Of a stretch of 64,000 bases of DNA, positions 1 through 64,000 are shown one piece after another. The notes below the pieces were generated by a model. The model saw nothing but the letters and a program-made list of their open reading frames with translations. It did no database searches and was not told the DNA's origin. How positions within the stretch are numbered: the first letter of the stretch is position 1; each line of letters starts with the position of its first letter. Source of the DNA: Bacilli bacterium (GTDB taxonomy: Bacteria > Bacillota_I > Bacilli_A > RF39 > UBA660); NCBI GenBank assembly GCA_030602345.1, contig JAUVZX010000004.1, forward strand, positions 202 to 64,201, read 5' to 3'. The translations under genes were made by a program, and so were the position numbers.

Positions 1-182
1 GTATAAACGCTTAATCCTTGAATTATTTTTTCACTTTCGAGATTTCCAATTAGTGATGTAGAAACATCTACCATTTCAGCTAATTTTTCTTGAGTAATTT
101 TTTCTTTTTCCAGGCTATATTTTAAACGGTAATATTTTATATTTTTGCCTATTAATTTGAATAATCTAATTTCCTCATTCAT
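1..182 (-). CDS. XRE/SinR-like helix-turn-helix transcriptional regulator, N-terminal fragment (gene continues past left edge)
   Basis: Not in ORF track (truncated). Reverse-strand ATG at 180-182, AGGAGTG RBS (plus-strand 188-194). My translation MNEEIRLFKLIGKNIKYYRLKYSLEKEKITQEKLAEMVDVSTSLIGNLESEK fits the HTH_3 pattern. Confidence 0.7.
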   Translation of the reverse strand, partial: MNEEIRLFKLIGKNIKYYRLKYSLEKEKITQEKLAEMVDVSTSLIGNLESEKIIQGLSVY

Positions 183-253
183 TTTATCACTCCTAGTAGT
201 ATTTTCACATTTATGAACGTTAAAGACCATAGACCTTTAATGATAATAAAACA

Positions 254-282
254 TTGACAATGATAAAATAAAAAGATAAAAT
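254..282 (+). promoter_or_regulatory. sigma-A type promoter upstream of module A
   Basis: TTGACA 254-259, 17-nt spacer, TAAAAT 277-282; GGAGGA RBS 288-293; ATG 298. Confidence 0.6.
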
Positions 283-297
283 TAAAGCGGAGGATTT

Positions 298-939
298 ATG
301 AAGAAATTAGTATTAATAGTTTTATCAATAGTAATTATTTCTGGCCTTTTTTATTTTTTGGCATATTTACCAGAACAAGCTAGAAAAATAAGAATAGCAG
401 AAATAAAAAAAGGTTGGCATGTGGAAATAACTACAAAAACATTAAACGTTAGAGAAACACCAGAGCCTTGGGGTGTTAAAATAGGAGAAGTGAAAGAAGG
501 TCAAGTTTATGAAGTTGTAGAAATGAATTTTTCTGATTTCTCGAGATTCTGGTATAAAATTAAGATAAATGACTATAAAGAAGGATGGGTTGCTAATCCA
601 AGAATTACAAAGGAATACTTGAATGATATAAATAATGATTTAGACATATCACCACCTACTTTAAAGTATTTTGAAGAAACATATTTTGTTAAAGATATAG
701 AATCTATTAATTATGATCATCTTGAAGTAACAGATGATAAAGATGGAGTAGTTGTTACTCATGTTATTTATCATGAGTATGAACCTAGTTCTGATCCTGA
801 ACTTCACAAAGACCAATATTGGATAGTTTATACTGCGACTGATACTTCAGACAAGAAGGTTTCTAAGACACAGGCTATTGTTTTTGAAAAAAGACCATCA
901 AAAAACCAAGTTATAGATTTTAAATTATTTAAAAAATAG
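298..939 (+). CDS. membrane-anchored SH3b + Ig-like (DUF5011-like) domain protein; paralog of 23242..23847
   Basis: 213 aa. N-terminal TM (LVLIVLSIVIISGLFYFLAYL). SH3b-like block GWHVEITTKTLNVRETPEPWG..GQVYEVVEM..WYKIKI..GWVANP. Ig-like block DISPPTL..YWIVYTATDTSDKKVSKTQAIVFE. Alignable end to end with 23242..23847. Confidence 0.6.
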   Translation: MKKLVLIVLSIVIISGLFYFLAYLPEQARKIRIAEIKKGWHVEITTKTLNVRETPEPWGVKIGEVKEGQVYEVVEMNFSDFSRFWYKIKINDYKEGWVANPRITKEYLNDINNDLDISPPTLKYFEETYFVKDIESINYDHLEVTDDKDGVVVTHVIYHEYEPSSDPELHKDQYWIVYTATDTSDKKVSKTQAIVFEKRPSKNQVIDFKLFKK

Positions 940-1024
940 ATATTTTATCTATTTTTTTGATTTGTAGTACTAAAAAAACTTTTTGATTTGCAATATTATG
1001 TTATAATTGTTATAAGGTGAAAAT

Positions 1025-1534
1025 ATGGAAAAGTATTTCTTGCGTATAGGTTTTATCTTATATATCGTATTTGTAATATTTATAAATTTTTATATTTTAT
1101 CGTATAATTTTTTTGAGGTGGCAAATTTTGGAAAATATACTTTTTTTTCGTCATCTAAAATAAAAGATTATCAAAGAGGTTATTTTATTATTTCTTCAAA
1201 AAACAATAAAGATGTTAATGTCGGGGACACTATATACTTTTATAATAGTTATGAAGCAAAGTCAGAAATTTTAAGTTCTGTTGTTTTTGAAATAAGCAAG
1301 AATAACGAAAATGAAATAACATATCAAATAGAAAATAATAAACTATTATCATCATCTTATTTAATAGGAAAAGAAGATGATTTTACGAAAGTGCCTTTTA
1401 TTGGTTATACAGTTGATTTTGTAACATCTACGATAGGGTATTTTTTAACTATATTTATACCATTGTTGTGGTTATTTGGCTGTCGTGTTTTAAAGATTTG
1501 TACAAATAGTAAGGTGTTTAAAAATGTTGTTTAG
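1025..1534 (+). CDS. SipW-like signal peptidase I paralog, catalytically degenerate (pseudo-peptidase)
   Basis: 169 aa with N- and C-terminal TM helices around a SipW-like core (VGDTIYFY, YLIGK), alignable to 6063..6602. The SM(E/A)P serine box reads SSSKIKDY and the THR(I/V) histidine box reads LSSVV (His lost). Confidence 0.55.
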   Translation: MEKYFLRIGFILYIVFVIFINFYILSYNFFEVANFGKYTFFSSSKIKDYQRGYFIISSKNNKDVNVGDTIYFYNSYEAKSEILSSVVFEISKNNENEITYQIENNKLLSSSYLIGKEDDFTKVPFIGYTVDFVTSTIGYFLTIFIPLLWLFGCRVLKICTNSKVFKNVV

Positions 1535-2429
1535 TAAGAAGAATATAATAATTTTATTATTTGCTGTATTTCTTTTGATTATATCCCCAACTTTAGGAAG
1601 ATTTATATACTTTGAAGTTAGAGATATATATTTTAGAGTTCAAAATTTTTATTTTGAAAGTGATAAATTAAAAGTAAATAAGGCAACATATCAAGTTAAT
1701 AATTATAACGGTGTTGATAGTTATAATGTTGTTATTAATTTAAATAGTTTTAAAAACAATTTGCAAAAAGCAACCATGGATATAGCTTATGAAATAACTT
1801 TTACATGTTCTAATAAAGCAATTTGTGATGTTGATAAGGATGATGGAATAATTTATTCTTCAAATAACATGGATACTATCACAATAACGATAACTCCTAA
1901 TCAACAGTTAAATAACAATGATATTATTTGGATGGATGTGGTTGCAAAATCGACTTCACCATATGTTAAAGAAATAAGCGCTATATTTATTTTAAGAGTA
2001 GGTTTTTTGGGTTTGTCTCATGAAATCGCAGATGAAGTAGGAAGTCCTTACCTCGAAGTAAAAGTGGCGAACACTTTAGAGTATTATCGAGTAATAGAAG
2101 CTTTCGGCAGCTATAATGTAGAAGATAGAATAAATAGATCGACATATTTAACTCTTAGTGAAACAGATAAACAGAAATGTGTTTCATCATTTGTTAACTT
2201 ATCGTTTGACCCTGATTTGATAGTTATAGATATGACTGGGGAAATTTATTTAAGATCGACCAATCAAACAACTCAATCAATCGGGGGTCACAATTATTTA
2301 AATGGTTTAACTTTTAGAATCGATGCTCAAGACAGTGTAATTATAAGATTTTATAAAAAAAATTCACAGCAAAACTATACTTTTCCAATAATCAATCCAA
2401 CTTCGATAGTTGCAGTTACATATAATTAA
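1524..2429 (+). CDS. secreted/membrane-anchored beta-rich protein, possible distant TasA/camelysin-like component
   Basis: 301 aa. AAGGTG RBS 1511-1516; 11-nt overlap with the upstream gene. Hydrophobic N-terminus IIILLFAVFLLIISPTLG; N/T/Y-rich body. Occupies the slot held by 20354..20926 in module B. Confidence 0.4.
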   Translation: MLFSKKNIIILLFAVFLLIISPTLGRFIYFEVRDIYFRVQNFYFESDKLKVNKATYQVNNYNGVDSYNVVINLNSFKNNLQKATMDIAYEITFTCSNKAICDVDKDDGIIYSSNNMDTITITITPNQQLNNNDIIWMDVVAKSTSPYVKEISAIFILRVGFLGLSHEIADEVGSPYLEVKVANTLEYYRVIEAFGSYNVEDRINRSTYLTLSETDKQKCVSSFVNLSFDPDLIVIDMTGEIYLRSTNQTTQSIGGHNYLNGLTFRIDAQDSVIIRFYKKNSQQNYTFPIINPTSIVAVTYN

Positions 2430-2438
2430 GGAGGACTT

Positions 2439-3419
2439 ATGCAGGTAAATATTTTAAACGAATATATTAATTTTTCCAAAATGTGTATTGAAAAATATGC
2501 TAAGAAAATATTAGATAAACATTACGATGAAGATATTTTTAATCATTATATGAAAATATATATTGATAGAAGATATTATGGTAATGGGTTTTTAGATTTT
2601 GATAAAAGTTTTTCATATTTTATTGCATATGAACTTAGGAAATACTATGAGACAAGCGAATATATAGAAAATGATAATGCTGCAAAAATGCTTAAAGTAT
2701 TTAAGTATATTTTATATTTTGATAATGTAAAAGAAACAGAATCAATGAATAAAGTTATCGCAGAAGTAGCTATTTTCAGAAAAGAAGAATTATTATTGAA
2801 TGATAATTCTAAATTTTCAAAAGAATTGTTATCAATGGTAAGAGATGATTTACTTCTAAAAAGAGAATTTATTGAAAAATTTCATATGGAAACATTTAAT
2901 ATGTGGTTTTATTTAACAGATTTAGAAAATGTTTATGATTCTGTATTGGAATCAACAATCAAATTTCCTAAATTATACAATAAAAAATCAATAAAAAAAG
3001 TATTTGATTCTAAAGATATAAAAGAAGAGCGTCAATTTGTAGAATATTGTTATGTTGCTTCTCACATACTATTAGATATTATAAAGGGAGATTTTAAAAA
3101 ACAATATATGGTTAGTTTTTCTCCTTCTTTAGTAACTAAGAAAACAAAAAACAAACAAGTAATGAATGTTATTGATAATGATATAGCAAAAGAAAAATTA
3201 GTTATTAAAATCAGTTATAAAGATTTCATTTCTTCTAAGGAAGAATATTATTCGAAGATGAGAATAGGTTTTAGATTTGCTCTTATCATAGATGAAGCTT
3301 TTGAAGGAAGAGAAGAAGACTTCAAAATTTTAGAAGCTTTTAAATACATAATAATTAGTAGCAAATCAATTTATTATGAAAGGATATCAAGTGATAACGT
3401 TGTAGTTACCTTGAAATAG
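2439..3419 (+). CDS. hypothetical cytoplasmic protein (no TM or signal peptide)
   Basis: 326 aa; AAGGAGGA RBS 2428-2435. The C-terminal half (..YMVSFSPSLV..LVIKISYKDF..GFRFALIIDEAFEG..FKYIIIS) only faintly recalls an EAL/TIM-barrel strand pattern, without the catalytic residues. Confidence 0.45.
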   Translation: MQVNILNEYINFSKMCIEKYAKKILDKHYDEDIFNHYMKIYIDRRYYGNGFLDFDKSFSYFIAYELRKYYETSEYIENDNAAKMLKVFKYILYFDNVKETESMNKVIAEVAIFRKEELLLNDNSKFSKELLSMVRDDLLLKREFIEKFHMETFNMWFYLTDLENVYDSVLESTIKFPKLYNKKSIKKVFDSKDIKEERQFVEYCYVASHILLDIIKGDFKKQYMVSFSPSLVTKKTKNKQVMNVIDNDIAKEKLVIKISYKDFISSKEEYYSKMRIGFRFALIIDEAFEGREEDFKILEAFKYIIISSKSIYYERISSDNVVVTLK

Positions 3420-3426
3420 TGATTAG

Positions 3427-4920
3427 ATGGAAGCATTCTTTAAATTTTTATATGAAATTTTATCATTATTTTTTGGTGGAATTTTTAACATTTTCAAAGG
3501 AATTTTTGATGGCTTGGTTCAAATGTTTAATTATAATTCCTACATTAGAGTATTAAATCAATACAAAGGCGAATTCAATGGTTCAGATTGGATATTTGTA
3601 GTAATGGCAATCGGATCTATTGTTATAATACTTAGTCTTACAATAGTATTGATTGTTCTTCTGGCGAGAAAATATATCAAATTCCGAAAAGGGTTAGTTG
3701 AGCAAGAAGAACTTTTAAGAGAGGTTTCTGCTTTGAACGAAGAAGTAGTTAAACTAATGAAAGAAAAAGATAAAATAATGTCGATCAGAGGTCCAATTCT
3801 TGATGGTGAAAATAACGAAGAAGACGCGATTAATACGGAAAACACACGTTTTTCTAAATTAACAGCGATCGATGTTCTTTATCATAATGTTCCCAAGAAA
3901 GATTTTGGTAATGACTTTACTTTAGAACAGTTAGTAGATATGTTTAGAAATTTTTCTGCCTACTATCTTCGTTTATATTATCGTGAAGAAATGATTAGAT
4001 TGTTTATTGCTTCATTAGCTTCAACAAAATTAATTATTTTACAAGGTATTTCTGGAACAGGTAAAACTTCATTAGCTTATGCGTGGGGTAAATTTTTACA
4101 AAATGATTCATGTGTTGCTTCTGTTCAACCTTCATGGAGAGATAGAACGGAATTATTTGGTTATTTCAATGAATTTACTAAAAAGTTCAATGAGACTGAC
4201 GTTTTAAAAGAAATATATGAAGCTGGATATACTGATGATATTTATACAGTAATTCTCGATGAGATGAATATTTCGAGGGTAGAATATTATTTTGCTGAAA
4301 TGCTATCTATTTTGGAAATGCCAAATAAAGATGAATGGAAAGTAGAATTAGTAGCTAGTGGTTGGCCAAACGATCCAAAAAAATTAATGGATGGTAAATT
4401 AAAAATTGCTCCTAATGTCTGGTACATAGGAACAATCAATAACGATGACTCAACATTTATGGTAACCGATAAGGTTTATGACCGTGCAATGCCTATTGAT
4501 ATTAATGAAAAAGGACAAGTGTTTGATGCTAAAGATATTCCTGCTCAAAAAATAAATTATAGTTACTTAGATAATTTATTTACTCAAGCATTAAAAACTT
4601 ATTCAATTTCAGAGGAGACTTTATCTAAAATTGAAGTAATGGATGATTTTGTTATTAGACATTTTAGAATAGCATTTGGTAACCGTATTGTGGCTCATAT
4701 GAAAAGGTTTGTGCCCGTTTATATGGCGTGTGGTGGTGATGAACTAGATGGAATTGATTATTTCCTTTCTAGAAAAGTATTACGTAAGTTTGAACAATTA
4801 AATATTGCGTATATTCGTGATGAGATAGATAATTACATAGACTTTTTAGATAAGACATTCGGAAAAGAAAGAATGAAAGAGTGTCAAGAATATTTAAGGA
4901 GACTTAAGAAAAGCGTTTAG
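3427..4920 (+). CDS. membrane-anchored McrB-family AAA+ (GTPase-type) protein
   Basis: 497 aa. Two N-terminal hydrophobic helices (second IFVVMAIGSIVIILSLTIVLIVLL followed by RKYIKFRK), then a short coiled coil. Walker A GISGTGKTS; Walker B and McrB-type extension VILDEMNISRVEYYFAEMLSILE; YIGTINNDDSTFMVTDKVYDRAM resembles the McrB NxxD / R-finger block. Confidence 0.75.
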   Translation: MEAFFKFLYEILSLFFGGIFNIFKGIFDGLVQMFNYNSYIRVLNQYKGEFNGSDWIFVVMAIGSIVIILSLTIVLIVLLARKYIKFRKGLVEQEELLREVSALNEEVVKLMKEKDKIMSIRGPILDGENNEEDAINTENTRFSKLTAIDVLYHNVPKKDFGNDFTLEQLVDMFRNFSAYYLRLYYREEMIRLFIASLASTKLIILQGISGTGKTSLAYAWGKFLQNDSCVASVQPSWRDRTELFGYFNEFTKKFNETDVLKEIYEAGYTDDIYTVILDEMNISRVEYYFAEMLSILEMPNKDEWKVELVASGWPNDPKKLMDGKLKIAPNVWYIGTINNDDSTFMVTDKVYDRAMPIDINEKGQVFDAKDIPAQKINYSYLDNLFTQALKTYSISEETLSKIEVMDDFVIRHFRIAFGNRIVAHMKRFVPVYMACGGDELDGIDYFLSRKVLRKFEQLNIAYIRDEIDNYIDFLDKTFGKERMKECQEYLRRLKKSV

Positions 4921-4935
4921 TAATGGAGGTGTAGG

Positions 4936-6066
4936 ATGAAAGAATTAAAAATTATTGATTTATATCAAAAAACTAATGAGCAAAAATTAAATTCTTTCTC
5001 TGAAACTTTAAATTCTTCAGTGGAAGTATCACATGTTTATAGTGATTATATATATGACGATGAGTGGATGACAAAGATAGAAAATGGTGTTAGATATATT
5101 GAAAACATTCTTAGAAATCCTAATCGTTTTATCATCAATGAAGAGGATGTTGTAAAAATTGAATTAGCTAGAAAAATTACTGTGGATAGTATTAAACATT
5201 TGTCTAAAAATACTAACTTGATTCAAGATATAGATAAGTACACTGGAGATGTTAAGCCTTCCAAAATATTAAATATTAATAAAGAAGAAAGCTTTAATAC
5301 ATATGAAAATCGTTTTATATATAGTTTAATTAAAAATTTAGATTTATATATCAATAGAAAAAAACAGTTAATTAATAGAAGTTTTTTCTATGCAAATGAT
5401 AAAGAAATAAAATATAAAGGAACAACGGAATTATCTAATGAAAAAGTAGATATTTCCATTAATCTAAATACTAAAATAATGGATTCTGAAAAAGTTGCTC
5501 AAGAAAAAATAGAGAGAATTTTAGAAAGAATCAAAAGCGTAGAAGACAGAATAACCGATTTAAAACAGTTTGAAGTTTTTTCTATGTTAAATAAAGCAAA
5601 TACTAGCCTAGTTACTTCACCGATCAAGAAGACGAATGTAATTTTAAAAAATGTAAATTTCCAAAATGCTGTTGAACTATGGAATTATATTCAAGTCAAT
5701 ATGAATGATAATTCAAAAGTGTCTAACAGTGATAAAAGACTAGATGATGATCCAGAAATAAAGGGTTTAATCGATGAAATTTTTATGATGAATTATTTGG
5801 TTGCGAGATCCCTCGATCAAGATGAAGAAGACGAAGAAAAGAAAAAAGCAGTCTCTGGATTTTTAATTAATAATCTTGTTCAAAAAATGGTTCAAACTAA
5901 TTCTGATTTAACTCAAAAAGAATTAACTGATATGATTAAAAAAGAATTTATTTATATTAGAAAACAAGATATGGTTAGTACTAGAGAAATCAAAAATATA
6001 TTTAAAGGAGCTATTAAAGAATATCGAAAAATGGCTAATAATAACATATTGAGGAGTAAAAAATGA
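4936..6066 (+). CDS. McrC N-terminal/DUF2357-like partner protein with no recognisable nuclease domain
   Basis: 376 aa; GGAGG RBS 4925-4929. Motif ESFNTYENRFIYSLIKNLDLYI. C-terminal half is K/E-rich coiled and acidic (DQDEEDEEKKK) with no PD-(D/E)xK pattern seen. Stop overlaps the sipW start (ATGA 6063-6066). Confidence 0.45.
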   Translation: MKELKIIDLYQKTNEQKLNSFSETLNSSVEVSHVYSDYIYDDEWMTKIENGVRYIENILRNPNRFIINEEDVVKIELARKITVDSIKHLSKNTNLIQDIDKYTGDVKPSKILNINKEESFNTYENRFIYSLIKNLDLYINRKKQLINRSFFYANDKEIKYKGTTELSNEKVDISINLNTKIMDSEKVAQEKIERILERIKSVEDRITDLKQFEVFSMLNKANTSLVTSPIKKTNVILKNVNFQNAVELWNYIQVNMNDNSKVSNSDKRLDDDPEIKGLIDEIFMMNYLVARSLDQDEEDEEKKKAVSGFLINNLVQKMVQTNSDLTQKELTDMIKKEFIYIRKQDMVSTREIKNIFKGAIKEYRKMANNNILRSKK

Positions 6067-6602
6067 AAAATAATTTAATAATTAGAAGTATCTTTTTTAT
6101 AGCGAAAACAATAGCAGTATTATTTGTTGTTGGAATTTTCTCTATTATTTTAGTTCAAAGAGTTTTTAATAACAACGTTTCACTATTTGGTTATAGAATA
6201 TTTACAGTTGTAACTCAAAGTATGGAACCAGATTATATGGTTTCCGATATCATTATTTCCAAAAATGTTGATACTAATACATTGAAAGTTGGAGATGACG
6301 TTGTTTATCTGGGTAAAGTTGGTACTTTTGAAAATAAAATAGTTACTCATAGAATAATTGAAATAGTAGAAAATGACGGACCGAAAGAATTTTACACTCA
6401 AGGCATTAATAATACCGGAGTAGATCCTGTCGTGACGGAAGATCAAATATATGGAGTTGTTCTAGGAAAGAGCAGTATTTTAAGTTTTTTAAGTAAACTA
6501 GTTAGCACTCCGTTTGGTTTTATGTTGCTAGTTTTATTGCCTGGTTCTATTTTAATAGCAACTGAGATATTCGATAAATTTAACGAAAAAGAAGAAGAGT
6601 AA
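6063..6602 (+). CDS. sipW: signal peptidase I, SipW (ER/archaeal) type, catalytic residues intact
   Basis: 179 aa. N- and C-terminal TM helices; Ser box VVTQSMEPDY; His box VTHRIIEI; later YTQGINN..DP block. Confidence 0.8.
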   Translation: MKNNLIIRSIFFIAKTIAVLFVVGIFSIILVQRVFNNNVSLFGYRIFTVVTQSMEPDYMVSDIIISKNVDTNTLKVGDDVVYLGKVGTFENKIVTHRIIEIVENDGPKEFYTQGINNTGVDPVVTEDQIYGVVLGKSSILSFLSKLVSTPFGFMLLVLLPGSILIATEIFDKFNEKEEE

Positions 6603-6603
6603 C

Positions 6604-7191
6604 ATGAAAGCATTTTTTTCAAAAAATAATCTTAGATTGAACTTTTTATTGATGATGGCAATATTGTTATCATTTAATTCTTTTGCGTGGTTTGTATATT
6701 CTTCAAGAGTTGCAAATAGTATTACAACTAGAGTAAGAGGTTGGAAAGTTAATTTTGAATCCGGAGATAATCAAGTAGCGGAATTCATCAATTTTAATGT
6801 TGATGCTTTGTATCCGGGAATGGCCGAATATAACAATGCAATCAATATAATTAACTATAGTGAGGTCCCGGTTAATTTAACTTACGAAATAGTCAGCATA
6901 AAAATAATGGATGAAATATACAACGGAGAGGATTATCAATTGGTTGATTTACTTGATATGTTGAGCGACGATTTTCCCTTTTCTATTAATTTTGAATTAA
7001 CAGAATCTATATTGCCGCCCAATCAAGGAGAAAGTGATTTCCTTATAAATATAATTTGGCCATTTGAAAGTGGAGATGATGAAGCTGATACTTATTGGGG
7101 CAACTTAGCTTATGATTATGCACAAGAAAACCCGGCATCACCGGGCATTGTAATTTCAGTAAGATTATTTGCTACACAAGGAACGCCTTAA
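6604..7191 (+). CDS. TasA/camelysin-like secreted protein (small subunit type 1)
   Basis: 195 aa; 1-nt gap after sipW. N-terminus KNNLRLNFLLMMAILLSFNSFAWF resembles the SipW-cognate signal class. LYPGM and beta-sandwich-like alternating pattern. Confidence 0.6.
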   Translation: MKAFFSKNNLRLNFLLMMAILLSFNSFAWFVYSSRVANSITTRVRGWKVNFESGDNQVAEFINFNVDALYPGMAEYNNAINIINYSEVPVNLTYEIVSIKIMDEIYNGEDYQLVDLLDMLSDDFPFSINFELTESILPPNQGESDFLINIIWPFESGDDEADTYWGNLAYDYAQENPASPGIVISVRLFATQGTP

Positions 7192-7772
7192 TTAATCACT
7201 TGAGAGAAATTAATTAAAACATTCATTTTGGCTTTGCCATCTGATAGAGCAGCTATTGTGTCATCTACATTATTTGAAGAAGAATCATCCCATTTTATAT
7301 AAAGGCGGATGGTTCTTGTTTTATTTTGAGCATCTAATAAGATTGTTTCATCATAATCGGTTATCATTCCACCAACGTTATTCATTGCTCCACCATCTAT
7401 CGTATAACCAACTACAATTAGATCGCTCACAGCACTTTCAGCATTTATTGAAGTGATTAAAGAATAATTAAAGGATACATCAACATTAGTTGCATCTATA
7501 TTTAAATCGAAATATCCAACTGCTCCGGGAGCGATTACTCCATCGGCAACATTACTATTATTAAGAAATATAGGAGTAAGAACATTATTTATTTGATTAT
7601 TTGAAATTATATCTTGGTTATTGACTATTATATTCCATCTTGCAATAGAAATATTCGTTTCACCACTTGCTTCACTTCTATATTTTGAATAAGTATCTTG
7701 AACTGTTGAAATTAAAAGAAGGAAAGAAATAAGTGCAATCAAAAAACCAGTTTTTTTATCTCGCTTCATCAT
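7188..7772 (-). CDS. TasA/camelysin-like secreted protein (small subunit type 2), inverted relative to the operon; paralog of 20354..20926
   Basis: 194 aa; GGAGGA RBS on the minus strand just upstream. N-terminus KKTGFLIALISFLLLISTVQDTYSKYRSE. IARWNIIVNN and APGAVGYFDLNIDA match LADWQILVNN and APGLDGYFEIILDP in the module B paralog. Confidence 0.55.
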   Translation of the reverse strand: MMKRDKKTGFLIALISFLLLISTVQDTYSKYRSEASGETNISIARWNIIVNNQDIISNNQINNVLTPIFLNNSNVADGVIAPGAVGYFDLNIDATNVDVSFNYSLITSINAESAVSDLIVVGYTIDGGAMNNVGGMITDYDETILLDAQNKTRTIRLYIKWDDSSSNNVDDTIAALSDGKAKMNVLINFSQVIN

Positions 7773-7915
7773 ATCCTCCTATCTTATCCTAAAATATAAC
7801 ATAATATAATCAAATTTACAATATTTTAAGGTCTGCTTGACATTTATTCAATTGTAAAAATTAAGCGTCTATGTTAAAATTAAAAAGTAAAGAACACTAA
7901 AGAAAAGAGCGTTTT

Positions 7916-8620
7916 ATGGCGAAGACGATTAAAGCAAAATCAAAAAAATTACAAAGACGTGATCTTTTAATTAAAAGAATAACAAGAGTAATAATAATCT
8001 TGTTTTTAATCTTGCTTTTTTTCTATATAATAATCGGTTCAATGTTTAAGGGAGGTAGATTTTTTATCGCGGTCGATCCTAACTTTTCACTAGAAACCGG
8101 AATCTTTATGTATGATGACAAAGAAATTAAAAATAATAAACCGTTGCTATACGTTGATGAGATAGATTTTATGGATAATATTTCTGTTAATTGGATTCCA
8201 AAAGATATTGGTGATCACCCTGGGGGAAGTCATAATGGTCAAAATTATATTGCCTATACATTTTATTTGGAAAATTTTGGTAAAAGAACAGTTGATTATT
8301 GGTATGAAGTAAATATTGAAGATGTTATTAAAAATGTTGATGAAGCAATTAGATTTATGATTATTTTAAATGGAGAAACTAATATATATGCTAAGGAGAA
8401 TAAAACAACAAAAGAAGCAGAACCTGGAACTATAAAGTTTTTTGATAAAAACAAACCAGTATTAGCAAAAAGAGAATTAATGAAATCTGGAGATGTTGAT
8501 AAATTAACAATTGTGATTTTTTTAGAGGGTGACGATCCAGAATGTACTGATGACATACTCGGTGGAAAAATTAAAGCTCACATGAGAATTGTTGAAAGTC
8601 ATTTAGATCAGGAAAGTTAA
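7916..8620 (+). CDS. membrane-anchored member of the large TasA-like subunit family (candidate fibre base/anchor)
   Basis: 234 aa. Basic cytoplasmic N-tail, then TM (VIIILFLILLFFYIIIGSMF) without a FAWF-type motif. Shares YIAYTFYLENF and C-terminal LTIVIFLEGDDPECTDD blocks with 8622..9596 and 22179..23162. Confidence 0.45.
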   Translation: MAKTIKAKSKKLQRRDLLIKRITRVIIILFLILLFFYIIIGSMFKGGRFFIAVDPNFSLETGIFMYDDKEIKNNKPLLYVDEIDFMDNISVNWIPKDIGDHPGGSHNGQNYIAYTFYLENFGKRTVDYWYEVNIEDVIKNVDEAIRFMIILNGETNIYAKENKTTKEAEPGTIKFFDKNKPVLAKRELMKSGDVDKLTIVIFLEGDDPECTDDILGGKIKAHMRIVESHLDQES

Positions 8621-8621
8621 G

Positions 8622-9596
8622 ATGAAAAAAAATAAAAAAGTAATTTCTATAATATGGTTTTTATTCACTGCGATAATGCTGTCGTTTAGTTCGTTCGCTT
8701 GGCTATCAACAAATAGAGTATTAGGATTTCAATCTTTTAATATTCATATCGCTTCAAGAGGAGGAATCGAAGTCTCTGTCGACGCAGTTGATTGGAAATC
8801 AGTTATGACTTTAACTGATTTGATTCAAGCTAATCAAACATATCCAAGTAGTACAAATCAAATTCCTAGATTATTGAGACCGGTTTCTACTTCTGGCGAA
8901 GTTGAAAATGGTAGATTAAGAATGTTCTCAGGAAGAGCACTTTATGATTATGCATCATCTAACATGATAATTGCAGCAGAAAGAAGTAATGAAAGAGAAG
9001 GTTTCGGTCAAAATAGTAATGGTGCTTTTATAGCTTTTGATTTATTTTTTAGAAATCAAACAGATATGACCTTATTTTTAAGCCCGGCATCGACAATAAC
9101 ACCTATTGGTCAATCATCAGGAATTGAAAATGCTTTAAGGGTAGCTTTTTTAAAACAAGGAACGCTTCCTTCTACGGCTAACTTAAGAGACATTCAAACA
9201 ATGTCTGGTGCAAATTCATCAATCATCTGGGAACCCAATTATGAAAGACATACAGAGTCTGCAATTGCTCATGCAAGGGATACATATGGATTAAACATTA
9301 GTAATAATTTTAATAGAATTATATATAGTGGTATTAGAAATGAGATTTTATCTTTTGAAAGAATATCTTTAAGAGGTTCAAATGCTTATAATTATCCCAA
9401 TAAATTTAGACAAGTTTCTGTTGATATAGCAACGAGATCTAATTTTAATAATTTAGAAGAAATAATGATAATCAATCCGGGTATAACAAAAGTTAGAATA
9501 TATATTTGGATTGAAGGACAAGATATAGACTGTGAAGATAATGCTTCGTTAGGGAGTTTGTTAATAAATTTACAATTGAGTGCTGAATACTTATAG
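8622..9596 (+). CDS. large TasA-like secreted subunit (paralog of 22179..23162)
   Basis: 324 aa. N-terminus KKNKKVISIIWFLFTAIMLSFSSFAWLSTNR. Blocks GGIEVSVDAVDWKS, AFIAFDLFFRN, IIWEPNYERHTESAIAHARDTYGL and KVRIYIWIEGQDIDCEDN all align with the 22179 paralog. Confidence 0.6.
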   Translation: MKKNKKVISIIWFLFTAIMLSFSSFAWLSTNRVLGFQSFNIHIASRGGIEVSVDAVDWKSVMTLTDLIQANQTYPSSTNQIPRLLRPVSTSGEVENGRLRMFSGRALYDYASSNMIIAAERSNEREGFGQNSNGAFIAFDLFFRNQTDMTLFLSPASTITPIGQSSGIENALRVAFLKQGTLPSTANLRDIQTMSGANSSIIWEPNYERHTESAIAHARDTYGLNISNNFNRIIYSGIRNEILSFERISLRGSNAYNYPNKFRQVSVDIATRSNFNNLEEIMIINPGITKVRIYIWIEGQDIDCEDNASLGSLLINLQLSAEYL

Positions 9597-9604
9597 GAGG
9601 TCAC

Positions 9605-12600
9605 ATGAAAAAAAAGATTAAAGATAATCAAAGAAAATTATATATATTGTTTTCATTTTTATTTTTAGTTGTTTTTTCTGTGACTTTTTCTTTAACTTAT
9701 GGTCAAAGAAATGACCCATCAATAGTATTTATTGATGATAAACTTAATGGTGTAATTGAAAATGTAGTTCACATAAATGATTTGAATGCTGATTATTATT
9801 ACTATAAAGGAATGAATTTTACAAATAGTGGTGACGGTTCTTTACCGACTATAAATGATAAGAATGTTTATCCTGATAATAGATTGGTAGAAGTTCAAAT
9901 AACTTATAGTGGATTCGATCCAAATAGTGGGTACAGAGGTTATGTATCTTTGGGAGAACTTCAGGATACTTTCATTTATTATAAAGTTTTTCCTGTCAAT
10001 GATAATGGAACCCCATCAAATTTAAGTGATGATTATATTGAAATAGAATTAATTGAAAATCCTTTTACTAATAGGCCTACAAATAGAGGTTTTAATGGTT
10101 GGAAAACTAGTTATAGTGGAGCAGAAATTAGTCTTGATAGAAGTTATTATATAAGATATGCAAAAGTGCCAGTTTCGTACTCAGGTCAAAAACCTAACAA
10201 AGTAGAAATTAATTTTAATGCAACCTGGATACCAGCTTCTGTTTCGTTAGTTAACAGCAGTAGAACATGGGCAACTGCTTTTAATGATTTAGATACCGTA
10301 GGAATGAAGTCTGTTCAAACAGTAGTTGGACAAACACCGCTTCCCTTAAATATGAATGGTTATTTTAGAGAAGTAACGGTTAATTATAATCAGTCATATA
10401 TTGGATATTATGATGGAGGCGGAAATATAATTGAAGATCCCTCAAATCCAAGTTTTTGTGTGGAATGGTTTGTTCCTGTTGGGGCGGAATATTATAATGC
10501 TAGTGGTACTCTTCAAATAACACAAGCTGGAAGCGGAACCATCTGTTCTAAAGCAGGAATGATAGTTTTTAAAGATGATACAACCTATTCTAATATAGCA
10601 ACTTCAGGCGGACAGTTTAATGTTTTAGTTGTAGCTGGTGGAGGTAGTGGAGCTAGATCGAGTAATACCAGTGCCGGAGGCGGTGGAGGAGGAGCCGGAG
10701 GATTAATTCTTCGAGAGGAACTCTATATTGAATCTGGTAACCAAACATTAACAGTCGGTTCTGGTGGAATTGCCAACCCATCTTCTGAAAGAAACAATGG
10801 TCGAAATGGAGATGATACTATAGCCTTCGGTCTTCAAGCAATTGGAGGTGGAGGCGGAGGAGCAACCTCAAATGGATTGACTGGATTAACTGGAGGTTCT
10901 GGTGGAGGAGGAGGAGCCAGAAATGGTTCTGGCGGAAGCGGCACCTCTGGACAAGGAAGTAACGGAGGAAATGGTTCTCCTGCAAACACTGGAGATAACG
11001 GTGGAGGAGGAGGAGGAGGATTCTCTCAAGTTGGTGGAGTCGGAACTACAAACGGTTCTGGTGGAGCCGGCGGAAACGGTTTTAACGGTTCTTCATTATT
11101 TGGAACAAGCGTTGGTGAAAATGGTTGGTTTGCTGGTGGAGGAGCCGGCGGAATTTCTGGTTCTCGAACTATGGGTCTTGGTGGACTTGGTGGAGGCGGA
11201 AACGGTGGTATCGGAACTACAGCAGGTCAAAGTGCCATGGCAAATACCGGAGGCGGAGGAGGAGGATCTCCTCGTTCTAACTTTGGTGCCGGAAATGGTG
11301 GTTCAGGTGTTGTCATTGTCCAATGGGATGAGAGCATTCAAACAAGAATTTGTGATAATGTAAATGGATGTACTTTCTACGAAGTTATAGGAAATGAATA
11401 CTATAATTCTTCTTTAACATATTATGAAGTTGTAAATGGTCGATTAGAAGAAGTTAATCCTGATAATTTACCTTTCGAATATGAACCAACATATTCTGAT
11501 GATTTTACTCCAAGTTCAAATATGTCAACTTTTTTTAGATTAATAAATATACCCAGATTTAGTTCTGTTGAAGGATATTATGATAATTTAGGTAATGTTC
11601 AAAGTGGAACTTGTAGCACTATTGGAGGATGTAATTTATATGAATTAATCCAATATAGAAACAGTTCAAATCAATTAGAAACAATAAATCAATATGAAAC
11701 ATATTATTATTTACCTACTAGGGATACCAATATAATTGTTATGACTACTAATTTAAGTAATACTTGGGGAACGGCACAAACAAAACCCTTTACACTAACA
11801 AGTGTTCATAATGGTGTCGATTATCGTGGTTCTGTATTATGGACAGTTAACTTAGCGGTTAATACATATGGAGATACGAATATTGAAAATATTAGAATGA
11901 CTACGACTGAAGCGGCGAATAATACAACTCCTCCATCATCAGGGACAACGACAACGAGAAATTTTTATGGAAGATGGAATAATATAAGGTTTGGTCGAGG
12001 GATTACTCAAAATGGAACTCAAACTAACTTTAGAACAATAATTGGTGGAGCAAATGCAGCAACAGGAAGTAGTTCTAATATAACTAAATATCGAGTTATT
12101 GTTGAGTCAGGAAGATATAGCACTTTTTCTTTAGGAAATAGTGGTGGAACCGCTAATACTTATATTGAAAATAAAGCAATATATGGAAATGATTACGATA
12201 GAGTAACCCAAAATAATAATAATTTATATGTTAACTTTGTTGCATCAGGTAGCTGGGGAGGAAACGTTTATTCTTCTTCCAATACAGCGCCTATTTTCGA
12301 CTTGGTTGTCAAAAGTGGAGAATTTGGTGGAGGAAGGTCAGATCATACGACTGGAATTTATGTTGGAGGACGTGGAGGAGGAACTCATTATGGTCCACGT
12401 GTTGCTAAGATAGAAGGTGGCTGGATTTATAATTTAATCGGGGGACCTCTAACAGCATCAACTAAAGGAAATTTAAATGACTCCTTGATATATATGACTG
12501 GGGGAGAAGTCGATGTAATAATCGGAGGAGCCGGAACGTCTGCTACTTTTGGTCACAGAATTATCCAAGTGACTGGAGGAAGAGTAAATTATTCCGTATT

Positions 12601-15600
12601 TGGCGGAAGTAATGGTTATGATGGTAGTGGTACCGATGGAACAGTAAGAGGAAGTTCATATATTTATATAGGTGGACTAGGTGTTATAGGTAATCCAACC
12701 TTGGTAGCAAACAATTCAAGTTTATGGGGAGCAGAAGCTGGTTCCGTTTTTGGGATAGGAAATGGTAGAAGTGGATTTGCTTCGATAGGTTCATCGGATA
12801 ATTCAAATATAGTAGTTCAAGATGAGGCTGTAATAAATGGAAATATCTATGGTGGTGGTAATTTTGGTGCCACAGGTATATCAAGTGGAACTAATTCAAC
12901 ATATAGTAATATTAAATTAATTGGCGGAACGATTAAAAAAGATGTCTATGGTGGTGGAAATAACAATGGAGCAGGTAATGCAAGTGTTAGTGCAACCATA
13001 AATATTGATTTGTTAGGAAGCGATGTTGAAGGAAATATATACGGAGGAAGTAATACTTTAGGAACTATCTTCGGTGATGTTAATTTAAATATTGTAGAAG
13101 GAACCGTTGATAGCAATATCTATGGAGGCGGAAAAGGTGGTTATTTAAATTCATCTAATCCAGGCACTTATGTAAGAAATAATGTTGTTATTAGTGTTGG
13201 TAATGCAAGTGTTGGGCCTACTATATTAGGAAACATCTATGGAGGAAGTGCCTATGGTTCCGTAAACACAATTAGTCAGTCTACTGCTCAATCTTCCGAT
13301 GGCATAACCTTAAATATAAATAATGGTACTATAGGAGAAGATATATATGGTGGGGCAAAAGGAGATAGTACATATTCTCCAAATGTTGCAGGAACAATCA
13401 ACCTTAATTTTAATGATGGGACAGTTACCGGAGATATATATGGTGGAAATGATGCTAATGGTAGCATATTTAGAACAAGCACCGTTTATTTAAATGGCGG
13501 AACAGCTAGAAATGTTTATGGTGGAGGAAATCAAGTTGGTATAAGTTCTACCGATGTTAGACTTCAAGGTTCTAGTGTTAATAGAATATATGGTGGATCA
13601 AATCTATCTGGAAATGTTAATACTACAAATATTGTTTCTTCAAGCGGAACAGTTGATTATATTTTTGGAGGAAACAATGAAGGTGGATATGTTAACGCTA
13701 CAACGCTAAATATTACTGGAGGTAATATAAACAATGCTTTTGGTGGAGGAAGATTTGCCAATGTTGGAAGCACTAATATGACGATAAGTGGTTCAGTCAC
13801 CAATATCTATGGAGGCGGCCAGAATGCTGATGTTAGTTCAGGGACAACAATCAATATAAGTGGAGGAACGCATCAAAACGTTTATGGAGGATCAAATCAG
13901 GCTGGAACAGTACCAACATCAAATATAACTATAACAAATGGTAATATAAGTAATTTATTCGGAGGAAACAACCAAGGTGGACAAACCAATAATACAACAG
14001 TAAATATAAGCGGGGGAACCCATGGAAGTGTCTATGGTGGAGGTAGATTAGCCAATTCAGTAAGTACATCATTAACCGTTGGGAATGCTAATACAACTAA
14101 TATCTATGGAGGCGGACAAGATGCCGATGTAACCTCGGGAACAACCATAAACATAAATGGCGGAACACACGGAAGTGTCTATGGAGGCTCAAATCAAGCA
14201 GGAATAGTACCAACATCAAATATAACTATAACAAATGGTAATATAAGTAGCTTATATGGTGGAAACAATGAAGGTGGACAAACTAATAATACAACACTAA
14301 CTATAAGTGGAGGAACACATGGAAGTGTCTATGGAGGCGGAAGACTAGCAAACGCAACGAGCACTTCATTAACAATAGGAAATGCTACCACAACCAATAT
14401 CTACGGAGGCGGCCAAAATGCTGACGTTACTTCTAGTACAACACTAACTATAAATGGAGGAACACACGGAAGTGTCTATGGAGGATCAAACCAAGCGGGA
14501 ATAGTACCAACATCAAATATAACAGTAACAAGTGGTAATATAACAAATTTATATGGTGGAAACAATCAAGGTGGGCAGACAAATAACACAGTCCTAAATA
14601 TGAGTGGAGGAACACACGGAAGTGTCTATGGAGGCGGAAGACTAGCAAACACAACGAGCACTTCATTAACAATAGGAAATGCTACCACAACCAATATCTA
14701 TGGAGGTGGACAAAGCGCAGATGTTGTTTCTGGAACAACTTTAAATATAAGTGGAGGAATCCACGGAATTGTTTACGGTGGATCAAATCAATCTGGGACG
14801 GTTGGATCAACAGTTTTAAATGTTTCGAATACTACAATTAACCAATTGTATGGCGGAAATAACGAAGGCGGAACGACCTTAAATACAACTTTAGAGATAG
14901 ATAATTCTAATATAGGTGATATCTATGGAGGCGGAAATACGGCAAATGTTCTTAATAATACAAGTTTAGTTATTGAAAATTCAGAAGTATCAGGATTTGT
15001 ATTTGGTGGAGGAAATAATGCCCCTGTATTGGGGAATTCTTTAGTTAGGGTAGACGATACGAGCATTTTAGAAAGTGTATATGCTGGAGGGAATGGTCAA
15101 TTAGCTGTAGTTCATGGTGATACAACCGTTTATGTAGAAGGAAATACTGTAATTGATAATCATTTGTTTGGTGGAGGAAATGCCGCTAATACAGGAGTTT
15201 TAGGAAGTAATAACTCGGTTGGCACTGTAGTTGTATCGGGTGGTACAATTGGAGGAAATGTATACGGAGGAGCCAATACTGCAGTACTATATGGAACAGC
15301 AAATGTTTATATTGGTTATGGTTATACGGGCATAACTTTAGATGAAAAAAATATTTTAATTGAAGGAACAGTATTTGGTGGAGGAGAAGCTAATGCAGCT
15401 GGAGATGAAAATTACGACTTCTCATTCATAAGTGTTACAAATGGTATTACTATAAACATAATTGGTGATCAGGTTAGAAATCTTAGAATTTTAGGATCAA
15501 TATTTGGAAGTGGTAATGCATCTTCTACAACTGGTTATAGTTCTATAAATATTGAAAATTATGGTTCTATTATGACTCCAAATAGAAATATTTCTATACA

Positions 15601-18127
15601 AAGAGCAAACCTCTTAACAATTGAAAATTCACATATTGAATTGTTTGGAGCAACCGATAGAACAAATGAATATTCATCAACATTATTCTCAATTAGTAGA
15701 ATTAAAGAGATGAAGTTAAAAAATAATTCAATCGTATATTTTGAAAATGGAGCCAACCTTTTAGAAAAAGTAACAAGTATTTATGAATCTGGCGGAAATG
15801 AACAAAAATCATACGTAACAATTGATGAAAATGGTAATTATGTAAGAAATGTAGACAATCGTCTATATATGCTTGAGGGCAAAAACTTAAACATTGCAAC
15901 TAATGAGTCGATTACAGCTTATGGAGAAGTTTCAGGAATGATGTTCTTCGGTATGTATAATCGTGATAGAGATGGTAATGTAGACACAGCCTTTTATTCA
16001 CCTAACTATGGTTTTGGTGATGAGGTTTTAGTTGGTCAATTTTATCATTTCTCAAGTGGTTCATATGTTTTAGGAAGACATAATTTAAATCATAATATAA
16101 ATATTGATGGTTTTTATACTTATGAAGAAAATGAAGATAATCCCAATACGATAAGAGCGACTTATATTAATCCTATACCTGAAGATGCTAATTACTATAT
16201 GTGGGTTGTTGGAGAAAGTATTGCTTCTTATGATATTTCATTAACAGCTTCTAAGTTTTCAACTTTGGGTACTTATGAATTACCACTATTAAACTTTAAT
16301 ACTGCAAATACTAGATTCACTGTTGTTGGGGTTAATTTTAATGAGTTAGATCCTAACTTTCAATTAGTAAGAAAGAGCCAAGTGCCGAGAATATCAAGTG
16401 ATGGTACTGCTGATACTAAGATGAGTTTAGTAATGCAAGCAAGTAATACTGGTTGGATTACTGTTGGAGAAACAAATTTCTTGACAGAAGAAGTAAATCC
16501 TTTGTTTGGAACAACAGATTATTTAAGTGAAAACTCAAATATAGTTCCAACTTTACTATTCTATATTTATCACTCAAAAAACTTATCATCTTCAGGAAGT
16601 ATTGGAACGGTGACCATTTCATTATTAGCTGCTACACCAATTGATGATTTAAATTATGATGTTGAAAGAATAAATATTAATATTGATTTATCTAGAGTAT
16701 TATATACTGCTATTGATTATGAAGGAGCTATGACTCCTGGTGAAAAACACAGCGTATTCGTATCTACACTTGCAGATATTACGACGGATTCTAAGATTAG
16801 TGCTTATTACTCTTTATTTACTGAAAGTGAAACACCTTTCTATGCAACAGGAGATTATAGAGCGTTAGTTTCAACAACAATTTTTCCGGAAAATACTAAA
16901 TTAACTTTAATTGATTTAGTTCCACAAACACCTGTTTATTATTACTATGTTGTTAGTGCAGCGGATGTAATTGCTGCTCAAAATGAGTTTGCAATTCACA
17001 ATGAAGCTTCTTATCCATTCTCAAGATTTATTAGAATGGGTTCAACCTCATCGGGTAATAATTATGATGATGCAATTCAAAATGATTTATATTATGATTC
17101 AGATACTGATATAGTGCATGAAGAATTCATTGTAATTGCGGATTTTGGTGAATCAAATATATCGAGTAATAAATTAAATGAAACATTATTAATTGAATTA
17201 AGAGGTTCTCAAAACCAAACAAAAATGACTGTTTTAGGTATTCAACATGCCAATTTAACTTATAGTTTGTATACTAATAAGGCAACAATTCAAGTTAATT
17301 CCGTATTAAGTAAATCAGATATATATATGGGTGAAAAAGTAAACCTTGATTTGAGTACTAACTTTGTCCAGGCAATAATAAACTCAAGAATAATTCATGA
17401 CACGACATTTTATGATAAGAAAATGGGCGTTAGAATAACGTTTGTTGATCAAAATGATAATGTTATGTCGGGAGGTAGTTTATTCGGATTAAGATTAAGA
17501 TATAATGGAATTTATTATTATCCTCAATTAGATGGTAGTTTTAGAATTAATTTATCACCAAGAGTTGCTAATGTTTTCTCAAGGATAGAAATTGATACTC
17601 AGAATGCTAACTTACCATCCGGATTATATAAAGTAAGAACAGAGAGTTATGCTTCCGCAGACGGATTATATTTTGGTTTAAATGTATCTGCAAGTGACGA
17701 GGTTAATTTAAATGTTCAAAATAATATTTATGGATTAAAAGTTAATATAAATAACAGGGCTATAATAATTGATAAAGACACAGGAATTACTAATTTAGGA
17801 AACAATATTATAGTAGTTAATGCTGAATTTTCATCAGCTTTAGCTAATCCAAAATTTAGAATAACGATGAAAAGAAGAGATTATAATAATGTTTATTCAA
17901 ATGTTTATACTCCTGTTAATTTTGAAAATTATTTCACGAATACACTAACTAGGGTAGGAGCATTCAATAATCATCAATTTATTTTAGAAAATAATCCTAC
18001 TAGTAATCAAAATTATTTTTTAACATTAAAAAATAATTTAGTATCAGGAACTTATCAAATATCTTTCCAAGTTTATGATGGAAATAACTTCATTGGAGAA
18101 GTATATAAATATGTTATAATTAAATAG
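9605..18127 (+). CDS. giant (2840 aa) secreted/surface repeat protein: N-terminal signal anchor, glycine-rich module, beta-helix-like YGGxN repeats, non-repetitive C-terminal region
   Basis: AGGAGG RBS 9594-9599. N-terminus KKKIKDNQRKLYILFSFLFLVVFSVTFSLTYG. No LPXTG or C-terminal TM seen. Follows the large TasA-like gene with an 8-nt gap. Confidence 0.7.
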   Translation: MKKKIKDNQRKLYILFSFLFLVVFSVTFSLTYGQRNDPSIVFIDDKLNGVIENVVHINDLNADYYYYKGMNFTNSGDGSLPTINDKNVYPDNRLVEVQITYSGFDPNSGYRGYVSLGELQDTFIYYKVFPVNDNGTPSNLSDDYIEIELIENPFTNRPTNRGFNGWKTSYSGAEISLDRSYYIRYAKVPVSYSGQKPNKVEINFNATWIPASVSLVNSSRTWATAFNDLDTVGMKSVQTVVGQTPLPLNMNGYFREVTVNYNQSYIGYYDGGGNIIEDPSNPSFCVEWFVPVGAEYYNASGTLQITQAGSGTICSKAGMIVFKDDTTYSNIATSGGQFNVLVVAGGGSGARSSNTSAGGGGGGAGGLILREELYIESGNQTLTVGSGGIANPSSERNNGRNGDDTIAFGLQAIGGGGGGATSNGLTGLTGGSGGGGGARNGSGGSGTSGQGSNGGNGSPANTGDNGGGGGGGFSQVGGVGTTNGSGGAGGNGFNGSSLFGTSVGENGWFAGGGAGGISGSRTMGLGGLGGGGNGGIGTTAGQSAMANTGGGGGGSPRSNFGAGNGGSGVVIVQWDESIQTRICDNVNGCTFYEVIGNEYYNSSLTYYEVVNGRLEEVNPDNLPFEYEPTYSDDFTPSSNMSTFFRLINIPRFSSVEGYYDNLGNVQSGTCSTIGGCNLYELIQYRNSSNQLETINQYETYYYLPTRDTNIIVMTTNLSNTWGTAQTKPFTLTSVHNGVDYRGSVLWTVNLAVNTYGDTNIENIRMTTTEAANNTTPPSSGTTTTRNFYGRWNNIRFGRGITQNGTQTNFRTIIGGANAATGSSSNITKYRVIVESGRYSTFSLGNSGGTANTYIENKAIYGNDYDRVTQNNNNLYVNFVASGSWGGNVYSSSNTAPIFDLVVKSGEFGGGRSDHTTGIYVGGRGGGTHYGPRVAKIEGGWIYNLIGGPLTASTKGNLNDSLIYMTGGEVDVIIGGAGTSATFGHRIIQVTGGRVNYSVFGGSNGYDGSGTDGTVRGSSYIYIGGLGVIGNPTLVANNSSLWGAEAGSVFGIGNGRSGFASIGSSDNSNIVVQDEAVINGNIYGGGNFGATGISSGTNSTYSNIKLIGGTIKKDVYGGGNNNGAGNASVSATINIDLLGSDVEGNIYGGSNTLGTIFGDVNLNIVEGTVDSNIYGGGKGGYLNSSNPGTYVRNNVVISVGNASVGPTILGNIYGGSAYGSVNTISQSTAQSSDGITLNINNGTIGEDIYGGAKGDSTYSPNVAGTINLNFNDGTVTGDIYGGNDANGSIFRTSTVYLNGGTARNVYGGGNQVGISSTDVRLQGSSVNRIYGGSNLSGNVNTTNIVSSSGTVDYIFGGNNEGGYVNATTLNITGGNINNAFGGGRFANVGSTNMTISGSVTNIYGGGQNADVSSGTTINISGGTHQNVYGGSNQAGTVPTSNITITNGNISNLFGGNNQGGQTNNTTVNISGGTHGSVYGGGRLANSVSTSLTVGNANTTNIYGGGQDADVTSGTTININGGTHGSVYGGSNQAGIVPTSNITITNGNISSLYGGNNEGGQTNNTTLTISGGTHGSVYGGGRLANATSTSLTIGNATTTNIYGGGQNADVTSSTTLTINGGTHGSVYGGSNQAGIVPTSNITVTSGNITNLYGGNNQGGQTNNTVLNMSGGTHGSVYGGGRLANTTSTSLTIGNATTTNIYGGGQSADVVSGTTLNISGGIHGIVYGGSNQSGTVGSTVLNVSNTTINQLYGGNNEGGTTLNTTLEIDNSNIGDIYGGGNTANVLNNTSLVIENSEVSGFVFGGGNNAPVLGNSLVRVDDTSILESVYAGGNGQLAVVHGDTTVYVEGNTVIDNHLFGGGNAANTGVLGSNNSVGTVVVSGGTIGGNVYGGANTAVLYGTANVYIGYGYTGITLDEKNILIEGTVFGGGEANAAGDENYDFSFISVTNGITINIIGDQVRNLRILGSIFGSGNASSTTGYSSINIENYGSIMTPNRNISIQRANLLTIENSHIELFGATDRTNEYSSTLFSISRIKEMKLKNNSIVYFENGANLLEKVTSIYESGGNEQKSYVTIDENGNYVRNVDNRLYMLEGKNLNIATNESITAYGEVSGMMFFGMYNRDRDGNVDTAFYSPNYGFGDEVLVGQFYHFSSGSYVLGRHNLNHNINIDGFYTYEENEDNPNTIRATYINPIPEDANYYMWVVGESIASYDISLTASKFSTLGTYELPLLNFNTANTRFTVVGVNFNELDPNFQLVRKSQVPRISSDGTADTKMSLVMQASNTGWITVGETNFLTEEVNPLFGTTDYLSENSNIVPTLLFYIYHSKNLSSSGSIGTVTISLLAATPIDDLNYDVERININIDLSRVLYTAIDYEGAMTPGEKHSVFVSTLADITTDSKISAYYSLFTESETPFYATGDYRALVSTTIFPENTKLTLIDLVPQTPVYYYYVVSAADVIAAQNEFAIHNEASYPFSRFIRMGSTSSGNNYDDAIQNDLYYDSDTDIVHEEFIVIADFGESNISSNKLNETLLIELRGSQNQTKMTVLGIQHANLTYSLYTNKATIQVNSVLSKSDIYMGEKVNLDLSTNFVQAIINSRIIHDTTFYDKKMGVRITFVDQNDNVMSGGSLFGLRLRYNGIYYYPQLDGSFRINLSPRVANVFSRIEIDTQNANLPSGLYKVRTESYASADGLYFGLNVSASDEVNLNVQNNIYGLKVNINNRAIIIDKDTGITNLGNNIIVVNAEFSSALANPKFRITMKRRDYNNVYSNVYTPVNFENYFTNTLTRVGAFNNHQFILENNPTSNQNYFLTLKNNLVSGTYQISFQVYDGNNFIGEVYKYVIIK
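10622..11325 (+). other. glycine-rich module inside the giant gene (poly-Gly runs separated by short beta segments)
   Basis: VLVVAGGGSGA..GGGGGGAGGLIL..TVGSGG..GGGGGGATS..GGSGGGGGARNGSGGSGTSGQGSNGGNG..GGGGGGGFS..GNGGSGVVIVQW, read directly from the translation. Confidence 0.6.
12840..15530 (+). repeat. degenerate ~20-25-aa (I/V)(Y/F)GG(G/S)N repeats, parallel beta-helix-like, within the giant gene
   Basis: Dozens of IYGGGN / VYGGSN / LFGGNN / VFGGGE units follow one another in the translation. Confidence 0.5.
13745..14935 (+). repeat. four tandem coding units of 294-297 nt (98-99 aa) inside the giant gene
   Basis: GGAAGACTAGCAAAC(G/A)CAACGAGCACTTCATTAACAATAGGAAATGCTACCACAACCAATATCTA occurs at 14339 and 14636 (297-nt offset, 1 mismatch). 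Older copies lie at about 13748 and 14042. Protein units run RxAN..TNIYGGGQ.ADV..GGTHGSVYGGSNQAG.VPTSNIT.T.GNI..L.GGNN.GGQTNNT.....SGGTHGSVYGGG. Confidence 0.85.
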
Positions 18128-18138
18128 GAGTTGATAGA

Positions 18139-18246
18139 ATGCAAGAAATCAATAAATTAGAAACTCAAGAACTGTTAGAAATATATAACATAATTTTAGA
18201 ATACTTAAAAAAATTAGAAGAACAAAAATTAAAAGAAGGGACATAG
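18139..18246 (+). CDS. small 35-aa coiled-coil ORF (not in ORF track)
   Basis: AGGAG RBS 18126-18130, ATG 18139, TAG 18244-18246. MQEINKLETQELLEIYNIILEYLKKLEEQKLKEGT. Next gene starts 3 nt later. Confidence 0.35.
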   Translation: MQEINKLETQELLEIYNIILEYLKKLEEQKLKEGT

Positions 18247-18249
18247 TAG

Positions 18250-19755
18250 ATGGAATTAAAAGAAAAAATTATACAGCAAATCAAACTGGATCAAGAAATT
18301 CTATCTTCTATGCCAACTAATAATAATAAAAACAAATTACTTAAAAATGAAAAATTAGATGAAAAATTAGTTTTCTATGAGAAAATAAAAGAAAAAATAA
18401 CAGCAGAATTATTAAAAAGAAGTAATTATTTTGAAAACCTAAAAATAAACAATGAAATTTTAAAATTAAAAAAAGATATTGTTGTTATTGAACACCAAAT
18501 AATGCTCCTCAACGATACAAATTCTTCATATGAAAAATTAGGACTAGATAAGATAGTTTATGATATAGGAAAATATTATAAGAATAAGTTAGAAAAAGTA
18601 AACTTCGATATATATAAAGCAATTATGATTTTTAAAGATGCCGGAATTAAATTATCTAAGGAAGAATTCATTTATAGTGAATTTGGAAAAGAATATATGG
18701 AAATTTTTCTTACTGAAACAAGAAGCATAGATTCTTTAGAACTTCGAGAAAAGTTTGAAAGTATATATTGGAAACAACCAGAAGTAATGAAATATATTCA
18801 AAATAATTTCAGATATTTATATAGAATTCATAAAAAAGAATTAAAAAACTATATTATTTCAGAAATAAATAAGAATAAAGAGAACAATCTAACAAAACTT
18901 TTACTAAAACATTCTCAAAAAAGAAAAGAATTAAAAGATTTAATTTCAAAAGATGAATATCTTTATTTACAAAAGTTCATTAATAAAGAAATCAGAATAG
19001 ATGACTTTGATGAGAGTAAGTTTGTAATTAAATATAATAATTTAGTTAGCGAGGGAATTTCTAGGGAAAACGCTATATTATCAATTAAAAGTTTAAATAA
19101 TACAACAAAAGAATACAGAGATTATCTTAAATATAAGTTTATTATAGAAGATATAACTAAGATATATGAAAGCAAGGATCAAATTAAATCGTCTAAAATT
19201 AAACTAAAAGAGATAAAACAAAGAGAAGATCAATTAGAAATAGATTCTGGAAAAAAGAAAAAACTATTTGGTAATAAAAAAATTGATAGAGATGATATTG
19301 TAGGAGAATTAGAAAAACTCTACTTAGAATTAGATGAAATAATATTTATTGAAAAAGTTAAAGAAAAAATAAAGAAAACATCCAAAGTAATTGATGTATT
19401 AAGTTTGGCTTCATCATATCATTCATATGTAGCTTCTTTATTGAAGAGAAGGGAACCTGAAATTACGGATGAAAATATATATTTATTTTTCGAAGAATTA
19501 AGATTATTTGCGCTAAATTTAGATAATAATTTGGTTTCTAACTTAAATGTTTTTGAAGACAGTGATTTACCAATGATAATAAGTGATAAATACATACTGG
19601 ATGGTTTGAAAGTAAGTATAGATGATTTTATTGGAAATAAAATAGATGATTTAATTGCAGCAACAGAATGGATTATTAATTATGAGAATAGCCTTGCTAT
19701 TCCAATTAAAAAAATGAATGATTATTTATTGATAAAGGATAAATTAATAGTTTAA
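18250..19755 (+). CDS. K/E/I-rich coiled-coil cytoplasmic protein of unknown function
   Basis: 501 aa; no TM or signal; long heptad-like K/E/L/I stretches. Last gene of module A. Confidence 0.45.
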   Translation: MELKEKIIQQIKLDQEILSSMPTNNNKNKLLKNEKLDEKLVFYEKIKEKITAELLKRSNYFENLKINNEILKLKKDIVVIEHQIMLLNDTNSSYEKLGLDKIVYDIGKYYKNKLEKVNFDIYKAIMIFKDAGIKLSKEEFIYSEFGKEYMEIFLTETRSIDSLELREKFESIYWKQPEVMKYIQNNFRYLYRIHKKELKNYIISEINKNKENNLTKLLLKHSQKRKELKDLISKDEYLYLQKFINKEIRIDDFDESKFVIKYNNLVSEGISRENAILSIKSLNNTTKEYRDYLKYKFIIEDITKIYESKDQIKSSKIKLKEIKQREDQLEIDSGKKKKLFGNKKIDRDDIVGELEKLYLELDEIIFIEKVKEKIKKTSKVIDVLSLASSYHSYVASLLKRREPEITDENIYLFFEELRLFALNLDNNLVSNLNVFEDSDLPMIISDKYILDGLKVSIDDFIGNKIDDLIAATEWIINYENSLAIPIKKMNDYLLIKDKLIV

Positions 19756-19760
19756 AATAG

Positions 19761-19789
19761 TTGCAAGTAAAAGGGTAAAATGATATAAT
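19761..19789 (+). promoter_or_regulatory. strong sigma-A type promoter for module B
   Basis: TTGCAA 19761-19766, 17-nt spacer ending TGA (extended -10), TATAAT 19784-19789; GGTGGG RBS; ATG 19807. Confidence 0.7.
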
Positions 19790-19806
19790 CAAGAAAAGGT
19801 GGGAAA

Positions 19807-20352
19807 ATGAAAAAAGTATTGAAAATTGTCGGTTGGTCGTTATTAGCAATTATTATTGCTGTAGATATATTTGTTACTGTTTATTTATTAAATTTTAATA
19901 ATTTTGCAGTATCACAAATCGGAAAGTACACTTTTCTAGTAATAGATGAAAAAGTTGCTGATTTCGATAAGAATGATTTAGTTATCGTTAAGAAAAATGA
20001 TAATAAGGAAATAGAAGTTGGAGATTATATATTCTTTTATGATGTTAAATCAAAAGAAAATGTAGTTAATTATGGAAAAGTAAATAGTGTATTTGAAGTA
20101 AATGAAAAAGAATCAACATTTACTATGAGTGATAATCTTCCTTTATCTAGTCAATATGTGATTGGAAAAAGTGAAACGGCATCATCATTCGCGTACTTAG
20201 GGTTATTACTATCTGTATTATCTTCACAATGGGGATTCTTATTCTTAGTAATATTTCCAATATTAATTTTATTCTTATATCAAATTAATATATTTATTGC
20301 AGAACTTCAAGCCGAAAAAAAACAATCAAAAAATAAAAAAGAAAAAGAGTAA
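19807..20352 (+). CDS. SipW-like signal peptidase I paralog, catalytically dead (pseudo-peptidase)
   Basis: 181 aa; N- and C-terminal TM helices; paralog of 1025..1534 (IGKYTFLV, VGDYIFFY, YVIGK). Glu sits at the catalytic Ser position (VIDEKVADF vs TQSMEPDY) and Asn at the His position. Confidence 0.55.
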   Translation: MKKVLKIVGWSLLAIIIAVDIFVTVYLLNFNNFAVSQIGKYTFLVIDEKVADFDKNDLVIVKKNDNKEIEVGDYIFFYDVKSKENVVNYGKVNSVFEVNEKESTFTMSDNLPLSSQYVIGKSETASSFAYLGLLLSVLSSQWGFLFLVIFPILILFLYQINIFIAELQAEKKQSKNKKEKE

Positions 20353-20353
20353 T

Positions 20354-20926
20354 ATGAAAAAAATATTACCTCTTTTATTATTGACGTTATTAATTATATT
20401 ATTCGGACAATTAGCTTCTACTTATGGTATTTTTGAGACCAATGTTGATGTTGGCTCGGAAATAGAGTTGGCAGATTGGCAAATATTAGTTAATAATATA
20501 AATTTAAATGAAGAAGAGCAAGAATTTAATATTACCAATATTCTATGGGATACAAATAGTAATGTATTGCCGGGCAAAGCTGCTCCGGGATTAGATGGTT
20601 ATTTTGAAATAATATTAGATCCAAGAACAACACAAGTAGCTATAGAATATGAAGTTACTTTTGAGTTCTCAGAATTAGAAAATTCAAATATCTATATAAC
20701 TTCAGTAAAAGATAGAAATAATAATGATATTTTAATTGTCGATAGTGAAACCTATGCTTCTTCAATGACTTTGGAAGAAGTTCAATTAAATCAAATAGAA
20801 ATAATTAAAGTTTCCTTTACTTGGGAAATGGATGAAGAAAACAGCATTATTGACTCTGGCACAGTTAATATTCCTGATTCTAATCTAGTAATACCGGTTA
20901 GACTGAGAGTCTTTCAAAAAATTTAA
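20354..20926 (+). CDS. TasA/camelysin-like secreted protein (small subunit type 2)
   Basis: Start moved to ATG 20354 (MKKILPLLLLTLLIILFGQLASTYGIFE), 1 nt after the upstream stop. The ORF-track start 20297 would overlap the upstream gene. Paralog of 7188..7772. Confidence 0.55.
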   Translation: MKKILPLLLLTLLIILFGQLASTYGIFETNVDVGSEIELADWQILVNNINLNEEEQEFNITNILWDTNSNVLPGKAAPGLDGYFEIILDPRTTQVAIEYEVTFEFSELENSNIYITSVKDRNNNDILIVDSETYASSMTLEEVQLNQIEIIKVSFTWEMDEENSIIDSGTVNIPDSNLVIPVRLRVFQKI

Positions 20927-20944
20927 CAACAAGGGGTTGTTAGC

Positions 20945-21508
20945 ATGCTAAAAGTAAACACTATGCTAAAAGTAGTTGAAAATATTTTAATGGTTATTTT
21001 TGTAGTAACCATTTTTATAGTGGCTTATAACTTTTTACAACTAAAACTATTAAATAAGGACTATGTAAGTTTTTTCGGTTATTCTTTTTTTGAAGTAATT
21101 AGTGACAGTATGGCTCCGACATTAACAAAACAAGACGTTATAATAATTAAAAAAAATGATAACTATATAAAAGATAGTATAATCACATATAAGGCTAACA
21201 ATGCTTTTGTGACGCATAGGGTGATAGAAGTTAACTCTAACTTTTATTTAACCAGAGGAGACGCTAATAATGCTACTGATGTGCCTGTTTTAAAAGAAGA
21301 TGTAGTAGGAGAAGTAGTAATTACTTTAAAAGGACTTGGAATTTGGAGAAATATTTTATTGGATCCCCAATTTCTAATTGTATTAATAATATTAGTAGTT
21401 ATTATTAATAGTTATTTCTTTAAAGATGGGACTCTAAAAGAATATAACAAAAATAAATTCAAGAAAGACTTTAAAACTAGTCATAAAAAAATTATTGAGG
21501 AATTATGA
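20945..21508 (+). CDS. sipW: signal peptidase I, SipW (ER/archaeal) type, catalytic residues intact
   Basis: 187 aa. Ser box VISDSMAPT, His box VTHRVIEV, RGDANN..D block, two TM helices. ATGA overlap with the next gene. Confidence 0.8.
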   Translation: MLKVNTMLKVVENILMVIFVVTIFIVAYNFLQLKLLNKDYVSFFGYSFFEVISDSMAPTLTKQDVIIIKKNDNYIKDSIITYKANNAFVTHRVIEVNSNFYLTRGDANNATDVPVLKEDVVGEVVITLKGLGIWRNILLDPQFLIVLIILVVIINSYFFKDGTLKEYNKNKFKKDFKTSHKKIIEEL

Positions 21509-22089
21509 AAATATTATCTATTCTTAAAATAAAGAAAAGAGTGACTAAAATAATAGTAATAATATTTTTATTATTATTTAGTTTTGTGGTGATTCCTTAT
21601 GCATATTCTAGATATGAATCTTCAGCTACATCAAATCTTGTCGCTCCAATAGCGCACTATTTATTAAAAGCAGATTATATCCAAACAAATATCGAAGTGG
21701 GAACTATAGTTCCTTCTGACGATCCTTATATATATACATTTACAATTTCTAATAATTATCAAGGAAGAAGAACAGAGATTAATCTGGAGTATGATGTAGC
21801 AATTAGAACCACTACAAATTTACCTTTGGAATATGAATTATATATAAATCAAGATTATGAACATCCATCTTCAACTTCATCTATTATAAGTGATGAATAT
21901 ATACAAGATGATCATAATACTTATTTTAGGGAATTGAAAGTAGCTAGAGAATATTTTAACTTTACACTTGATGAAATTAATAATTATACGCTAGTTGTTC
22001 GATTTCCCAGTCAATATAAGGTTAATAATTATGAAGAGATAATCGAAAGTGTTGAAATAATAATTGACTCTAGACAAAAGGTTGACTAA
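21505..22089 (+). CDS. secreted protein, probable TasA/camelysin-like small subunit
   Basis: 194 aa. N-terminus KKRVTKIIVIIFLLLFSFVVIPYAYSRYESS (compare TYSKYRSE in 7188..7772). Beta-rich body. Confidence 0.45.
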   Translation: MKILSILKIKKRVTKIIVIIFLLLFSFVVIPYAYSRYESSATSNLVAPIAHYLLKADYIQTNIEVGTIVPSDDPYIYTFTISNNYQGRRTEINLEYDVAIRTTTNLPLEYELYINQDYEHPSSTSSIISDEYIQDDHNTYFRELKVAREYFNFTLDEINNYTLVVRFPSQYKVNNYEEIIESVEIIIDSRQKVD

Positions 22090-22104
22090 AATTTACAAAA
22101 AAAG

Positions 22105-22133
22105 TTGTAATGTAAAAAAAAAAATGCTAAGAT
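22105..22133 (+). promoter_or_regulatory. candidate internal promoter for the large TasA-like subunit gene
   Basis: TTGTAA 22105-22110, 17-nt spacer ending TGC, TAAGAT 22128-22133. An 89-nt gap precedes the gene. Confidence 0.4.
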
Positions 22134-22178
22134 AAAACTAGATAATATGAAACCATATTATATAGAGAGGGGATTACA

Positions 22179-23162
22179 ATGAAAGGTAAGTCTAAAAGAC
22201 AAAGAAAATTATTCTTAATGATGGTTATGATGCTTTCGACAGCAGCATTTATCTCAACAGCAACGTTTGCTTGGTTTACAGCTAACAGAACTGTTGCAGT
22301 TCAAGATATTCAAATTAACGTAGAAGCACAAGGAGGTATTCAAGTTTCTGCCGATGGAACAAATTGGAAATCAATTGTTAACATAGCAGATTTAACTAAC
22401 GTAGCAGCAACATATGATGCTAGTATTAATCAAATACCTACTATTCTTGAACCGGTTTCATCAGCATTGACTGTTGATACAAATGGTTTAATGGAAATGT
22501 TCTACGGTGAAGTTGTAACAAACGTAGGTGGAGATTATATCTTAACAGCTACTAAAACAACTGAAACAAGAAATAATCCAGCTGGAAGATTTGTTGCATT
22601 CGATCTATTCTTTAGATTAGAAGCTGCTTCAAGTTTATACTTAACTCCTAATTCAGGTGTTAGTACTCCAGATGCTACAGATACTGGAATTAAAAATGCT
22701 GCACGTATGGCATTCGTTAATTTAGGAAACGTTGCATTAGGTTCTCCAGTTGCAACTATTCAAGCATTAAATGCAGGTGTTGCAGCACCAGTTACTTTAT
22801 GGGAACCAAACTATAATAGTCATACAGCACCAGCTATTGCTCATGCTTTTGATACTTATGGTTTAACAGTAGATGGAATCAATCCAGTTCCTTATTCAGG
22901 TGTTAGAGCTCCGATTGATGCTATAGAAGACATTTTAGTAGGTGATGCTACTGAAACTAACTATCCAGCATTCTTTACAGCTATAACTCCATCATTATTA
23001 ACTGAAGAAGGATTTGCAGTTAACACAGAAGTATTTAGTTTACCACAAGGTATTTCTAAAGTAAGAATTTATATGTGGGTCGAAGGACAAGATATAGATG
23101 CTGAAAATACAGCTTCAGGTGGAGCAGCAACATTTACTCTTCAATTAACTATCGAAGAATAA
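22179..23162 (+). CDS. large TasA-like secreted subunit, candidate major fibre subunit
   Basis: 327 aa; RBS GAGAGGGG. N-terminus KGKSKRQRKLFLMMVMMLSTAAFISTATFAWFTANR; A/T/V/G-rich body. Own candidate promoter and strong terminator. Paralog of 8622..9596. Confidence 0.65.
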   Translation: MKGKSKRQRKLFLMMVMMLSTAAFISTATFAWFTANRTVAVQDIQINVEAQGGIQVSADGTNWKSIVNIADLTNVAATYDASINQIPTILEPVSSALTVDTNGLMEMFYGEVVTNVGGDYILTATKTTETRNNPAGRFVAFDLFFRLEAASSLYLTPNSGVSTPDATDTGIKNAARMAFVNLGNVALGSPVATIQALNAGVAAPVTLWEPNYNSHTAPAIAHAFDTYGLTVDGINPVPYSGVRAPIDAIEDILVGDATETNYPAFFTAITPSLLTEEGFAVNTEVFSLPQGISKVRIYMWVEGQDIDAENTASGGAATFTLQLTIEE

Positions 23163-23167
23163 AAATA

Positions 23168-23195
23168 AAAGAAAACCAATTGGTTTTCTTTTTTA
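23168..23195 (+). terminator. rho-independent terminator
   Basis: AGAAAACCA-AT-TGGTTTTCT followed by a T-run. Confidence 0.75.
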
Positions 23196-23241
23196 TTTGA
23201 CATTATATATTTAAGAAGATAAAATTAAACAAGAGGATAAT

Positions 23242-23847
23242 ATGAAAAAATTTTTAAGTTTAATATTAATAATAGTTATAATAGTAGGAGCATATTTCTT
23301 ATTTATTGTTGTTCCTAAACAACAAATTTTAAAAGGATGGCATGTTGAGGTAACAACTGATGTACTTAATTTAAGAGATACTCCAGAACCATGGGGTGTA
23401 AAATTAGGAGAAGTTAAAAAAGGACAAGTATATGAAGTTTTAGAAATGAATTTAGAAGATAGTAAGTTCTTTTGGTATAGAATTAAAATAAAAAGAAATA
23501 AAAAAGGGTGGATAGCTAATCCCCGTGTCACTTTAGATTACTTAAAAGATAATAACAACCCAGAGGATATTGCTCCTCCTTCAATTAAAATATTTGATAA
23601 TGAATATAAGGTCAATAAAATAGAAGACATTGATTATAAACACCTTGAAGTGAGAGATGATAAGGGTATAGAGAGTATAACTCATATTGTTTATCATGAA
23701 TATAAACCGAAAGAAGACATTGATCAATATTGGATAGTTTATACTGCAATTGATATTTCTGGTAAAAAAACGAGTAGAACCCAAAGTATAGAGTTTGAAA
23801 AAAGACCTTCAAAGAGTCAAGTAGTAGATTTTGAACTTAGAAAATAA
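23242..23847 (+). CDS. membrane-anchored SH3b + Ig-like domain protein; paralog of 298..939
   Basis: 201 aa. TM, GWHVEVTTDVLNLRDTPEPWG..GQVYEVLEM..WYRIKI..GWIANP, then DIAPPSI..YWIVYTAIDISGKKTSRTQSIEFE. Confidence 0.6.
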   Translation: MKKFLSLILIIVIIVGAYFLFIVVPKQQILKGWHVEVTTDVLNLRDTPEPWGVKLGEVKKGQVYEVLEMNLEDSKFFWYRIKIKRNKKGWIANPRVTLDYLKDNNNPEDIAPPSIKIFDNEYKVNKIEDIDYKHLEVRDDKGIESITHIVYHEYKPKEDIDQYWIVYTAIDISGKKTSRTQSIEFEKRPSKSQVVDFELRK

Positions 23848-23869
23848 AAAAACCTTTCGGTTTTTTTTA
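23845..23869. terminator. weak bidirectional terminator-like hairpin
   Basis: AAAAAACC-TTTC-GGTTTTTT between convergent genes. Confidence 0.45.
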
Positions 23870-24055
23870 TTTTGCTATCATACATTTTTCTAAAATATTA
23901 GAATATCTTTGTTCTATACGAGACAATTCATTTGCGAAAAAAGAGTATTCATTTTTCATATTTGGATCTAAACTATTGAATTCATCTTTCATAGTAGTAA
24001 TTTTTTCTTTTAGATCACTTAAAATCAACTCAATATTAATATCTTTCATCTTCAT
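23867..24055 (-). CDS. small hypothetical coiled-coil protein
   Basis: 62 aa ORF with GGAGAA RBS upstream on the minus strand. No recognisable motif. Confidence 0.4.
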   Translation of the reverse strand: MKMKDINIELILSDLKEKITTMKDEFNSLDPNMKNEYSFFANELSRIEQRYSNILEKCMIAK

Positions 24056-24216
24056 AACAAGTTCTCCTTTGACAAATATAGTACTATATATTTTTATTTT
24101 GTCAAATTATGATTATTTTTATTAAGTATATTTTCAAATTATTTAGTATAGATAATTATAATTTTTTTCTTGTAACTATGCTTAAGATAATATATTATAT
24201 ATGGCAAGAGGATTTT

Positions 24217-25496
24217 ATGAATATTATAGATATAATTGCAAAAAAAAAAGATAAGTTAAAATTAAATGAAAATGAAATAAAGTTTGTTATTGATTCATAT
24301 GTGAAAGAGAAAATTTCTGATGCACAAATGTCGGCCTTACTGATGGCTATATACATTAATGGTATGGATGGTGAAGAAACAGCTTATTTAACTAAATATA
24401 TGGCTTTATCAGGCGAATTAGTGGATTTAAGCAATGTTAAAGGAATAACAGTAGATAAACTTCTACTGGTGGTGTTGGCGATAAGACAAGCTTAATTATA
24501 TGTCCTATTGTTGCATCACTGGGTGTTAAGGTGGCAAAGTTTACTGGCAGATCTTTAGGATTTACTGGAGGAACAATCGATAAATTAGAGTCTATACCTG
24601 GTTTTAGAACATCTCTTACAAAAGAAGAAATATATAAACAATTGAATGAAATAGGAGTTTGTATTGCAGGTGCTACTGCTAATATTGCTCCTGCTGATAA
24701 AAAAATATATGTTTTAAGAGATCAAACTGCAACAATTGATAACATAGCTTTAGGAGCATCTAGCATAATGTTTAAAAAATTAGCAATTGGAGCCCAAAAT
24801 ATAGTACTTGATGTAAAAACAGGAACAGGCGCCTTTATGCAATCGGAGTCAAGAGCGGAAGAATTAGCATACACAATGGTTGAAATAGGGAAACTATCAA
24901 ATAGAAATATTATTGCTATGGTAACAGATATGAATCAGCCACTGGGTAGAAATATTGGTAATCATTTAGAAGTTATAGAAGCGATTGAAGTTTTAGAAGG
25001 AAGATGACCAGAAGATCTTAGAGAAATATGTATTGAGATTTCTACTAATATGATTTGCATGAGTAAGAACATCAATTATGATGAAGCTAAGCAACAAGTA
25101 ATTTCAGTTTTGGATAATAAGATGGCACTTAATAAGTTTCATGAATTAATTAATTTTCAAGGAGGAATAATCAAAGATTTTTATAATCAAAAGACTCCTA
25201 AAAATATTGTTAAATTATATTCTAAAAACAAAGGATATATTTTAACTATGGATACTGCTAAAATCGGAGAAATCAGTCATAAATTAGGACGAATTGATAG
25301 AAATTCAATCGATTATATGGCAGGAATTATTGTAAATAAAAAAATAGGAGATTATGTTGAAGAAAATTCTCTTTTAGCTACTTTTTTTACGAACATAAAT
25401 GAATATGATGATTTAATCTTAGATTATATGAATTCTTTAACTTATGGTCAAAATATAATAGATAGACCTCAACTTATTAAAAAAATAATAAAATAA
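24217..25496 (+). pseudogene. pdp: pyrimidine-nucleoside phosphorylase, disrupted by a 1-nt deletion and an in-frame TGA
   Basis: Three collinear ORFs (24109.., 24531.., 25050..). True start ATG 24217 (MNIIDIIAKKKD), RBS AAGAGGA. Frame breaks at 24460/24461 inside VDK(H)STGGVGDKTS (CAT reads C-T). TGA at 25005-25007 sits where a Gly codon is expected (LEGR*PEDL). Confidence 0.8.
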
Positions 25497-25521
25497 AAAA
25501 TCTACATTAGTAGATTTTTTC
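25495..25521. terminator. bidirectional terminator hairpin
   Basis: AAAAATCTAC-ATTA-GTAGATTTTT between convergent genes. Confidence 0.65.
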
Positions 25522-25974
25522 ATTCGGATTTAACCATATATTATTTGCTTCATCAATACTCAATAATTGTTTGTTCTCATCTTCAATTAAGTATAAGTCT
25601 ATTAATTCATTATTGAAAGTATGTCTGACTTTTAAATTTCTAAAACGTCTTATTAATAATTCGCAAAATATTTTATAACTCATTATACTTTGATTTTTTA
25701 TTAAAGCTTCGATATCTTCATACATTATTTTTTTAATCGTATTTTCATCAAAAATATCTTTTGCAGCTTCGGTCAAAAGTATATACATATCTCTTTCTTC
25801 AAAAGAATCAGGGGTATTGCCTGTTAATTCAGAAAGAACTTCTTTTACAACTTCTAGTGAAGGAATTTGATCTTCCTGTTTAATATTTCTGCAATATCCT
25901 TTTGATCCTGCTATTATTTTCCAAGAATCAAAAGAAATGACTTTTTGGATACCATTTATATATTTTTTACTCAT
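25507..25974 (-). CDS. hypothetical protein
   Basis: Start trimmed to MSKKYING (ATG 25972-25974 on the minus strand), preceded by an AGGAGGA RBS. Confidence 0.5.
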   Translation of the reverse strand: MSKKYINGIQKVISFDSWKIIAGSKGYCRNIKQEDQIPSLEVVKEVLSELTGNTPDSFEERDMYILLTEAAKDIFDENTIKKIMYEDIEALIKNQSIMSYKIFCELLIRRFRNLKVRHTFNNELIDLYLIEDENKQLLSIDEANNIWLNPNEKIY

Positions 25975-26052
25975 AAGTCCTCCTGTGCCACATATATTAC
26001 CACTTATTAAAAAAATAATCAATTTTTTGATATAATATTATTAGGTGATAGT

Positions 26053-26649
26053 ATGAAAAAAATAATATTAGTCGTAAGTATACTAGTTTTAATAATTATT
26101 TTAAGCATTAAACAAAATTTTGTGCCTAACTTTTCTTATTTGTACTCATTTGTTAAAAGTGAAGGAGTAGAGACTTATAAATATATAACATTGGCATCAA
26201 GGAAGAGTTATGAAAAATATTTAACTAAGAATATTGAAATATTACAATCTTGCTATGATGAATCTTATTATTATGATGAAGATGAGAATATTACATATTT
26301 AAAGTATGAGTATAAGAAATTATTTATTATAAACATTATAGAAATCAAAATAGTTAGAGAAGATTATTGTAAAGATGCACTTGTCTTGAAAAAAGATTGG
26401 ATTAATGATGTGTCAAATGTGATTGATTCAAATTTGAATTATGATAAATTATTATTAGATTTAAGAGGCAAAGAAATAACTTTTGAAGGAGTAATTGCTT
26501 TTGATGATCGTTATTTTATGCAATATAATAATTATTTTGCATATTTTATACCTTATGAAGATAAATTGGGAGTCATATTATTAGATCAAAATGATCATAA
26601 AAAGTATGGATTTTATCAAATAGATGATATATCTAAATACTTAGAATAG
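26053..26649 (+). CDS. hypothetical membrane-anchored/secreted protein
   Basis: 198 aa; N-terminal hydrophobic segment IILVVSILVLIIILSI. Confidence 0.45.
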   Translation: MKKIILVVSILVLIIILSIKQNFVPNFSYLYSFVKSEGVETYKYITLASRKSYEKYLTKNIEILQSCYDESYYYDEDENITYLKYEYKKLFIINIIEIKIVREDYCKDALVLKKDWINDVSNVIDSNLNYDKLLLDLRGKEITFEGVIAFDDRYFMQYNNYFAYFIPYEDKLGVILLDQNDHKKYGFYQIDDISKYLE

Positions 26650-26657
26650 GAGAAAAA

Positions 26658-27074
26658 ATGAAAAAATATTTTTTGTTATTTATAATAGTCATTATGTTTG
26701 TCGTGGGATTTAACTATGAAAAGATATTTGTGGTAGAAACATGCGTGAAAGCAGATGGTAATAGTTGTGAATATGTTCATAGGCAAGTTACTAAAGAGGA
26801 AGCAAGAGTATTAATTGAAGAAAAAGACGATCTTGTCATAATAGACGTTAGAACACTTCAAGAATATAATGAAGGGCATATATTGGGAGCAAAACTTTTT
26901 CCAATAGATAGTTTATATATAGATAAAGAACTATTAATGCAATATAAAGAAAAACCAGTTTTAGTATATTGCAGAACTAAAAATCGTGCGGTTCCTGCGG
27001 CAGAAGAACTAAAAAAATGGGGATTCATAGAAGTTTATACAATGATTGACGGTTATAGTACATGGAATAATTAA
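26658..27074 (+). CDS. rhodanese-domain sulfurtransferase, membrane-anchored
   Basis: LVIIDVRTLQEYNEGHILGA..PVLVYCRTKNRAVPAAEELKKWGF; active-site loop CRTKNR. Confidence 0.75.
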   Translation: MKKYFLLFIIVIMFVVGFNYEKIFVVETCVKADGNSCEYVHRQVTKEEARVLIEEKDDLVIIDVRTLQEYNEGHILGAKLFPIDSLYIDKELLMQYKEKPVLVYCRTKNRAVPAAEELKKWGFIEVYTMIDGYSTWNN

Positions 27075-27101
27075 AATCTAGCAAATGGCTAGATTTTTTT
27101 G
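27074..27101 (+). terminator. rho-independent terminator
   Basis: ATCTAGC-AAATG-GCTAGAT followed by a T-run. Confidence 0.7.
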
Positions 27102-27124
27102 ATATAATAATAATAGGAGATAAT

Positions 27125-27781
27125 ATGGAAAATCAAATAAATAATGCATTGTCTTTTTACTATATGGCAACTCAACTTAAGTATTTAGTTAGGTCAGGAT
27201 GGTTAAGATGGAATATTTCAAAAGAAAGATTAGAGAGTGTAGCAGAGCACATATACGGAACTTGTATATTAGCTATAGCGATTGAATCAGAAATAAAATA
27301 TGATATAGATCTTGGTCGCGTTTTAAAAATGTTAGTGTTACATGAATTAGAAGAAATAATAATTGGTGATATAACACCTCATGATAATGTCAGTGATGAA
27401 CAAAAGTATAATGAAGGGATGAAAGCTGTAGAGGAAATACTTCGTCCTTTAATTAAAAAAGAAGAGTATTATAATTTAATAGATGAATTTAATAAAAAAG
27501 AAACAAATGATGGAAAATTTGCTCAATATTGTGATAAGTTAGAAGCTGATCTACAAGCAAATTATTATCATCTAAATGGATTTAGTAATATAAATAGTGA
27601 AGAAAATAAAAATATAATGAATTCACCAAAGATAACCAATTTATTAGCTAATGGAGCTACTAATTTACCCAAACTATTTATAGATTATGATATAGCAAAA
27701 TTTGATGATACATTTTCTCAAATAGCTGATTACATTAAGAAAAAGGACTGGGAGACAAAGGATGAAAACAATAATATATGA
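27125..27781 (+). CDS. HD-domain hydrolase (YfbR-like 5'-nucleotidase family)
   Basis: ESVAEHIYGT..LVLHELEEIIIGDITP..CDKLEADLQ pattern. Confidence 0.6.
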   Translation: MENQINNALSFYYMATQLKYLVRSGWLRWNISKERLESVAEHIYGTCILAIAIESEIKYDIDLGRVLKMLVLHELEEIIIGDITPHDNVSDEQKYNEGMKAVEEILRPLIKKEEYYNLIDEFNKKETNDGKFAQYCDKLEADLQANYYHLNGFSNINSEENKNIMNSPKITNLLANGATNLPKLFIDYDIAKFDDTFSQIADYIKKKDWETKDENNNI

Positions 27782-28289
27782 TAATGGTATAAAAACAGAA
27801 GATATAACGGCAACAGTTACCAGGGTGAAGGTTATGCTAATAAACGACAAAGAACAGGTTGTATTAGCTTATAATGATAAAATATGGCAATTACCCGGGG
27901 GACACGTTGAGAATAATGAGGATTTGTCTTTAACTTTAATTAGGGAGATAGAAGAAGAAACGGGAATCAAGTTGCCAGAGTTATGCTACAAACCATTTTT
28001 AAGATTAATTCACTATACTAAGGATTATCCTTCAGTTGGAGAAAATCGTGCGACAGAAATATATTATTTTGAAGTTAGAAATAATTTTGAATTTAATTTA
28101 GATAATGTTAATTATACAGAAGAAGAAAAAAATGGTAACTTTAAACTTTATCATATTGATTTAGAGGATTTAGAGCAAACTTTATTAGAAAATTTATTTA
28201 ATCATCCTAAAAATGGTATAGTTACTAAAGAAATATTAACGGCTCTTAAAGTTTATAATGAAATGAAGAAGGAATATGAAAAACAATAA
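27762..28289 (+). CDS. NUDIX hydrolase
   Basis: Nudix box LPGGHVENNEDLSLTLIREIEEETGI. Confidence 0.8.
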   Translation: MKTIIYDNGIKTEDITATVTRVKVMLINDKEQVVLAYNDKIWQLPGGHVENNEDLSLTLIREIEEETGIKLPELCYKPFLRLIHYTKDYPSVGENRATEIYYFEVRNNFEFNLDNVNYTEEEKNGNFKLYHIDLEDLEQTLLENLFNHPKNGIVTKEILTALKVYNEMKKEYEKQ

Positions 28290-28710
28290 TTTAATAATAG
28301 ATTATATAAATCAAATAAATAAATTATATGCTGATATCGATAATTTTGTTTTTCCTGAGCCTAATGCTCTTAGAGAACAAAAAGAAGAACTTTCATTTCG
28401 CTTGATTGAATTTAATAAAATGCTAGAAACAGAAGAAATAGCAAAAATAAAGCAATATATATATTCAAAGACAAATTTTCTATATCCTAATATATATGAG
28501 GTAGGATTGAAATTGTATGAAAAAAGTTTTCAAAGAAAACTAGTTTTAAAAAAAGACGAAGATTTGCTTTTGGATAAATTAATGTTTATTGAAGCTTTAA
28601 ATTCTTTAGATTTTGAAAATGATTTTACTCCCGAGATAGAATTACTTCATCGATTAAATTTAGAAGTAAAAAACAGCATTGAAAATGAAGTTAAAAAAAA
28701 GAACCTATGA
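28276..28710 (+). CDS. hypothetical protein
   Basis: 144 aa ORF overlapping the upstream gene end. No motif recognised. Confidence 0.45.
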   Translation: MKNNNLIIDYINQINKLYADIDNFVFPEPNALREQKEELSFRLIEFNKMLETEEIAKIKQYIYSKTNFLYPNIYEVGLKLYEKSFQRKLVLKKDEDLLLDKLMFIEALNSLDFENDFTPEIELLHRLNLEVKNSIENEVKKKNL

Positions 28711-28733
28711 TATTAAATATCATAGGTTTTTAT
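28702..28733. terminator. bidirectional terminator (27-nt palindrome)
   Basis: AACCTATGATATT-A-AATATCATAGGTT flanked by an A-run and a T-run, between convergent genes. Confidence 0.7.
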
Positions 28734-29950
28734 TATAAAGTTTTTTTGTTTTGATTTAAGTATTTTTTGCTAAACATATTCATGGCATCTTCAAAAGTTG
28801 TTTTTAAAATTAAGTCTCCTGTTTGAGGAGCTTCGATTGGATAAGGTTCAAATCCATTTTCCGTATAAAAACCCTCGGGATCAATAAAGATAACTTTTTT
28901 ACCTGCTGCTCTTGCTTGTTTTTGAACTTGTCTTCTATCAGCGTGTGTACCAATACAAATCAAGCTTTTTGCATTTTCATCAAATTTAATTTCAGGTAAA
29001 TAATCATCTTTCTCATATATTCTTAAAATAAATTCATCAATGTCAAATCGTTTTACTAGTCTATCAAAATTATTATTTAAAACAGTTCCACAAAAAACAC
29101 CACTTTTATAAAGATCTGCAAAAACACGATAAGCTTTTGAAGGAGTACTTTGTACCAGTGTTTTTGGTACGTAACTAAATAGTTTATACATTTTTTCTGG
29201 TTCTGCAATTATACTAGTGATTAAATCATCCTGATCAGCAAAATAGAACTTTTTAGTTTTATGATTTTGCACTTTATAACTTTCGTGCATCATATGTAGA
29301 GGGGGAATTCCTACTTCAATAGAAGGACCGCAGCCCATTTCTATTTGTGCTGGTAAATACTCTTCTAATTCATCAATGCTATTTATGTAAGTAGGTTCTC
29401 CTCTTGTGTCAGGTTTTCTGAACATTTTAGTAGAAAGCCTCCACATTTTTTCGTTTTCTTTCTTACAATCATAACCTTTTGTTCTTATTGTAATATCTAA
29501 TGAGCTATAGTCATCTGGAAAAGTCACATTTGCCTCGACGTTTTTAGGATGAACATCATATTTAACTAGTTCTACCTCAAAATCTTCTTTTGAATATAAA
29601 TTATCATTAATTTTAGTAAAATTTGCTTCATTTAAAGCATTTAAAACTTTTTGTTCATAGTTAATAATTTCTTGTTTTTGAAAAGTATTAGATACATAAA
29701 CAAAAGTATCTGCTACTACTAAATAATGATTATCGCCATCGGTCACTGTTTTATAAGAATCATAAAACTGCACATAACGTCTTTTTTGAGTAGTTTCATC
29801 AATATAACCTGAAGCTAGTTTGTTTTCTGGACGCTGGTTTCTAAACCAAATTCCTTCAAAGTAAAACTTCCCGTCTTTTTCGGTGAAGTAATTATTGAAG
29901 AGAGTTTTTTGTTCAATTGTTAGTGGGCATACATAAAAGGGAAATTTCAT
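28733..29950 (-). CDS. SIR2-like domain protein with unknown ~190-aa N-terminal domain
   Basis: 405 aa. GCGPSIEVGIPP (compare GAGxS..GIP), TVLNNNFDRLVKRF (compare TTNYD/QNID block), LICIGTHADRRQV..GKKVIFIDPE (compare GTSL..V..IN). No HG catalytic His found in the expected place. Confidence 0.5.
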   Translation of the reverse strand: MKFPFYVCPLTIEQKTLFNNYFTEKDGKFYFEGIWFRNQRPENKLASGYIDETTQKRRYVQFYDSYKTVTDGDNHYLVVADTFVYVSNTFQKQEIINYEQKVLNALNEANFTKINDNLYSKEDFEVELVKYDVHPKNVEANVTFPDDYSSLDITIRTKGYDCKKENEKMWRLSTKMFRKPDTRGEPTYINSIDELEEYLPAQIEMGCGPSIEVGIPPLHMMHESYKVQNHKTKKFYFADQDDLITSIIAEPEKMYKLFSYVPKTLVQSTPSKAYRVFADLYKSGVFCGTVLNNNFDRLVKRFDIDEFILRIYEKDDYLPEIKFDENAKSLICIGTHADRRQVQKQARAAGKKVIFIDPEGFYTENGFEPYPIEAPQTGDLILKTTFEDAMNMFSKKYLNQNKKTL

Positions 29951-29966
29951 AGTGTTACTCCTTGTT

Positions 29967-30854
29967 TTATTTTTCTTCTTTAAATGCTTCGCTTAGTACT
30001 GTTCCAAAAGAAACAATATTTTTCATATCAGTTGGAATAATTAGTTTTGTTGCATTACCATTAGCTACATTTACTAAAGCTTCATACCCTTTTAGAGTAA
30101 GAACGCTTTCATCAATTTTAGCACTTTTCAACAATACTAATCCTTTTGCTTCTGCTTCTTTTAATTTAAGCATAGCTTCAGCCTCACCAGTTGCTTTTAA
30201 GACTTGTGATTGTTTTTCACCTTCAGCTCTTAAAATCATGCTTTCTTTTTCACCTTCAGCTCTAAGAATGCTCGAATTACGTTCACCTTCAGCTCTAAGA
30301 ATCGATTCTCTTCTTTCTCTTTCAGCTCTCATTTGTTTTTCCATAGCTTCTTGAATATCTCTAGGTGGAATAATATTTTTAACTTCTACACGATTAACTT
30401 TGATTCCCCATGGATCGGTTGCTTCATCTAAAATAGCTCTCATTTTTGAATTGATAATATCACGAGAAGTTAATGTTTGGTCTAACTCTAAATCCCCAAT
30501 TATATTTCTTAGTGTAGTAGCAGTTAAGTTTTCAATAGCACTTAATGGATAGTCAACTCCATAAGTATATAATTTAGCATCAGTTATTTGAAAATAAACA
30601 ACTGTATCAATTTGCATAGTAACGTTATCTTTAGTAATAACAGGTTGTGGAGCGAAATCTTTAACTATTTCTTTTAAAGATACTACATTTGCAATTCTAT
30701 CAATAAAAGGAATTTTGATGTGTAACCCATTTCCCCATGTTTCACTATAAGATCCTAATCTTTCTAACACAAAAGCTCTAGCTTGAGGTACAATTTTGAC
30801 GTTTGGAATAATGATAATAAATATTAATAATAATAAAATAAATAAAAAATCCAT
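29967..30854 (-). CDS. SPFH/band-7 (stomatin-like) membrane protein
   Basis: 295 aa. N-terminal TM, VPQARAFVLERLG, DPWGIKVNRVEVKNI, C-terminal ILRAEGE repeats. Confidence 0.85.
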   Translation of the reverse strand: MDFLFILLLLIFIIIIPNVKIVPQARAFVLERLGSYSETWGNGLHIKIPFIDRIANVVSLKEIVKDFAPQPVITKDNVTMQIDTVVYFQITDAKLYTYGVDYPLSAIENLTATTLRNIIGDLELDQTLTSRDIINSKMRAILDEATDPWGIKVNRVEVKNIIPPRDIQEAMEKQMRAERERRESILRAEGERNSSILRAEGEKESMILRAEGEKQSQVLKATGEAEAMLKLKEAEAKGLVLLKSAKIDESVLTLKGYEALVNVANGNATKLIIPTDMKNIVSFGTVLSEAFKEEK

Positions 30855-30855
30855 A

Positions 30856-31269
30856 TTATTTCTCCATTCTTTCTACTTCTAGTTTTACACCATCTATATT
30901 TAAGATAGTGACAAACTCATCTTTTTTTATTTTTTGTTTTGAAAAAGCTGTCCATCTTTTTCCGTCCACCTTAACTTCACCAGTTGTTGGAGTTATTTCT
31001 TCTGTAACAATTCCTCTCATTCCAACTACTCGATCAAGGTTTGTTTTAGCGTGTGTAATTTTCAATTTCTTCTCTAACCAACTCTTTGTTGTAATTAATA
31101 AAAAAGTCCCTAGCAGAACAAAAACTGCAAATTCTAGATAAAAATTATCAACAAATATTGATAGTATTAATGAAAATAAAGCACTGACTAAAAACCATAT
31201 TACTACTAAATTAGCAGTAGCTGCTTCAATCATCGTTAATAAAACAATAATTAATAACCAAAAATACAT
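30856..31269 (-). CDS. NfeD-family membrane protein (partner of the SPFH protein)
   Basis: 137 aa. Three TM helices plus an OB-like tail GMRGIVTEEITPTTGEVKVDGKRWTA. 1-nt gap to the SPFH gene. Confidence 0.8.
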   Translation of the reverse strand: MYFWLLIIVLLTMIEAATANLVVIWFLVSALFSLILSIFVDNFYLEFAVFVLLGTFLLITTKSWLEKKLKITHAKTNLDRVVGMRGIVTEEITPTTGEVKVDGKRWTAFSKQKIKKDEFVTILNIDGVKLEVERMEK

Positions 31270-31308
31270 ATATCCTCCTTAAAATTATTATACTCTAAAA
31301 CAAAAAAA

Positions 31309-31335
31309 ATAAAAACCCTATATTAGGGTTTTTAT
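31309..31335 (-). terminator. terminator hairpin after the phosphomutase gene
   Basis: AAAAACCCTA-TAT-TAGGGTTTTT palindrome overlapping the stop codon. Confidence 0.65.
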
Positions 31336-32679
31336 ATGTTCTAAAAGGCTTAAAAACTCAGTTTTAATGTTGTCCAAACGCTCATAAGTCGTTCCTTCGA
31401 ATCTAAGCGTTAAATCAGGTCCTGTATTTGATGCGCGTATAAGTGCAAAACCATCATTAAAAATAACCTTAACCCCATCTATATCAATGTGAGTATAATT
31501 TTTTTCTTCCGCATATTTTTTAACTAAGTCAATTATTTTAAATTTAGTTTCTTCAGTCACTTTAATTTTAATCTCGTTAGTTGAATGATATTCATTAATT
31601 CCTTCTAGCATATCTGATATAGTTAAATTATTATGACTCATAATTTCAATCATTCTTAGCATTGCATAAATACCATCATCGAATCCTTCGAATTTATCGT
31701 TGAAGAAAATGTGACCAGAAAGTTCTCCCGCAAATGAAAGATTGTCTTTAACAACGGCTGCTCTTAGAAAAGAATTTCCAGTTCTAGATAAAACAGGAGT
31801 TCCTCCTAGTTTTATAATTTCATCTTCTAAAGCTTTAGAACATTTGACATCATAAACAATATTTTTGTTTCTAAACTTATTCATTAAATTTCTTAAAAAG
31901 ATAATCATTATTTTATCAACAGGGATAAATTTACCTTTTTCATCGATTAAACCAATTCTATCGGCATCTCCATCAAAAGCAAATCCAGCATCAGCATTAT
32001 TTTTGATGACTTCTTGTTTTAAAACATCTAAATTTTCTTCTACGCTTGGATCTGGATGATGATTTGGGAATGCCGGATCATTTTCAGAAAAAATTGATAC
32101 GTGTGGCATATTTAACCTTTTCATAACATCATTAATTACTAATGAGCCACTGGCATTACCGACATCTACAACTACCTTAACTTTTCTGTCTCCAAAATTT
32201 AAGTAAGAAAATAGGAAATCTATATATCTAGTTTTTATATGTTCATCTCTTATTTTACCCTTGCCATTTTTAAAGACACCAGCTTTAGCAAAGTTTTTGA
32301 AATTTTGAATGTCTTCTCCATAAGCATTGTATTTTCCATTAAAAGTCATCTTAAAACCATTATATTCTTTTGGATTATGTGATGCTGTTATCATTATACC
32401 GGCAGTTGCTTTAAAAAGAAAAAGCGCATAGTAATACATTGGTGTAGTAACTTCACCAATATTAATTATATCTATTCCGGATTCTAGAAGACCATTTGAC
32501 AGTTGTTCAAAAAGTGGTTTAGAACTAAATCTCGTGTCATATCCAACTACAACACTAAATTTGCCTTCTTCTAACATTTTGCTACCAAAAGCTCTACCAA
32601 TTACATAAGCATCATTATCAGTTAAGTCTTCTTGATAAATTCCTCTAATATCATATGCTCTAAAAATCGTGTCTTTCAT
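31318..32679 (-). CDS. phosphomannomutase/phosphoglucomutase family enzyme
   Basis: 453 aa. IFRAYDIRGIY, active-site GIMITASHNPKEYNGFK, FDGDADRIG metal loop. Confidence 0.85.
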   Translation of the reverse strand: MKDTIFRAYDIRGIYQEDLTDNDAYVIGRAFGSKMLEEGKFSVVVGYDTRFSSKPLFEQLSNGLLESGIDIINIGEVTTPMYYYALFLFKATAGIMITASHNPKEYNGFKMTFNGKYNAYGEDIQNFKNFAKAGVFKNGKGKIRDEHIKTRYIDFLFSYLNFGDRKVKVVVDVGNASGSLVINDVMKRLNMPHVSIFSENDPAFPNHHPDPSVEENLDVLKQEVIKNNADAGFAFDGDADRIGLIDEKGKFIPVDKIMIIFLRNLMNKFRNKNIVYDVKCSKALEDEIIKLGGTPVLSRTGNSFLRAAVVKDNLSFAGELSGHIFFNDKFEGFDDGIYAMLRMIEIMSHNNLTISDMLEGINEYHSTNEIKIKVTEETKFKIIDLVKKYAEEKNYTHIDIDGVKVIFNDGFALIRASNTGPDLTLRFEGTTYERLDNIKTEFLSLLEHIKTLI

Positions 32680-32726
32680 ATTATCACCTATTATAATGAT
32701 AACAAAAAAAATAAGATTTATATATC

Positions 32727-33173
32727 TTATTTAATTTTTTTAGTGTTATCACTGTCAAGTATTTTAATTAAGTTGTCTGAGAAAAAAGCTGCTGTTTCTA
32801 TTTCTTCAACTATTAGTTTATAGTTACTTTGTAACTCGCTTAATAAACTTATATCTGAATTTACTATCCCTTTAGAAATTTCTGCAATATATAAACTGTT
32901 AATTTTTTGCTCTTTTTCTTTAAGAGAACGAATATGATTAGAGATATGTTTAAGTTGGGAGATTATTTTTTCATCTAAACTATATTCTTTTTGAACTACA
33001 ACAAATGTTTCTCTAGAAAGAATATAACCCTTTTTAATTGGCCAACCACAAGCAACACCCAAATCTATTTCTTCACCAGTTATAGGATCTTTTGAGTATT
33101 GATGAATTAAAAACCAACCTTTTTTCAAGTCACTTTGTATAGCTTTAATACTTGTTATATTTAACTTATCCAT
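32727..33173 (-). CDS. hypothetical protein
   Basis: Start trimmed to MDKLNITS (AAAGGAG RBS 8 nt upstream). Confidence 0.45.
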   Translation of the reverse strand: MDKLNITSIKAIQSDLKKGWFLIHQYSKDPITGEEIDLGVACGWPIKKGYILSRETFVVVQKEYSLDEKIISQLKHISNHIRSLKEKEQKINSLYIAEISKGIVNSDISLLSELQSNYKLIVEEIETAAFFSDNLIKILDSDNTKKIK

Positions 33174-33263
33174 GGAATCAACTCCTTTGGCTATGTATTC
33201 TAACACAAAATATTTTGAAAATCAAATCAGATATAGTATAATTAAAATAGAGAAGGATGATTT

Positions 33264-33686
33264 ATGGTTTATTTTTGGTTTATTATATTAATGATACTTA
33301 TATCAATTGAGTTTGCAACAAAGAAAATAGTTGCAATCTGGTTTATAGTGAGCGCTGCATTTACATTTATCTTGTCTTTTTTCACTGATGATTTTACTAT
33401 ATTATTTAGTTTTTTTGCAATTGGAGGATACATTATGTATGTTCTAACAAAAGAAATAGTTTTTAGAAGACTAGAAGAGTATAACGGAGTAGATGAGGTT
33501 ATAGATAGAATAATAGGCAAGACTGCTATCGTGAATGAAAAAATAGAGCCTAATCGTCCTGGTCAAGTGAGTATCGATGGTAAAATTTGGAAAGCTACAG
33601 CTGACGAAACGTTACCAATAAGTGAATTAGTAACGGTAATAGCAATTGATGATAACATTCTAACAGTAACTAAATGGAAAAAATAA
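33264..33686 (+). CDS. NfeD-family membrane protein (orphan copy)
   Basis: 140 aa. TM helices plus GKTAIVNEKIEPNRPGQVSIDGKIWKA OB-like tail. Confidence 0.75.
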   Translation: MVYFWFIILMILISIEFATKKIVAIWFIVSAAFTFILSFFTDDFTILFSFFAIGGYIMYVLTKEIVFRRLEEYNGVDEVIDRIIGKTAIVNEKIEPNRPGQVSIDGKIWKATADETLPISELVTVIAIDDNILTVTKWKK

Positions 33687-33737
33687 TTGACTAAGTCAAT
33701 TATTTTTTGTATTATTAATTTGTAAATAATTAATGAA

Positions 33738-33861
33738 CCTTATTAAGAGTGGTGGAGAGAATTGGCTCTATGAAACCCAGCAACCTATTAAATTAGGTGC
33801 TAATTCCAACGGGAAACCGAAAGATAAGCTTGAACAAGACAGGTTTATCCTGTCTTTTTTT
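33738..33861 (+). promoter_or_regulatory. SAM-I (S-box) riboswitch with terminator expression platform
   Basis: CTTATTAAGAGTGGTGGAGAGAATTGGCTCTATGAAACCCAGCAACC...GGTGCTAATTCC...AGATAAG. P1 pairs CTTAT/ATAAG. Terminator AGACAGG-TTTAT-CCTGTCT plus T-run at 33837-33861. Lies directly upstream of metK. Confidence 0.9.
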
Positions 33862-33885
33862 AATAAGGTTATAGAAGGAGGAAAC

Positions 33886-35034
33886 ATGAAATATTTATTT
33901 ACGTCAGAATCTGTAACCGAAGGACATCCAGATAAGGTGTGTGATCAAATAAGTGATGCTATATTAGATGCTTACTTAGAAAAGGATGAAAAATCACATG
34001 TTGCTATTGAAACTCTAGCAACTGAAAACTTTGTTTTAGTAACGGGAGAAGTTAAAACAAGTGCAAAAATTGATATTGAATCAATTGTAAGAAAAGTTAT
34101 TTTAGATATAGGGTATGATAAAGATGAGTATGGTTTTAATGGTAATACTTGCGAAGTTGTCATCAAAATTAAAGAACAATCACCTGATATTGACATGGGA
34201 GTTTCACAAGAAAATGGAATCATTGGAGCAGGAGACCAAGGTATAATGTTTGGTTTTGCATGTAATGAGACAAACAACTATATGCCATATCCTATTTATT
34301 TTGCCCATTTATTAGTAAAAAAACTAGATGAAGTTAGAAAGAGTAAAATAATACCTTATCTAAGACCAGATGGAAAGAGCCAAGTGACTATCAATTATGA
34401 TGATAAACCGTATATTGATACTATTTTAATTTCAAATCAACATGATGATATTAGTCTAGAAATTTTAAAAGAAGATATTATAGAAAAAGTAATTTTACAA
34501 ATACCTGAGATAGCAAAAATGATGACGCCTGAGACAAAGATTTTAATAAATCCTACAGGAAGATTTATCATTGGCGGACCTAAAGGTGATAGTGGATTAA
34601 CGGGGCGAAAAATAATAGTTGATACTTATGGAGGTTATTCTAGACATGGAGGCGGTGCATTCAGTGGTAAAGATGCCACTAAGGTTGATAGAAGTGCAGC
34701 TTATATGGCGAGATATATAGCGAAAAATCTAGTTGCTGCTAAAGTAGCAGATAAATTAGAAATCCAGTTATCCTATGCGATAGGAATGGAAAATCCTATT
34801 TCTATAAATATTGAAACATTTGGAACTGAAAAATATGAAAAAAGTATTATCCAATCTTTAGTAATAGATCTTTTTGATTTGAAACCAAGATCTATAAGAA
34901 GTCACTTAGAGCTGACAAAACCAATATATAATAAATTAGCAAGATATGGTCATATTGGTCGTGAAGATTTAGAACTCAATTTTGAAAAACTTGATAAAGT
35001 TAATGAAATAGTAGAATATTTATCAAAAAAATGA
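33886..35034 (+). CDS. metK: S-adenosylmethionine synthetase
   Basis: Start at [24 protein letters not shown] (GGAGGA RBS). [21 protein letters not shown] motifs. The ORF-track start 33733 would read through the riboswitch. Confidence 0.95.
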
Positions 35035-35097
35035 AGAAATAATTGAAAATGTGTAAAACTTTGATATAATGGTAATGAAGATAAAAAAGGAGGACAC

Positions 35098-36072
35098 ATG
35101 TTAAATATAAATGTAATGGATGAAAGAGGTTTCTCATTTCAAATTGATTTAGTAAGATTTTTCAGAGCTAATGAATCTAACTATTTAATGTATACATTGA
35201 ACGAAGTAGATGAAAATGGATATGTTAAACTTTATGCTGCAAAAATGATTGATGAAGGATCATTTGCAAGAATAGAGGAAGAAAATGAGTGGACACTTGT
35301 TAAAGATTTAATTAAATCAATCGTAAGAGAAGCAAAAGAAGGAACAGTTTTAGTAGTTCAAGATTTAAATGAAAAAAGATTAGAGGGAATTAGAGTTCTT
35401 TCTACAAGAGCATTTAAATTAAATAATGAAGTAAAAGAAGCTTTAGGAATGAATAGACCTGTATTCGAAGAAGAAATGCCAGTGTTAGAAGAAACAAAAG
35501 AAGAACCAGCATTTGAACCAGAAATGCCAACTTTAGAAGAACCTATGGTTGAAACTGCTGAGCCAGCTTTAGAAGAAATGGATGAAGATTCACTTCTAGA
35601 AGTTACGAAAGTTCATCGTTTTAAATTTAGTGATACTGAAGAAGAAAATCAAGAAGAAGCAAAAGAGGAAGAACCAAACTACTTAGAAGAACCAAAAGAA
35701 GAAGAACTTGAAAAAGAAATGACTATGGTTATGAATCAAATAGAATCAGAACCTGAGTTAGAAGAAGCTTCTTTAGAAGGATTCAAAGCATTATTTGGTG
35801 ATAATACATTTAGTTTTGATCTGCCAAAAGAACCTGAAGTTACAGAACCTCAACAAGTTAGTTCTTTAGATGAATTATTAGGAACACCTACATATTCATA
35901 TGAAAACGAAGAACCAATGGTTGAAACTACAGAAGAAGTAGCAGAACCTGCTGAAGTTAAAGTTGAAGAAAACGCTAAGCAACTTGAATTAGAAGCAAGA
36001 TTAGAAGAATTAGCATCTAAGGTTAAAAATTACGAAGAAGTTATTTCTAAATTAAAAGATATTTTAAATTAA
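35098..36072 (+). CDS. DUF1292-like N-terminal domain protein with long acidic E/P-rich tail
   Basis: 324 aa. N-terminus ..FQIDLVRFF..NYLMYTL..YVKLYAAKM..EEENEWTLV resembles the YrzB/DUF1292 pattern. The remainder is E-rich low complexity. Confidence 0.45.
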   Translation: MLNINVMDERGFSFQIDLVRFFRANESNYLMYTLNEVDENGYVKLYAAKMIDEGSFARIEEENEWTLVKDLIKSIVREAKEGTVLVVQDLNEKRLEGIRVLSTRAFKLNNEVKEALGMNRPVFEEEMPVLEETKEEPAFEPEMPTLEEPMVETAEPALEEMDEDSLLEVTKVHRFKFSDTEEENQEEAKEEEPNYLEEPKEEELEKEMTMVMNQIESEPELEEASLEGFKALFGDNTFSFDLPKEPEVTEPQQVSSLDELLGTPTYSYENEEPMVETTEEVAEPAEVKVEENAKQLELEARLEELASKVKNYEEVISKLKDILN

Positions 36073-36077
36073 AAACA

Positions 36078-36108
36078 AAAAAACATTGATTATTTCAATG
36101 TTTTTTTA
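36078..36108. terminator. bidirectional terminator
   Basis: AAACATTGA-TTATT-TCAATGTTT with flanking A and T runs, between convergent genes. Confidence 0.65.
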
Positions 36109-36118
36109 TGTCTTAAAT

Positions 36119-36610
36119 TTATTTATGAGCTATTCTACTAACTGCTGCAGCTATTATTGCTGAAACAATATCATCTAAGTAAGTAGAGCAACCATTTTTA
36201 TGTTTTCCTAATTGATCTATGCGTCCAATTAAACCTGGTTTTAGCTTGTCTAGATACCCAAAGTTAGTTAAAGCTATAGAACCATATATATTTACTATAC
36301 TAAGTGCTAATATCTCGTCTAAACCATATAGTGGTTCATCTTTTTTAATTATCTCAGATATTTCTTCGTCTAAAAGTCCTTTTTCAACCGCATTATCAAT
36401 TGCAATTCCTGTTAAAACAGCATGAATTACTTCTCTTTTACCCATTACATTTTCAATTGCATCTTGGCATACTTCTAAAGATAAGCTAGGATTATACTTT
36501 AATTGTAATTCTAGTACCATTTCAGCCATTTCTTTGATGGTTACGCCTTTTTCCTCTAGTTTTTTAACTGCTATTTGCTTTAAGTCCATTTTAAAATTCT
36601 CCTTCTTCAA
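36119..36610 (-). CDS. PgpA/YutG-like phosphatidylglycerophosphatase A family protein
   Basis: 163 aa. DEPLYGLDEILALSIVNIYGSIALTNFGYLDKLKPGLIG. Sits next to a NifU-like gene, as yutG/yutI do in Bacillus. Recognised from memory only. Confidence 0.5.
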   Translation of the reverse strand: MKKENFKMDLKQIAVKKLEEKGVTIKEMAEMVLELQLKYNPSLSLEVCQDAIENVMGKREVIHAVLTGIAIDNAVEKGLLDEEISEIIKKDEPLYGLDEILALSIVNIYGSIALTNFGYLDKLKPGLIGRIDQLGKHKNGCSTYLDDIVSAIIAAAVSRIAHK

Positions 36611-36830
36611 TTGCTATGACTGCTTTAATTTCAGGTATTTCTTCCATTAAAGCTACTTCAATTCCATCTTTTAAAGTACTGTCCAGTAAAAAACATCCAG
36701 CGCAAGCACCAAGCATTTTTATATATACTATATTATCTTCATATTTAATAAATTCAAGATCTCCTCCATCACTTATTAAAAATGGTCTTAATAAATCTAA
36801 TATGTCTTTTATTTTTTGAATTGTCTCCAT
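36591..36830 (-). CDS. NifU-like (Nfu/YutI) Fe-S cluster scaffold domain protein
   Basis: LRPFLISDGGDLEFIKYEDNIVYIKMLGACAGC. Start probably METIQK (AGGTGA RBS); alternative starts up to 36839. Confidence 0.8.
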   Translation of the reverse strand: METIQKIKDILDLLRPFLISDGGDLEFIKYEDNIVYIKMLGACAGCFLLDSTLKDGIEVALMEEIPEIKAVIAIEEGEF

Positions 36831-36916
36831 TCTCATCACCTAATAAAAGTATACATTATTTTTTTTAAACTATCAAATACAAAAATAAATATGTTATAAT
36901 AATAAAAGAGGTATTT

Positions 36917-37264
36917 ATGACAAGACACAAAGTAGGAAAAATAATAAAAGTCACAGTAACTGGCGTTGAAAAATACGGCATTTTTGTTGCATGTGATGAA
37001 TATTATGATGGTTTAATTCATATTTCAGAAATTTCTCATGGTTTTGTAAGAGATCCATTAGATTTTGTTTCTATTGGTGAAGAAATAAATGCTGAAATAA
37101 TGGAAATTGATGATAATAGTAATAAATTAAAACTAAGTATTAAGAATGTAAATTATAAGAAAAAAGTGCGAAAAAAGATCAAAATTCGTGAAACAAGTCA
37201 AGGTTTTTTAACTTTAAAACAAATGCTTCCAGAGTGGATCGCAAAAAGTGTAAAAAAAGAATAA
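36917..37264 (+). CDS. S1 RNA-binding domain protein (YugI/GSP13-like)
   Basis: KVGKIIKVTVTGVEKYGIFVACDEYYDGLIHISEISHGFV..KLKLSIK. Confidence 0.8.
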   Translation: MTRHKVGKIIKVTVTGVEKYGIFVACDEYYDGLIHISEISHGFVRDPLDFVSIGEEINAEIMEIDDNSNKLKLSIKNVNYKKKVRKKIKIRETSQGFLTLKQMLPEWIAKSVKKE

Positions 37265-37270
37265 ATAAAC

Positions 37271-37300
37271 TTGACAAAAGGACGAGATAAATGTTATATT
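37271..37300 (+). promoter_or_regulatory. candidate promoter of the tRNA operon
   Basis: TTGACA 37271-37276; TG-extended TTATAT/TATATT at 37292-37300. Confidence 0.5.
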
Positions 37301-37322
37301 TAATATCGTCTAGAGACATTTC

Positions 37323-37399
37323 GGGCGATTAGCTCAGTTGGTTAGAGCACCTGCCTTACAAGCAGGGGGTCATAGGTTCGAGTCCTATATCGCCCACCA
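37323..37399 (+). tRNA. tRNA-Val(TAC)
   Basis: Cloverleaf by eye: acceptor GGGCGAT/ATCGCCC, anticodon loop CTTACAA, T-loop TTCGAGT, encoded CCA. Confidence 0.92.
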
Positions 37400-37403
37400 T
37401 AAT

Positions 37404-37479
<76 letters not shown>

Positions 37480-37484
37480 TCTAT

Positions 37485-37568
37485 GGAGGGATAGCGAAGT
37501 GGCTAAACGCGGCTGACTGTAAATCAGCTCCTTAGGGTTCAGTGGTTCGAATCCACTTCCCTCCACCA
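37485..37568 (+). tRNA. tRNA-Tyr(GTA)
   Basis: Acceptor GGAGGGA/TCCCTCC, anticodon loop CTGTAAA, long variable arm, encoded CCA. Confidence 0.9.
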
Positions 37569-37575
37569 CGTTTGT

Positions 37576-37652
37576 TGCCTCGTAGCCAAGTTGGTAAGGC
37601 ACCACACTTTGACTGTGGCATTTCGCTAGTTCGAGTCTAGCCGAGGCAGCCA
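37576..37652 (+). tRNA. tRNA-Gln(TTG)
   Basis: Acceptor TGCCTCG/CGAGGCA, anticodon stem CCACA/TGTGG, loop CTTTGAC, encoded CCA. Confidence 0.88.
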
Positions 37653-37666
37653 ATTTATTAATATAT

Positions 37667-37742
37667 GTCCTGTTAGCTCAGCCGGTAGAGCATTTGACTT
37701 TTAATCAAAGGGTCACAAGTTCGAATCTTGTACAGGACACCA
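37667..37742 (+). tRNA. tRNA-Lys(TTT)
   Basis: Acceptor GTCCTGT/ACAGGAC, anticodon loop CTTTTAA, encoded CCA. Confidence 0.92.
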
Positions 37743-37750
37743 TAATTATT

Positions 37751-37839
37751 GCCTGAGTGGCGGAATAGGTAGACGCACAGGACTTAAAATCCTGCGAGGT
37801 TAGTTCTTCATGCCGGTTCAAGTCCGGCCTTAGGCACCA
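37751..37839 (+). tRNA. tRNA-Leu(TAA)
   Basis: Acceptor GCCTGAG/CTTAGGC, anticodon loop CTTAAAA, long variable arm, encoded CCA. Confidence 0.9.
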
Positions 37840-37847
37840 CTTTTTTT

Positions 37848-37938
37848 GGAGAAATACCCAAGTCTGGTTGAAGGGACCGGTCTTGAAAACCGGGAGGTCG
37901 GCAACGGCGCGGGGGTTCGAATCCCTCTTTCTCCGCCA
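37848..37938 (+). tRNA. tRNA-Ser(TGA)
   Basis: Acceptor GGAGAAA/TTTCTCC, anticodon loop CTTGAAA, long variable arm, encoded CCA. Confidence 0.9.
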
Positions 37939-37949
37939 TTAATTTATAT

Positions 37950-38026
<77 letters not shown>

Positions 38027-38030
38027 TTAA

Positions 38031-38106
38031 GGTCCCGTGGTGTAGCGGTTAACATGTCTGCCTGTCACGCAGAAGATCGCCGGTTCGATCCCGGTCGGGA
38101 CCGCCA
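38031..38106 (+). tRNA. tRNA-Asp(GTC)
   Basis: Acceptor GGTCCCG/CGGGACC, anticodon loop CTGTCAC, encoded CCA. Confidence 0.92.
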
Positions 38107-38109
38107 TTT

Positions 38110-38185
38110 GGCTTCGTAGCTCAGTCGGTAGAGCAAAGGACTGAAAATCCTTGTGTCGTTGGTTCGATTCCAACCGAAGCCACCA
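38110..38185 (+). tRNA. tRNA-Phe(GAA)
   Basis: Acceptor GGCTTCG/CGAAGCC, anticodon loop CTGAAAA, encoded CCA. Confidence 0.92.
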
Positions 38186-38214
38186 TTTAAGAATTATTAA
38201 AGGCGGAAAACATT

Positions 38215-38291
38215 GCGCTCGTAGCTCAATTGGATAGAGCGTTTGACTACGGATCAAAAGGTTATGGGTTCAAATCCTTTCGGGCGCGCCA
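38215..38291 (+). tRNA. tRNA-Arg(ACG)
   Basis: Acceptor GCGCTCG/CGGGCGC, anticodon loop CTACGGA, encoded CCA. Confidence 0.9.
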
Positions 38292-38295
38292 TATT

Positions 38296-38372
38296 CGGGA
38301 AATAGCTCAATTTGGCAGAGCACTTGGTTTGGGACCAAGGGGTTGCAGGTTCAAATCCTGTTTTCCCGACCA
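38296..38372 (+). tRNA. tRNA-Pro(TGG)
   Basis: Acceptor CGGGAAA/TTTCCCG, anticodon loop TTTGGGA, encoded CCA. Confidence 0.9.
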
Positions 38373-38383
38373 TTTTAAAAATA

Positions 38384-38410
38384 GACCATTCAATGAATGG
38401 TTTTTTTCTT
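38384..38410 (+). terminator. terminator of the tRNA operon
   Basis: ACCATTC-AAT-GAATGGT followed by a T-run. Confidence 0.7.
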
Positions 38411-38598
38411 TGTAAGAAATTAGAGTTGTTGTTATGAACAAATTAAGTTTAATAGAAATAACCAAAATCATCGCTAAAAAAGCAAATGAAGTGTTTGAAG
38501 AAAACATTATAATATAGAATATTAGTGGTAATTATCTGTTTTTATAAAATTGCATATTTTTAGAATCATGTTATAATAATATCTTAAGGAGAAATATT

Positions 38599-39150
38599 AT
38601 GGAAAAAGAATTTGCAGAAAAAATAGTTCAACATAAAGATGTTGATTATAGAATAGAATTAGCATGGAGACTCGTTATTGATGCTTACGATGAATATTTA
38701 GGTTCAATCGAAATGTCACACTTGGAGTCTTTAGGACATTATACAGTTAAAGGTTATAATGGAGATCCAAAAGTAGTTGATTTTTCATGGGTAGATAAAG
38801 AAGATAAAATTCTTGCTCAATTAAAAGATACAACAGAAAAAGTTATAATTAATTTGCAACATTTAAATTTCACTTATTTTTATGGTAGTTATAGTGATAC
38901 TCGTGAGTGCATTGTTAATGTTAATTTGAAAGATTCTGATTTTACTAGATTGAGTTATTTAAGAGCGTTCTTAAGCGATAATAAAGATTCATTTGGAGTT
39001 ATTAACTTTATTGGAGTACAAAGTAAGGTAGTTCAAAAATATTGTTCTATGATGTGTTCTTTTTATGGCGTTAAATGTTCATTTGATCCAGTATTAAAAG
39101 ATTATTCTTTAGAGGAAAAGACTGAAGAAGTTTTTCAAAAACAAATATAA
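38599..39150 (+). CDS. hypothetical protein
   Basis: 183 aa; AAGGAG RBS; no motif recognised. Confidence 0.45.
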   Translation: MEKEFAEKIVQHKDVDYRIELAWRLVIDAYDEYLGSIEMSHLESLGHYTVKGYNGDPKVVDFSWVDKEDKILAQLKDTTEKVIINLQHLNFTYFYGSYSDTRECIVNVNLKDSDFTRLSYLRAFLSDNKDSFGVINFIGVQSKVVQKYCSMMCSFYGVKCSFDPVLKDYSLEEKTEEVFQKQI

Positions 39151-39153
39151 ATA

Positions 39154-39182
39154 AAAATCATTCAATTGAATGATTTTTTTGT
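39154..39182 (+). terminator. rho-independent terminator
   Basis: Palindrome AAAATCATTCAATTGAATGATTTT plus T-run. Confidence 0.7.
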
Positions 39183-39288
39183 TTAAACAAAACTCTTTCT
39201 ACTAATAATATGATAAAATATAATTAAGAAAGTATTTTGTTAAAAAATTTATAGGGTAAATCATTATGATTTTAAAGGAACAAATAAA

Positions 39289-40125
39289 ATGATAAAAGAA
39301 ATTTTAAAAAAATATTTAAATGATTCGAAAATTACAGAGCTTTTTGATGAACTTTTGATTAAACAAAGAGTAAATATTTTGACTGAGGATGTATTTATAA
39401 AAATAGGAACAAATGACAAAGAAGAATTTTTCGACAATTTAGTCAAAGAAATAAAACTTTATGAAAAAAATCAAAAAAATTCAAGTTTTCCGGAAATGTT
39501 AGAGTTCTATTATGATAATGATAGATGTATAATTGTTCTAAAGAGAATAGGTGGAAGAACTTTAGGGAAAAGCCGAAATGAATTTACTATCGAAATGAGT
39601 AAAGAGGAAAGAGAAACTATAATCAAAGACATTTTAAAAATTAAGGCAATTTCTATTGATTCTGATAATGAAAAAAATTACGATAGATTTGATCAATTTA
39701 ATAAATATTTCGAAAGAGCTAAAGAGCATTTGACAGCTTTAAATATTACTTTTCTAACTAAAATAAAAGATGAATTTTATGATAAGAAGGAAAATAGAGT
39801 ATTATCTCACGGTGATTTAATTGCTCCTAATATAATGATTGAAGAAGGAAAGGTTAAATTTATAGATTGGGAGTTTATAGGTTATAGAACAAAAACATAC
39901 GATATAGCTTATTTTCTATTATTTAGTACGGAAGAAAATTGTTTTGAATATGAAGAAAAAATAGAGGGAATCGATAAAAAGGAATTATTTAAAGACGGGA
40001 TTGTAATATGCTTAAAAGAAATACAAAATTGGAATAAATTATTCGGGGAAGTAGATGATAAAATCGTTAATAAAAAAATAAATAGATGGAAAAAAGAGTT
40101 GGATTTATTAATAAATGGTTACTAA
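39289..40125 (+). CDS. APH/choline-kinase family phosphotransferase
   Basis: VLSHGDLIAPNIMIEEGKVKFIDWEF (HxDxxxxN ... DWE catalytic pattern). Confidence 0.7.
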   Translation: MIKEILKKYLNDSKITELFDELLIKQRVNILTEDVFIKIGTNDKEEFFDNLVKEIKLYEKNQKNSSFPEMLEFYYDNDRCIIVLKRIGGRTLGKSRNEFTIEMSKEERETIIKDILKIKAISIDSDNEKNYDRFDQFNKYFERAKEHLTALNITFLTKIKDEFYDKKENRVLSHGDLIAPNIMIEEGKVKFIDWEFIGYRTKTYDIAYFLLFSTEENCFEYEEKIEGIDKKELFKDGIVICLKEIQNWNKLFGEVDDKIVNKKINRWKKELDLLINGY

Positions 40126-40163
40126 AAAACTATAATCAAAACAAAAAAGAGACACATTAAATA

Positions 40164-40190
40164 GAAAGAGTTTTTGAAACTCTTTTTTTG
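40164..40190 (+). terminator. rho-independent terminator
   Basis: AAAGAGTTT-TTG-AAACTCTTT plus T-run. Confidence 0.65.
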
Positions 40191-40231
40191 TTTAAATTTA
40201 TAACGTATATAATGAATAGTAAAGCCTTTAA

Positions 40232-40260
40232 TTGACTATTAGTCAATAAAATACTATAAT
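40232..40260 (+). promoter_or_regulatory. sigma-A type promoter of gatCAB, with a palindrome over the -35
   Basis: TTGACT 40232-40237, 17-nt spacer, TATAAT 40255-40260. TTGACTA-T-TAGTCAA is a perfect 15-nt palindrome at 40232-40246. Confidence 0.65.
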
Positions 40261-40295
40261 TAATCATATTGAGTAGTAATAAATAAGGAGGATAT

Positions 40296-40583
40296 ATGGA
40301 TAAAAATAAATTGAAAGAATATGCTAATAAATTGATGTTTGATATGGATGAAGAAGAGTATGAAACTTTGAGTCAAGAGTTTGCTATTATATTGAAGCAG
40401 ATGGAGTTAATTGATGGTATAGAAGGTCTTTCTTTAGTTGAACCCATGACTTTTCCTTATTTAAAAGAAAATATTACTTTAAGGGATGATGAAGTTCAAT
40501 CAATTTTAGATGTTTCAGATGTTCTTAAAAATAGTAAATCAGTTGAAGATAATAGAGTTAAGGTTCCAAAGGTGGTAGAATGA
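40296..40583 (+). CDS. gatC: Asp/Glu-tRNA amidotransferase subunit C
   Basis: 95 aa; precedes gatA with an ATGA overlap; typical ..LSLVEPMTFP.. pattern. Confidence 0.85.
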   Translation: MDKNKLKEYANKLMFDMDEEEYETLSQEFAIILKQMELIDGIEGLSLVEPMTFPYLKENITLRDDEVQSILDVSDVLKNSKSVEDNRVKVPKVVE

Positions 40584-42022
40584 TAAATTATAAAAAAATG
40601 TATATTGAAGATTTTAATTCTCTTGAACCAAAAGAAACTTTTGAGAATATTGTTAGTTTAGCAAATGAAAGTCAAAAAGATTTTAATGCTTTTGTAACTA
40701 TTTTAGAAAATTTAGAGTATAATTCTTCCAATTCTTTGTTAGATAAAGTTCCTTACGCTCTTAAAGATAATTTTTCGACAAGAGGAATATTAACGACAGC
40801 TTCTTCTAATATATTGAAAGATTATGTACCTGTCTATGATGCAACAATTTATAAAAAATTAAAAGAAGCAGGAGCTATTTTAATAGGAAAAACATCTTTA
40901 GATGAACTTGCGATGGGTGGAAGTGGAACTACCGGTCATACAGGAACGGTTAATAATCCTTGGGATACTAATCGTTTGATAGGTGGTTCATCGGCTGGTA
41001 GTGCCGCAGTAGTAGCAGCAGGAATTGTCCCTTTTAGTATTGGTTCTGATACTGGTGATTCAATTAGAAAACCGGCAGCTTATGGTGGTGTTGTAGGATT
41101 TAAACCAACTTATGGAAGAATAAGTAGATATGGTTTATTTGCTTTTGCATCTTCATTGGATCATGTTGGATGTTTTGCTAGATCGGTAAGAGACATTACT
41201 ATAGTTACTGATGTATTAAAAGGTTATGATGATAAAGACATGACTTCTTTGGAAGATGAAGGATTTGATTATTTATCACATTTAAATGATGATATAAGTA
41301 AAAGAAAACTGTTTTATTTTAAAGATATAGTAGATAAGAAAAAATATGATAACAGTGATGTAGAGTTAATTGAAGTTTTGAATAAATTTGAAGAAACTAT
41401 TAAAAAATTGGAAAGTATTGGTTTTATTGTCGAGGGAATAGATTTTCCTAAGGAATTATTGAGTGCTTTGTATCCAACTTATATGACTATTTCTTGTGCT
41501 GAAGCAACTAGTAATAATTCAAATTTAACAGGTATTATTTTTGGTCCAAGAGAAGATGGTAAATCAATTGATGAAATTATGTTTAATACTAGAACTAAAG
41601 GTTTTTCAGAATTAATTAAGAGAAGATTTATTTTAGGAAGTTATATTCTTCAACGAGAAAATCAAGAAAAATTATTTTTAAATGCTGGTAGGATTAGAAG
41701 ATTGATAGTAGAAAAAATGAATGAGTTATTCGAAGAATATGATGGCCTAATTATGCCAACAAGCGGGGGAGTAGCGCCTCTTCCTAATAATGATATTGAT
41801 AAATTATCTGATAAGTATTTAATTTTAGAAAATCATTTAGTAATAGGTAATTTTGGAGGATACCCAAGTATTTCATTGCCGTTTGGTTTTGTTAATAAAT
41901 TGCCTATAAGCATTAATTTAACAGGGCCACAGTTTAAGGATAGTCTAGTATTAAATATGGCTCATAAAATAGAAGAGTTATTTCCTTATAAAGGTATGAT
42001 AGCAGGTGATGATAATGTATAA
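40580..42022 (+). CDS. gatA: Asp/Glu-tRNA amidotransferase subunit A
   Basis: Amidase signature GGSSAGSAAVVAAGIVPFSIGSDTGDSIRKPAAYGGVVGFKPTYGRISRYG. Confidence 0.93.
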   Translation: MINYKKMYIEDFNSLEPKETFENIVSLANESQKDFNAFVTILENLEYNSSNSLLDKVPYALKDNFSTRGILTTASSNILKDYVPVYDATIYKKLKEAGAILIGKTSLDELAMGGSGTTGHTGTVNNPWDTNRLIGGSSAGSAAVVAAGIVPFSIGSDTGDSIRKPAAYGGVVGFKPTYGRISRYGLFAFASSLDHVGCFARSVRDITIVTDVLKGYDDKDMTSLEDEGFDYLSHLNDDISKRKLFYFKDIVDKKKYDNSDVELIEVLNKFEETIKKLESIGFIVEGIDFPKELLSALYPTYMTISCAEATSNNSNLTGIIFGPREDGKSIDEIMFNTRTKGFSELIKRRFILGSYILQRENQEKLFLNAGRIRRLIVEKMNELFEEYDGLIMPTSGGVAPLPNNDIDKLSDKYLILENHLVIGNFGGYPSISLPFGFVNKLPISINLTGPQFKDSLVLNMAHKIEELFPYKGMIAGDDNV

Positions 42023-43439
42023 AGTAGTAATTGGATTAGAAGTTCATTGTGAATTAAAAACAAATTCTAAAAATTTTTCATCATCAAAAAACGAATATAC
42101 TGAAACACCTAATATTTATGTCAATGAAGTTGATTTAGGTATGCCGGGTATATTACCTGTTACAAATGCTTTTTCAGTTAAACAAGCACTTAAAACAGCA
42201 TTAGCTTTAAAGTGTGAAATACCAGATTCTGTTGTTTTTGATAGAAAAAATTATTATTATGCTGACTTACCTAAAGGATTTCAAATAACGCAAACAAGAA
42301 AACCAATGGGTAGAAATGGTTACATTAATATTTTTGTTAAAGATGAAATTAAAAAAATCGATATTGAACAAATTCATTTAGAAGAAGATACTGCCAGTAT
42401 GGTTCATCACAGTAATTATTCATTAATTGACTATAATCGTGCGGGTGTTCCTTTAATTGAAGTTGTAACTAAGCCTTGTATAAGTAATGCCGATGAAGCT
42501 TTTGGATTTTTAGAGGCTTTAAGGAACTTGTTTTTATATACTGAAGTTTCAGAAGCAAGACTTGACCGAGGAGAAATGCGCTGTGACGTTAATATTTCTC
42601 TAATGAAAGAAGAAGCGAAAGAGTTTGGAACTAAAGTTGAAATTAAGAATATCGGATCATTTTTAAATGTTAAGAATGCAATTGAATATGAAATAAACAG
42701 ACAAACAGAAGTTTTAGAGTCTGGTGATAAAGTTATTCAAGAAACTAGAAGATTTGATGAAAGGGAAATGAAAACCTTTTCAATGAGAAGTAAGGTTGAT
42801 TCAGTAGATTATAAATATTTTGTTGAGCCAAATTTACCTCCCTTTAATTTATCAAAAGAATATATATCGATAGTTAAAGAAGAAATTCCTTTATTACAAG
42901 ACGAAAGGTATTCAAAATATATAAATGAATATCAATTATCGGAGACAGATGCTAAAACACTTATTAAAGATAGAAAATTATCTGATTATTTTGAAGAAGT
43001 TATAAATTATGATATTAAACCTATAGATGCATCTATCTGGATGGTAACAGTTATTTTAGGTACATTAAATAAATTATCTTTAGATATAAATAATTTATTT
43101 TTAAGCCCTAAAATGTTATCAGATGTCATTAAAATGATTTATAAAGATGAACTTTCAAATAGTAAGGCAAAAAGTCTAATTTATGATGCAATTAAAGAAG
43201 AGAAAGATCCTATTTCTTTAATAAAAGAAATGGGCATTACTCAAATAAATGATAATTCTTTAATAGAAAATTATATTGAAGAAGCTTTAATTGAAAATGT
43301 TAATGCAATCAGTGATTATAAAAATGGTAAAGATTATGTTGTTAATTTTATAGTTGGACAGGTTATGAAAAAGACTAAGGGTCAAGCAAATCCTGTTTCA
43401 ACTGCTAACTTGGTAAAAGAAATATTAAATAGAAAATAA
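42015..43439 (+). CDS. gatB: Asp/Glu-tRNA amidotransferase subunit B
   Basis: MYKVVIGLEVHCEL.., DLGMPGILP, NRAGVPLIEVV, RCDVNIS. Start chosen at ATG 42015 (AGGTGA RBS). Confidence 0.93.
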   Translation: MYKVVIGLEVHCELKTNSKNFSSSKNEYTETPNIYVNEVDLGMPGILPVTNAFSVKQALKTALALKCEIPDSVVFDRKNYYYADLPKGFQITQTRKPMGRNGYINIFVKDEIKKIDIEQIHLEEDTASMVHHSNYSLIDYNRAGVPLIEVVTKPCISNADEAFGFLEALRNLFLYTEVSEARLDRGEMRCDVNISLMKEEAKEFGTKVEIKNIGSFLNVKNAIEYEINRQTEVLESGDKVIQETRRFDEREMKTFSMRSKVDSVDYKYFVEPNLPPFNLSKEYISIVKEEIPLLQDERYSKYINEYQLSETDAKTLIKDRKLSDYFEEVINYDIKPIDASIWMVTVILGTLNKLSLDINNLFLSPKMLSDVIKMIYKDELSNSKAKSLIYDAIKEEKDPISLIKEMGITQINDNSLIENYIEEALIENVNAISDYKNGKDYVVNFIVGQVMKKTKGQANPVSTANLVKEILNRK

Positions 43440-43493
43440 ACTAAACTATAGTTTATTTTTTTTAATGGGTATATAATTAATATAGGAGATAAT

Positions 43494-43907
43494 ATGAAAA
43501 AAAGAATTACAGCAAGAGCAATAATTTTCGATAAAGATAATATTATTCTTATGAAAAGAAAAAGAAAGACTGATTATGGCATCTTAGAATATTTTAGTAC
43601 TGTTGGTGGATTGCAAGAAGATGGTGAAACGATTGAAGAAACATTACTAAGAGAAGTAAAAGAGGAAACTAATTTGGATGTTAAGATAACTAAAAAATTA
43701 GGTTATATAGAAAAAGAAGATTTTAAAAGTTATTATTTCCTTTGTGAAATAATCGGTGGCAAAATGACTTTAGGCGGAGAAGAGGCTTTTTACAATAATC
43801 AAGATAATTATTATGAATTAGTTGTAGTTCCTTTTAATGAAGTCGAAGGATTAAACATTTTTGGAAAAGAAAAAGTATTAGAGGGGATTAAATATTTATA
43901 TGATTAA
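43494..43907 (+). CDS. NUDIX hydrolase
   Basis: Nudix box GGLQEDGETIEETLLREVKEETNL. Confidence 0.8.
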   Translation: MKKRITARAIIFDKDNIILMKRKRKTDYGILEYFSTVGGLQEDGETIEETLLREVKEETNLDVKITKKLGYIEKEDFKSYYFLCEIIGGKMTLGGEEAFYNNQDNYYELVVVPFNEVEGLNIFGKEKVLEGIKYLYD

Positions 43908-44703
43908 CATTTTATTTTTAATATTTTTGTCATTTTTACCAGTTTTTTTGGTAGGAAGATACATTTATAAACATGATGAAGACAAAGATTCTAAAAAGAT
44001 TTTATTTAAACTTTTTATGGCTGGTGTAGCTTCTGCATTTGTAGCAGTGATTTTTTCTCTAACTATTCAATCAATTTTAGGTTTAACTGGAGAAACTACT
44101 GATATGAACTTACTTCAAATATTTATATATGCTTTTGTAGTAGTAGCCTTTTCTGAAGAGTTGGCTAAATGGTTTTTTACTTATTCAATTGGATACAAAA
44201 GCAAATATTTTGATCGTCCATTTGAAATAATTTTATATTCGGTATTTGTTGCTTTAGGCTTTGCCGCTTTTGAAAATATATTGTATGTTTTTGCCAATGA
44301 AACGTTTGGCCAAAGTATTTTTGTAGGTGTTATAAGATCAATAACTGCTATTCCTGCTCATGCAATTGATGGAATATTTATGGGATATTTCTTAAGTTTA
44401 GCTAAACAAGCAGAGGTTAAGATGGAACATAGTTCTAAAAAGAAATATTTATTTTTGAGTTTACTAGTTCCAATATTCTTACATGGATTATATGACTTTT
44501 TAGCGTTCAGTGGGCATAAAAGTTTTATCTTTATCATTTTATTTTTTATAGTCTTAGTATTACTATATATCATTGGTTTTTCTAAAATTAAAAAAGTATC
44601 AAAGATAAAAGAAAGACTATTTTACAAAAATAATTTTTGTCATAAATGTGGTTCTAAAGTCGTGACTGATTTTTGCCAAATTTGTGGTAATAAAAACGTA
44701 TAG
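43900..44703 (+). CDS. PrsW-family intramembrane protease with C-terminal zinc ribbon
   Basis: Multi-TM protein. SEELAKW, FAAFENILY, HAIDGIFMGY, HGLYDF. C-terminal CHKCGSKVVTDFCQICGNK. Confidence 0.7.
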   Translation: MINILFLIFLSFLPVFLVGRYIYKHDEDKDSKKILFKLFMAGVASAFVAVIFSLTIQSILGLTGETTDMNLLQIFIYAFVVVAFSEELAKWFFTYSIGYKSKYFDRPFEIILYSVFVALGFAAFENILYVFANETFGQSIFVGVIRSITAIPAHAIDGIFMGYFLSLAKQAEVKMEHSSKKKYLFLSLLVPIFLHGLYDFLAFSGHKSFIFIILFFIVLVLLYIIGFSKIKKVSKIKERLFYKNNFCHKCGSKVVTDFCQICGNKNV

Positions 44704-44712
44704 GAGGAAATT

Positions 44713-45486
44713 ATGGAAAATTATTTTTTTATCGCATCGATCATATTTATATATATGAGTATCTTTTTTGTAATTGCACTTTTTAAAAGAAATAATTCAA
44801 TTGCTGATATAGCTTGGGGAATGGGTTTTGTTTTGATTACTGTGTTTTCATTTTCAAGAGCATTGGATGTCTTTGAAAGAACTTTATTAATTAATATATT
44901 AGTTTTAATTTGGGGCTTGAGATTGGCATATTATATTTTAAAACGAAATTACAAAAAGAAGGAAGACTTCAGATATGCTAATTGGCGAAAAGAATGGAAG
45001 CAGCACTTTTTGATTAGAAGTTATCTTCAAGTATTTATGCTTCAAGGATTGATCATGTATATTATAGCTCTTCCAATTATGGCAAATAATTTTACTGAGG
45101 TACAAAGTTTAAATATTTTTGATATAATAGGATTAACAATATGGATGATAGGATTCTTATTTGAATCAATTGGTGATTTTCAATTGAAACAATTCATTTC
45201 AAAAGAAGAAAATAAAGGCAAAATAATGCAGTCAGGGTTATGGAAATATACTAGACACCCTAATTATTTTGGTGAATCTGCAATGTGGATAGGAATAGCT
45301 CTAATATCATTTAGAAGTTTTTCAAATCCTCTATTTGCAATCATTAGTCCTTTATTGATCACATATTTGTTGTTATTTGTTTCTGGAGTGCCTCTTCTTG
45401 AAGAAAAGTATAAAGATAATCTGGAATTTCAAGAATATGCAAAAAGAACAAGTAAGTTTATTCCATGGTTTGTAAAGAAAGGATAG
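44713..45486 (+). CDS. DUF1295 / steroid-5-alpha-reductase-like membrane protein
   Basis: Multi-TM protein. [20 protein letters not shown] signature. Confidence 0.7.
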
Positions 45487-45490
45487 AAAA

Positions 45491-45889
45491 GTGAGTTACA
45501 TTAAGATGTATTTAATTGCTTTAGTATTCTTCTTGATTATTGATTTAGTATGGCTAGGAGTTATTGCTAAAAATTTATATCAAAAAGAAATTGGAGCATT
45601 GTTGCTAGATAATCCAAATTGGGTAGCAGCAATTATCTTTTACTTGCTATTCTTAGTAGGATTAGTCTACTTTGTTATTAATCCAGCAATTGTAAATGAA
45701 GATTTTACAAAATTATTAATTTCAGCAGCATTTTTTGGATTTATAACTTACGCGACTTATGACCTTACTAATTTGGCAACTCTAGATGGTTGGTCTATTA
45801 AAATAACAATTATAGATCTTATCTGGGGAACATTTTTATCTACGGCAGTTTCAGTTTTAACATATTTAACATATTTTTTAATTAAGTGA
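45491..45889 (+). CDS. DUF2177-like small membrane protein
   Basis: 132 aa; GTG start; four hydrophobic helices. IDLVWLGVIAKNLYQKEIG and TYATYDLTN patterns. Confidence 0.55.
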   Translation: MSYIKMYLIALVFFLIIDLVWLGVIAKNLYQKEIGALLLDNPNWVAAIIFYLLFLVGLVYFVINPAIVNEDFTKLLISAAFFGFITYATYDLTNLATLDGWSIKITIIDLIWGTFLSTAVSVLTYLTYFLIK

Positions 45890-45897
45890 GGAATAAA

Positions 45898-46677
45898 ATG
45901 AAAGAAAAAATAGAAAAATTAAAGAAATTTAACTTATTGATGGGAAGCTTCCATCTTATACAAGGTATCATAATGTTGTTTTTATCATATTCAGTTATTC
46001 AAAAAATAGCCGAATTTCAACCAATGATAATTCAATATTATCAAACATTCAATTTTGATACTCAATCATTAGAAGTTGTTCAAAGAGAGTTATTCCAATT
46101 GCCTTTCGGAATAATGGTAGCAATGTTTCTATTGATATCAGCAGCAGCTCATGGAATCATCTATTTAAACGCTGATAAATATGAAGCAGATCTTAAAAAA
46201 GGAATTAATCGTTTTAGATGGTTTGAATATGCACTTAGTTCATCAATCATGATTGTACTAATTGCAACATTATTTGGTATTTATGATATATCTTCATTAA
46301 TATTAATATTTTTAGTAAATGCTGCGATGAATTTATTTGGTTTAGATATGGAACTTTTAAATTCTGGAGCTAACAAGACTAAAGTTAATTGGGGACCATT
46401 TATTTGGGGTTCAATAGCAGGTATAGCACCTTGGATAGCTATCTTAATTTATATGTTTGGAACAGGTAATTTTGATATGGTTCCATGGTTTGTCTGGGCT
46501 ATTGTAGGAACATATTTTGTTGCTTTCAATACTTTCCCAATCAATATGATTTTACAGTATAAGAAAGTAGGTAAATGGAAAGATTATTTATATGGTGAGA
46601 GAGTATACATAATTTTAAGTTTAGTTGCTAAATCAGTACTTGCTTGGCTAGTTTTATTCGGAGCAATGCAACCATAA
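45898..46677 (+). CDS. heliorhodopsin
   Basis: Start ATG 45898 (GTGAGGA RBS). 7-TM protein. NRFRWFEYALSSSIMIVLIA and GERVYIILSLVAKSVLAW closely match the heliorhodopsin 48C12 blocks as I recall them (NIFRWVEYSLSSSVMIVLIA, GERAYIVLSLVAKSALAW). Candidate Schiff-base Lys codon 46630-46632; counterion Glu codon 46225-46227. Confidence 0.8.
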   Translation: MKEKIEKLKKFNLLMGSFHLIQGIIMLFLSYSVIQKIAEFQPMIIQYYQTFNFDTQSLEVVQRELFQLPFGIMVAMFLLISAAAHGIIYLNADKYEADLKKGINRFRWFEYALSSSIMIVLIATLFGIYDISSLILIFLVNAAMNLFGLDMELLNSGANKTKVNWGPFIWGSIAGIAPWIAILIYMFGTGNFDMVPWFVWAIVGTYFVAFNTFPINMILQYKKVGKWKDYLYGERVYIILSLVAKSVLAWLVLFGAMQP

Positions 46678-46701
46678 GACAAGTTTAACTTGTCTTTTTT
46701 T
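46677..46701 (+). terminator. terminator-like hairpin between heliorhodopsin and photolyase
   Basis: AGACAAG-TTTAA-CTTGTCT plus T-run, immediately followed by AGGAGG RBS 46702-46707 and ATG 46712. Confidence 0.6.
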
Positions 46702-46711
46702 AGGAGGACAA

Positions 46712-48013
46712 ATGGGTAGAATTAAATATTTAAATGAAGAGACTTTGAAAGATAGGGAATTTGTTGCTTATTTTATGCAATCTGCTGTCAGAGTTGATTA
46801 CAATCATGCATTAGAATATGCGATTAAAAGAGCTAATGATTTAAATAAACCATTGTTAGTTTTCTTTGGTTTGTATGAAAATTATCCAAATGCAAATTAT
46901 CGCCACTTTAAATTTTTACTTGAAGGATTAAAAGAAGTAAAAGAAGAATTAAATAAAAAGAATATAAAATTGATTATTGAAAAAAGTCATCCTAAAGAAC
47001 TAGCTTTAAAGATTTCAAAAATTTCCTCTTTGATGGTAACTGATAAAAACTATTTAAAACATATTAATATATGGAAAAAAGAGTTGGCTAATGAAATAGA
47101 TATTCCTTTAGTTGAAATAGAAACTAATTTAATAATTCCTATAGAAGAAGTAAGCGAAAAAGAGGAGTATTCGGCAGCAACTATCAGAAAAAAGATTAAT
47201 AGCATTATTGATGTTCATACTAATGATTTTAAAATTAGTGAAATTATAAATTCTTCTTTATATTTTAGTTATAATGAATATGATTTGAATATTGAAAAAT
47301 TATTAATTGATCGAAGTGTTGATGAATCTATTTATAAAGGTGGAATAAGTGAAGCTAGAAAACATTTACAATATTTTATTGATAGTAAAGAATCAAAATA
47401 CGATGAATTGAGAAATCATCCTAATTTAGACTATCAATCAAATATGAGTCCTTATCTTCACTTTGGACAAATATCCCCTTTAGAAATATATTTAAAAACA
47501 AAAGATAAAAGTTTTTATGAAGAACTAGTAGTTAGAAGAGAACTTGCATTTAATTTTGTTTATTATAATGAGAATTATGATAATTATAAATGTCTTCCGG
47601 AATGGGCGATTAAAACTCTTGAAAAACATTCGATGGACGAAAGAGCATATATATATTCAATAGAAGAATTAGAAAATTATCAAACCCACGATCCTTATTG
47701 GAATGCCTGTCAAAAAGAAATGGTTAAAACAGGGAAAATGCATGGTTACATGCGAATGTATTGGGGCAAAAAAGTAATTGAGTGGACAAAAGATTATAAA
47801 GAAGCATATTCTACCTTAGTATATTTAAATGATAAGTATAGTTTAGATGGAAGAGATCCTAATGGTTATGCAGGTATTGCATGGTGTTTTGGTAAGCATG
47901 ATCGTCCTTGGACAGAAAGAAATGTATTTGGAATGGTAAGATATATGAATGACAAAGGTTTAGAGAGAAAATTCGATATAAAAGATTATATTTTGAAGAT
48001 AGATAAATTGTAA
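46712..48013 (+). CDS. class II CPD deoxyribodipyrimidine photolyase
   Basis: 433 aa. MSPYLHFGQISPLEIY, WNACQKEMVKTGKMHGYMRMYWGKKVIEW, DGRDPNGYAGIAWCFGKHDRPW. Confidence 0.85.
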   Translation: MGRIKYLNEETLKDREFVAYFMQSAVRVDYNHALEYAIKRANDLNKPLLVFFGLYENYPNANYRHFKFLLEGLKEVKEELNKKNIKLIIEKSHPKELALKISKISSLMVTDKNYLKHINIWKKELANEIDIPLVEIETNLIIPIEEVSEKEEYSAATIRKKINSIIDVHTNDFKISEIINSSLYFSYNEYDLNIEKLLIDRSVDESIYKGGISEARKHLQYFIDSKESKYDELRNHPNLDYQSNMSPYLHFGQISPLEIYLKTKDKSFYEELVVRRELAFNFVYYNENYDNYKCLPEWAIKTLEKHSMDERAYIYSIEELENYQTHDPYWNACQKEMVKTGKMHGYMRMYWGKKVIEWTKDYKEAYSTLVYLNDKYSLDGRDPNGYAGIAWCFGKHDRPWTERNVFGMVRYMNDKGLERKFDIKDYILKIDKL

Positions 48014-48047
48014 AATATGTTATAATATCTATAGAAATGAGGCAAAT

Positions 48048-49475
48048 ATGAAAAAGAATAATAAAATAACTTCAAGAGAACTTGATTTTGCTCAGTGGTA
48101 TACAGATATCGTTAAAGAAGCAGGACTTGCAACATATAGTCCGATTAAAGGTTCTTTAATCATTGAAGAATATGGATATGCCATTTGGGAATCAATGCAA
48201 GAAGTATTAGATGATATGTTTAAAAAAACAGGACATAAAAATGTATATATGCCTTTATTCATAAATGAAAGTTTACTTAATAAAGAAAAAGATCACATTG
48301 AAGGTTTCGCTCCTGAGGTTGCATGGGTCACGCATGGAGGGAATGAAAAGTTAGAAGAAAGACTTTGTGTTAGACCTACTTCTGAAACTTTATTTAGCGA
48401 TTATTATTCTAAAAAGATTAAATCATATAGAGATTTGCCAAGACTATATAATCAATGGTGTAGTGTAGTCAGATGGGAGAAAGAAACAAGACCCTTTTTA
48501 AGAAGTAGAGAATTTTTATGGCAAGAGGGTCATACTGTTCATGAAACAGAAAAAGAAGCTAGAGAAGAAACTCTAAAAATGTTAGACGTATACGAAACTT
48601 TTTTCAAAGAATATTTAGCTATTCCTGTAATAAAAGGAAGAAAAACCGAAAAGGAAAAATTTGCAGGAGCTGTAGAAACTTATACAATTGAAGCTATGAT
48701 GCACAATGGTATTATTTTACAATCTGGAACAACCCATTATTTTGGAACAAATTTTTCAAAACCTTTTGAAATAACCTTTTTAGATAGAAATAATGAACTT
48801 CAATATGCTCATCAAAGTTCTTGGGGTGTTTCTACAAGGATGATTGGAGCACTTATTATGACTCATGGAGATGACAATGGATTAATTATTCCTCCAAAAA
48901 TAGCACCAACACAAGTAGTTATTATTCCAATTGGAGAAGATGAAAAAGTGGTACAAAAAGCAAAAGAATTGGAAACTAGTTTACTCAAAAATAATATAAG
49001 AGTAATCGTAGATGATTCTCCAAAAACTCCAGGATTTAAATTTGCTCAAAATGAAATGTTAGGAATTCCTTTAAGAATTGAATTTGGATTAAGGGATTTA
49101 GAAAAAAATCAAATAGTTTTAGCACGAAGAGATGATTATTCTAAAAAGGAAGTAAGTTTAGATGAAGATCTAAATGAGCTCGTTTCTAATATTTTAGAAG
49201 AGATACAAAAAGACATTTATAATAAAGCTTTAGCACGAAGAGAAGAAAGAACATATAAATGTACTTCAAAAGAAGAGCTAGAAGATATTGTTAAAAACAA
49301 ACCGGGTTTTATAAAAGCTATGTGGTGTGAAGATGAAAATTGTGAGACTGCTTTAAAAGAAATTGGTGGTTTAAAAAGTAGATGTATTCCTTTTGAAGAA
49401 GAACACTTCTATGATAAGTGTATCTGTTGTGGTAGAAAAGCAAAGAAAATGCTTTACTGGGGAATTCAATATTAA
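48048..49475 (+). CDS. proS: prolyl-tRNA synthetase, archaeal/eukaryote-like type
   Basis: 475 aa. DFAQWYTDIVKEAGLA, RPTSETLF, FLWQEGHT, C-terminal CxxC..CICCG and terminal Tyr. Confidence 0.9.
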   Translation: MKKNNKITSRELDFAQWYTDIVKEAGLATYSPIKGSLIIEEYGYAIWESMQEVLDDMFKKTGHKNVYMPLFINESLLNKEKDHIEGFAPEVAWVTHGGNEKLEERLCVRPTSETLFSDYYSKKIKSYRDLPRLYNQWCSVVRWEKETRPFLRSREFLWQEGHTVHETEKEAREETLKMLDVYETFFKEYLAIPVIKGRKTEKEKFAGAVETYTIEAMMHNGIILQSGTTHYFGTNFSKPFEITFLDRNNELQYAHQSSWGVSTRMIGALIMTHGDDNGLIIPPKIAPTQVVIIPIGEDEKVVQKAKELETSLLKNNIRVIVDDSPKTPGFKFAQNEMLGIPLRIEFGLRDLEKNQIVLARRDDYSKKEVSLDEDLNELVSNILEEIQKDIYNKALARREERTYKCTSKEELEDIVKNKPGFIKAMWCEDENCETALKEIGGLKSRCIPFEEEHFYDKCICCGRKAKKMLYWGIQY

Positions 49476-49524
49476 TTTATTTAATGAATTGTTTATGATA
49501 TAATTATTTTAAATAGGAGGAAAA

Positions 49525-50289
49525 ATGATTAAATTTTGTAGTAAGTGTGGAGTACCAAATCCAATGGAGGCTGCTTTCTGTGGTAAATGTGGTAATCCTT
49601 TAGGTGGGTTTGAAAATAATGTTGTTAAGGAAGAAATTGAAATTATTGAAGAAACAACATCATTTCCAAAAGAAGAAACAATAAATCAGTATAGTAATTA
49701 TAATAATTATCAACAACCAAAAATGGAACCTATGATTCAAAAAAGTAGTAAAAACTACTTTGGACCAGTATTATTAATTTCGATAATAATTGGTATATTA
49801 GCAGCTGTTTTAACTATGTTTGTTTTAACAACTGATACTTTTAAAGAGTTTAGGGAAAGACTTGAAAGTGAAATCAATGAAGAAACAACATCAGGCTTAG
49901 TTACTTATGGGAACTCTGAATATGGTTTTATTAAATTACCTTCAGACTTTGAGATAGTTGATGACGTAGATGATAGATATGATGTTTTTTCAGAAGAGAG
50001 ACAAGTATATATAACTTTGATAACAATGGAAAAAGATAATTTAACTTTCAATGAAGGTGTTGATTCGTTTGGTACATTCTTAGAAACACTTTCATCAAGT
50101 AATTTCAGAAAACAGTATGTTTATGGTAAAGATTATGATGCCATAATAACATTCAATCAAGAAAACATGGGTTTTATTTCAGAATCTAAAGTATATTTCA
50201 TTGATGGCTCTAGAATTGGAATTGTTTCAGTAACACTAGAACCGGGAAGCGATTTTGATGTTGAAACCTATCTTAAATCATATAGATAA
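49525..50289 (+). CDS. zinc-ribbon membrane protein of unknown function
   Basis: N-terminal CSKCGVPNP..FCGKCGNPL, a central TM helix, and an extracytoplasmic C-terminal domain. Confidence 0.5.
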   Translation: MIKFCSKCGVPNPMEAAFCGKCGNPLGGFENNVVKEEIEIIEETTSFPKEETINQYSNYNNYQQPKMEPMIQKSSKNYFGPVLLISIIIGILAAVLTMFVLTTDTFKEFRERLESEINEETTSGLVTYGNSEYGFIKLPSDFEIVDDVDDRYDVFSEERQVYITLITMEKDNLTFNEGVDSFGTFLETLSSSNFRKQYVYGKDYDAIITFNQENMGFISESKVYFIDGSRIGIVSVTLEPGSDFDVETYLKSYR

Positions 50290-50292
50290 AAA

Positions 50293-50319
50293 TAAAAAAA
50301 TGAGGTAACTCATTTTTTT
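50293..50319. terminator. bidirectional terminator
   Basis: AAAAAATGAG-GTAA-CTCATTTTTT between convergent genes. Confidence 0.65.
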
Positions 50320-51073
50320 ATTTTATCATATAACTTATAACTGTTATTAAACCATCTTTTTCTTTGAAAACGTGAACTCTATTATATAATTCACTTTCAT
50401 TTTCTTTTAAAAACTCCATTATTTCATCTTTTTTTTCTGGATCATCGCAAGCATAGTCTAAAACTGCAAATCCTTCTTCATATCTAGAGTCTTTATATAA
50501 GTGGCATTTTATTTCTTCTGTCTCTTCGTTGTATCTAGAAAGTTGATAAGATATTTTACTATGTATTTCCGTTAAATCTTTTACTTCTTTACCAAATCTC
50601 TCAACAATAAAGTATCCTTGTCCAAACGGATCGCAACCATCAACAAATACAGAATTTCTTTTGAACTTTTGAATTTCCTTGTCATAATTCCAAGTGTTTG
50701 ATGAACAGCCAGATGATGTGCTTCCTTCTATTTCGCTTAAATCAAAATCCAACTCTTGTCCAAATAAAATTAAATATTCTTCACTAAATTTTTCTTCGTC
50801 TAGGTAACAAAAATCTTCGTCACATTCAAACTCAAACAAATCGAAGTATTCAATTTTATCTAATACTCTTTTAATTTTTGTATGATTATCAATAGTTGTA
50901 TAATCTTCAATTGAATTAAATTCATAACCAATTATTCCATCAATCATTTTAAACATAGTATTATAAACTTCTGTTCTATCTTCTTTTGGTCTCATTGTCA
51001 AAAATAAGCCAGAAACAATAATTAAAATAACTATTATTATTCCTCCAAAAATATATATTTTTTTATTTTCCAT
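50318..51073 (-). CDS. membrane-anchored hypothetical protein
   Basis: 251 aa; N-terminal TM IYIFGGIIIVILIIVSGLFL; Cys-containing extracytoplasmic domain. Confidence 0.45.
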   Translation of the reverse strand: MENKKIYIFGGIIIVILIIVSGLFLTMRPKEDRTEVYNTMFKMIDGIIGYEFNSIEDYTTIDNHTKIKRVLDKIEYFDLFEFECDEDFCYLDEEKFSEEYLILFGQELDFDLSEIEGSTSSGCSSNTWNYDKEIQKFKRNSVFVDGCDPFGQGYFIVERFGKEVKDLTEIHSKISYQLSRYNEETEEIKCHLYKDSRYEEGFAVLDYACDDPEKKDEIMEFLKENESELYNRVHVFKEKDGLITVISYMIK

Positions 51074-51139
51074 CTTAACCTCCGTTAAAATAATTATAAC
51101 ATAAATAGTATATTATGCTATAATTTAGTTGGTGAAAAT

Positions 51140-52147
51140 ATGAAAAATATTAAATTAGATACAATTAGAGTTTTGTCAATGATTTTAGTTATAATGGTGC
51201 ATGTGAGCAATATTTATTCTAGAAATTATATTGAATTAGATTTCAACTATTTCATTACAACTTTTTTCAATGCTATTTCTAGATATTCAGTTTTATTTTT
51301 CTTTATGATAAGTGGATTACTTATCATACCTAAGGAAGATGACTTTGAAAAATATTTAAATAGAATAAAGAAAATAATAATACCTTTATTTATATTTAGT
51401 ATCTTCTATTTATTATTTGATTTTATATTATTCGGTAGAGGTATTAATTTTCATTCTTTATCAAGATTATTGTTTAGTCCTGTAAAAGCACATATGTGGT
51501 TTCTATATGCTATTTTAGGAATTTATATTGTATTACCTTTTATTAGGAAAATTTCATTAAACATGAGTATTAAAGAAGAAAATTTATTTATATTTTTATG
51601 GTTATTTTTTGAAGGATTTGTTTATTTGATTAGATTAATTTTGGGATATTCGATTTCATATCCTATCCCCATGATTCAAGGGGTATATTATATGGGCTAT
51701 TTTATGGTAGGACACATAATATTTAAAAGATTAAGAGAAATAAATTTAAAGAAAATTATAATAATTTCTATTATTTCATCTATTATAATTATTTTAGGTA
51801 CTTATATTTTAACTGGAATCAATGGTAAATATTTTGAAGGATTATTTGCTTATCGAAATTTATTTTATATGATTTCAGGAATTGGATTCTTTGCATCTAT
51901 TTTAAAAATGGATGAAAATAAGTTCGAGTCAATTAAAAAATATATATTAAATATTTCCAATCACACATATTTTATTTATTTAATTCATGTTGTCTACTTA
52001 AATATTTTGTTTGAAATTATTAAAGTTCATGAATTTTTTACTTTTACATTATTTTCTATACCCTTTTTCACATTTGTAATATTTGTTTTATCTTATTTAA
52101 CAAGTTACTTATTGAAAAAATTACCAATAGTTGATAAATACATATAA
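51140..52147 (+). CDS. acyltransferase family 3 membrane protein
   Basis: LDTIRVLSMILVIMVHVSN and about 10 TM helices. Confidence 0.7.
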   Translation: MKNIKLDTIRVLSMILVIMVHVSNIYSRNYIELDFNYFITTFFNAISRYSVLFFFMISGLLIIPKEDDFEKYLNRIKKIIIPLFIFSIFYLLFDFILFGRGINFHSLSRLLFSPVKAHMWFLYAILGIYIVLPFIRKISLNMSIKEENLFIFLWLFFEGFVYLIRLILGYSISYPIPMIQGVYYMGYFMVGHIIFKRLREINLKKIIIISIISSIIIILGTYILTGINGKYFEGLFAYRNLFYMISGIGFFASILKMDENKFESIKKYILNISNHTYFIYLIHVVYLNILFEIIKVHEFFTFTLFSIPFFTFVIFVLSYLTSYLLKKLPIVDKYI

Positions 52148-52160
52148 AAAAAGCAATTTA

Positions 52161-52174
52161 TGAAGTGAACCCCA
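52161..52174. repeat. IS left terminal inverted repeat
   Basis: TGAAGTGAACCCCA is the perfect reverse complement of 53377-53390. Confidence 0.85.
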
Positions 52175-52243
52175 TTTTGGACACTTTATAAAAAAGGCAA
52201 AAAAATGTTAAAATAGTATCTCGAGAAAGGAGGTACTATTTTT

Positions 52244-52525
52244 ATGGCAAAAAAAGGACAAATATTTAATAAATATACCTATGATTTCAAAATGAAAGTT
52301 TATAATGACTACTTAGAAAGCAAATGTCCTACATCACATATGGCAAAAAAGTATAAGATATCAAGAAAAACTATAGAAACCTGGATATATAAATTTAGAG
52401 ATTTGGGTACTCTTAAAAATTGTAAACGAGGTCCTATTAAAGAATTAGATATTGATTATAAGGAAAAATATGAAATTTTAAAAAAATACCAAGCCTTCCT
52501 AAAGGCACAACGAGAGAGAAAGTAA
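52244..52525 (+). CDS. IS3-family transposase OrfA (HTH)
   Basis: 93 aa. HMAKKYKISRKTIETWIYKF helix-turn-helix; leucine-zipper-like tail. Confidence 0.8.
   Translation: MAKKGQIFNKYTYDFKMKVYNDYLESKCPTSHMAKKYKISRKTIETWIYKFRDLGTLKNCKRGPIKELDIDYKEKYEILKKYQAFLKAQRERK
52480..52486 (+). promoter_or_regulatory. A7 slippery run for programmed -1 frameshift (OrfA to OrfAB)
   Basis: A AAA AAA in the orfA frame. The orfB frame is the -1 frame and is open from 52474. Confidence 0.6.
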
Positions 52526-52566
52526 CTTTTATTAATTTATATATTGATAAATACAAACTTTCAAAC

Positions 52567-53328
52567 ATGTGTGATGTACTAGAAATAAGTATAAGAACTT
52601 ATTATAAGTATAAAAATTTTGAAGACTTGGATTATTACGACTATTTAATAATAAAAGAAATATTCGATGATTCTAAAGGAACATATGGGTATCGAAGGAT
52701 AACTGAAGGCTTAAAGATTAAATATGGTGTAATATTTAATCATAAAAAAGTTAAGAGAATAATGAATAAATATAATATAAGACCAGAGTATATAAGACGA
52801 CAAAAACCTAAACTTGTCTATAAAAGAATAGAACAGAACGTTAAATCTAATTTGATTAAAAGAAAATTTAATACAGATAAAGAAAATGCAATTTGGTGTA
52901 CAGATATAACATATTTGATTTATAATGGCAAAAAGTCTTATCTTTCAACGATTATAGATTTGTATGATAGAAAAGTTATTGCTTATAAAATATCTAAATT
53001 TAATAATAATCATTTAGTTATTGATACATTAAATGATGCTATTTCAAAAAGAAAAGATGTACATGGATTGATCATACATTCAGATCAAGGATTCCAATAT
53101 ACATCTTTTGAATACAAAGCTATATGTGAATCAAATGGAATTACGATTTCAATGAGTCGTAAAGGAACACCAATTGACGATTCTCCGATGGAAAGCTGGC
53201 ACGCAATCCTGAAGAAAGAAACTTTGTACAATAATAATATCACATCTTTGCAAGAATATATATTTCTTGTTGAAGAATGGATATTATTTTATAATACTAC
53301 CAGATTAAAATCAAGCAAAAGAGAATAG
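52567..53328 (+). CDS. IS3-family transposase OrfB (DDE integrase core); probably made as an OrfAB fusion
   Basis: WCTDITYL (D), IHSDQGFQYTS (D), ESWHAILKKE (E). Confidence 0.85.
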   Translation: MCDVLEISIRTYYKYKNFEDLDYYDYLIIKEIFDDSKGTYGYRRITEGLKIKYGVIFNHKKVKRIMNKYNIRPEYIRRQKPKLVYKRIEQNVKSNLIKRKFNTDKENAIWCTDITYLIYNGKKSYLSTIIDLYDRKVIAYKISKFNNNHLVIDTLNDAISKRKDVHGLIIHSDQGFQYTSFEYKAICESNGITISMSRKGTPIDDSPMESWHAILKKETLYNNNITSLQEYIFLVEEWILFYNTTRLKSSKRE

Positions 53329-53376
53329 ATTGGTTTCTATTCTCTTTCAATTGCCTTTTTATTTTTGTGAACTATT

Positions 53377-53390
53377 TGGGGTTCACTTCA
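53377..53390. repeat. IS right terminal inverted repeat
   Basis: TGGGGTTCACTTCA. Confidence 0.85.
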
Positions 53391-53708
53391 TTAATTGCTT
53401 TTTTTATATAATTGAGAAATTTCTATAGGTTTTTTATTGTTAGAAAAATAGTCTTTAATGTCTGAAGCATTTCTTTTAAGAAGAAGTTTATAATTATCGC
53501 TTTTTATTTTAGCAAAATAAGTTAATTCATAATAGCTATATGGAAAAACATCATTTTCTATTTCACCAAACATTTCGATATCATTTAAATAAGAACTTGC
53601 TTTTAAATAGGCATGATAAATATCTTTTTCATAAGCACTATCATTTTGAATTTTAATTTCTACTTGAAGATGTACTAAAAATTCTACCGGGTTAACTAAC
53701 ATTATCAT
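53391..53708 (-). CDS. hypothetical protein
   Basis: Start trimmed to MIMLVNPVEF (AAGGAGG RBS). The stop codon abuts the IS right end. Confidence 0.45.
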   Translation of the reverse strand: MIMLVNPVEFLVHLQVEIKIQNDSAYEKDIYHAYLKASSYLNDIEMFGEIENDVFPYSYYELTYFAKIKSDNYKLLLKRNASDIKDYFSNNKKPIEISQLYKKSN

Positions 53709-53763
53709 ATTGCCTCCTTGGTAAAATAATATATCACTTATATTAAAAAAAGTCAAAAAAGTA

Positions 53764-53792
53764 TTGATAACAAAAAATAGATATGCTATAAT
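53764..53792 (+). promoter_or_regulatory. promoter of tRNA-Ala
   Basis: TTGATA 53764-53769, 17-nt spacer ending TGC, TATAAT 53787-53792. Confidence 0.6.
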
Positions 53793-53809
53793 TTATTTTG
53801 TCGACAGAT

Positions 53810-53886
53810 GGGGAATTAGCTCAGTTGGCTAGAGCACCTGCCTTGCACGCAGGGGGTCAAGGGTTCGAGTCCCTTATTCTCCACCA
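53810..53886 (+). tRNA. tRNA-Ala(TGC)
   Basis: Acceptor GGGGAAT/ATTCTCC with G3:U70, anticodon loop CTTGCAC, encoded CCA. Confidence 0.92.
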
Positions 53887-53897
53887 TTTATGATATT

Positions 53898-53923
53898 AAA
53901 TCAACATTTGTTGATTTTTTTTT
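53898..53923 (+). terminator. terminator after tRNA-Ala
   Basis: AAATCAACA-TT-TGTTGATTT plus a long T-run. Confidence 0.6.
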
Positions 53924-53968
53924 GTTTTAAAAAAAATAAAAAGTAGTATAATGAAATTAGGTGAAATT

Positions 53969-55882
53969 ATGAAACAGTACTTTTTAAAAATATATTTTTT
54001 TCTTTTTATTTCATTTTTATTTAACGAATTGTTATTTAAAGTTATGAATTTTACTTTTTTCGATTTTTCTTTAATTAGAATTATCTTATTTACTTTGTTT
54101 ATAAGCGGTGTGATTTCGTTTATAATAAGCTTTTTATCGAGTAAAACGGCTAAAATAGCTATCTTAATTTCAGTATTCGTTTATAGTTTCTATTCATTCT
54201 TACAAATTGGTTTATATAATTTAATGGGCAATTATTTGTCTTTTGGAGCAGGTGAAGCTTTAGGGAGAGTTTTTGAATTTGTAGGAGATTTCCTAAAATC
54301 TTTGAAAATCCAATATTATTTATTTTTTATACCTTTTATAGTTTTAATATATTTATTTATAAAGTATAAGAATATTTTAGTATATGAAAAGATGAATAAT
54401 AAATATAAATTATTAGTTGTGATGCTTTTAGCAATCTTAAATCTTGTTTCTCTTTTAACTTTAAATATATCTTCTAAAACGCAAGTAATGTCTAATAAGG
54501 AACTTTATAAAAGCCCTACAGTAATTGGGGTATCTTTAAAGCAATTTGGAACTGGAAGATTTATGTGGTTAGATATTAAAAATTTGGTTCTAAAAAAAGA
54601 AAATACAACTCCAATTATAGTTCCTGATCCTGATCCCGAAGAAGATCCAGAAAGAAAGATAGATTATACCTATCTTGATGAAATTATGCAAAATCAAACC
54701 GATTCAACAATATTAGAATTATATAATTATTATACTAGTCTCCCCATGACACCTAAAAATGAAATGACAGGATATTTCAAAGGGAAAAATTTAATATATA
54801 TAATGGTTGAAGCTTATGATATGGCCGCAATTCATGAAGAGTTAACACCTAATTTATATAAAATGGCGAATCAAGGTTGGTATTTTGAAAACTTCTATGT
54901 TCAAGAACATAGTTGTGCAACAGGTGAAAGTGAATTTGTTGGATTAGTTTCTATTGTTCCTTTGACGACAGTTTGTACTCCTAATTCATATAAGAACAAT
55001 AATTATTCACAATCAATATTTAAGTTATTCAATAAGAAAGACTATTATAGTACCTCTTATCATAATTGGAAAGATCAATATTATGAAAGAAAAATCATTC
55101 ATAATAATATGGGCTCGACTTATTTTTATAACCATGGTGATCTAAAGATAACTTCAATTGGCGGATGGCCAAGTGATTTAGAATTAATGCAAAAAGCGCT
55201 TCCTCACTTTGTTGATGAGGAACCTTTCTTCTCATTTATTATTTCATCAACTATGCATTTTCCTTATGATCACTTCATTGGAGTGGTTGAAAAAAATTGG
55301 AGTAAGGTAAAAGACTTAGATGGTTATTCGAGTAGAATGAAGCACTATATGGCTAAAACAATCGATTTTGATCAAAGTTTAGGTTATTTAATCGATGAGT
55401 TGGATAAAGCAGGCAAATTGGATGATACGGTTTTTATATTATATGGTGATCATCATCCCCTTGGTGGTATGACTTCTGCAGAGTTAAATGTTTCATCAAC
55501 AATAGATAGAACAAAAGACTTAAATCGATATGTTAAACCATTGATAATATATAATATAAATTTAGAGCCGACCGTTTATAGTCAAGTGGGCAGTACTTAT
55601 GATATAGTCCCAACTATTGCTAATTTATTTGACTTGGAATATGATCCCAGATTATATGTTGGTAAAGATTTATTTTCAGATGAAGAAAGAATTGCTTTCT
55701 TTCCTAATGGTAATTGGATAACGGATAAAGCAATGTATTTTGCTTCTAAAAATACTTTTAAATCATTAACAGATGAAGAAGTAGATGAAAGTTATATCAA
55801 AGAAATAAATAGTAAAATTAAAAATACTATTAATGTTTCTACTAAGACATTAAATAAAAATTATTTTAAATATATTAGGTGA
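53969..55882 (+). CDS. LtaS-family sulfatase-domain membrane protein (lipoteichoic acid synthase-like)
   Basis: Five N-terminal TM helices, then a sulfatase-like domain (IYIMVEAYD, STMHFPY, ILYGDHHP). Start chosen at ATG 53969 (AGGTGA RBS). Confidence 0.7.
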   Translation: MKQYFLKIYFFLFISFLFNELLFKVMNFTFFDFSLIRIILFTLFISGVISFIISFLSSKTAKIAILISVFVYSFYSFLQIGLYNLMGNYLSFGAGEALGRVFEFVGDFLKSLKIQYYLFFIPFIVLIYLFIKYKNILVYEKMNNKYKLLVVMLLAILNLVSLLTLNISSKTQVMSNKELYKSPTVIGVSLKQFGTGRFMWLDIKNLVLKKENTTPIIVPDPDPEEDPERKIDYTYLDEIMQNQTDSTILELYNYYTSLPMTPKNEMTGYFKGKNLIYIMVEAYDMAAIHEELTPNLYKMANQGWYFENFYVQEHSCATGESEFVGLVSIVPLTTVCTPNSYKNNNYSQSIFKLFNKKDYYSTSYHNWKDQYYERKIIHNNMGSTYFYNHGDLKITSIGGWPSDLELMQKALPHFVDEEPFFSFIISSTMHFPYDHFIGVVEKNWSKVKDLDGYSSRMKHYMAKTIDFDQSLGYLIDELDKAGKLDDTVFILYGDHHPLGGMTSAELNVSSTIDRTKDLNRYVKPLIIYNINLEPTVYSQVGSTYDIVPTIANLFDLEYDPRLYVGKDLFSDEERIAFFPNGNWITDKAMYFASKNTFKSLTDEEVDESYIKEINSKIKNTINVSTKTLNKNYFKYIR

Positions 55883-56412
55883 ATATGAAATATTATGATT
55901 ATAAAATAAAAAAAGTATTAAGTAATGAATTTTATCAAGGTGAATACAAAATAAAAAGAGTTTATGTAATGCACAATTTAAAATCTAAAGCTGAATATAA
56001 AACGTGTTATCAAAAAGGCGTTGATTATTTTGTGGTCACAGATATTTATGAAGTTTTATATAGGGATAATAAACCAATATATAAAAACAAATATGAATTT
56101 TATTATGCTGCTAAAGAACATATCGATGATATCTTCACAATTAAAAGTATGAAAATTTTTATGGATAGTGATAAGCATTATCGAACTGATTGGTATGATA
56201 AAAAGGAAAAAACTATTTGTTATAGGACAATTGAAGGTAATAATCATAAATATGAAAATACTAAGTGGTCTGATGGTTTTTATGATAATGGAATAAAATA
56301 TAATGGCCCCTTGAGTGATATAACTTTAAGCGAGCAAGTATTAAGCGAAGCTTTATATTTAAACGACAATTATTTTGTATATGAAAATTCTTGCTTGCAT
56401 GCCAGAATATGA
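55879..56412 (+). CDS. hypothetical Y/K/N-rich protein
   Basis: 177 aa. Start uncertain (GTG 55879 or ATG 55885). Confidence 0.4.
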   Translation: MNMKYYDYKIKKVLSNEFYQGEYKIKRVYVMHNLKSKAEYKTCYQKGVDYFVVTDIYEVLYRDNKPIYKNKYEFYYAAKEHIDDIFTIKSMKIFMDSDKHYRTDWYDKKEKTICYRTIEGNNHKYENTKWSDGFYDNGIKYNGPLSDITLSEQVLSEALYLNDNYFVYENSCLHARI

Positions 56413-56424
56413 TATAATATAAAA

Positions 56425-56605
56425 AACGATGACTTGGAAGAGTAAGTTTAAATAGCGTTATAGAAAGTTAGTGGTTGATGGAAACTAACCGATGTTTAAA
56501 AAGAAAAACACCCAATGAGTTAATCGGGTAATTCCGTTAAAGATTTAGAGAACAAATTAAGGTGGTACCACGTAATCACGTCCTTATGGGGGCGTGATTT
56601 TTTTA
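56425..56605 (+). promoter_or_regulatory. T-box leader (tRNA-sensing riboswitch) for asnS
   Basis: T-box core AATTAAGGTGGTACCACG at 56555-56572. Terminator ATCACGTCC-TTATG-GGGGCGTGAT plus T-run at 56574-56605. Possible AAC specifier at 56507-56509. Confidence 0.8.
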
Positions 56606-56617
56606 TAGGAGGAAAAA

Positions 56618-57994
56618 ATGAAATTAGACGTAAGACAAATATATGAAGATATTGACAAATATATGGATCAAGAAATTGTTATACAAGGATGGATTAGAAA
56701 TCATAGAAAACAAAAAGAATTTGGTTTTATCGATTTTTTCGATGGAACTCATTTTAATACTGTTCAAATTGTATACGATAACTCTTTAGAAGATTTTTCT
56801 ACTATCAGTAAGTATCGTGTTGGAAGTGCTATTACAGTAGAAGGTAAAATGGTTAAGTCACCAAAGGAACAACAATTATTTGAAGTGGTTGCAAGAAAAG
56901 TAAAATTAGAAGGGGATTCTCCAGAAGATTATCCAATTCAGCCTAAAAGACATACTAGAGAATTTTTAAGAGAAGTAGCATATTTAAGACCTAGAACAAA
57001 CTTATTTCAAGCTGTTTTTAGAATTAGAAGTTTAGCAGCTTTTGCTATTCATCAATATTTCAATGATAGAGGATATTTATATGTTCATACACCATTAATT
57101 ACAGCGAACGATGGTGAAGGTGCCGGAGAAATGTTTCAAGTTACCACGTTAGATTTAGAAAAGATTAAAGACGGTAAAGTAGATTATAGTAAAGATTTCT
57201 TTGGTAAAAAAGTAGGATTAACAGTAACTGGTCAGTTAGAAGGCGAAACTATGGCAATGGCGTTTAAAAAAATTTATACTTTTGGTCCTACTTTCAGAGC
57301 TGAAAAATCTAATACTAAGACGCATGCAAGTGAATTTTGGATGATCGAACCAGAAATAGCTTTTTGTGATTTAAATGAATTAATGGATATCGAAGAAGAT
57401 ATGCTTAAGTATATTATCAAATATGTACTTACAAATGCTAAATATGAATATGAAATGTTAGATAAGTATGTTGAACCAGGATTAGTAAAAAAATTAACTG
57501 CATTTGTTGATTCAGAAGCAGCTAGAATAACGCATGAAGAGGCAATAAACTTATTATTGAGTAGTGGCAAAAACTTTGAGTTTACTCCGATGCATGGTCA
57601 AGATATAGCAAAAGAACATGAAAAATTCTTAACTGAACATTTCAATTCACCAGTATTTGTTAAAGATTGGCCCAAAGATATAAAAGCATTTTATATGAAA
57701 TTAAATCCTGATAACAAAACAGTAGCAGCAGTAGATCTTTTAGTTCCTGGTTCAGGTGAATTAATGGGGGGCTCTCAAAGGGAAGAAGACCATGATAAGT
57801 TAGTGGCGAGAATGAAAGAAATGAATGTTCCTGAAGAAGATTTATGGTGGTATTTGAATTTAAGAAAATTTGGTGGATGTTATCACTCAGGTTTTGGAAT
57901 GGGATTTGAAAGACTATTAATGTATATAACAGGAATAGATAATATAAGAGATGTAACATTATATGCTAGAACTCCAGGAAACTGTGAATTTTAA
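56618..57994 (+). CDS. asnS: asparaginyl-tRNA synthetase
   Basis: 458 aa, class IIb. FRAEKSNTKTHASEFWMIEPE, GGSQRE, GFGMGFERL. Confidence 0.88.
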   Translation: MKLDVRQIYEDIDKYMDQEIVIQGWIRNHRKQKEFGFIDFFDGTHFNTVQIVYDNSLEDFSTISKYRVGSAITVEGKMVKSPKEQQLFEVVARKVKLEGDSPEDYPIQPKRHTREFLREVAYLRPRTNLFQAVFRIRSLAAFAIHQYFNDRGYLYVHTPLITANDGEGAGEMFQVTTLDLEKIKDGKVDYSKDFFGKKVGLTVTGQLEGETMAMAFKKIYTFGPTFRAEKSNTKTHASEFWMIEPEIAFCDLNELMDIEEDMLKYIIKYVLTNAKYEYEMLDKYVEPGLVKKLTAFVDSEAARITHEEAINLLLSSGKNFEFTPMHGQDIAKEHEKFLTEHFNSPVFVKDWPKDIKAFYMKLNPDNKTVAAVDLLVPGSGELMGGSQREEDHDKLVARMKEMNVPEEDLWWYLNLRKFGGCYHSGFGMGFERLLMYITGIDNIRDVTLYARTPGNCEF

Positions 57995-58027
57995 CCTATT
58001 TATGGTATAATTCAATAGGTGATAAAA

Positions 58028-58744
58028 ATGGAGAGATTACAAAAAGTAATAGCAAATAGTGGTTATGCTTCAAGAAGAAAAGCAGAAGAGCTAATTGCAA
58101 AAGGAAAAGTAATGGTAAATGGTGAAGTTGTAACAGAACTAGGTACCAAAGTATCAAGTAAAGATGAAATCTTAATAGATGGTAATATTTTAACTAAGGA
58201 AGAAAAAGTTTATTTTTTATTAAATAAACCAAGAGGGTATATTACTACTACTAAAGATGACAAACAAAGAAAAACAGTGGTCGAATTAATCGATACTGAT
58301 GCAAGAATATATCCAGTTGGAAGGCTTGATTATGATACTACAGGAGCGTTAATTTTAACTAACGATGGTGATTTTGCTAATATGATGATGCATCCTAGCA
58401 GTAATGTTGATAAAGTATATATTGCAAAAGTTAAAGGAATCATCAAAGGTGAACACATAAGAAAATTAGAGTCAGGTGTTTATATAGATGGTGTTAAAAC
58501 AGCAAAAGCTAAAGCAAAACTAAAAAAATTTGATAAAAAAGAACAAACAAGTATTGTGGAGTTGACAATTCATGAAGGAAAGAATCATCAAGTAAAAAAA
58601 ATGTTTGAAGCGATTGGTTTTGAAGTAATAAAGCTTAAAAGAGAAAGAATTGCATTCTTAGATGTTTATGATTTAAAATCAAAAGAGTATCGCAAAATAA
58701 ATAAAAAAGAATTAGCACAATTATATTTATTAACAAAAAAATAA
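58028..58744 (+). CDS. rluB: 23S rRNA pseudouridine synthase, RluB/RsuA family
   Basis: S4 domain MERLQKVIANSGYASRRKAEELI; catalytic GRLDYDTTGALILTNDG. Confidence 0.85.
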   Translation: MERLQKVIANSGYASRRKAEELIAKGKVMVNGEVVTELGTKVSSKDEILIDGNILTKEEKVYFLLNKPRGYITTTKDDKQRKTVVELIDTDARIYPVGRLDYDTTGALILTNDGDFANMMMHPSSNVDKVYIAKVKGIIKGEHIRKLESGVYIDGVKTAKAKAKLKKFDKKEQTSIVELTIHEGKNHQVKKMFEAIGFEVIKLKRERIAFLDVYDLKSKEYRKINKKELAQLYLLTKK

Positions 58745-58763
58745 GACTTGCGTCTTATTTTTC
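58741..58763. terminator. bidirectional terminator
   Basis: TAAGAC-TTGC-GTCTTA plus T-run. Confidence 0.65.
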
Positions 58764-58961
58764 TTTGATAGCATCTGTTGGACAACTAGCAATCGCTAGT
58801 CTAATTTTTCCAATTAATTCCTCAGTTAATTCTAAATCTTTAAAATCTTCTTTCACAACGGCTAAACCATCATTATCATCTAATTCAAATACTTCTTCTG
58901 CATTAGCAGGGCAAGCACCACAACCTATACATAAATCTTTATCAACGTGTAATTTTTCCAT
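58755..58961 (-). CDS. small [4Fe-4S] ferredoxin
   Basis: MEKLHVDKDLCIGCGACPANA...AIASCPTDAI. Start at MEKL (AGGAGGA RBS). Confidence 0.8.
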   Translation of the reverse strand: MEKLHVDKDLCIGCGACPANAEEVFELDDNDGLAVVKEDFKDLELTEELIGKIRLAIASCPTDAIKEK

Positions 58962-59063
58962 ATGTCCTCCTATAATAATTATATGTAAAGCAGACTTTAA
59001 AAGCAATAAATAATTTTTAAAACAATGTAAAATATGATATTATAAGGGTGATGAGGTGGTTTT

Positions 59064-59795
59064 ATGGCTAGTCGTATGGAAAAATATTATCGTTTAAATA
59101 ATGAAGTAGATGTTCCAAAACGTCGTGTTGAGAAAAATCAAGATTTATATGAAACTTTATATGAAGGGTTTGAAGTAGAAAATAACATTACTAAAATAAG
59201 TAATACTGATGAAATAGATTTGAATAAAATAAGAAAAATGTTAGAAAAAGAAAATGAACCTTTATTAAAACCAATTAAACCAATTGTAAGTGTTAAAGAG
59301 CAAATAATTGAAGAAAAAAATTATGATATAAGAGAAATTCTAAAAGAAGCTAAAGAAAATCATAAAGATGAATTTCCAAAAGTAGATCTTCCGTCGTTGC
59401 CTAAAGAACAAAAATTAGATTCTTTAGAAGATGAAACAAGAGAGCTTAAAGAATTAATTAATACAATAACTTTGGGTAGTAAAATAAACAGGACAGATGA
59501 AGAAGATCCATTTTTCACATTGTTAAACGATCTAAAAGCTACAACAGTAATTGAAAGTGATGCTATCAATAAGATAGTTAATGAACAAGTTAAGGAAGAA
59601 ATAAGAAGAGAAGAACCAAGTGTCGATGAATCTTTTTATACTACGACTTTGCCTCTAAAAAATGATGATTTAGAAGAGGAAATTGATAAGCCTAAAAAGA
59701 AAAAAAGTAAATTACTATTAAAAATTGTTGCATACATACTGTTGGTCTTAATTACGGCAGGAGCAATAGTAGGGGCAATAATATTATTAAGATAG
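59064..59795 (+). CDS. tail-anchored K/E-rich hypothetical protein
   Basis: 243 aa; single C-terminal TM LLLKIVAYILLVLITAGAIVGAIILL. Confidence 0.4.
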   Translation: MASRMEKYYRLNNEVDVPKRRVEKNQDLYETLYEGFEVENNITKISNTDEIDLNKIRKMLEKENEPLLKPIKPIVSVKEQIIEEKNYDIREILKEAKENHKDEFPKVDLPSLPKEQKLDSLEDETRELKELINTITLGSKINRTDEEDPFFTLLNDLKATTVIESDAINKIVNEQVKEEIRREEPSVDESFYTTTLPLKNDDLEEEIDKPKKKKSKLLLKIVAYILLVLITAGAIVGAIILLR

Positions 59796-59813
59796 ACATT
59801 TGTCTATCTTTTT
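59791..59813 (+). terminator. terminator-like hairpin
   Basis: GATAGACA-TT-TGTCTATC plus T-run. Confidence 0.5.
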
Positions 59814-59823
59814 GAGGTGAATT

Positions 59824-60900
59824 ATGAATATAGAAATTGTTAGAATGGATAATCAAGGAAGAGGTATTGGATTTTATAATAATAAAATCGTTTTTATTCC
59901 AAACACTCTTACAGAAGAATTGGTTGAATTTACTATTGAAAAGGAAACAACTAAGTATATTGAAGGAAGATTAATCAAAATTTTAAAATCATCTTCTAAA
60001 AGAGTAACTCCATCATGCAAATACTATGGTGAATGTGGTGGTTGTCAATTAATGCATATGAGCTATGATGATCAACTGTTATACAAAAAAGACAAATTAG
60101 AACAATTATTCAAAAGACAATTACAATTAGATTTAAAGATAGAAGTAGAGGCTTCTTCACAGTTTAATTATCGAAATAAGATATATCTTCATGAAGGCGG
60201 ATTTTATGATGTATATAATAAAAAAATTATTAAAATAGATGAATGTTTGAATGCTAAACAAGAAATAAATGAAGTTATAGATAATAAGCATAGTTTGATA
60301 AAATATCATGATAGATTAATTGTAAATAAAGAAGATATCGCATTTGAAACTTTAAATAACATAAAATATAAAATATCATATGACACTTTTTTTCAAGTTA
60401 ATAAAGAAATAACATTAAAAATGTTTGATTATATAAAAGAAAACATCAACGCTAAAATAAATGTGTTAGATTTGTATTCTGGTTCAGGAAGCATAGGATT
60501 ATATATATCTGATAAGGTCAACAAAGTTTTGGGGATAGACAATAATAAAAAATCAATTGAAGATGCTAACTTTAATATAGAATTAAATAATATAAATAAT
60601 GCCATTTATATTTGCGATGATGCAACTAACTATTTAAAACAATTAGAAGAATACTATGATACAGTAATAGTGGACCCCCCAAGAGCAGGATTAACAAAAG
60701 AAGGAATAAATCTGATTCAAGATTTGAAACCCAATCAAATAATTTATGTATCTTGTGAACCCATGACTTTAGTTAGAGATTTAAAAGAACTAACTAATTA
60801 TGAAATCGAAAAAATAAAAGCTTTCGATATGTTTCCTAATACATATCATGTTGAGAGTATAATTCTGATGACGTATTGTGGTTTTAAGGGTGAAAAGTAG
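59824..60900 (+). CDS. RumA/RlmCD-family 23S rRNA (uracil-5)-methyltransferase
   Basis: TRAM-like N-terminus, Fe-S Cys cluster CKYYGECGGCQLMH, FFQVN, DLYSGSGSIG, VDPPRAGL, YVSCEP. Confidence 0.8.
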   Translation: MNIEIVRMDNQGRGIGFYNNKIVFIPNTLTEELVEFTIEKETTKYIEGRLIKILKSSSKRVTPSCKYYGECGGCQLMHMSYDDQLLYKKDKLEQLFKRQLQLDLKIEVEASSQFNYRNKIYLHEGGFYDVYNKKIIKIDECLNAKQEINEVIDNKHSLIKYHDRLIVNKEDIAFETLNNIKYKISYDTFFQVNKEITLKMFDYIKENINAKINVLDLYSGSGSIGLYISDKVNKVLGIDNNKKSIEDANFNIELNNINNAIYICDDATNYLKQLEEYYDTVIVDPPRAGLTKEGINLIQDLKPNQIIYVSCEPMTLVRDLKELTNYEIEKIKAFDMFPNTYHVESIILMTYCGFKGEK

Positions 60901-61107
60901 AGTTCGACCACAACATATAGTGGTTTAAGGATGATTTTGGAGTAAAAAAAGAGCAAAAAAACACCGTTTTTGACCCCTATTTTTGGGGTGATTTATAGAT
61001 GACATAGGGTAATTTGAGTGATGACACCCTAAATGTCGAAAAATTGATGGCGCAGGAAGAGAGAGAAATAATCCTTTAGGTTGATAAGAAATTTATATAA
61101 TCTAATG

Positions 61108-61148
61108 TAGTGGTAGTTGTTTTGAAACAGCTGCCACTATAATTTTTT
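61108..61148 (+). terminator. strong terminator-like hairpin in a 510-bp noncoding junction
   Basis: 12-bp stem TAGTGGTAGTTG/CAGCTGCCACTA (two G-U pairs), 8-nt loop, then TAATTTTTT. Confidence 0.55.
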
Positions 61149-61316
61149 AATCTTTTTGAAGTTTTATTTCAAACTATTTTAGAACCTACAATAATTATTT
61201 TTTAAAAAAGGTTTATATTGAAACCACTTTTTTATGGTTCTATTATCGCAATCAGGTGGTTTTAAGATATTTCAAATAAGTATTAAAATACACTTGAATA
61301 AATGTTCATATAACTA

Positions 61317-61345
61317 TTGACATATGAGAAAAATAATAATATAAT
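61317..61345 (+). promoter_or_regulatory. consensus sigma-A promoter of the ArsR-family gene
   Basis: TTGACA 61317-61322, 17-nt spacer, TATAAT 61340-61345. Confidence 0.7.
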
Positions 61346-61410
61346 GACAATACAACGTATGAATAGCTGCTCATGTGTTCATGTGAGGTATTTTAAAAGG
61401 AGGTGATAAT

Positions 61411-61779
61411 GTGACTCAAAAGTTTAATTCAATTGAAAGATGTGACTACAGTGTAATTCATGAGGATATTGTAAATCAGGTTAGAGATAGAATGCCCCAA
61501 GAAGAAAACCTTTATGATTTAGCAGAATTATTTAAAGTATTTGGGGATTCAACACGAATCAGGATACTATGGGCTTTAAATGAATCTGAAATGTGTGTTT
61601 GTGATATCGCTGTATTACTTGATATGACACAATCAGCAATTTCCCATCAGCTGAGAGTTTTAAAGCAAACTAATTTAGTGAAAAATAGAAGAGAAGGCAA
61701 AGTAGTATATTATTCCTTAGTTGATGATCATGTAAGAAAAATATTTGATCAAGGTCTAATTCATATCAACGAGGAGTAG
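61411..61779 (+). CDS. ArsR/SmtB-family metal-sensing repressor (CadC-like)
   Basis: LAELFKVFGDSTRIRILWAL..EMCVCDIAVLLDMTQSAISHQLRVLKQTNLV; GTG start with AGGAGG RBS. Confidence 0.85.
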   Translation: MTQKFNSIERCDYSVIHEDIVNQVRDRMPQEENLYDLAELFKVFGDSTRIRILWALNESEMCVCDIAVLLDMTQSAISHQLRVLKQTNLVKNRREGKVVYYSLVDDHVRKIFDQGLIHINEE

Positions 61780-61920
61780 TAATGCCGTAGAATAAAATAT
61801 TTTTGAAGATATATTGACATATATAAGTATTCAAATTAGATGAACAATGCTTCAAAAAAGTTTAAAAAAGACTTGTAGTATACAAAACAAAATTATAAAT
61901 AATATTTAGGAGGACTTAAA

Positions 61921-62142
61921 ATGAAAAAGAAGTTTATACTTAATGGTTTAGAGTGTGCAAATTGTGCAGCAAAAATTGAACATGCAGTAAATAAGCTTGA
62001 TGGTGTGAAGGAAGCAACAGTTAACTTTATGACTCAAAAGCTTGTTATTGAGGGTGAAGATGAGAAGATGCCTACAATTATGCAAGAGGCAGAAAAAATC
62101 GTAAAGAAAATTGAACCTGGCACTGTTATGAAAAAAGCTTAA
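61921..62142 (+). CDS. heavy-metal-associated (HMA) domain metallochaperone
   Basis: 73 aa. LNGLECANCAAKIEHAVNKLDGV (CxxC ferredoxin-like fold). Confidence 0.8.
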   Translation: MKKKFILNGLECANCAAKIEHAVNKLDGVKEATVNFMTQKLVIEGEDEKMPTIMQEAEKIVKKIEPGTVMKKA

Positions 62143-62155
62143 AGGGAGTGTGAAA

Positions 62156-64000
62156 ATGAATAAACGTCTTTGGAGAATAATCATTGGTGCAATATTATTT
62201 ATTGTGGCCATAGTAATTGATGTAAATATTGAATGGTTAAATATTGCTCTATATCTAATCAGCTACATAATTGTAGGTGGAGATATAGTTATGAAAGCAG
62301 TTAAAAATATTTTTAGAGGTAAAGTTTTTGACGAAAACTTTTTAATGTCTATTGCTACGATTGGTGCAATGTTAATCGGTGAGTATCCAGAAGGTATTGC
62401 AGTTATGCTGTTTTATCAAGTTGGTGAACTATTTCAAAGTTACGCAGTTGATAAGTCAAGAAGATCAATTGCCGAGGCTATGGATATACGGCCAGATTAT
62501 GCCAATGTTAAAAAGAACGATGAAGTTATAAAAGTTGACCCTGATGAAGTACAAATAGGTGATATAATTGTAATTAAACCAGGAGAAAGAGTTCCTCTTG
62601 ATGGTAAAGTAATTGAGGGAAATTCAACGGTTGATACATCAGCACTTACAGGTGAGTCTGTTCCGCGTGAGGTAGAAGTAGGGCATGAAATTCTAAGTGG
62701 ATGCATCAACATTAATGGAGTTATTACTGCAGAAGTTACAAAGGAATATGGAGAATCTACTGTAAGTAAGATTCTTGATTTAGTTGAAAATGCAAGTAGT
62801 AAAAAATCTCAGTCAGAACAATTCATTACAAAATTTGCAAGATATTATACTCCAATTGTTGTAATTATTGCAGTTTTCCTTGCTACTATTCCGCCTCTTG
62901 TTATAGATGGGGCAACCTTTAGCGACTGGATATACAGAGCATTAACATTCCTAGTAGTTTCTTGTCCATGTGCTCTTGTAGTCTCTATTCCTTTAAGTTT
63001 CTTCGGTGGAATAGGTGGAGCATCTAGAAAAGGTATTTTAGTCAAAGGTAGTAATTATTTAGAGGCATTAGCAGAAGCTGAAATAATCGTATTTGACAAA
63101 ACGGGAACACTTACAAAGGGTGTATTTAATGTACAGGAAATTCATCCAGAAGGAATTACTAAGGAAGAGTTATTAGAGTTAACTTCATATGCAGAAAGTT
63201 ACTCAAACCATCCAATTTCTAATTCCTTAAAACAAGCATATGGCAAGGAAATTGACAATGGACGCATTTCGGATGTAGAAGAGATTTCAGGTCATGGCGT
63301 TATTGCAGCGGTTGATGGGAAAAAGGTTGCAGCAGGAAATATAAAACTTATGAAAAAGTTAAATATACCTTGCTATGAAGGTGAAGCTGTTGGAACTGTT
63401 GTACACGTAGGAATTGATGACAAGTATGCAGGTTACATCGTTATTGCAGATGAAGTTAAAGAAGATTCAGCACGGGCAATTAAGGAACTTAAGGAAGCTA
63501 AAATTAAGCAAACTGTTATGCTAACAGGTGATACAAAAAATGTTGCATCAAAGGTTGCCAAGCAGCTTGGATTAGATAAGGTATACTCCGAGTTACTACC
63601 AGGAGATAAGGTTGAAAAGGTAGAGGAATTATTAGCACAGAAATCTGCAAAGGGTAAGCTTGCCTTTGTAGGTGACGGAATCAATGATGCTCCTGTTTTA
63701 GCCCGTGCAGATATTGGTATAGCAATGGGTGGTTTAGGTTCTGATGCCGCAATTGAAGCTGCGGATGTTGTAATTATGACCGACGAACCTTCAAAAATTG
63801 CCACAGCAATAAAAGTTTCTAAGAAAACATTAAGAATTGCTCGTCAAAACACAGTATTTTCAATTGGAATAAAAATAATTGTTCTTATTTTGAGTGCTTT
63901 TGGAATAGCTACTATGTGGGCAGCTATATTTGCAGATGTAGGTGTAACTATTATCGCAGTATTAAATGCTTTTAGGGCACTTAATGTTAAAAATCTGTAG
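62156..64000 (+). CDS. P1B-type heavy-metal (Cd/Zn/Co-type) translocating ATPase
   Basis: Start ATG 62156 (AGGGAG RBS). TGES, CPCALVVS, DKTGTLT, SNHPIS, GDGINDAP. TAG stop at 63998-64000. No fused N-terminal HMA domain. Confidence 0.88.
   Translation: MNKRLWRIIIGAILFIVAIVIDVNIEWLNIALYLISYIIVGGDIVMKAVKNIFRGKVFDENFLMSIATIGAMLIGEYPEGIAVMLFYQVGELFQSYAVDKSRRSIAEAMDIRPDYANVKKNDEVIKVDPDEVQIGDIIVIKPGERVPLDGKVIEGNSTVDTSALTGESVPREVEVGHEILSGCININGVITAEVTKEYGESTVSKILDLVENASSKKSQSEQFITKFARYYTPIVVIIAVFLATIPPLVIDGATFSDWIYRALTFLVVSCPCALVVSIPLSFFGGIGGASRKGILVKGSNYLEALAEAEIIVFDKTGTLTKGVFNVQEIHPEGITKEELLELTSYAESYSNHPISNSLKQAYGKEIDNGRISDVEEISGHGVIAAVDGKKVAAGNIKLMKKLNIPCYEGEAVGTVVHVGIDDKYAGYIVIADEVKEDSARAIKELKEAKIKQTVMLTGDTKNVASKVAKQLGLDKVYSELLPGDKVEKVEELLAQKSAKGKLAFVGDGINDAPVLARADIGIAMGGLGSDAAIEAADVVIMTDEPSKIATAIKVSKKTLRIARQNTVFSIGIKIIVLILSAFGIATMWAAIFADVGVTIIAVLNAFRALNVKNL

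What the first reader, a model, noticed from the sequence alone, without database searches (positions are those of the whole stretch)
298..23847. Duplicated SipW / TasA-like secreted-fibre super-locus bracketed by SH3b-Ig paralogs
About 23.5 kb forms two paralogous modules.

Module B (19807-23847) has this order: dead SipW paralog, small TasA-like, active SipW, small TasA-like, large TasA-like, SH3b-Ig protein.

Module A (298-19755) has the same parts: SH3b-Ig at the outer end, dead SipW paralog, secreted protein, active SipW, two small TasA-like genes and a large TasA-like gene. It is expanded with a cytoplasmic protein, a McrB/McrC-like pair, a membrane-anchored family member, a 2840-aa repeat protein and coiled-coil proteins.

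The secreted members have a K-rich n-region, a hydrophobic core, and then (S/T)FAW(F/L) or Y-S-(K/R)-Y. This resembles the SipW-cognate signal class known from TasA and camelysin.

I see no sortase or LPXTG, no type IV pilus ATPase, and no chaperone-usher genes. The B. subtilis paradigm (tapA-sipW-tasA) has three genes. An elaborated, duplicated version of about 20 genes is not something I recognise as described.

The paralogs are diverged at the DNA level, so this is an old, maintained duplication.
Basis: partly seen in the sequence, partly recalled or inferred. Interest (0 to 1): 0.8.

Follow-up and report, generated by a model that had tools for sequence, protein, structure and literature searches.

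The report
SipW fibre locus with McrB GTPase
This 23.5-kb gene cluster most likely builds a surface fibre carrying a giant adhesin, cut by dedicated SipW-type signal peptidases and coupled to a membrane-anchored McrB-like GTPase; it matches a system type named "CoCoPALM" in 2024 but never characterised, and it is conserved in hundreds of uncultured small-genome Bacilli.

Summary
The gene content, gene order and two-module paralogy are real.

- **Peptidases.** Both "active SipW" genes pass the archaeal/SipW signal-peptidase model and keep the catalytic Ser and His. Both "dead" paralogs lack them, as do about 80 relatives.
- **Signal motif.** Eight proteins carry a hydrophobic signal followed by [STA][YFL][AGS]x[FYWLR]. 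One is the 2840-aa giant. No other ORF in the 64-kb window has it.
- **Fold.** The four small proteins are homologous to each other. The AlphaFold model of one best matches archaeal TasA-superfamily fibres (Hyper2/CanA cannulae, AbpA), but weakly. The large subunits match no solved fold. No protein reaches the TasA Pfam model or a small TasA profile.
- **McrB/McrC pair.** It is a TM + coiled-coil McrB-like GTPase plus a nuclease-less DUF2357 protein. This is what Bell et al. (eLife 2024) named CoCoPALM in one paragraph.
- **Conservation.** Gene order holds in about 80 loci from uncultured Bacilli/"Tenericutes" MAGs. Module order is permuted, and the duplication is old.
- **SH3b genes.** They are lineage-specific and not part of the system.

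Verdict: a real, conserved system and a new, elaborated variant of a known kind. Its mechanism is unknown.

The parts
298..939 (+). A1: membrane-anchored SH3b protein. It is lineage-specific and not part of the conserved system.
   Evidence: Pfam SH3_3 at E 4.8e-7. 57% identical to B6. No homolog in the related loci. Its promoter/RBS region 254-295 is duplicated at 23197-23238.
1025..1534 (+). A2: catalytically dead SipW paralog with N- and C-terminal TM segments.
   Evidence: Weak SipW/TIGR02228 hits at E 2.5e-6 and 1e-5. hhalign to SipW gives 90-91%. Catalytic Ser and His are absent.
1524..2429 (+). A3: secreted 301-aa protein with a SipW-type signal (TLG|RF) and conserved Cys residues. Fold unknown.
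   Evidence: Motif scan. Family consensus TyGRYIYN. No Pfam or PDB match. Conserved in 33 loci.
2439..3419 (+). A4: cytoplasmic 326-aa protein of unknown function, always between A3 and A5.
   Evidence: No TM segment. No Pfam or PDB match. Present in 32 loci.
3427..4920 (+). A5: membrane-anchored McrB-like AAA+ GTPase (TM 50-86, coiled coil, then the motor domain). This is the CoCoPALM McrB homolog.
   Evidence: Profile hit to E. coli McrB 6hz4 at E 3.8e-5, covering Walker A, Walker B and the N-x(x)-D motif. N338, N339, D340 and D341 are invariant, and mean column identity is 77%. PADLOC PDC-M26A at E 3.3e-34. 35-39% identical to ATPases that sit in CoCoNuT-like plasmid operons, one with an annotated DUF2357 gene directly downstream. 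FtsL-like hits in 9 of 25 members.
4936..6066 (+). A6: McrC-like protein with a DUF2357 (McrC N-terminal) domain plus a predicted coiled-coil/charged region. No nuclease domain was detected.
   Evidence: DUF2357 at E 1.1e-11 in the window protein and in 26 of 26 family members. No PD-(D/E)xK family among the hits.
6063..6602 (+). A7: active SipW-type signal peptidase I of module A.
   Evidence: TIGR02228 at 69.5 bits, above the 51.85 cut-off. Ser and His are invariant in 27 of 27. The first Asp of GDxN is replaced by I/V/L and the second Asp is kept.
6604..7191 (+). A8: small secreted subunit with an FAWF-type signal.
   Evidence: hhalign to B2 gives 95%. Motif SFA|WF.
7188..7772 (-). A9: small secreted subunit with a TYS|KY signal. 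Its opposite-strand orientation is conserved in nearly all relatives.
   Evidence: hhalign to B2 gives 99.9%. It is on the opposite strand in all but two (L007, L059) of the loci that contain it.
7916..8620 (+). A10: signal-anchored membrane protein whose C-terminal strands resemble those of the large subunit. Candidate fibre base or anchor.
   Evidence: One TM segment at 15-49 and no cleavage motif. hhalign to the B5 C-terminus gives 83% over 38 columns.
8622..9596 (+). A11: large secreted subunit, A-type.
   Evidence: 38% identical to B5. Groups with the A-context clade in the NJ tree. Motif SFA|WL.
9605..18127 (+). A12: 2840-aa secreted giant. It has a SipW-type signal (TYG|QR), a glycine-rich domain, roughly 20-aa YGGxN repeats suggestive of a beta-helix, and a non-repeat C-terminal region. 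Candidate adhesin.
   Evidence: Gly_rich_2 at E 1.1e-15. Sequence read directly. A 297-bp tandem repeat of 3.3 copies at 13799-14791. N-terminal TY(G/S)(E/Q) is conserved in 5 full-length homologs. No LPXTG or C-terminal TM segment.
18139..18246 (+). Conserved 35-aa helical ORF between the giant gene and A13.
   Evidence: Similar 37-40-aa genes are called at the same position in L001-L004 and L085.
18250..19755 (+). A13: cytoplasmic, Lys/Glu-rich (coiled-coil-like by inspection) 501-aa protein that always follows the giant gene.
   Evidence: No TM segment. No Pfam or PDB match. Present in 48 loci.
19807..20352 (+). B1: catalytically dead SipW paralog of module B.
   Evidence: hhalign to SipW gives 97-98%. 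His is absent in all 74 family members, and Ser is mostly absent.
20354..20926 (+). B2: small secreted subunit with a TYG|IF signal. This is the protein that was modelled.
   Evidence: AF2 model at pLDDT 81. Best Foldseek matches are Hyper2 tube, CanA and AbpA. The family has 3108 representative clusters at E<=1e-3.
20945..21508 (+). B3: active SipW-type signal peptidase I of module B.
   Evidence: TIGR02228 at 71.6 bits. Ser, His and both Asp residues are invariant in 49 of 49.
21505..22089 (+). B4: small secreted subunit with an AYS|RY signal.
   Evidence: hhalign to A9 gives 95% and to B2 93%. Motif scan.
22179..23162 (+). B5: large secreted subunit, B-type, with a TFA|WF signal.
   Evidence: 1287 homologs, none with a Pfam domain. 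AF2 model at pLDDT 88 with no significant structural neighbour. TIGR04088 hits 36 of 50 family members.
23242..23847 (+). B6: SH3b protein, a recent paralog of A1. Not part of the conserved system.
   Evidence: SH3_3 at E 9.1e-7. Has its own promoter-like region 23197-23238, similar to 254-295. Absent from related loci.

Best explanation
The locus encodes a sortase-independent, SipW-dependent cell-surface fibre system of the type Bell et al. (2024) called CoCoPALM.

**Export and cleavage (inferred).** Eight proteins are exported by Sec: four homologous small subunits, two large subunits, A3 and the 2840-aa giant. One of the two dedicated SipW-type peptidases cuts them after a conserved [ST]-[YF]-[AGS] site. 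The small subunits are predicted to have jelly-roll folds.

**Assembly (inferred).** By analogy with TasA, AbpA and CanA fibres, the newly exposed N-terminal strand polymerises the subunits by donor-strand complementation. The glycine-rich, repeat-bearing giant would be the adhesin carried by the fibre. The signal-anchored A10 and the two catalytically dead SipW paralogs would hold or nucleate the fibre at the membrane.

**Cytoplasmic module (shown to be present; role inferred).** A membrane-anchored McrB-like AAA+ GTPase (A5) sits on the cytoplasmic face with a nuclease-less McrC-N/DUF2357 activator (A6). Together with A4 and A13 they would control or energise assembly. What they act on is unknown.

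**History (shown).** The two modules are an ancient duplication kept together, in varying order, across hundreds of uncultured small-genome Bacilli.
For: - **Peptidases.** TIGR02228 scores are above cut-off, and Ser and His are invariant in 76 of 76 active peptidases. Dead paralogs are present in both modules.
- **Signal motif.** The cleavage-type motif is exclusive to 8 locus proteins among the window's 80 ORFs. It is conserved in each family. TIGR04088 hits 36 of 50 large-subunit relatives.
- **Small subunits.** They are mutually homologous. The top structural matches of the model are donor-strand fibres of the TasA superfamily: 9bab (prob 1.0), 9hdi (0.96), 9h8b (0.95) and 7ueg (0.92). PMC12518558 assigns these to the TasA superfamily.
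- **A10.** It shares its C-terminal strands with the large subunit.
- **A5.** It resembles McrB, has a TM segment plus coiled coil, and its nearest relatives are CoCoNuT-type GTPases.
- **A6.** It is a DUF2357 protein without a nuclease.
- **Published description.** The description of CoCoPALM matches these features.
- **Synteny.** The order dSipW-A3-A4-A5-A6-SipW-A8-A9(-)-A10-large-giant-small ORF-A13-dSipW-small-SipW-small-large recurs in about 80 loci.
- **Not mobile.** B5 has no match in phages.
Against: - No filament has been seen. Polymerisation and donor-strand exchange are inferred only.
- The structural matches of the small subunit are weak (E 6e-3 to 5e-2, TM 0.36-0.52), and TasA itself is not among the top 50.
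- The large subunit has no recognisable structural relative.
- No protein reaches Peptidase_M73 or a TasA-family profile.
- A Sec/SipW-exported, self-assembling fibre has no obvious need for a cytoplasmic NTPase, so the role given to A5/A6 is a guess.
- A3, A4 and A13 have no detectable relatives of known function.
- The giant's C-terminal 1250 aa show no subunit-like domain that would dock it to a fibre.
Confidence: 0.6

Rival explanations
1. It is an ordinary TasA-type biofilm-matrix operon, duplicated, that happens to contain an unrelated McrBC-like defence cassette. The GTPase pair would have nothing to do with the fibre.
For: The SipW plus cognate-signal logic is the same as in tapA-sipW-tasA. 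A5's GTPase domain is closest to ATPases of candidate defence systems (PADLOC PDC-M26A at 3.3e-34; CoCoNuT-like plasmid operons).
Against: - A4-A5-A6 occupy the same position between A3 and A7 in all 30 or so loci that contain the module.
- A5 is the most conserved protein of the cluster, with 77% mean column identity against 36-55% for the others.
- A5 has a TM anchor where McrB has a DNA-binding domain.
- A6 has no nuclease.
- Defence islands are normally patchy, not syntenic across species.
Confidence: 0.12
2. The whole cluster is an immune or conflict system of the CoCoNuT lineage. The surface filaments or giant protein would act as phage decoys or sensors, and the GTPase would transmit or execute the response.
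For: A5 belongs to the CoCoNuT-like clade, which Bell et al. treat as Type IV restriction relatives. The surface proteins diverge quickly (36-50% identity) next to a highly conserved motor. The giant gene contains tandem repeats.
Against: - No nuclease, HEPN, toxin or other effector domain was found in any of the 19 proteins.
- The cluster is chromosomal and syntenic in hundreds of species.
- It sits next to housekeeping genes.
- B5 has no match in phages.
Confidence: 0.1
3. It is a cannula-like intercellular or cell-division-linked structure, or a nucleic-acid or protein conduit. The FtsB/FtsL-like McrB translocase would couple fibre growth to the septum or move a polymer through it.
For: The best structural matches of the small subunit are cannula proteins (Hyper2, CanA), which form tubes between dividing cells (PMC12518558). 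A5's N-terminus gives FtsL-like hits in 9 of 25 members. Bell et al. call the N-terminus FtsB-like. McrB-family motors translocate DNA.
Against: - The structural matches are weak and shared with non-tubular AbpA pili and with PapG and BslA.
- There is no DNA-binding domain, relaxase or channel protein in the locus.
- The FtsL hits are marginal (best E 0.05).
Confidence: 0.08

Closest known systems
[quoted passage not shown]
   Same: An McrB-like GTPase is fused to an N-terminal transmembrane plus coiled-coil (FtsB-like) segment. The McrC homolog has DUF2357 and a coiled coil. The pair is associated with signal-peptidase-family genes. All of this is seen here.
   Different: The paper gives one paragraph and defers the description. 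The following are not in that text:
- The SipW-cognate substrates.
- The dead SipW paralogs.
- The second GTPase-less module.
- The giant adhesin.
- The permuted module order.
- The restriction of this version to small-genome uncultured Bacilli.

I could not place A5 in their tree.
tapA-sipW-tasA of Bacillus subtilis, and the TasA/camelysin family
   Same: A dedicated SipW-type peptidase is encoded next to its substrates. The signal ends in a T-[YF]-A-[YWF]-F-like motif; compare GGGTYAYFSD in Bacillus TasA-family genes and GTFALFND in Haloferax. No sortase, usher or ATPase is needed for TasA fibres.
   Different: - No sequence-level membership.
- Two peptidases plus two dead paralogs instead of one.
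- Six or more substrate families, including a 2840-aa protein.
- A cytoplasmic GTPase module.
- No TapA homolog was identified.
Archaeal TasA-superfamily fibres: CanA/CanX/Hyper2 cannulae and AbpA bundling pili (PMC12518558, PMC9245690)
   Same: These are the best structural neighbours of the small subunit model. Those fibres assemble by donor-strand complementation, and their genes often sit next to signal peptidase I.
   Different: They are archaeal single-subunit or few-subunit systems without a GTPase. The similarity here is only E 6e-3 to 5e-2.
CoCoNuT / McrBC Type IV restriction systems
   Same: The A5 motor domain is 35-39% identical to CnuB-like ATPases. A DUF2357 partner is encoded immediately downstream.
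   Different: There is no DNA- or RNA-binding domain and no nuclease. The motor is membrane-anchored and embedded in a secretion and fibre operon.

Membership tests
CoCoPALM (Bell et al. 2024) | McrB-like AAA+ GTPase domain | tested here: met
   The A5 family profile hits E. coli McrB (6hz4) at E 3.8e-5 across Walker A, Walker B and the N-x(x)-D motif. AAA_5 is hit in 17 of 25 members. PADLOC PDC-M26A at 3.3e-34.
CoCoPALM (Bell et al. 2024) | NxD (not NxxD) signature of the CoCoNuT-like clade | tested here: inconclusive
   N338-N339-D340-D341 are invariant. This can be read as NxD followed by D, as the paper describes, or as NxxD, as in the gap-free alignment to NTAD of McrB. The nearest relatives sit in CoCoNuT-like operons.
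CoCoPALM (Bell et al. 2024) | N-terminal FtsB-like transmembrane plus coiled-coil segment fused to the GTPase | tested here: met
   One TM segment at residues 50-86 is followed by a heptad-like stretch. FtsL or FtsL_2 Pfam hits appear in 9 and 4 of 25 members, but weakly (best E 0.05 and 0.03). The architecture is therefore met, while homology to FtsB itself is only hinted.
CoCoPALM (Bell et al. 2024) | McrC homolog (DUF2357) with coiled coil, encoded next to the GTPase | tested here: met
   DUF2357 is present in 26 of 26 members (best E 1.1e-15). No nuclease family appears among the hits. The coiled coil is my reading of the charged region at about residues 170-215; no prediction was run. The gene lies 16 bp downstream of A5.
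CoCoPALM (Bell et al. 2024) | Association with signal-peptidase-family genes | tested here: met
   A2 and A7 flank the A3-A6 block in the window and in about 30 related loci.
SipW / archaeal-type signal peptidase I (TIGR02228) | Family HMM above the curated cut-off | tested here: met
   A7 scores 69.5 bits and B3 71.6 bits against a cut-off of 51.85. A2 and B1 score only 25.5 and 21.4 bits, so they are not members by this criterion.
SipW / archaeal-type signal peptidase I (TIGR02228) | Catalytic Ser and His | tested here: met
   Ser and His are invariant in 27 of 27 A7-type and 49 of 49 B3-type proteins. His is absent in all 80 A2/B1-type proteins.
SipW-cognate signal peptide class (TIGR04088) | Match to the signal-peptide model | tested here: inconclusive
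   No window protein hits it at E<=1. 36 of 50 members of the large-subunit family do (best E 2e-4). The small families were not scanned as families against NCBIfam.
SipW-cognate signal peptide class (TIGR04088) | n-region, h-region, then a T-[YF]-A-x-F-type motif, encoded beside the peptidase | tested here: met
   Eight of 8 locus proteins and 0 of 72 other ORFs have the motif. The family consensus is conserved. Compare TasA-family GGGTYAYFSD and GTFALFND.
TasA / Peptidase_M73 (PF12389) | Sequence membership (Pfam HMM or profile-profile match) | tested here: not met
   No PF12389 hit for any locus protein, nor for 58 small-family members at E<=10. hhalign against TasA, and against a 6-sequence TasA-family profile, gives at most 21.5% probability. 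That TasA profile was small, so a very distant relationship is not excluded.
TasA superfamily (structural) | Jelly-roll fold resembling TasA, AbpA or CanA | tested here: inconclusive
   For the small subunit the top Foldseek matches are Hyper2, CanA and AbpA, with prob 0.87-1.0 but E 6e-3 to 5e-2 and TM 0.36-0.52. For the large subunit there is no match at E<=1e-3.
TasA superfamily (structural) | Polymerisation by donor-strand complementation | not testable with these tools
   Multimer prediction and experiments were not available.
McrBC Type IV restriction | DNA-binding N-terminal domain on McrB and a PD-(D/E)xK nuclease on McrC | tested here: not met
   The A5 N-terminus is a TM segment plus coiled coil. 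The A6 family shows no nuclease domain.
Sortase-dependent Gram-positive pili | LPXTG sorting signals and a sortase gene | tested here: not met
   No LPXTG-like motif in any of the 19 proteins. No sortase family hit.

The most novel reading that the evidence does not exclude
The McrB-like GTPase-McrC-N pair is the motor or gate of a new, NTP-dependent class of Gram-positive surface-fibre machine. The machine would be built from SipW-processed jelly-roll subunits, pseudo-peptidase scaffolds and a giant adhesin. It would be distinct from sortase pili, type IV pili, chaperone-usher pili and passively assembled TasA fibres. Small-genome, probably partner-dependent Bacilli would use it to attach to hosts or other cells, or to exchange material with them.
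Probability: 0.25. Interest if true: 0.85.

Novelty: new variant of a known kind. Interest (0 to 1): 0.62.

Why it matters
The cluster takes about 23 kb in organisms whose genomes can be as small as about 1.26 Mb (the length of the circular MAG chromosome OZ006994.1 listed). It is syntenic across hundreds of uncultured species from animal guts and sediments. It is therefore probably central to how these uncultivated Bacilli live.

It combines parts never studied together:
- SipW-type peptidases with dead paralogs.
- Fibre subunits that resemble the TasA superfamily.
- A giant adhesin.
- A restriction-enzyme-derived GTPase that has lost its nuclease partner domain and gained a membrane anchor.

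Working out what that GTPase does would show how a defence motor was re-used for a cell-surface function, or the reverse. It would also define the CoCoPALM class, which has so far only been named.

Tried and rejected
- **Alternative genetic code.** An in-frame TGA in the pdp gene falls where Gly is expected, which suggested code 25 or 4. I rejected this because all other genes, including a 2840-codon ORF, are intact under table 11. The same gene also has a 1-nt deletion, so it is a pseudogene or a sequencing error.
- **Invertible element around the minus-strand gene A9.** No convincing flanking inverted repeats.
- **Promoter and terminator scan.** Counts were not above the shuffled expectation.
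- **Profile searches of A3, A4, A13, A6 and the small family against PDB sequences.** Nothing informative.
- **Large-subunit model against PDB and viral structures.** Nothing.
- **hhalign of TasA and a TasA-family profile against all subunit families.** At most 21.5% probability.
- **hhalign of the giant's C-terminal 1250 aa against subunit families.** Nothing.
- **Phage origin.** B5 has no match in phage records.
- **Supplements of Bell et al.** They contain no CoCoPALM details.
- **TANB77 gut 'pilin' paper.** It describes a type IV pilus cluster and is unrelated.
- **Look-up of the window's own contig.** Not on record.
- **First structure job with locus-derived sequences.** I repeated it with database hits.

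Full report
**1. What is in the sequence**

The window is low in G+C (about 27%) and comes from a member of the Bacillota: it has a T-box leader, a SAM riboswitch and a tRNA cluster. All are on the + strand except A9 (7188-7772).

BLASTP confirms five paralog pairs:
- SH3b proteins A1/B6: 57% identity.
- Dead peptidases A2/B1: 31%.
- Peptidases A7/B3: 38%.
- Small proteins A9/B2: 32%.
- Large proteins A11/B5: 38%.

Profile-profile comparison, using families built from related loci, adds further links:
- A8, A9, B2 and B4 are all homologous to each other (93-99.9% probability, except the A8-A9 pair at 58.5%).
- The dead peptidases are related to the active ones (90-98%).
- The membrane protein A10 shares its last 38 or so residues with the large subunit (83%).

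At the DNA level only short stretches remain similar. The copies are old.

**2. Peptidases and their dead paralogs**

A7 and B3 score 69.5 and 71.6 bits against TIGR02228, the archaeal/SipW-type signal peptidase I model, whose cut-off is 51.85. In an alignment of 156 family members, the catalytic Ser and His are invariant in all 27 A7-type and all 49 B3-type proteins. None of the 80 A2/B1-type proteins has the His, and most lack the Ser. The dead paralogs keep both transmembrane segments. A7-type enzymes have replaced the first Asp of the GDxN motif but keep the second.

**3. Substrates**

I scanned all 80 ORFs of at least 80 aa in the 64-kb window for a hydrophobic N-terminal segment followed by [STA][YFL][AGS]x[FYWLR]. 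Exactly eight matched, and all are in the locus: A3, A8, A9, A11, the giant A12, B2, B4 and B5.

The motif is conserved in each family:
- Large subunit: TSTYAWFTANKTV.
- A8: NsFAWFIY.
- A9: ETYAKYLT.
- B2: sYGLFES.
- B4: TYSryes.
- A3: TyGRYIYN.
- Giant: TY(G/S)(E/Q).

It resembles the TasA-family motif, seen as GGGTYAYFSD in Bacillus and GTFALFND or GTYSAFSD in Haloferax. The NCBIfam model for SipW-dependent signals, TIGR04088, hits none of the window's own proteins. It does hit 36 of 50 members of the large-subunit family (best E 2e-4). No protein has LPXTG, and no sortase, type IV pilus ATPase or usher was found.

**4. Are the subunits TasA-like?**

By sequence, no.
- Peptidase_M73 is not hit by any locus protein, nor by 58 small-family members even at E<=10.
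- Profiles find no TasA among PDB sequences.
- hhalign against TasA gives nothing.
- hhalign against a six-member TasA-family profile gives at most 21.5% probability.

By predicted structure, the picture is mixed.
- The small subunit B2 (pLDDT 81) has as best Foldseek matches the Hyper2 cannula-like tube (9bab: E 5.9e-3, prob 1.0, TM 0.42/0.52), CanA (9hdi, 7uii), native cannulae (9h8b) and the AbpA bundling pilus (7ueg, prob 0.92). The PapG pilin domain and BslA follow.
- Sleutel et al. place CanX/CanA, Hyper2 and AbpA in the TasA superfamily of donor-strand-complemented jelly-roll fibres, whose genes often lie beside signal peptidase I (PMC12518558).
- These matches are weak, and TasA itself is not in the top 50.
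- The large subunit B5 (pLDDT 88) has no match at E<=1e-3 in the PDB or in viral models.

So 'TasA-like' is a reasonable functional analogy for the small subunits. It is unproven for the large ones, and family membership fails.

**5. The McrB/McrC-like pair**

The A5 family profile matches E. coli McrB (6hz4, E 3.8e-5) across Walker A, Walker B and the N-x(x)-D motif. Residues N338, N339, D340 and D341 are invariant. With 77% mean column identity, A5 is by far the most conserved protein of the cluster. Its N-terminus has one transmembrane segment (50-86) followed by a coiled coil, with weak FtsL-like hits in 9 of 25 members.

Its nearest relatives in plasmids (35-39% identity) are large ATPases in CoCoNuT-like operons; in the Pseudanabaena record the gene directly downstream is annotated as DUF2357. 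It also hits the candidate defence model PDC-M26A (3.3e-34).

A6 carries DUF2357, the McrC N-terminal domain that activates McrB (PMC11090510). This holds in 26 of 26 members, and no nuclease domain is detected.

Bell et al. (eLife 2024) describe this combination in one paragraph. [quoted passage not shown] They name it CoCoPALM and defer it to a future paper. A full-text search finds the term only in that paper and its preprint, and the supplements hold no details.

**6. Conservation**

The large-subunit family has at least 1287 members, none with a Pfam domain. The small family has 3108 representative clusters at E<=1e-3. In species-representative genomes, 372 stretches encode a relative. 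By their record titles these are nearly all MAGs labelled Bacilli, Tenericutes, Mollicutes, Erysipelotrichaceae, or CAG-type 'Clostridium'/'Firmicutes', from human, primate, chicken and ruminant guts. Judging only from isolate names in the record titles, the two genome loci closest to the window (62-64% identity) may come from brine and sediment samples. One hit is a circular 1.26-Mb genome.

I mapped the 19 window proteins onto 80 loci. Two blocks are conserved:
- giant - small ORF - A13 - dSipW - small - SipW - small - large.
- dSipW - A3 - A4 - A5 - A6 - SipW - A8 - A9(-) - A10 - large.

The order of the blocks varies:
- giant-B: 35 loci. In these the flank is too short to see what lies upstream.
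- B-A: 10 loci.
- giant-B-A: 6 loci.
- A-giant: 2 loci.

One contig pair (L072/L055) and locus L085 reproduce the window's order, A then giant.

In a neighbour-joining tree, 11 of 14 large subunits found after A10 separate from all 62 found after B4 or B3. The duplication therefore predates the divergence of these species.

The SH3b genes A1 and B6 occur in none of the related loci. They share even their promoter/RBS regions (254-295 and 23197-23238). They are a recent, lineage-specific duplication that happens to flank the cluster.

**7. The remaining genes**

The giant protein has a SipW-type signal, a glycine-rich domain (Gly_rich_2, E 1.1e-15), and dozens of roughly 20-residue YGGxN repeats suggestive of a beta-helix. 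These include a 297-bp tandem array. It also has a non-repeat C-terminal region of about 800 aa, and it has no C-terminal anchor. I found no subunit-like domain in its last 1250 residues. A3, A4 and A13 have no detectable relatives of known function.

**8. Most likely mechanism**

Shown:
- Dedicated active peptidases.
- A private signal class on eight proteins.
- Homologous small subunits predicted to be beta-sandwich.
- A membrane-anchored McrB-like GTPase with a nuclease-less McrC-N partner.
- Strict synteny.

Inferred:
- The subunits are cut after [ST][YF][AGS] and polymerise by donor-strand complementation into a surface fibre.
- The giant is the adhesin.
- A10 and the dead peptidases anchor or nucleate the fibre.
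- The GTPase complex, with A4 and A13, regulates or powers assembly from the cytoplasmic side.

The last step is the weakest, because known TasA-type fibres need no NTPase.

Rival explanations:
- The GTPase pair is an unrelated inserted defence cassette. Its fixed position and extreme conservation argue against this.
- The whole cluster is a conflict system. No effector domain was found.
- It is a cannula-like or division-linked conduit. The support is thin.

**9. Verdict**

It is best filed as an elaborated member of the CoCoPALM class, which has been named but not characterised. It works on the SipW/TasA principle without being a TasA-family member. Novelty: a new variant of a known kind. 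Interest: moderate to high, because the function of the GTPase and of the pseudo-peptidases is open and can be tested.

Noticed in passing
window 24217-25496: The pyrimidine-nucleoside phosphorylase gene is broken twice. There is a 1-nt deletion in the conserved 'DKHSTGGVGDK' motif near 24460. There is also an in-frame TGA at 25005-25007, exactly where Gly is expected (EGR*PEDL). It is probably a pseudogene or an assembly error. No other gene suggests that TGA is recoded.
   Followed up: partly
window 18139-18246: A 35-aa helical ORF (MQEINKLETQELLEIYNIILEYLKKLEEQKLKEGT) lies between the giant gene and A13. Similar 37-40-aa genes are called at the same place in L001, L003 and L085.
   Followed up: partly
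window 7188-7772 and related loci: The small-subunit gene A9 is on the opposite strand from the rest of the operon in nearly every relative. It converges on A8 (with a 4-bp overlap of the 3' ends) and diverges from A10. No flanking inverted repeats suggest an invertible switch.
   Followed up: partly
related loci L005, L011/L075, L012, L044, L055/L072, L078: The three blocks (module A, giant-A13, module B) occur in all three cyclic orders in different genomes. Some loci lack one large subunit (L078) or place a large subunit directly after A13 (L044).
   Followed up: partly
window 254-295 and 23197-23238: The regions upstream of the two SH3b genes are 74% identical. Both contain TTGACA, a -10-like GATAAAAT and a GGAGGA ribosome-binding site. 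The duplication therefore included the promoter, and each gene is its own transcription unit.
   Followed up: partly
window 6063-6602 (A7) and its 27 orthologs: Module-A SipW enzymes have replaced the first Asp of the GDxN motif by I, V or L, while module-B enzymes keep it in 49 of 49. The two peptidases may differ in catalytic detail or in substrate.
   Followed up: partly
window 13799-14791: There is a 297-bp (99-aa) tandem repeat of 3.3 copies at 83% identity inside the repeat region of the giant gene. This could be a source of length variation.
   Followed up: no
window 37323-38372, 33737-33830, 56420-56588: A cluster of 12 tRNA genes, a SAM riboswitch upstream of the ORF at 33733-35034, and a T-box leader upstream of the ORF at 56618-57994.
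   Followed up: no
L088 (Haloferax gibbonsii plasmid pHG1, 471090-476509): Two adjacent 'TasA family protein' genes (207 and 484 aa) are followed by a signal peptidase I gene. This is an archaeal example of the same substrate-plus-peptidase arrangement, with GTFALFND and GTYSAFSD motifs.
   Followed up: no

Follow-up and report, generated by a model that had tools for sequence, protein, structure and literature searches.

The window, as we call the whole 64,000-nt stretch of DNA analysed here, encodes a membrane-tethered McrB-like GTPase and a McrC-like partner lacking a detectable nuclease, both embedded in a conserved block of genes around the signal peptidase SipW (Table 1). Judged by sequence, the pair (3427..6066) is a CoCoPALM-type McrBC derivative, a described class, and nothing contradicts its membership. 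From the homology, motifs, topology signals, synteny and gene fusion observed, we consider it somewhat probable (roughly 55%) that these genes specify a membrane machine, powered by nucleotides, that is coupled to the processing by SipW and the assembly of surface-fibre subunits.

Table 1. Positions of the genes and protein features discussed in the text.
Feature	Positions	Strand	Evidence
Pseudo-SipW, catalytically dead paralogue, first gene of the block	1025..1534	+	Weak TIGR02228/SipW similarity, far under cut-off
g1524, conserved, N-terminal TM/signal segment	1524..2429	+	TM-like residues 7-25
g2439, cytoplasmic 326-aa protein, third module component in low-GC lineages	2439..3419	+	7 nt before GTPase gene
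Membrane-tethered NxD-type McrB-like AAA+ GTPase (CoCoPALM McrB homologue)	3427..4920	+	McrB-only PDB matches, hhalign, PADLOC
GTPase transmembrane helix, about residues 56-80, then RKYIKFRK on cytoplasmic side	3592..3666	+	Kyte-Doolittle and charge
GTPase short helical coiled-coil linker, about residues 89-122	3691..3792	+	Pattern LLxEVxxLNxxVxxLxxEKxxILAMK, L103 invariant
GTPase Walker A GISGTGKT (G207-T214)	4045..4068	+	G207, G210, G212, K213, T214 invariant; I208, S209 nearly
GTPase Walker B D278-E279 (ILDEMN)	4258..4263	+	D278 invariant, E279 nearly; aligns with E. coli McrB IIDEIN
GTPase NxD signature N338-N339-D340, then D341	4438..4446	+	N338, D340 invariant; position 341 D/E/Q in family
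McrC-like partner, DUF2357 and helical/coiled-coil C-terminal half, without detectable nuclease	4936..6066	+	Pfam, alignment, AlphaFold
Best-conserved stretch of partner, residues 57-126, candidate stalk into GTPase ring	5104..5313	+	Dense invariant columns N57 to N125
SipW, active archaeal/ER-type signal peptidase (predicted)	6063..6602	+	TIGR02228, 69.5 vs 51.85 bits cut-off; ATGA-coupled to partner
g6604, secreted/membrane-anchored beta-sandwich protein, probable SipW substrate	6604..7191	+	Invariant SFA|W site
Small exported protein, convergent gene	7188..7772	-	N-terminal hydrophobic segment; paralogue of ORF 20297..20926
g7916, bitopic membrane protein, basic cytoplasmic tail	7916..8620	+	TM residues 25-43, score 3.09
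g8622, candidate fibre subunit, SFA|W signal of SipW-cognate type	8622..9596	+	TIGR04088, conserved A26/W27/F28
2840-aa glycine-rich repeat surface protein	9605..18127	+	N-terminal hydrophobic segment; Pfam Gly_rich_2 1.1e-15
Second, paralogous SipW/fibre gene set without own McrBC-like pair	18250..23162	+	Paralogue comparisons

The McrB-like GTPase and its McrC-like partner

The ORFs of the pair encode 497 aa (GTPase) and 376 aa (partner) and are followed by ORFs of 179 aa (SipW) and 195 aa (g6604), confirming the gene coordinates of an earlier, sequence-only reading of this DNA. Its assignment of the GTPase to the McrB family was also borne out. In a phmmer search of the PDB, E. coli McrB was the sole sequence match (5.9e-4); the family profile recovered the same protein (3.8e-6; next match 0.11), and hhalign aligned the family with it at a probability of 96.4% (E 1.2e-9). 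As far as sequence comparison reaches, the only relative of this protein with a solved structure is E. coli McrB. The protein has homologues in >8000 90%-identity clusters at ~68% identity. Motif invariance was scored on a 25-sequence alignment with identities down to 34%, in which the motifs quoted earlier were present with their key residues invariant or nearly so. In addition to the Walker motifs, N281, R353, G418 and R420 are invariant, and S215 (beside Walker A) and N419 nearly invariant; by its motifs, the core is equipped with every residue required for hydrolysis. The signature previously read as NxxD proved to be NxD, with only N338 and D340 invariant, and in sequence matches exactly the NxD branch as defined by Bell et al. 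(PMC11090510).

Two N-terminal helices had been proposed for the GTPase, of which one stands. Residues 61-79 (mean Kyte-Doolittle peak 3.04) form the sole clear N-terminal transmembrane helix, with five K/R in residues 81-95 compared with a net neutral charge of residues 1-55, whereas residues 3-34 are hydrophobic and strongly amphipathic but under the TM threshold. The first 55 residues are also conserved, with Y46 and W55 close to invariant, and the heptad score of the coiled-coil linker is moderate (0.6). Relatives of the GTPase carry very different N-terminal membrane/ecto-domains, consisting either of a signal peptide, ectodomain and TM or of multiple TM segments.

The partner contains the claimed DUF2357/McrC-N domain at residues 54-148, exceeding the Pfam gathering score (44.8 vs 23.3 bits; E 1.1e-11), and PF09823 is present in all of the at least 120 partner homologues listed. 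Within NTYENRFIYSLIKNL, TYEN is invariant in the family alignment. With the partner family, hhalign did not pick up E. coli McrC, so the McrC homology of the partner rests on the Pfam DUF2357 model. The proposal that the partner is nuclease-less is supported by a family alignment without a conserved D...(D/E)xK block, a PDB search without sequence match and an AlphaFold model without nuclease-fold match; as this model is mediocre (mean pLDDT 70), the missing fold is only moderately strong negative evidence. Likewise, no DNA-reading domain was found in either protein, as proposed, and the transmembrane helix of the GTPase occupies that position. Residues 66-99 and 104-117 of the partner have pLDDT <50 in the monomer model, and residues 57-126 are a candidate stalk by analogy with McrBC structures as summarised in PMC11090510.

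The arrangement, called unexplained in the sequence-only reading, had not gone unnoticed, as Bell et al. (2024; PMC11090510) had already given it the name CoCoPALM and predicted that it is linked to pilus assembly. They defined the class as signal-peptidase-associated NxD McrB GTPases with a fused transmembrane and coiled-coil domain, described its N-terminal domain as FtsB-like and, in a single paragraph, deferred its analysis (PMC11090510); our literature search found no CoCoPALM follow-up or experiment on any class member. CoCoPALM and the window pair share an NxD GTPase in which an N-terminal TM and coiled coil replace the DNA-binding domain, a McrC homologue cut to DUF2357 and a helical/coiled-coil part, and tightly associated signal-peptidase-family genes. 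To this class the present analysis adds an RF39-type 11-gene architecture with g2439 as third component, the conservation of dead SipW paralogues, fusions of the McrC-like protein to SipW, exceptional loci without SipW, 80/80 synteny with the GTPase best conserved, and a metagenome-wide association with partner and SipW.

The solved comparison system is the E. coli Type IV modification-dependent restriction enzyme McrBC (PDB 6HZ4, 6UT6, 7VSR), with which the window pair shares an AAA+ core with Walker A/B, sensor-1 Asn signature and subsequent Arg, and a separate DUF2357-type activating partner encoded immediately downstream. Unlike E. coli McrBC, the window pair has no DNA-binding domain, no detectable PD-(D/E)xK nuclease and NxD instead of NxxD; it is membrane-anchored, and its operon partner is a signal peptidase, not restriction-modification genes. 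The GTPase falls in the same NxD McrB branch as CoCoNuTs (CnuB/CnuC) and PADLOC PDC-M26, and its core is 35-45% identical to long coiled-coil relatives. CoCoNuTs, however, have coiled coils of hundreds of residues, no TM and always a HEPN or other nuclease, none of which applies to the window pair.

The SipW block and its conservation

The conserved block comprises, in order, pseudo-SipW, g1524, g2439, the McrB-like and McrC-like genes, SipW and g6604. All four junctions described earlier were exact when re-read from the sequence: a TAG (3417-3419) and a 7-nt gap precede ATG 3427, the GTPase gene ends with TAG (4918-4920) and a 15-nt gap containing GGAGG before ATG 4936, partner and SipW genes overlap by ATGA (6063-6066), and TAA (6600-6602) lies 1 nt before ATG 6604. 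A conserved third gene, g2439, had been overlooked; it is located directly upstream of the GTPase gene in 79/80 loci, and in distant SipW-less loci, too, the GTPase is preceded by a g2439 homologue (hhalign probability 95.7% in L082, 79.7% in L166). The g2439 product contains no TM segment, had no PDB or PADLOC match and a best Pfam match under the cut-off, and its family has no invariant His. No Pfam/NCBIfam family above curated cut-off was found for g1524, which is syntenic in 75/80 loci (37-54% identity).

According to alignments, SipW (6063..6602) retains the QSMEP serine and the THR histidine. Pseudo-SipW and its orthologues, which are syntenic in 59/80 loci (tblastn), carry other residues in place of both the SM.P serine and the THR histidine. 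The family alignment of g6604, which is syntenic in 77/80 loci and modelled by AlphaFold as an N-terminal helix and a beta-sandwich (pLDDT 80.3), shows A28 and W29 to be invariant. Its earlier designation as TasA-like was not upheld: no Pfam family matched, and a structure search of the PDB with the model gave no significant match, with TasA absent from the top 50. In the g8622 family, TIGR04088 (cognate_SipW) matches 7/33 members (best E 2.8e-4), A26, W27 and F28 are (near-)invariant, and often 2-3 copies flank the module in metagenome loci of other lineages. No match to any solved pilin or TasA was obtained for the putative fibre subunits. The second SipW/fibre gene set of the window contains a further pseudo-SipW (ORF 19807, 31% identity to 1025), an active-type SipW (ORF 20945; Peptidase_S24 match, Ser/His present) and ORF 22179, which shares 38% identity with 8622.

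A dedicated archaeal/ER-type signal peptidase encoded beside fibre substrates (putative in the window) is also found in B. subtilis tapA-sipW-tasA, and the SFA|W signal of the substrates is similar to that of the SipW-cognate class (TIGR04088). Furthermore, the dead SipW paralogue recalls S. pyogenes SipA of the SipA/LepA pilus chaperone system, which resembles signal peptidases and is indispensable for pilus polymerisation (PMC4049620). Unlike the window block, neither of these systems includes an NTPase; conversely, the window substrates are not detectably TasA/camelysin homologues and the block contains no sortase. The Type IV pilus/archaellum (PilB, FlaI and prepilin peptidase) offers a functional analogy only: there, a hexameric NTPase sits on the cytoplasmic face of the membrane, a leader peptidase is dedicated to the system, and the pilin-like substrates carry a hydrophobic helix at the N-terminus. 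However, the window ATPase is of the AAA+ McrB and not the PilT/VirB11 class, the peptidase is a serine (S26) and not an aspartic (A24) enzyme, and a platform protein is lacking.

The seven-gene block retains the same gene order in 80/80 reference genomes examined, with its core intact even where the giant-protein module is shifted upstream. Of the proteins encoded in the block, the GTPase is conserved best (62-70% identity vs 24-67% for its neighbours). In a metagenome sample of 80 loci (GC 0.26-0.58), with neighbours counted within 400 nt, the partner was located downstream of the GTPase in 75/75 loci, and a SipW-family gene upstream of the GTPase in 56/65 and downstream of the partner in 35/57. 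Among well-flanked loci, 35/36 contained a SipW-family gene and 35/36 a pilin-like family. Together with the 80/80 synteny, this supports the view that the pair belongs integrally to the SipW operon and is no sporadic cassette; on these comparisons, the SipW arrangement is conserved across many gut Firmicutes. In three loci (L128, L129, L135) the McrC-like protein, a TM and an intact SipW domain form one ORF. A search of 2.9 million viral contigs yielded just 12 distant relatives (25-36% identity), which indicates that the module is not phage-borne. Exceptions are the closely related L166 and L168, where a g2439-like/McrB-like/McrC-like trio without SipW lies near CdsA, RseP, FtsI-type PBP and MraY, and L082, where the trio directly follows a prophage DUF859-holin-endolysin cassette and SipW is absent.

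Proposed mechanism and alternative explanations

In the proposed machine, a single TM helix would hold the McrB-like protein in the cytoplasmic membrane with its AAA+ core in the cytoplasm, and the protein would form a membrane-tethered ring. In McrBC, the GTPase ring is activated by insertion of the DUF2357 domain; the McrC-like protein, having kept this domain and lost the nuclease, may plug its stalk into the ring and activate it. Its C-terminal half would be physically coupled to the membrane-bound SipW, a coupling that we infer from the three-locus fusion and the ATGA overlap in the window. GTP turnover could then serve to gate, or to power, the SipW-dependent steps of processing and assembling exported pilus-like fibre subunits, which would be the SFA|W proteins encoded around the pair, and in low-GC lineages cytoplasmic g2439 may be a third subunit. 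Ring formation, GTP use, a physical SipW complex and the assembly role are the parts of this model that we infer. Several points count against it. TasA-type donor-strand fibres form without cytoplasmic energy, leaving no obvious need for a motor, and the McrBC ring pore is occupied by McrC, which makes a threading mechanism unlikely. The SipW-less trios of L166, L168 and L082 and the second SipW/fibre set without its own pair are further evidence against the model.

An envelope-linked anti-phage or abortive-infection module, in which the GTPase would sense phage at the fibre or membrane (e.g. with the fibre as receptor) and fibre production would be shut down or the cell killed by a non-nuclease effector, is unlikely. 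Its ancestry fits, as the module descends from McrBC restriction and the CoCoNuTs, the closest relatives described so far, are predicted to act in defence (PMC11090510); the trio behind the prophage lysis cassette of L082 also occupies a typical moron/defence position. PADLOC candidate PDC-M26A matches the GTPase core (3.3e-34), but over residues 182-301 only, and PADLOC matched neither the partner nor g2439. Moreover, no effector is recognisable, the pair having neither nuclease nor HEPN and g2439 neither a family match nor an invariant His, and there is no obvious defence rationale for the SipW fusion. The rigid synteny (80/80 species, 35/36 metagenome loci), with the GTPase most conserved, is the opposite of patchy, fast-turnover defence genes, and the module is nearly absent from viral contigs. 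Both an assembly/export motor and envelope-linked defence remain live, with the comparative data favouring the motor.

Similarly doubtful is a general regulator of envelope biogenesis or division, whose TM and coiled-coil module would report on or organise membrane or septal processes and for which the SipW/fibre genes would be one of several clients. The differing N-terminal domains of relatives suggest that the membrane-side partner varies, and the cell-envelope genes around the L166 and L168 trios are in line with such a role, but this neighbourhood occurs in two closely related loci only, compared with 35/36 with SipW. Bell et al. called the N-terminal domain FtsB-like (PMC11090510), yet hhalign of the GTPase family against E. 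coli FtsB detected no homology, and the McrC-like::SipW fusion ties the module specifically to the peptidase.

Less likely still is outside-in signalling or quality control, in which the ring would be a checkpoint rather than a motor and couple the state of fibre precursors at the membrane to turnover or SipW activity. The synteny and fusion evidence for it is identical to that for the assembly machine, and sequence alone cannot separate checkpoint from motor. The conserved N-terminal 55 residues may face outside, given a single TM and positive-inside charges, and the conserved dead SipW paralogues could be precursor-binding sensors, for which SipA is a precedent (PMC4049620); against this, there is no regulatory output domain. 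A conventional Type IV (McrBC) restriction enzyme present in the operon by chance, as the McrB-type core and DUF2357 partner might suggest, is effectively refuted by the TM helix in place of a DNA-binding N-terminal domain, the absence of a PD-(D/E)xK block or nuclease fold in the partner alignment and AlphaFold model, the NxD signature and a conserved, not island-like, genomic context.

Further genes around the block

Downstream of g6604, the convergent gene for a small exported protein is present in 69/80 loci, and its product shares 30% identity with the 20351..20926 stretch of its paralogue. The N-terminus of the giant glycine-rich protein is syntenic in 44/80 loci, the gene being located upstream of the block elsewhere. 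In the majority of metagenome loci, across the GC range of 0.26-0.58, a family HMM located g7916 relatives next to SipW and the McrB-like gene.

Architecture of the GTPase and its partner

The four ORFs encoding the GTPase, its partner, SipW and g6604 (genes designated g are named by their start coordinate) were located by ORF listing where the sequence-only reading had placed them, and the junctions it had described were read directly in the sequence. A gap of 7 nt separates g2439 from the ATG of the GTPase gene, a 15-nt gap containing a GGAGG precedes the ATG of the partner gene, partner and SipW genes share an ATGA stop/start overlap at 6063-6066, and 1 nt lies between SipW and the ATG of g6604. 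With the quoted motifs also found in both proteins, the observation as a whole is confirmed, and the interpretation placed on it is supported in part. The operon region has a G+C content of ~26-31%, as elsewhere in the low-GC window, and with few exceptions among 80 orthologous loci the GTPase-partner gap lies between -1 and 28 nt. A promoter and terminator scan yielded nothing above chance and speaks neither for nor against a single operon. Within the first 10 kb there is a single G+C-rich hairpin, which is readable on both strands and sits where g6604 and g7188 converge with an overlap of 4 nt; it may represent a bidirectional terminator, the hairpin count in the scan not being above chance.

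Coordinates of the features in the window and in loci of distant relatives (L-numbers)
Feature	Coordinates	Strand	Remarks
SH3_3 protein, first	298..939
pseudo-SipW	1025..1534
g1524	from 1524
g2439	2439..3419
GTPase (McrB-like)	3427..4920		497 aa
Partner (McrC-like)	4936..6066		376 aa
SipW	6063..6602
g6604	6604..7191
Hairpin	7130..7146	both
g7188	7188..7772	minus
g7916	from 7916
g8622	from 8622
Giant protein	9605..18127
G+C-rich segment in giant gene	10000..11500		G+C 0.40-0.45
Second fibre gene set	18250..23847
pseudo-SipW, second set	19807..20352
Active SipW, second set	20945..21508
g8622 paralogue	22179..23162		38% identity
SH3_3 protein, second	23242..23847
McrC-like::SipW fusion	L128:9610-12576		G+C 0.50
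McrC-like::SipW fusion	L129:9594-12545		G+C 0.41
McrC-like::SipW fusion	L135:1948-5118		G+C 0.43
McrC-like protein with PF00828 domain	L081:2681-4036
Trio after prophage cassette	L082:721-8267
SipW-less trio	L166:2328-13810
SipW-less trio	L168:3711-11868

Pfam assigns the GTPase to no family at gathering score, yielding generic P-loop matches only and none to AAA_5 at E <= 0.1, and PHROGs likewise returned weak generic P-loop matches only. All sequence comparisons more sensitive than Pfam place it with McrB and with no other family, which bears out the McrB-type assignment of the sequence-only reading. A phmmer search against PDB sequences matched only E. coli McrB (6HZ4, 6UT6, 7VSR; E 5.9e-4, residues 183-359), a 25-sequence family profile recovered McrB at 3.8e-6 with the next match at 0.11, and hhalign aligned the family with E. 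coli McrB over 190 columns (probability 96.4%, E 1.2e-9). The core also matches the PADLOC candidate PDC-M26A (3.3e-34); a literature search on PDC-M26 found no papers.

In the 25-sequence alignment, which reaches 34% identity, G207, G210, G212, K213 and T214 of Walker A (GISGTGKT) and D278 and N281 of Walker B (ILDEMN) are invariant and E279 is almost invariant; the alignment with E. coli McrB covers both blocks. R353, G418 and R420 are also invariant, and N419 nearly so. The Asn signature noted earlier is present in the sensor-1 position, but its reading as NxxD was wrong: the motif, GT[IAV]N-x-D-[DEQ]-ST, is an NxD variant in which N338 and D340 are invariant and residue 341 is D, E or Q among 25 aligned and 38 inspected relatives. 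As the Walker A/B, N338/D340, R353 and G418/N419/R420 positions are conserved, the GTPase is predicted to be catalytically competent. Of the two N-terminal TM helices proposed earlier, one is strong (residues 61-79, mean hydropathy 3.04) and is followed by RKYIKFRK, but the first ~34 residues are hydrophobic, strongly amphipathic and below the TM threshold, so that residues 1-55 may be exposed on the outer side. The TM helix is joined to the core by a conserved, helical and heptad-like stretch (residues 89-122; coiled coil of ~35 residues). Residues 1-160, comprising amphipathic helix, TM helix, coiled coil and acidic linker, gave no domain match, including none to a modified-DNA-binding domain, in line with the earlier remark that the protein carries no DNA-reading domain. 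The locus encodes a membrane-anchored, competent-looking NTPase of the NxD McrB type.

The partner belongs to DUF2357 (PF09823; 44.8 bits versus a gathering score of 23.3, residues 54-148), which is precomputed on 120 of 120 partner homologues among the matches listed. Bell et al. (PMC11090510) regard DUF2357 as the McrC N-terminal domain and describe a helix bundle whose stalk enters and activates the McrB ring. A direct hhalign comparison with E. coli McrC was negative and the McrC assignment therefore rests on Pfam DUF2357; E. coli McrC may be too distant for detection by this route. The best-conserved stretch of the partner (residues 57-126, including the NTYENRF motif of the sequence-only reading) is largely unstructured in the AlphaFold monomer (pLDDT <50 at 66-99 and 104-117; overall 70), a combination that would be consistent with a partner-dependent stalk. 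The model also contains a long helix (residues 184-209, heptad hydrophobic score 0.875) forming a short coiled coil, and longer relatives of the partner match coiled-coil Pfam models.

That the partner lacks a nuclease, as proposed from the sequence, agrees with every search conducted: no nuclease Pfam family matched, no D...(D/E)xK block is conserved across 52 partner sequences, single-sequence and profile searches against PDB sequences returned no match, and Foldseek of the model (pLDDT only 70) against the PDB gave none at E <= 0.001, its top matches including no nuclease. In the high-GC relative L081, the McrC-like protein carries a C-terminal ribosomal L15/L27A-like domain (PF00828, E 7.2e-15, residues 378-446).

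Conserved gene order and linkage to SipW

Full-length homologues of the GTPase form >8000 90%-identity clusters (about 68% identity), and the named clusters represent "Mollicutes bacterium" or "Bacilli bacterium" MAGs. A reference scan with one genome per GTDB species identified the GTPase in 156 species. The 80 loci of these that were examined include Clostridium sp. CAG:914, CAG:628, CAG:567 and CAG:451, uncultured Tenericutes and Bacilli MAGs (~1.26 Mb chromosomes), organisms which we take to be RF39-type reduced-genome Bacilli. As far as the contigs reach, all 80 share one gene order, consisting of pseudo-SipW, g1524, g2439, GTPase, McrC-like partner, SipW and g6604. This seven-gene core is never broken. 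Usually g7188, in minus orientation, comes next, then g7916, g8622 and the giant protein; about nine loci carry the giant-protein module on the upstream side of the core. Among the reference species, identity is 62-70% for the GTPase and 24-67%, typically 30-55%, for its neighbours. A sporadic mobile cassette, weighed earlier as the contrary outcome, was not seen. A phage-borne origin of the close GTPase family was also considered and rejected, as 2.9 million viral contigs gave only 12 distant relatives with 25-36% identity.

An exhaustive HMMER search of 1.84 billion cluster representatives identified 8249 GTPase relatives (50%-identity clusters; 741 at E <= 1e-30), including TM-tethered, multi-TM and long coiled-coil CoCoNuT-like types and proteins with a signal peptide, an ectodomain of ~300 residues and a TM helix. 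Examples are P0129 and P0133 for the roughly 300-aa extracellular domain type and P0161, P0166, P0170, P0238, P0254 and P0257 for the multi-TM type (5-10 TM helices). Given these very different N-termini, variation in the family is concentrated in the module that sits in the membrane or faces outside. For most of the distant representatives, contigs were too short to show gene context, which was taken from a metagenome scan that used a diverse set of TM-type members as seeds (80 loci, G+C 0.26 to 0.58), annotated with HMMs from the RF39 families. A DUF2357-type partner lies <=400 nt downstream of the GTPase in 75/75 of these loci; the nuclease-less partner is obligate. A SipW-family gene ends <=400 nt upstream of the GTPase in 56/65 loci and starts <=400 nt downstream of the partner in 35/57. 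Where at least 3 kb upstream and at least 5 kb downstream are available, a SipW-family gene is present in 35/36 loci, as is a g7916/g8622-type gene (35/36). From these counts, the cross-lineage core consists of g8622-like, g7916-like, SipW, McrB-like, McrC-like and SipW genes; g1524, g2439, g6604 and g7188 are additions seen in low-GC lineages.

The window SipW scores 69.5 bits against TIGR02228 (cut-off 51.85), retains its catalytic Ser and His in the conserved QSMEP and VTHRI motifs, and is linked to the GTPase pair in 78 of the 80 reference loci. Operonic linkage to SipW is near-universal and occasionally extends to fusion. Three ORFs of 984-1057 aa in metagenome loci (L128, L129 and L135) encode a McrC-like domain (matched by Pfam DUF2357 and, at E about 1e-54, by the family HMM), followed by a long linker, a TM helix and a complete SipW (S26) domain with intact GSMEP serine and VTHRI histidine. 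As sequence evidence, this Rosetta-stone fusion makes the strongest case for a shared complex of McrC-like protein and SipW, and its topology is sensible, with DUF2357 inside the cell and the peptidase domain outside. The pseudo-SipWs of the window and its second gene set are mutually 31% identical and retain neither the catalytic Ser (SM.P) nor the His (THR). Since this loss is common to orthologues in other species, they are conserved pseudo-peptidases. By analogy with Streptococcus pyogenes SipA, a signal-peptidase-like protein essential for pilus polymerisation (PMC4049620), they may function as precursor-binding assembly factors.

Exported proteins with a SipW-type site travel with the module. 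In both g6604 (A28 and W29 invariant) and g8622 (A26, W27 and F28 invariant or nearly so), the N-terminal hydrophobic segment ends in an invariant (S/T)-F-A|W. In the g8622 family, 7/33 members have a match (best E 2.8e-4) to NCBIfam TIGR04088 (SipW-dependent-type signal peptide-containing protein). Both are probable SipW substrates with predicted cleavage at this site. The g6604 model (pLDDT 80.3) comprises an N-terminal helix and a beta-sandwich. Its earlier designation as TasA-like is not supported: no Pfam family was found among 34 members, profile searches of g6604, g8622 and g2439 against PDB sequences gave no match, and Foldseek against the PDB returned none at E <= 0.001, with TasA outside the top 50. 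In these searches, g6604 showed neither sequence nor fold similarity to the TasA/camelysin (Peptidase_M73) fibre subunits TasA/CalY.

The cytoplasmic g2439 is encoded 7 nt upstream of the GTPase in the window and is present in 79/80 reference loci, and a homologue precedes the GTPase in the distant low-GC loci L082 (hhalign probability 95.7%, E 8.5e-9) and L166 (79.7%); it is a third component in low-GC lineages. A degenerate EAL/c-di-GMP domain, suggested by motif resemblance and a weak Pfam match (1/35 members, E 0.014), was rejected with an hhalign probability of 0.08% against E. coli PdeH, as was a HEPN identity, there being no invariant His and no Rx4-6H motif. PADLOC has no match for either the partner or g2439.

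A named class, its putative mechanism and the alternatives

Within the NxD branch of McrB GTPases, Bell, Sahakyan, Makarova, Wolf and Koonin (eLife 2024;13:RP94800) distinguished "another large clade", which they named CoCoPALM and deferred to "a separate, forthcoming publication" (PMC11090510). The window pair shares with it the NxD signature, usually followed by D or E (D, E or Q at residue 341 here), the TM helix with adjoining helical stretch in the GTPase, a coiled coil also in the McrC homologue (short in the window partner), and the association with a signal peptidase, whose gene here overlaps the partner gene and is fused in three other loci. Homology to E. coli FtsB, as expected for the FtsB-like domain of CoCoPALM, was not reproduced for the GTPase N-terminus (hhalign probability 0.4%, in a low-sensitivity test with a single-sequence template). 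The pair very probably belongs to CoCoPALM. As all testable definition features except FtsB sequence homology are present, the finding represents the rediscovery of a named but uncharacterised class, and with the arrangement already named in the literature it is not the discovery of a new category. The sequence-only reading had called the arrangement unexplained, which holds for an uncharacterised class, but Bell et al. had already named it (PMC11090510). A literature search found no CoCoPALM follow-up, nor the name with that meaning in any other paper, and the supplementary text of Bell et al. has no CoCoPALM entry; the class has a name, with neither analysis nor experiment found. The related, predicted defence class CoCoNuT (CnuBC) differs in its long coiled coil and adjacent HEPN or other nuclease, whereas the window coiled coil spans ~35 residues and no neighbour of the pair belongs to a nuclease or HEPN family.

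We hypothesize that the GTPase forms a membrane-tethered ring that would be plugged and activated by the McrC-like stalk, as in McrBC, that the C-terminal half of the partner would bind SipW, and that GTP turnover would gate or drive cleavage-coupled assembly of fibre subunits, with a probability of roughly 0.55 for the model overall. In addition, g2439 might modulate the ring/SipW machine from the cytoplasm, and the dead SipW paralogue and g7916 are candidates for subunits that hold precursors or provide a platform. The specific role in fibre processing or assembly falls slightly short of even odds. Fusion and synteny data make the model concrete and testable; the function is wholly hypothetical. 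Only tentatively, and taken jointly, do we extend it to a restriction motor repurposed as the engine of a third, previously unrecognised Gram-positive surface-fibre machinery, neither sortase-dependent nor type IV, in which the tethered GTPase ring, with the McrC-like stalk as shaft, would be mechanically coupled to SipW, signal-peptide cleavage would be coupled to polymerisation of SFA|W-type subunits, and which would be widespread in uncultured gut Firmicutes, including reduced-genome RF39-type Bacilli.

A broader role in the envelope or in division is unlikely for the module in general. In a low-GC subclade (L166, L168), a trio of g2439-like, GTPase and McrC-like genes lacks SipW and sits among cdsA, rseP, an ftsI-type PBP (with PASTA) and mraY, which points to a link with envelope or division genes there. 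Similarly improbable is an envelope-linked defence function: rigid synteny and GTPase conservation are, on comparative sequence grounds, not what a defence cassette of sporadic occurrence or rapid evolution would show. In L082, a relative with 39% identity, the trio comes immediately after a prophage cassette of tail (DUF859), holin and M23-LysM endolysin genes, on a contig that stops before any SipW gene could appear. In view of these exceptions, envelope biogenesis and defence remain live readings for some subclades. That the GTPase, for which the preferred model allows gating as well as driving, would be a checkpoint rather than a motor is a poor prospect. A conventional restriction enzyme can practically be dismissed, as the GTPase differs from canonical Type IV McrBC in lacking the N-terminal modified-DNA-binding domain and the C-terminal PD-(D/E)xK endonuclease of McrC was not found in the partner.

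If the model of a GTPase ring acting on SipW is true, it would give the McrBC architecture its first function outside defence and nucleic acids, and would add a new, NTP-dependent way for monoderm bacteria to make surface fibres. Since the module is very abundant and highly conserved in human and animal gut lineages without cultured representatives, the fibre it would serve likely matters for colonisation or cell-cell contacts. The seven-gene core, g2439 as third subunit, the conserved dead SipW paralogue, the SFA|W site and the McrC-like::SipW fusion offer starting points, and homology alone is no basis for naming such pairs restriction or defence systems.

The surrounding putative fibre region

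The giant protein carries a Gly_rich_2 domain, whose Gly-rich, GGx-codon stretch corresponds to a local rise in G+C against about 0.27 around it; the rise creates spurious long ORFs in other frames. The giant gene is followed by a second, paralogous fibre gene set with no McrBC-like pair of its own, which encodes a 501-aa helical cytoplasmic protein, a pseudo-SipW, two small exported proteins, an active SipW and a g8622 paralogue. The whole region of ~23.5 kb is flanked by two SH3_3 proteins that are 57% identical.
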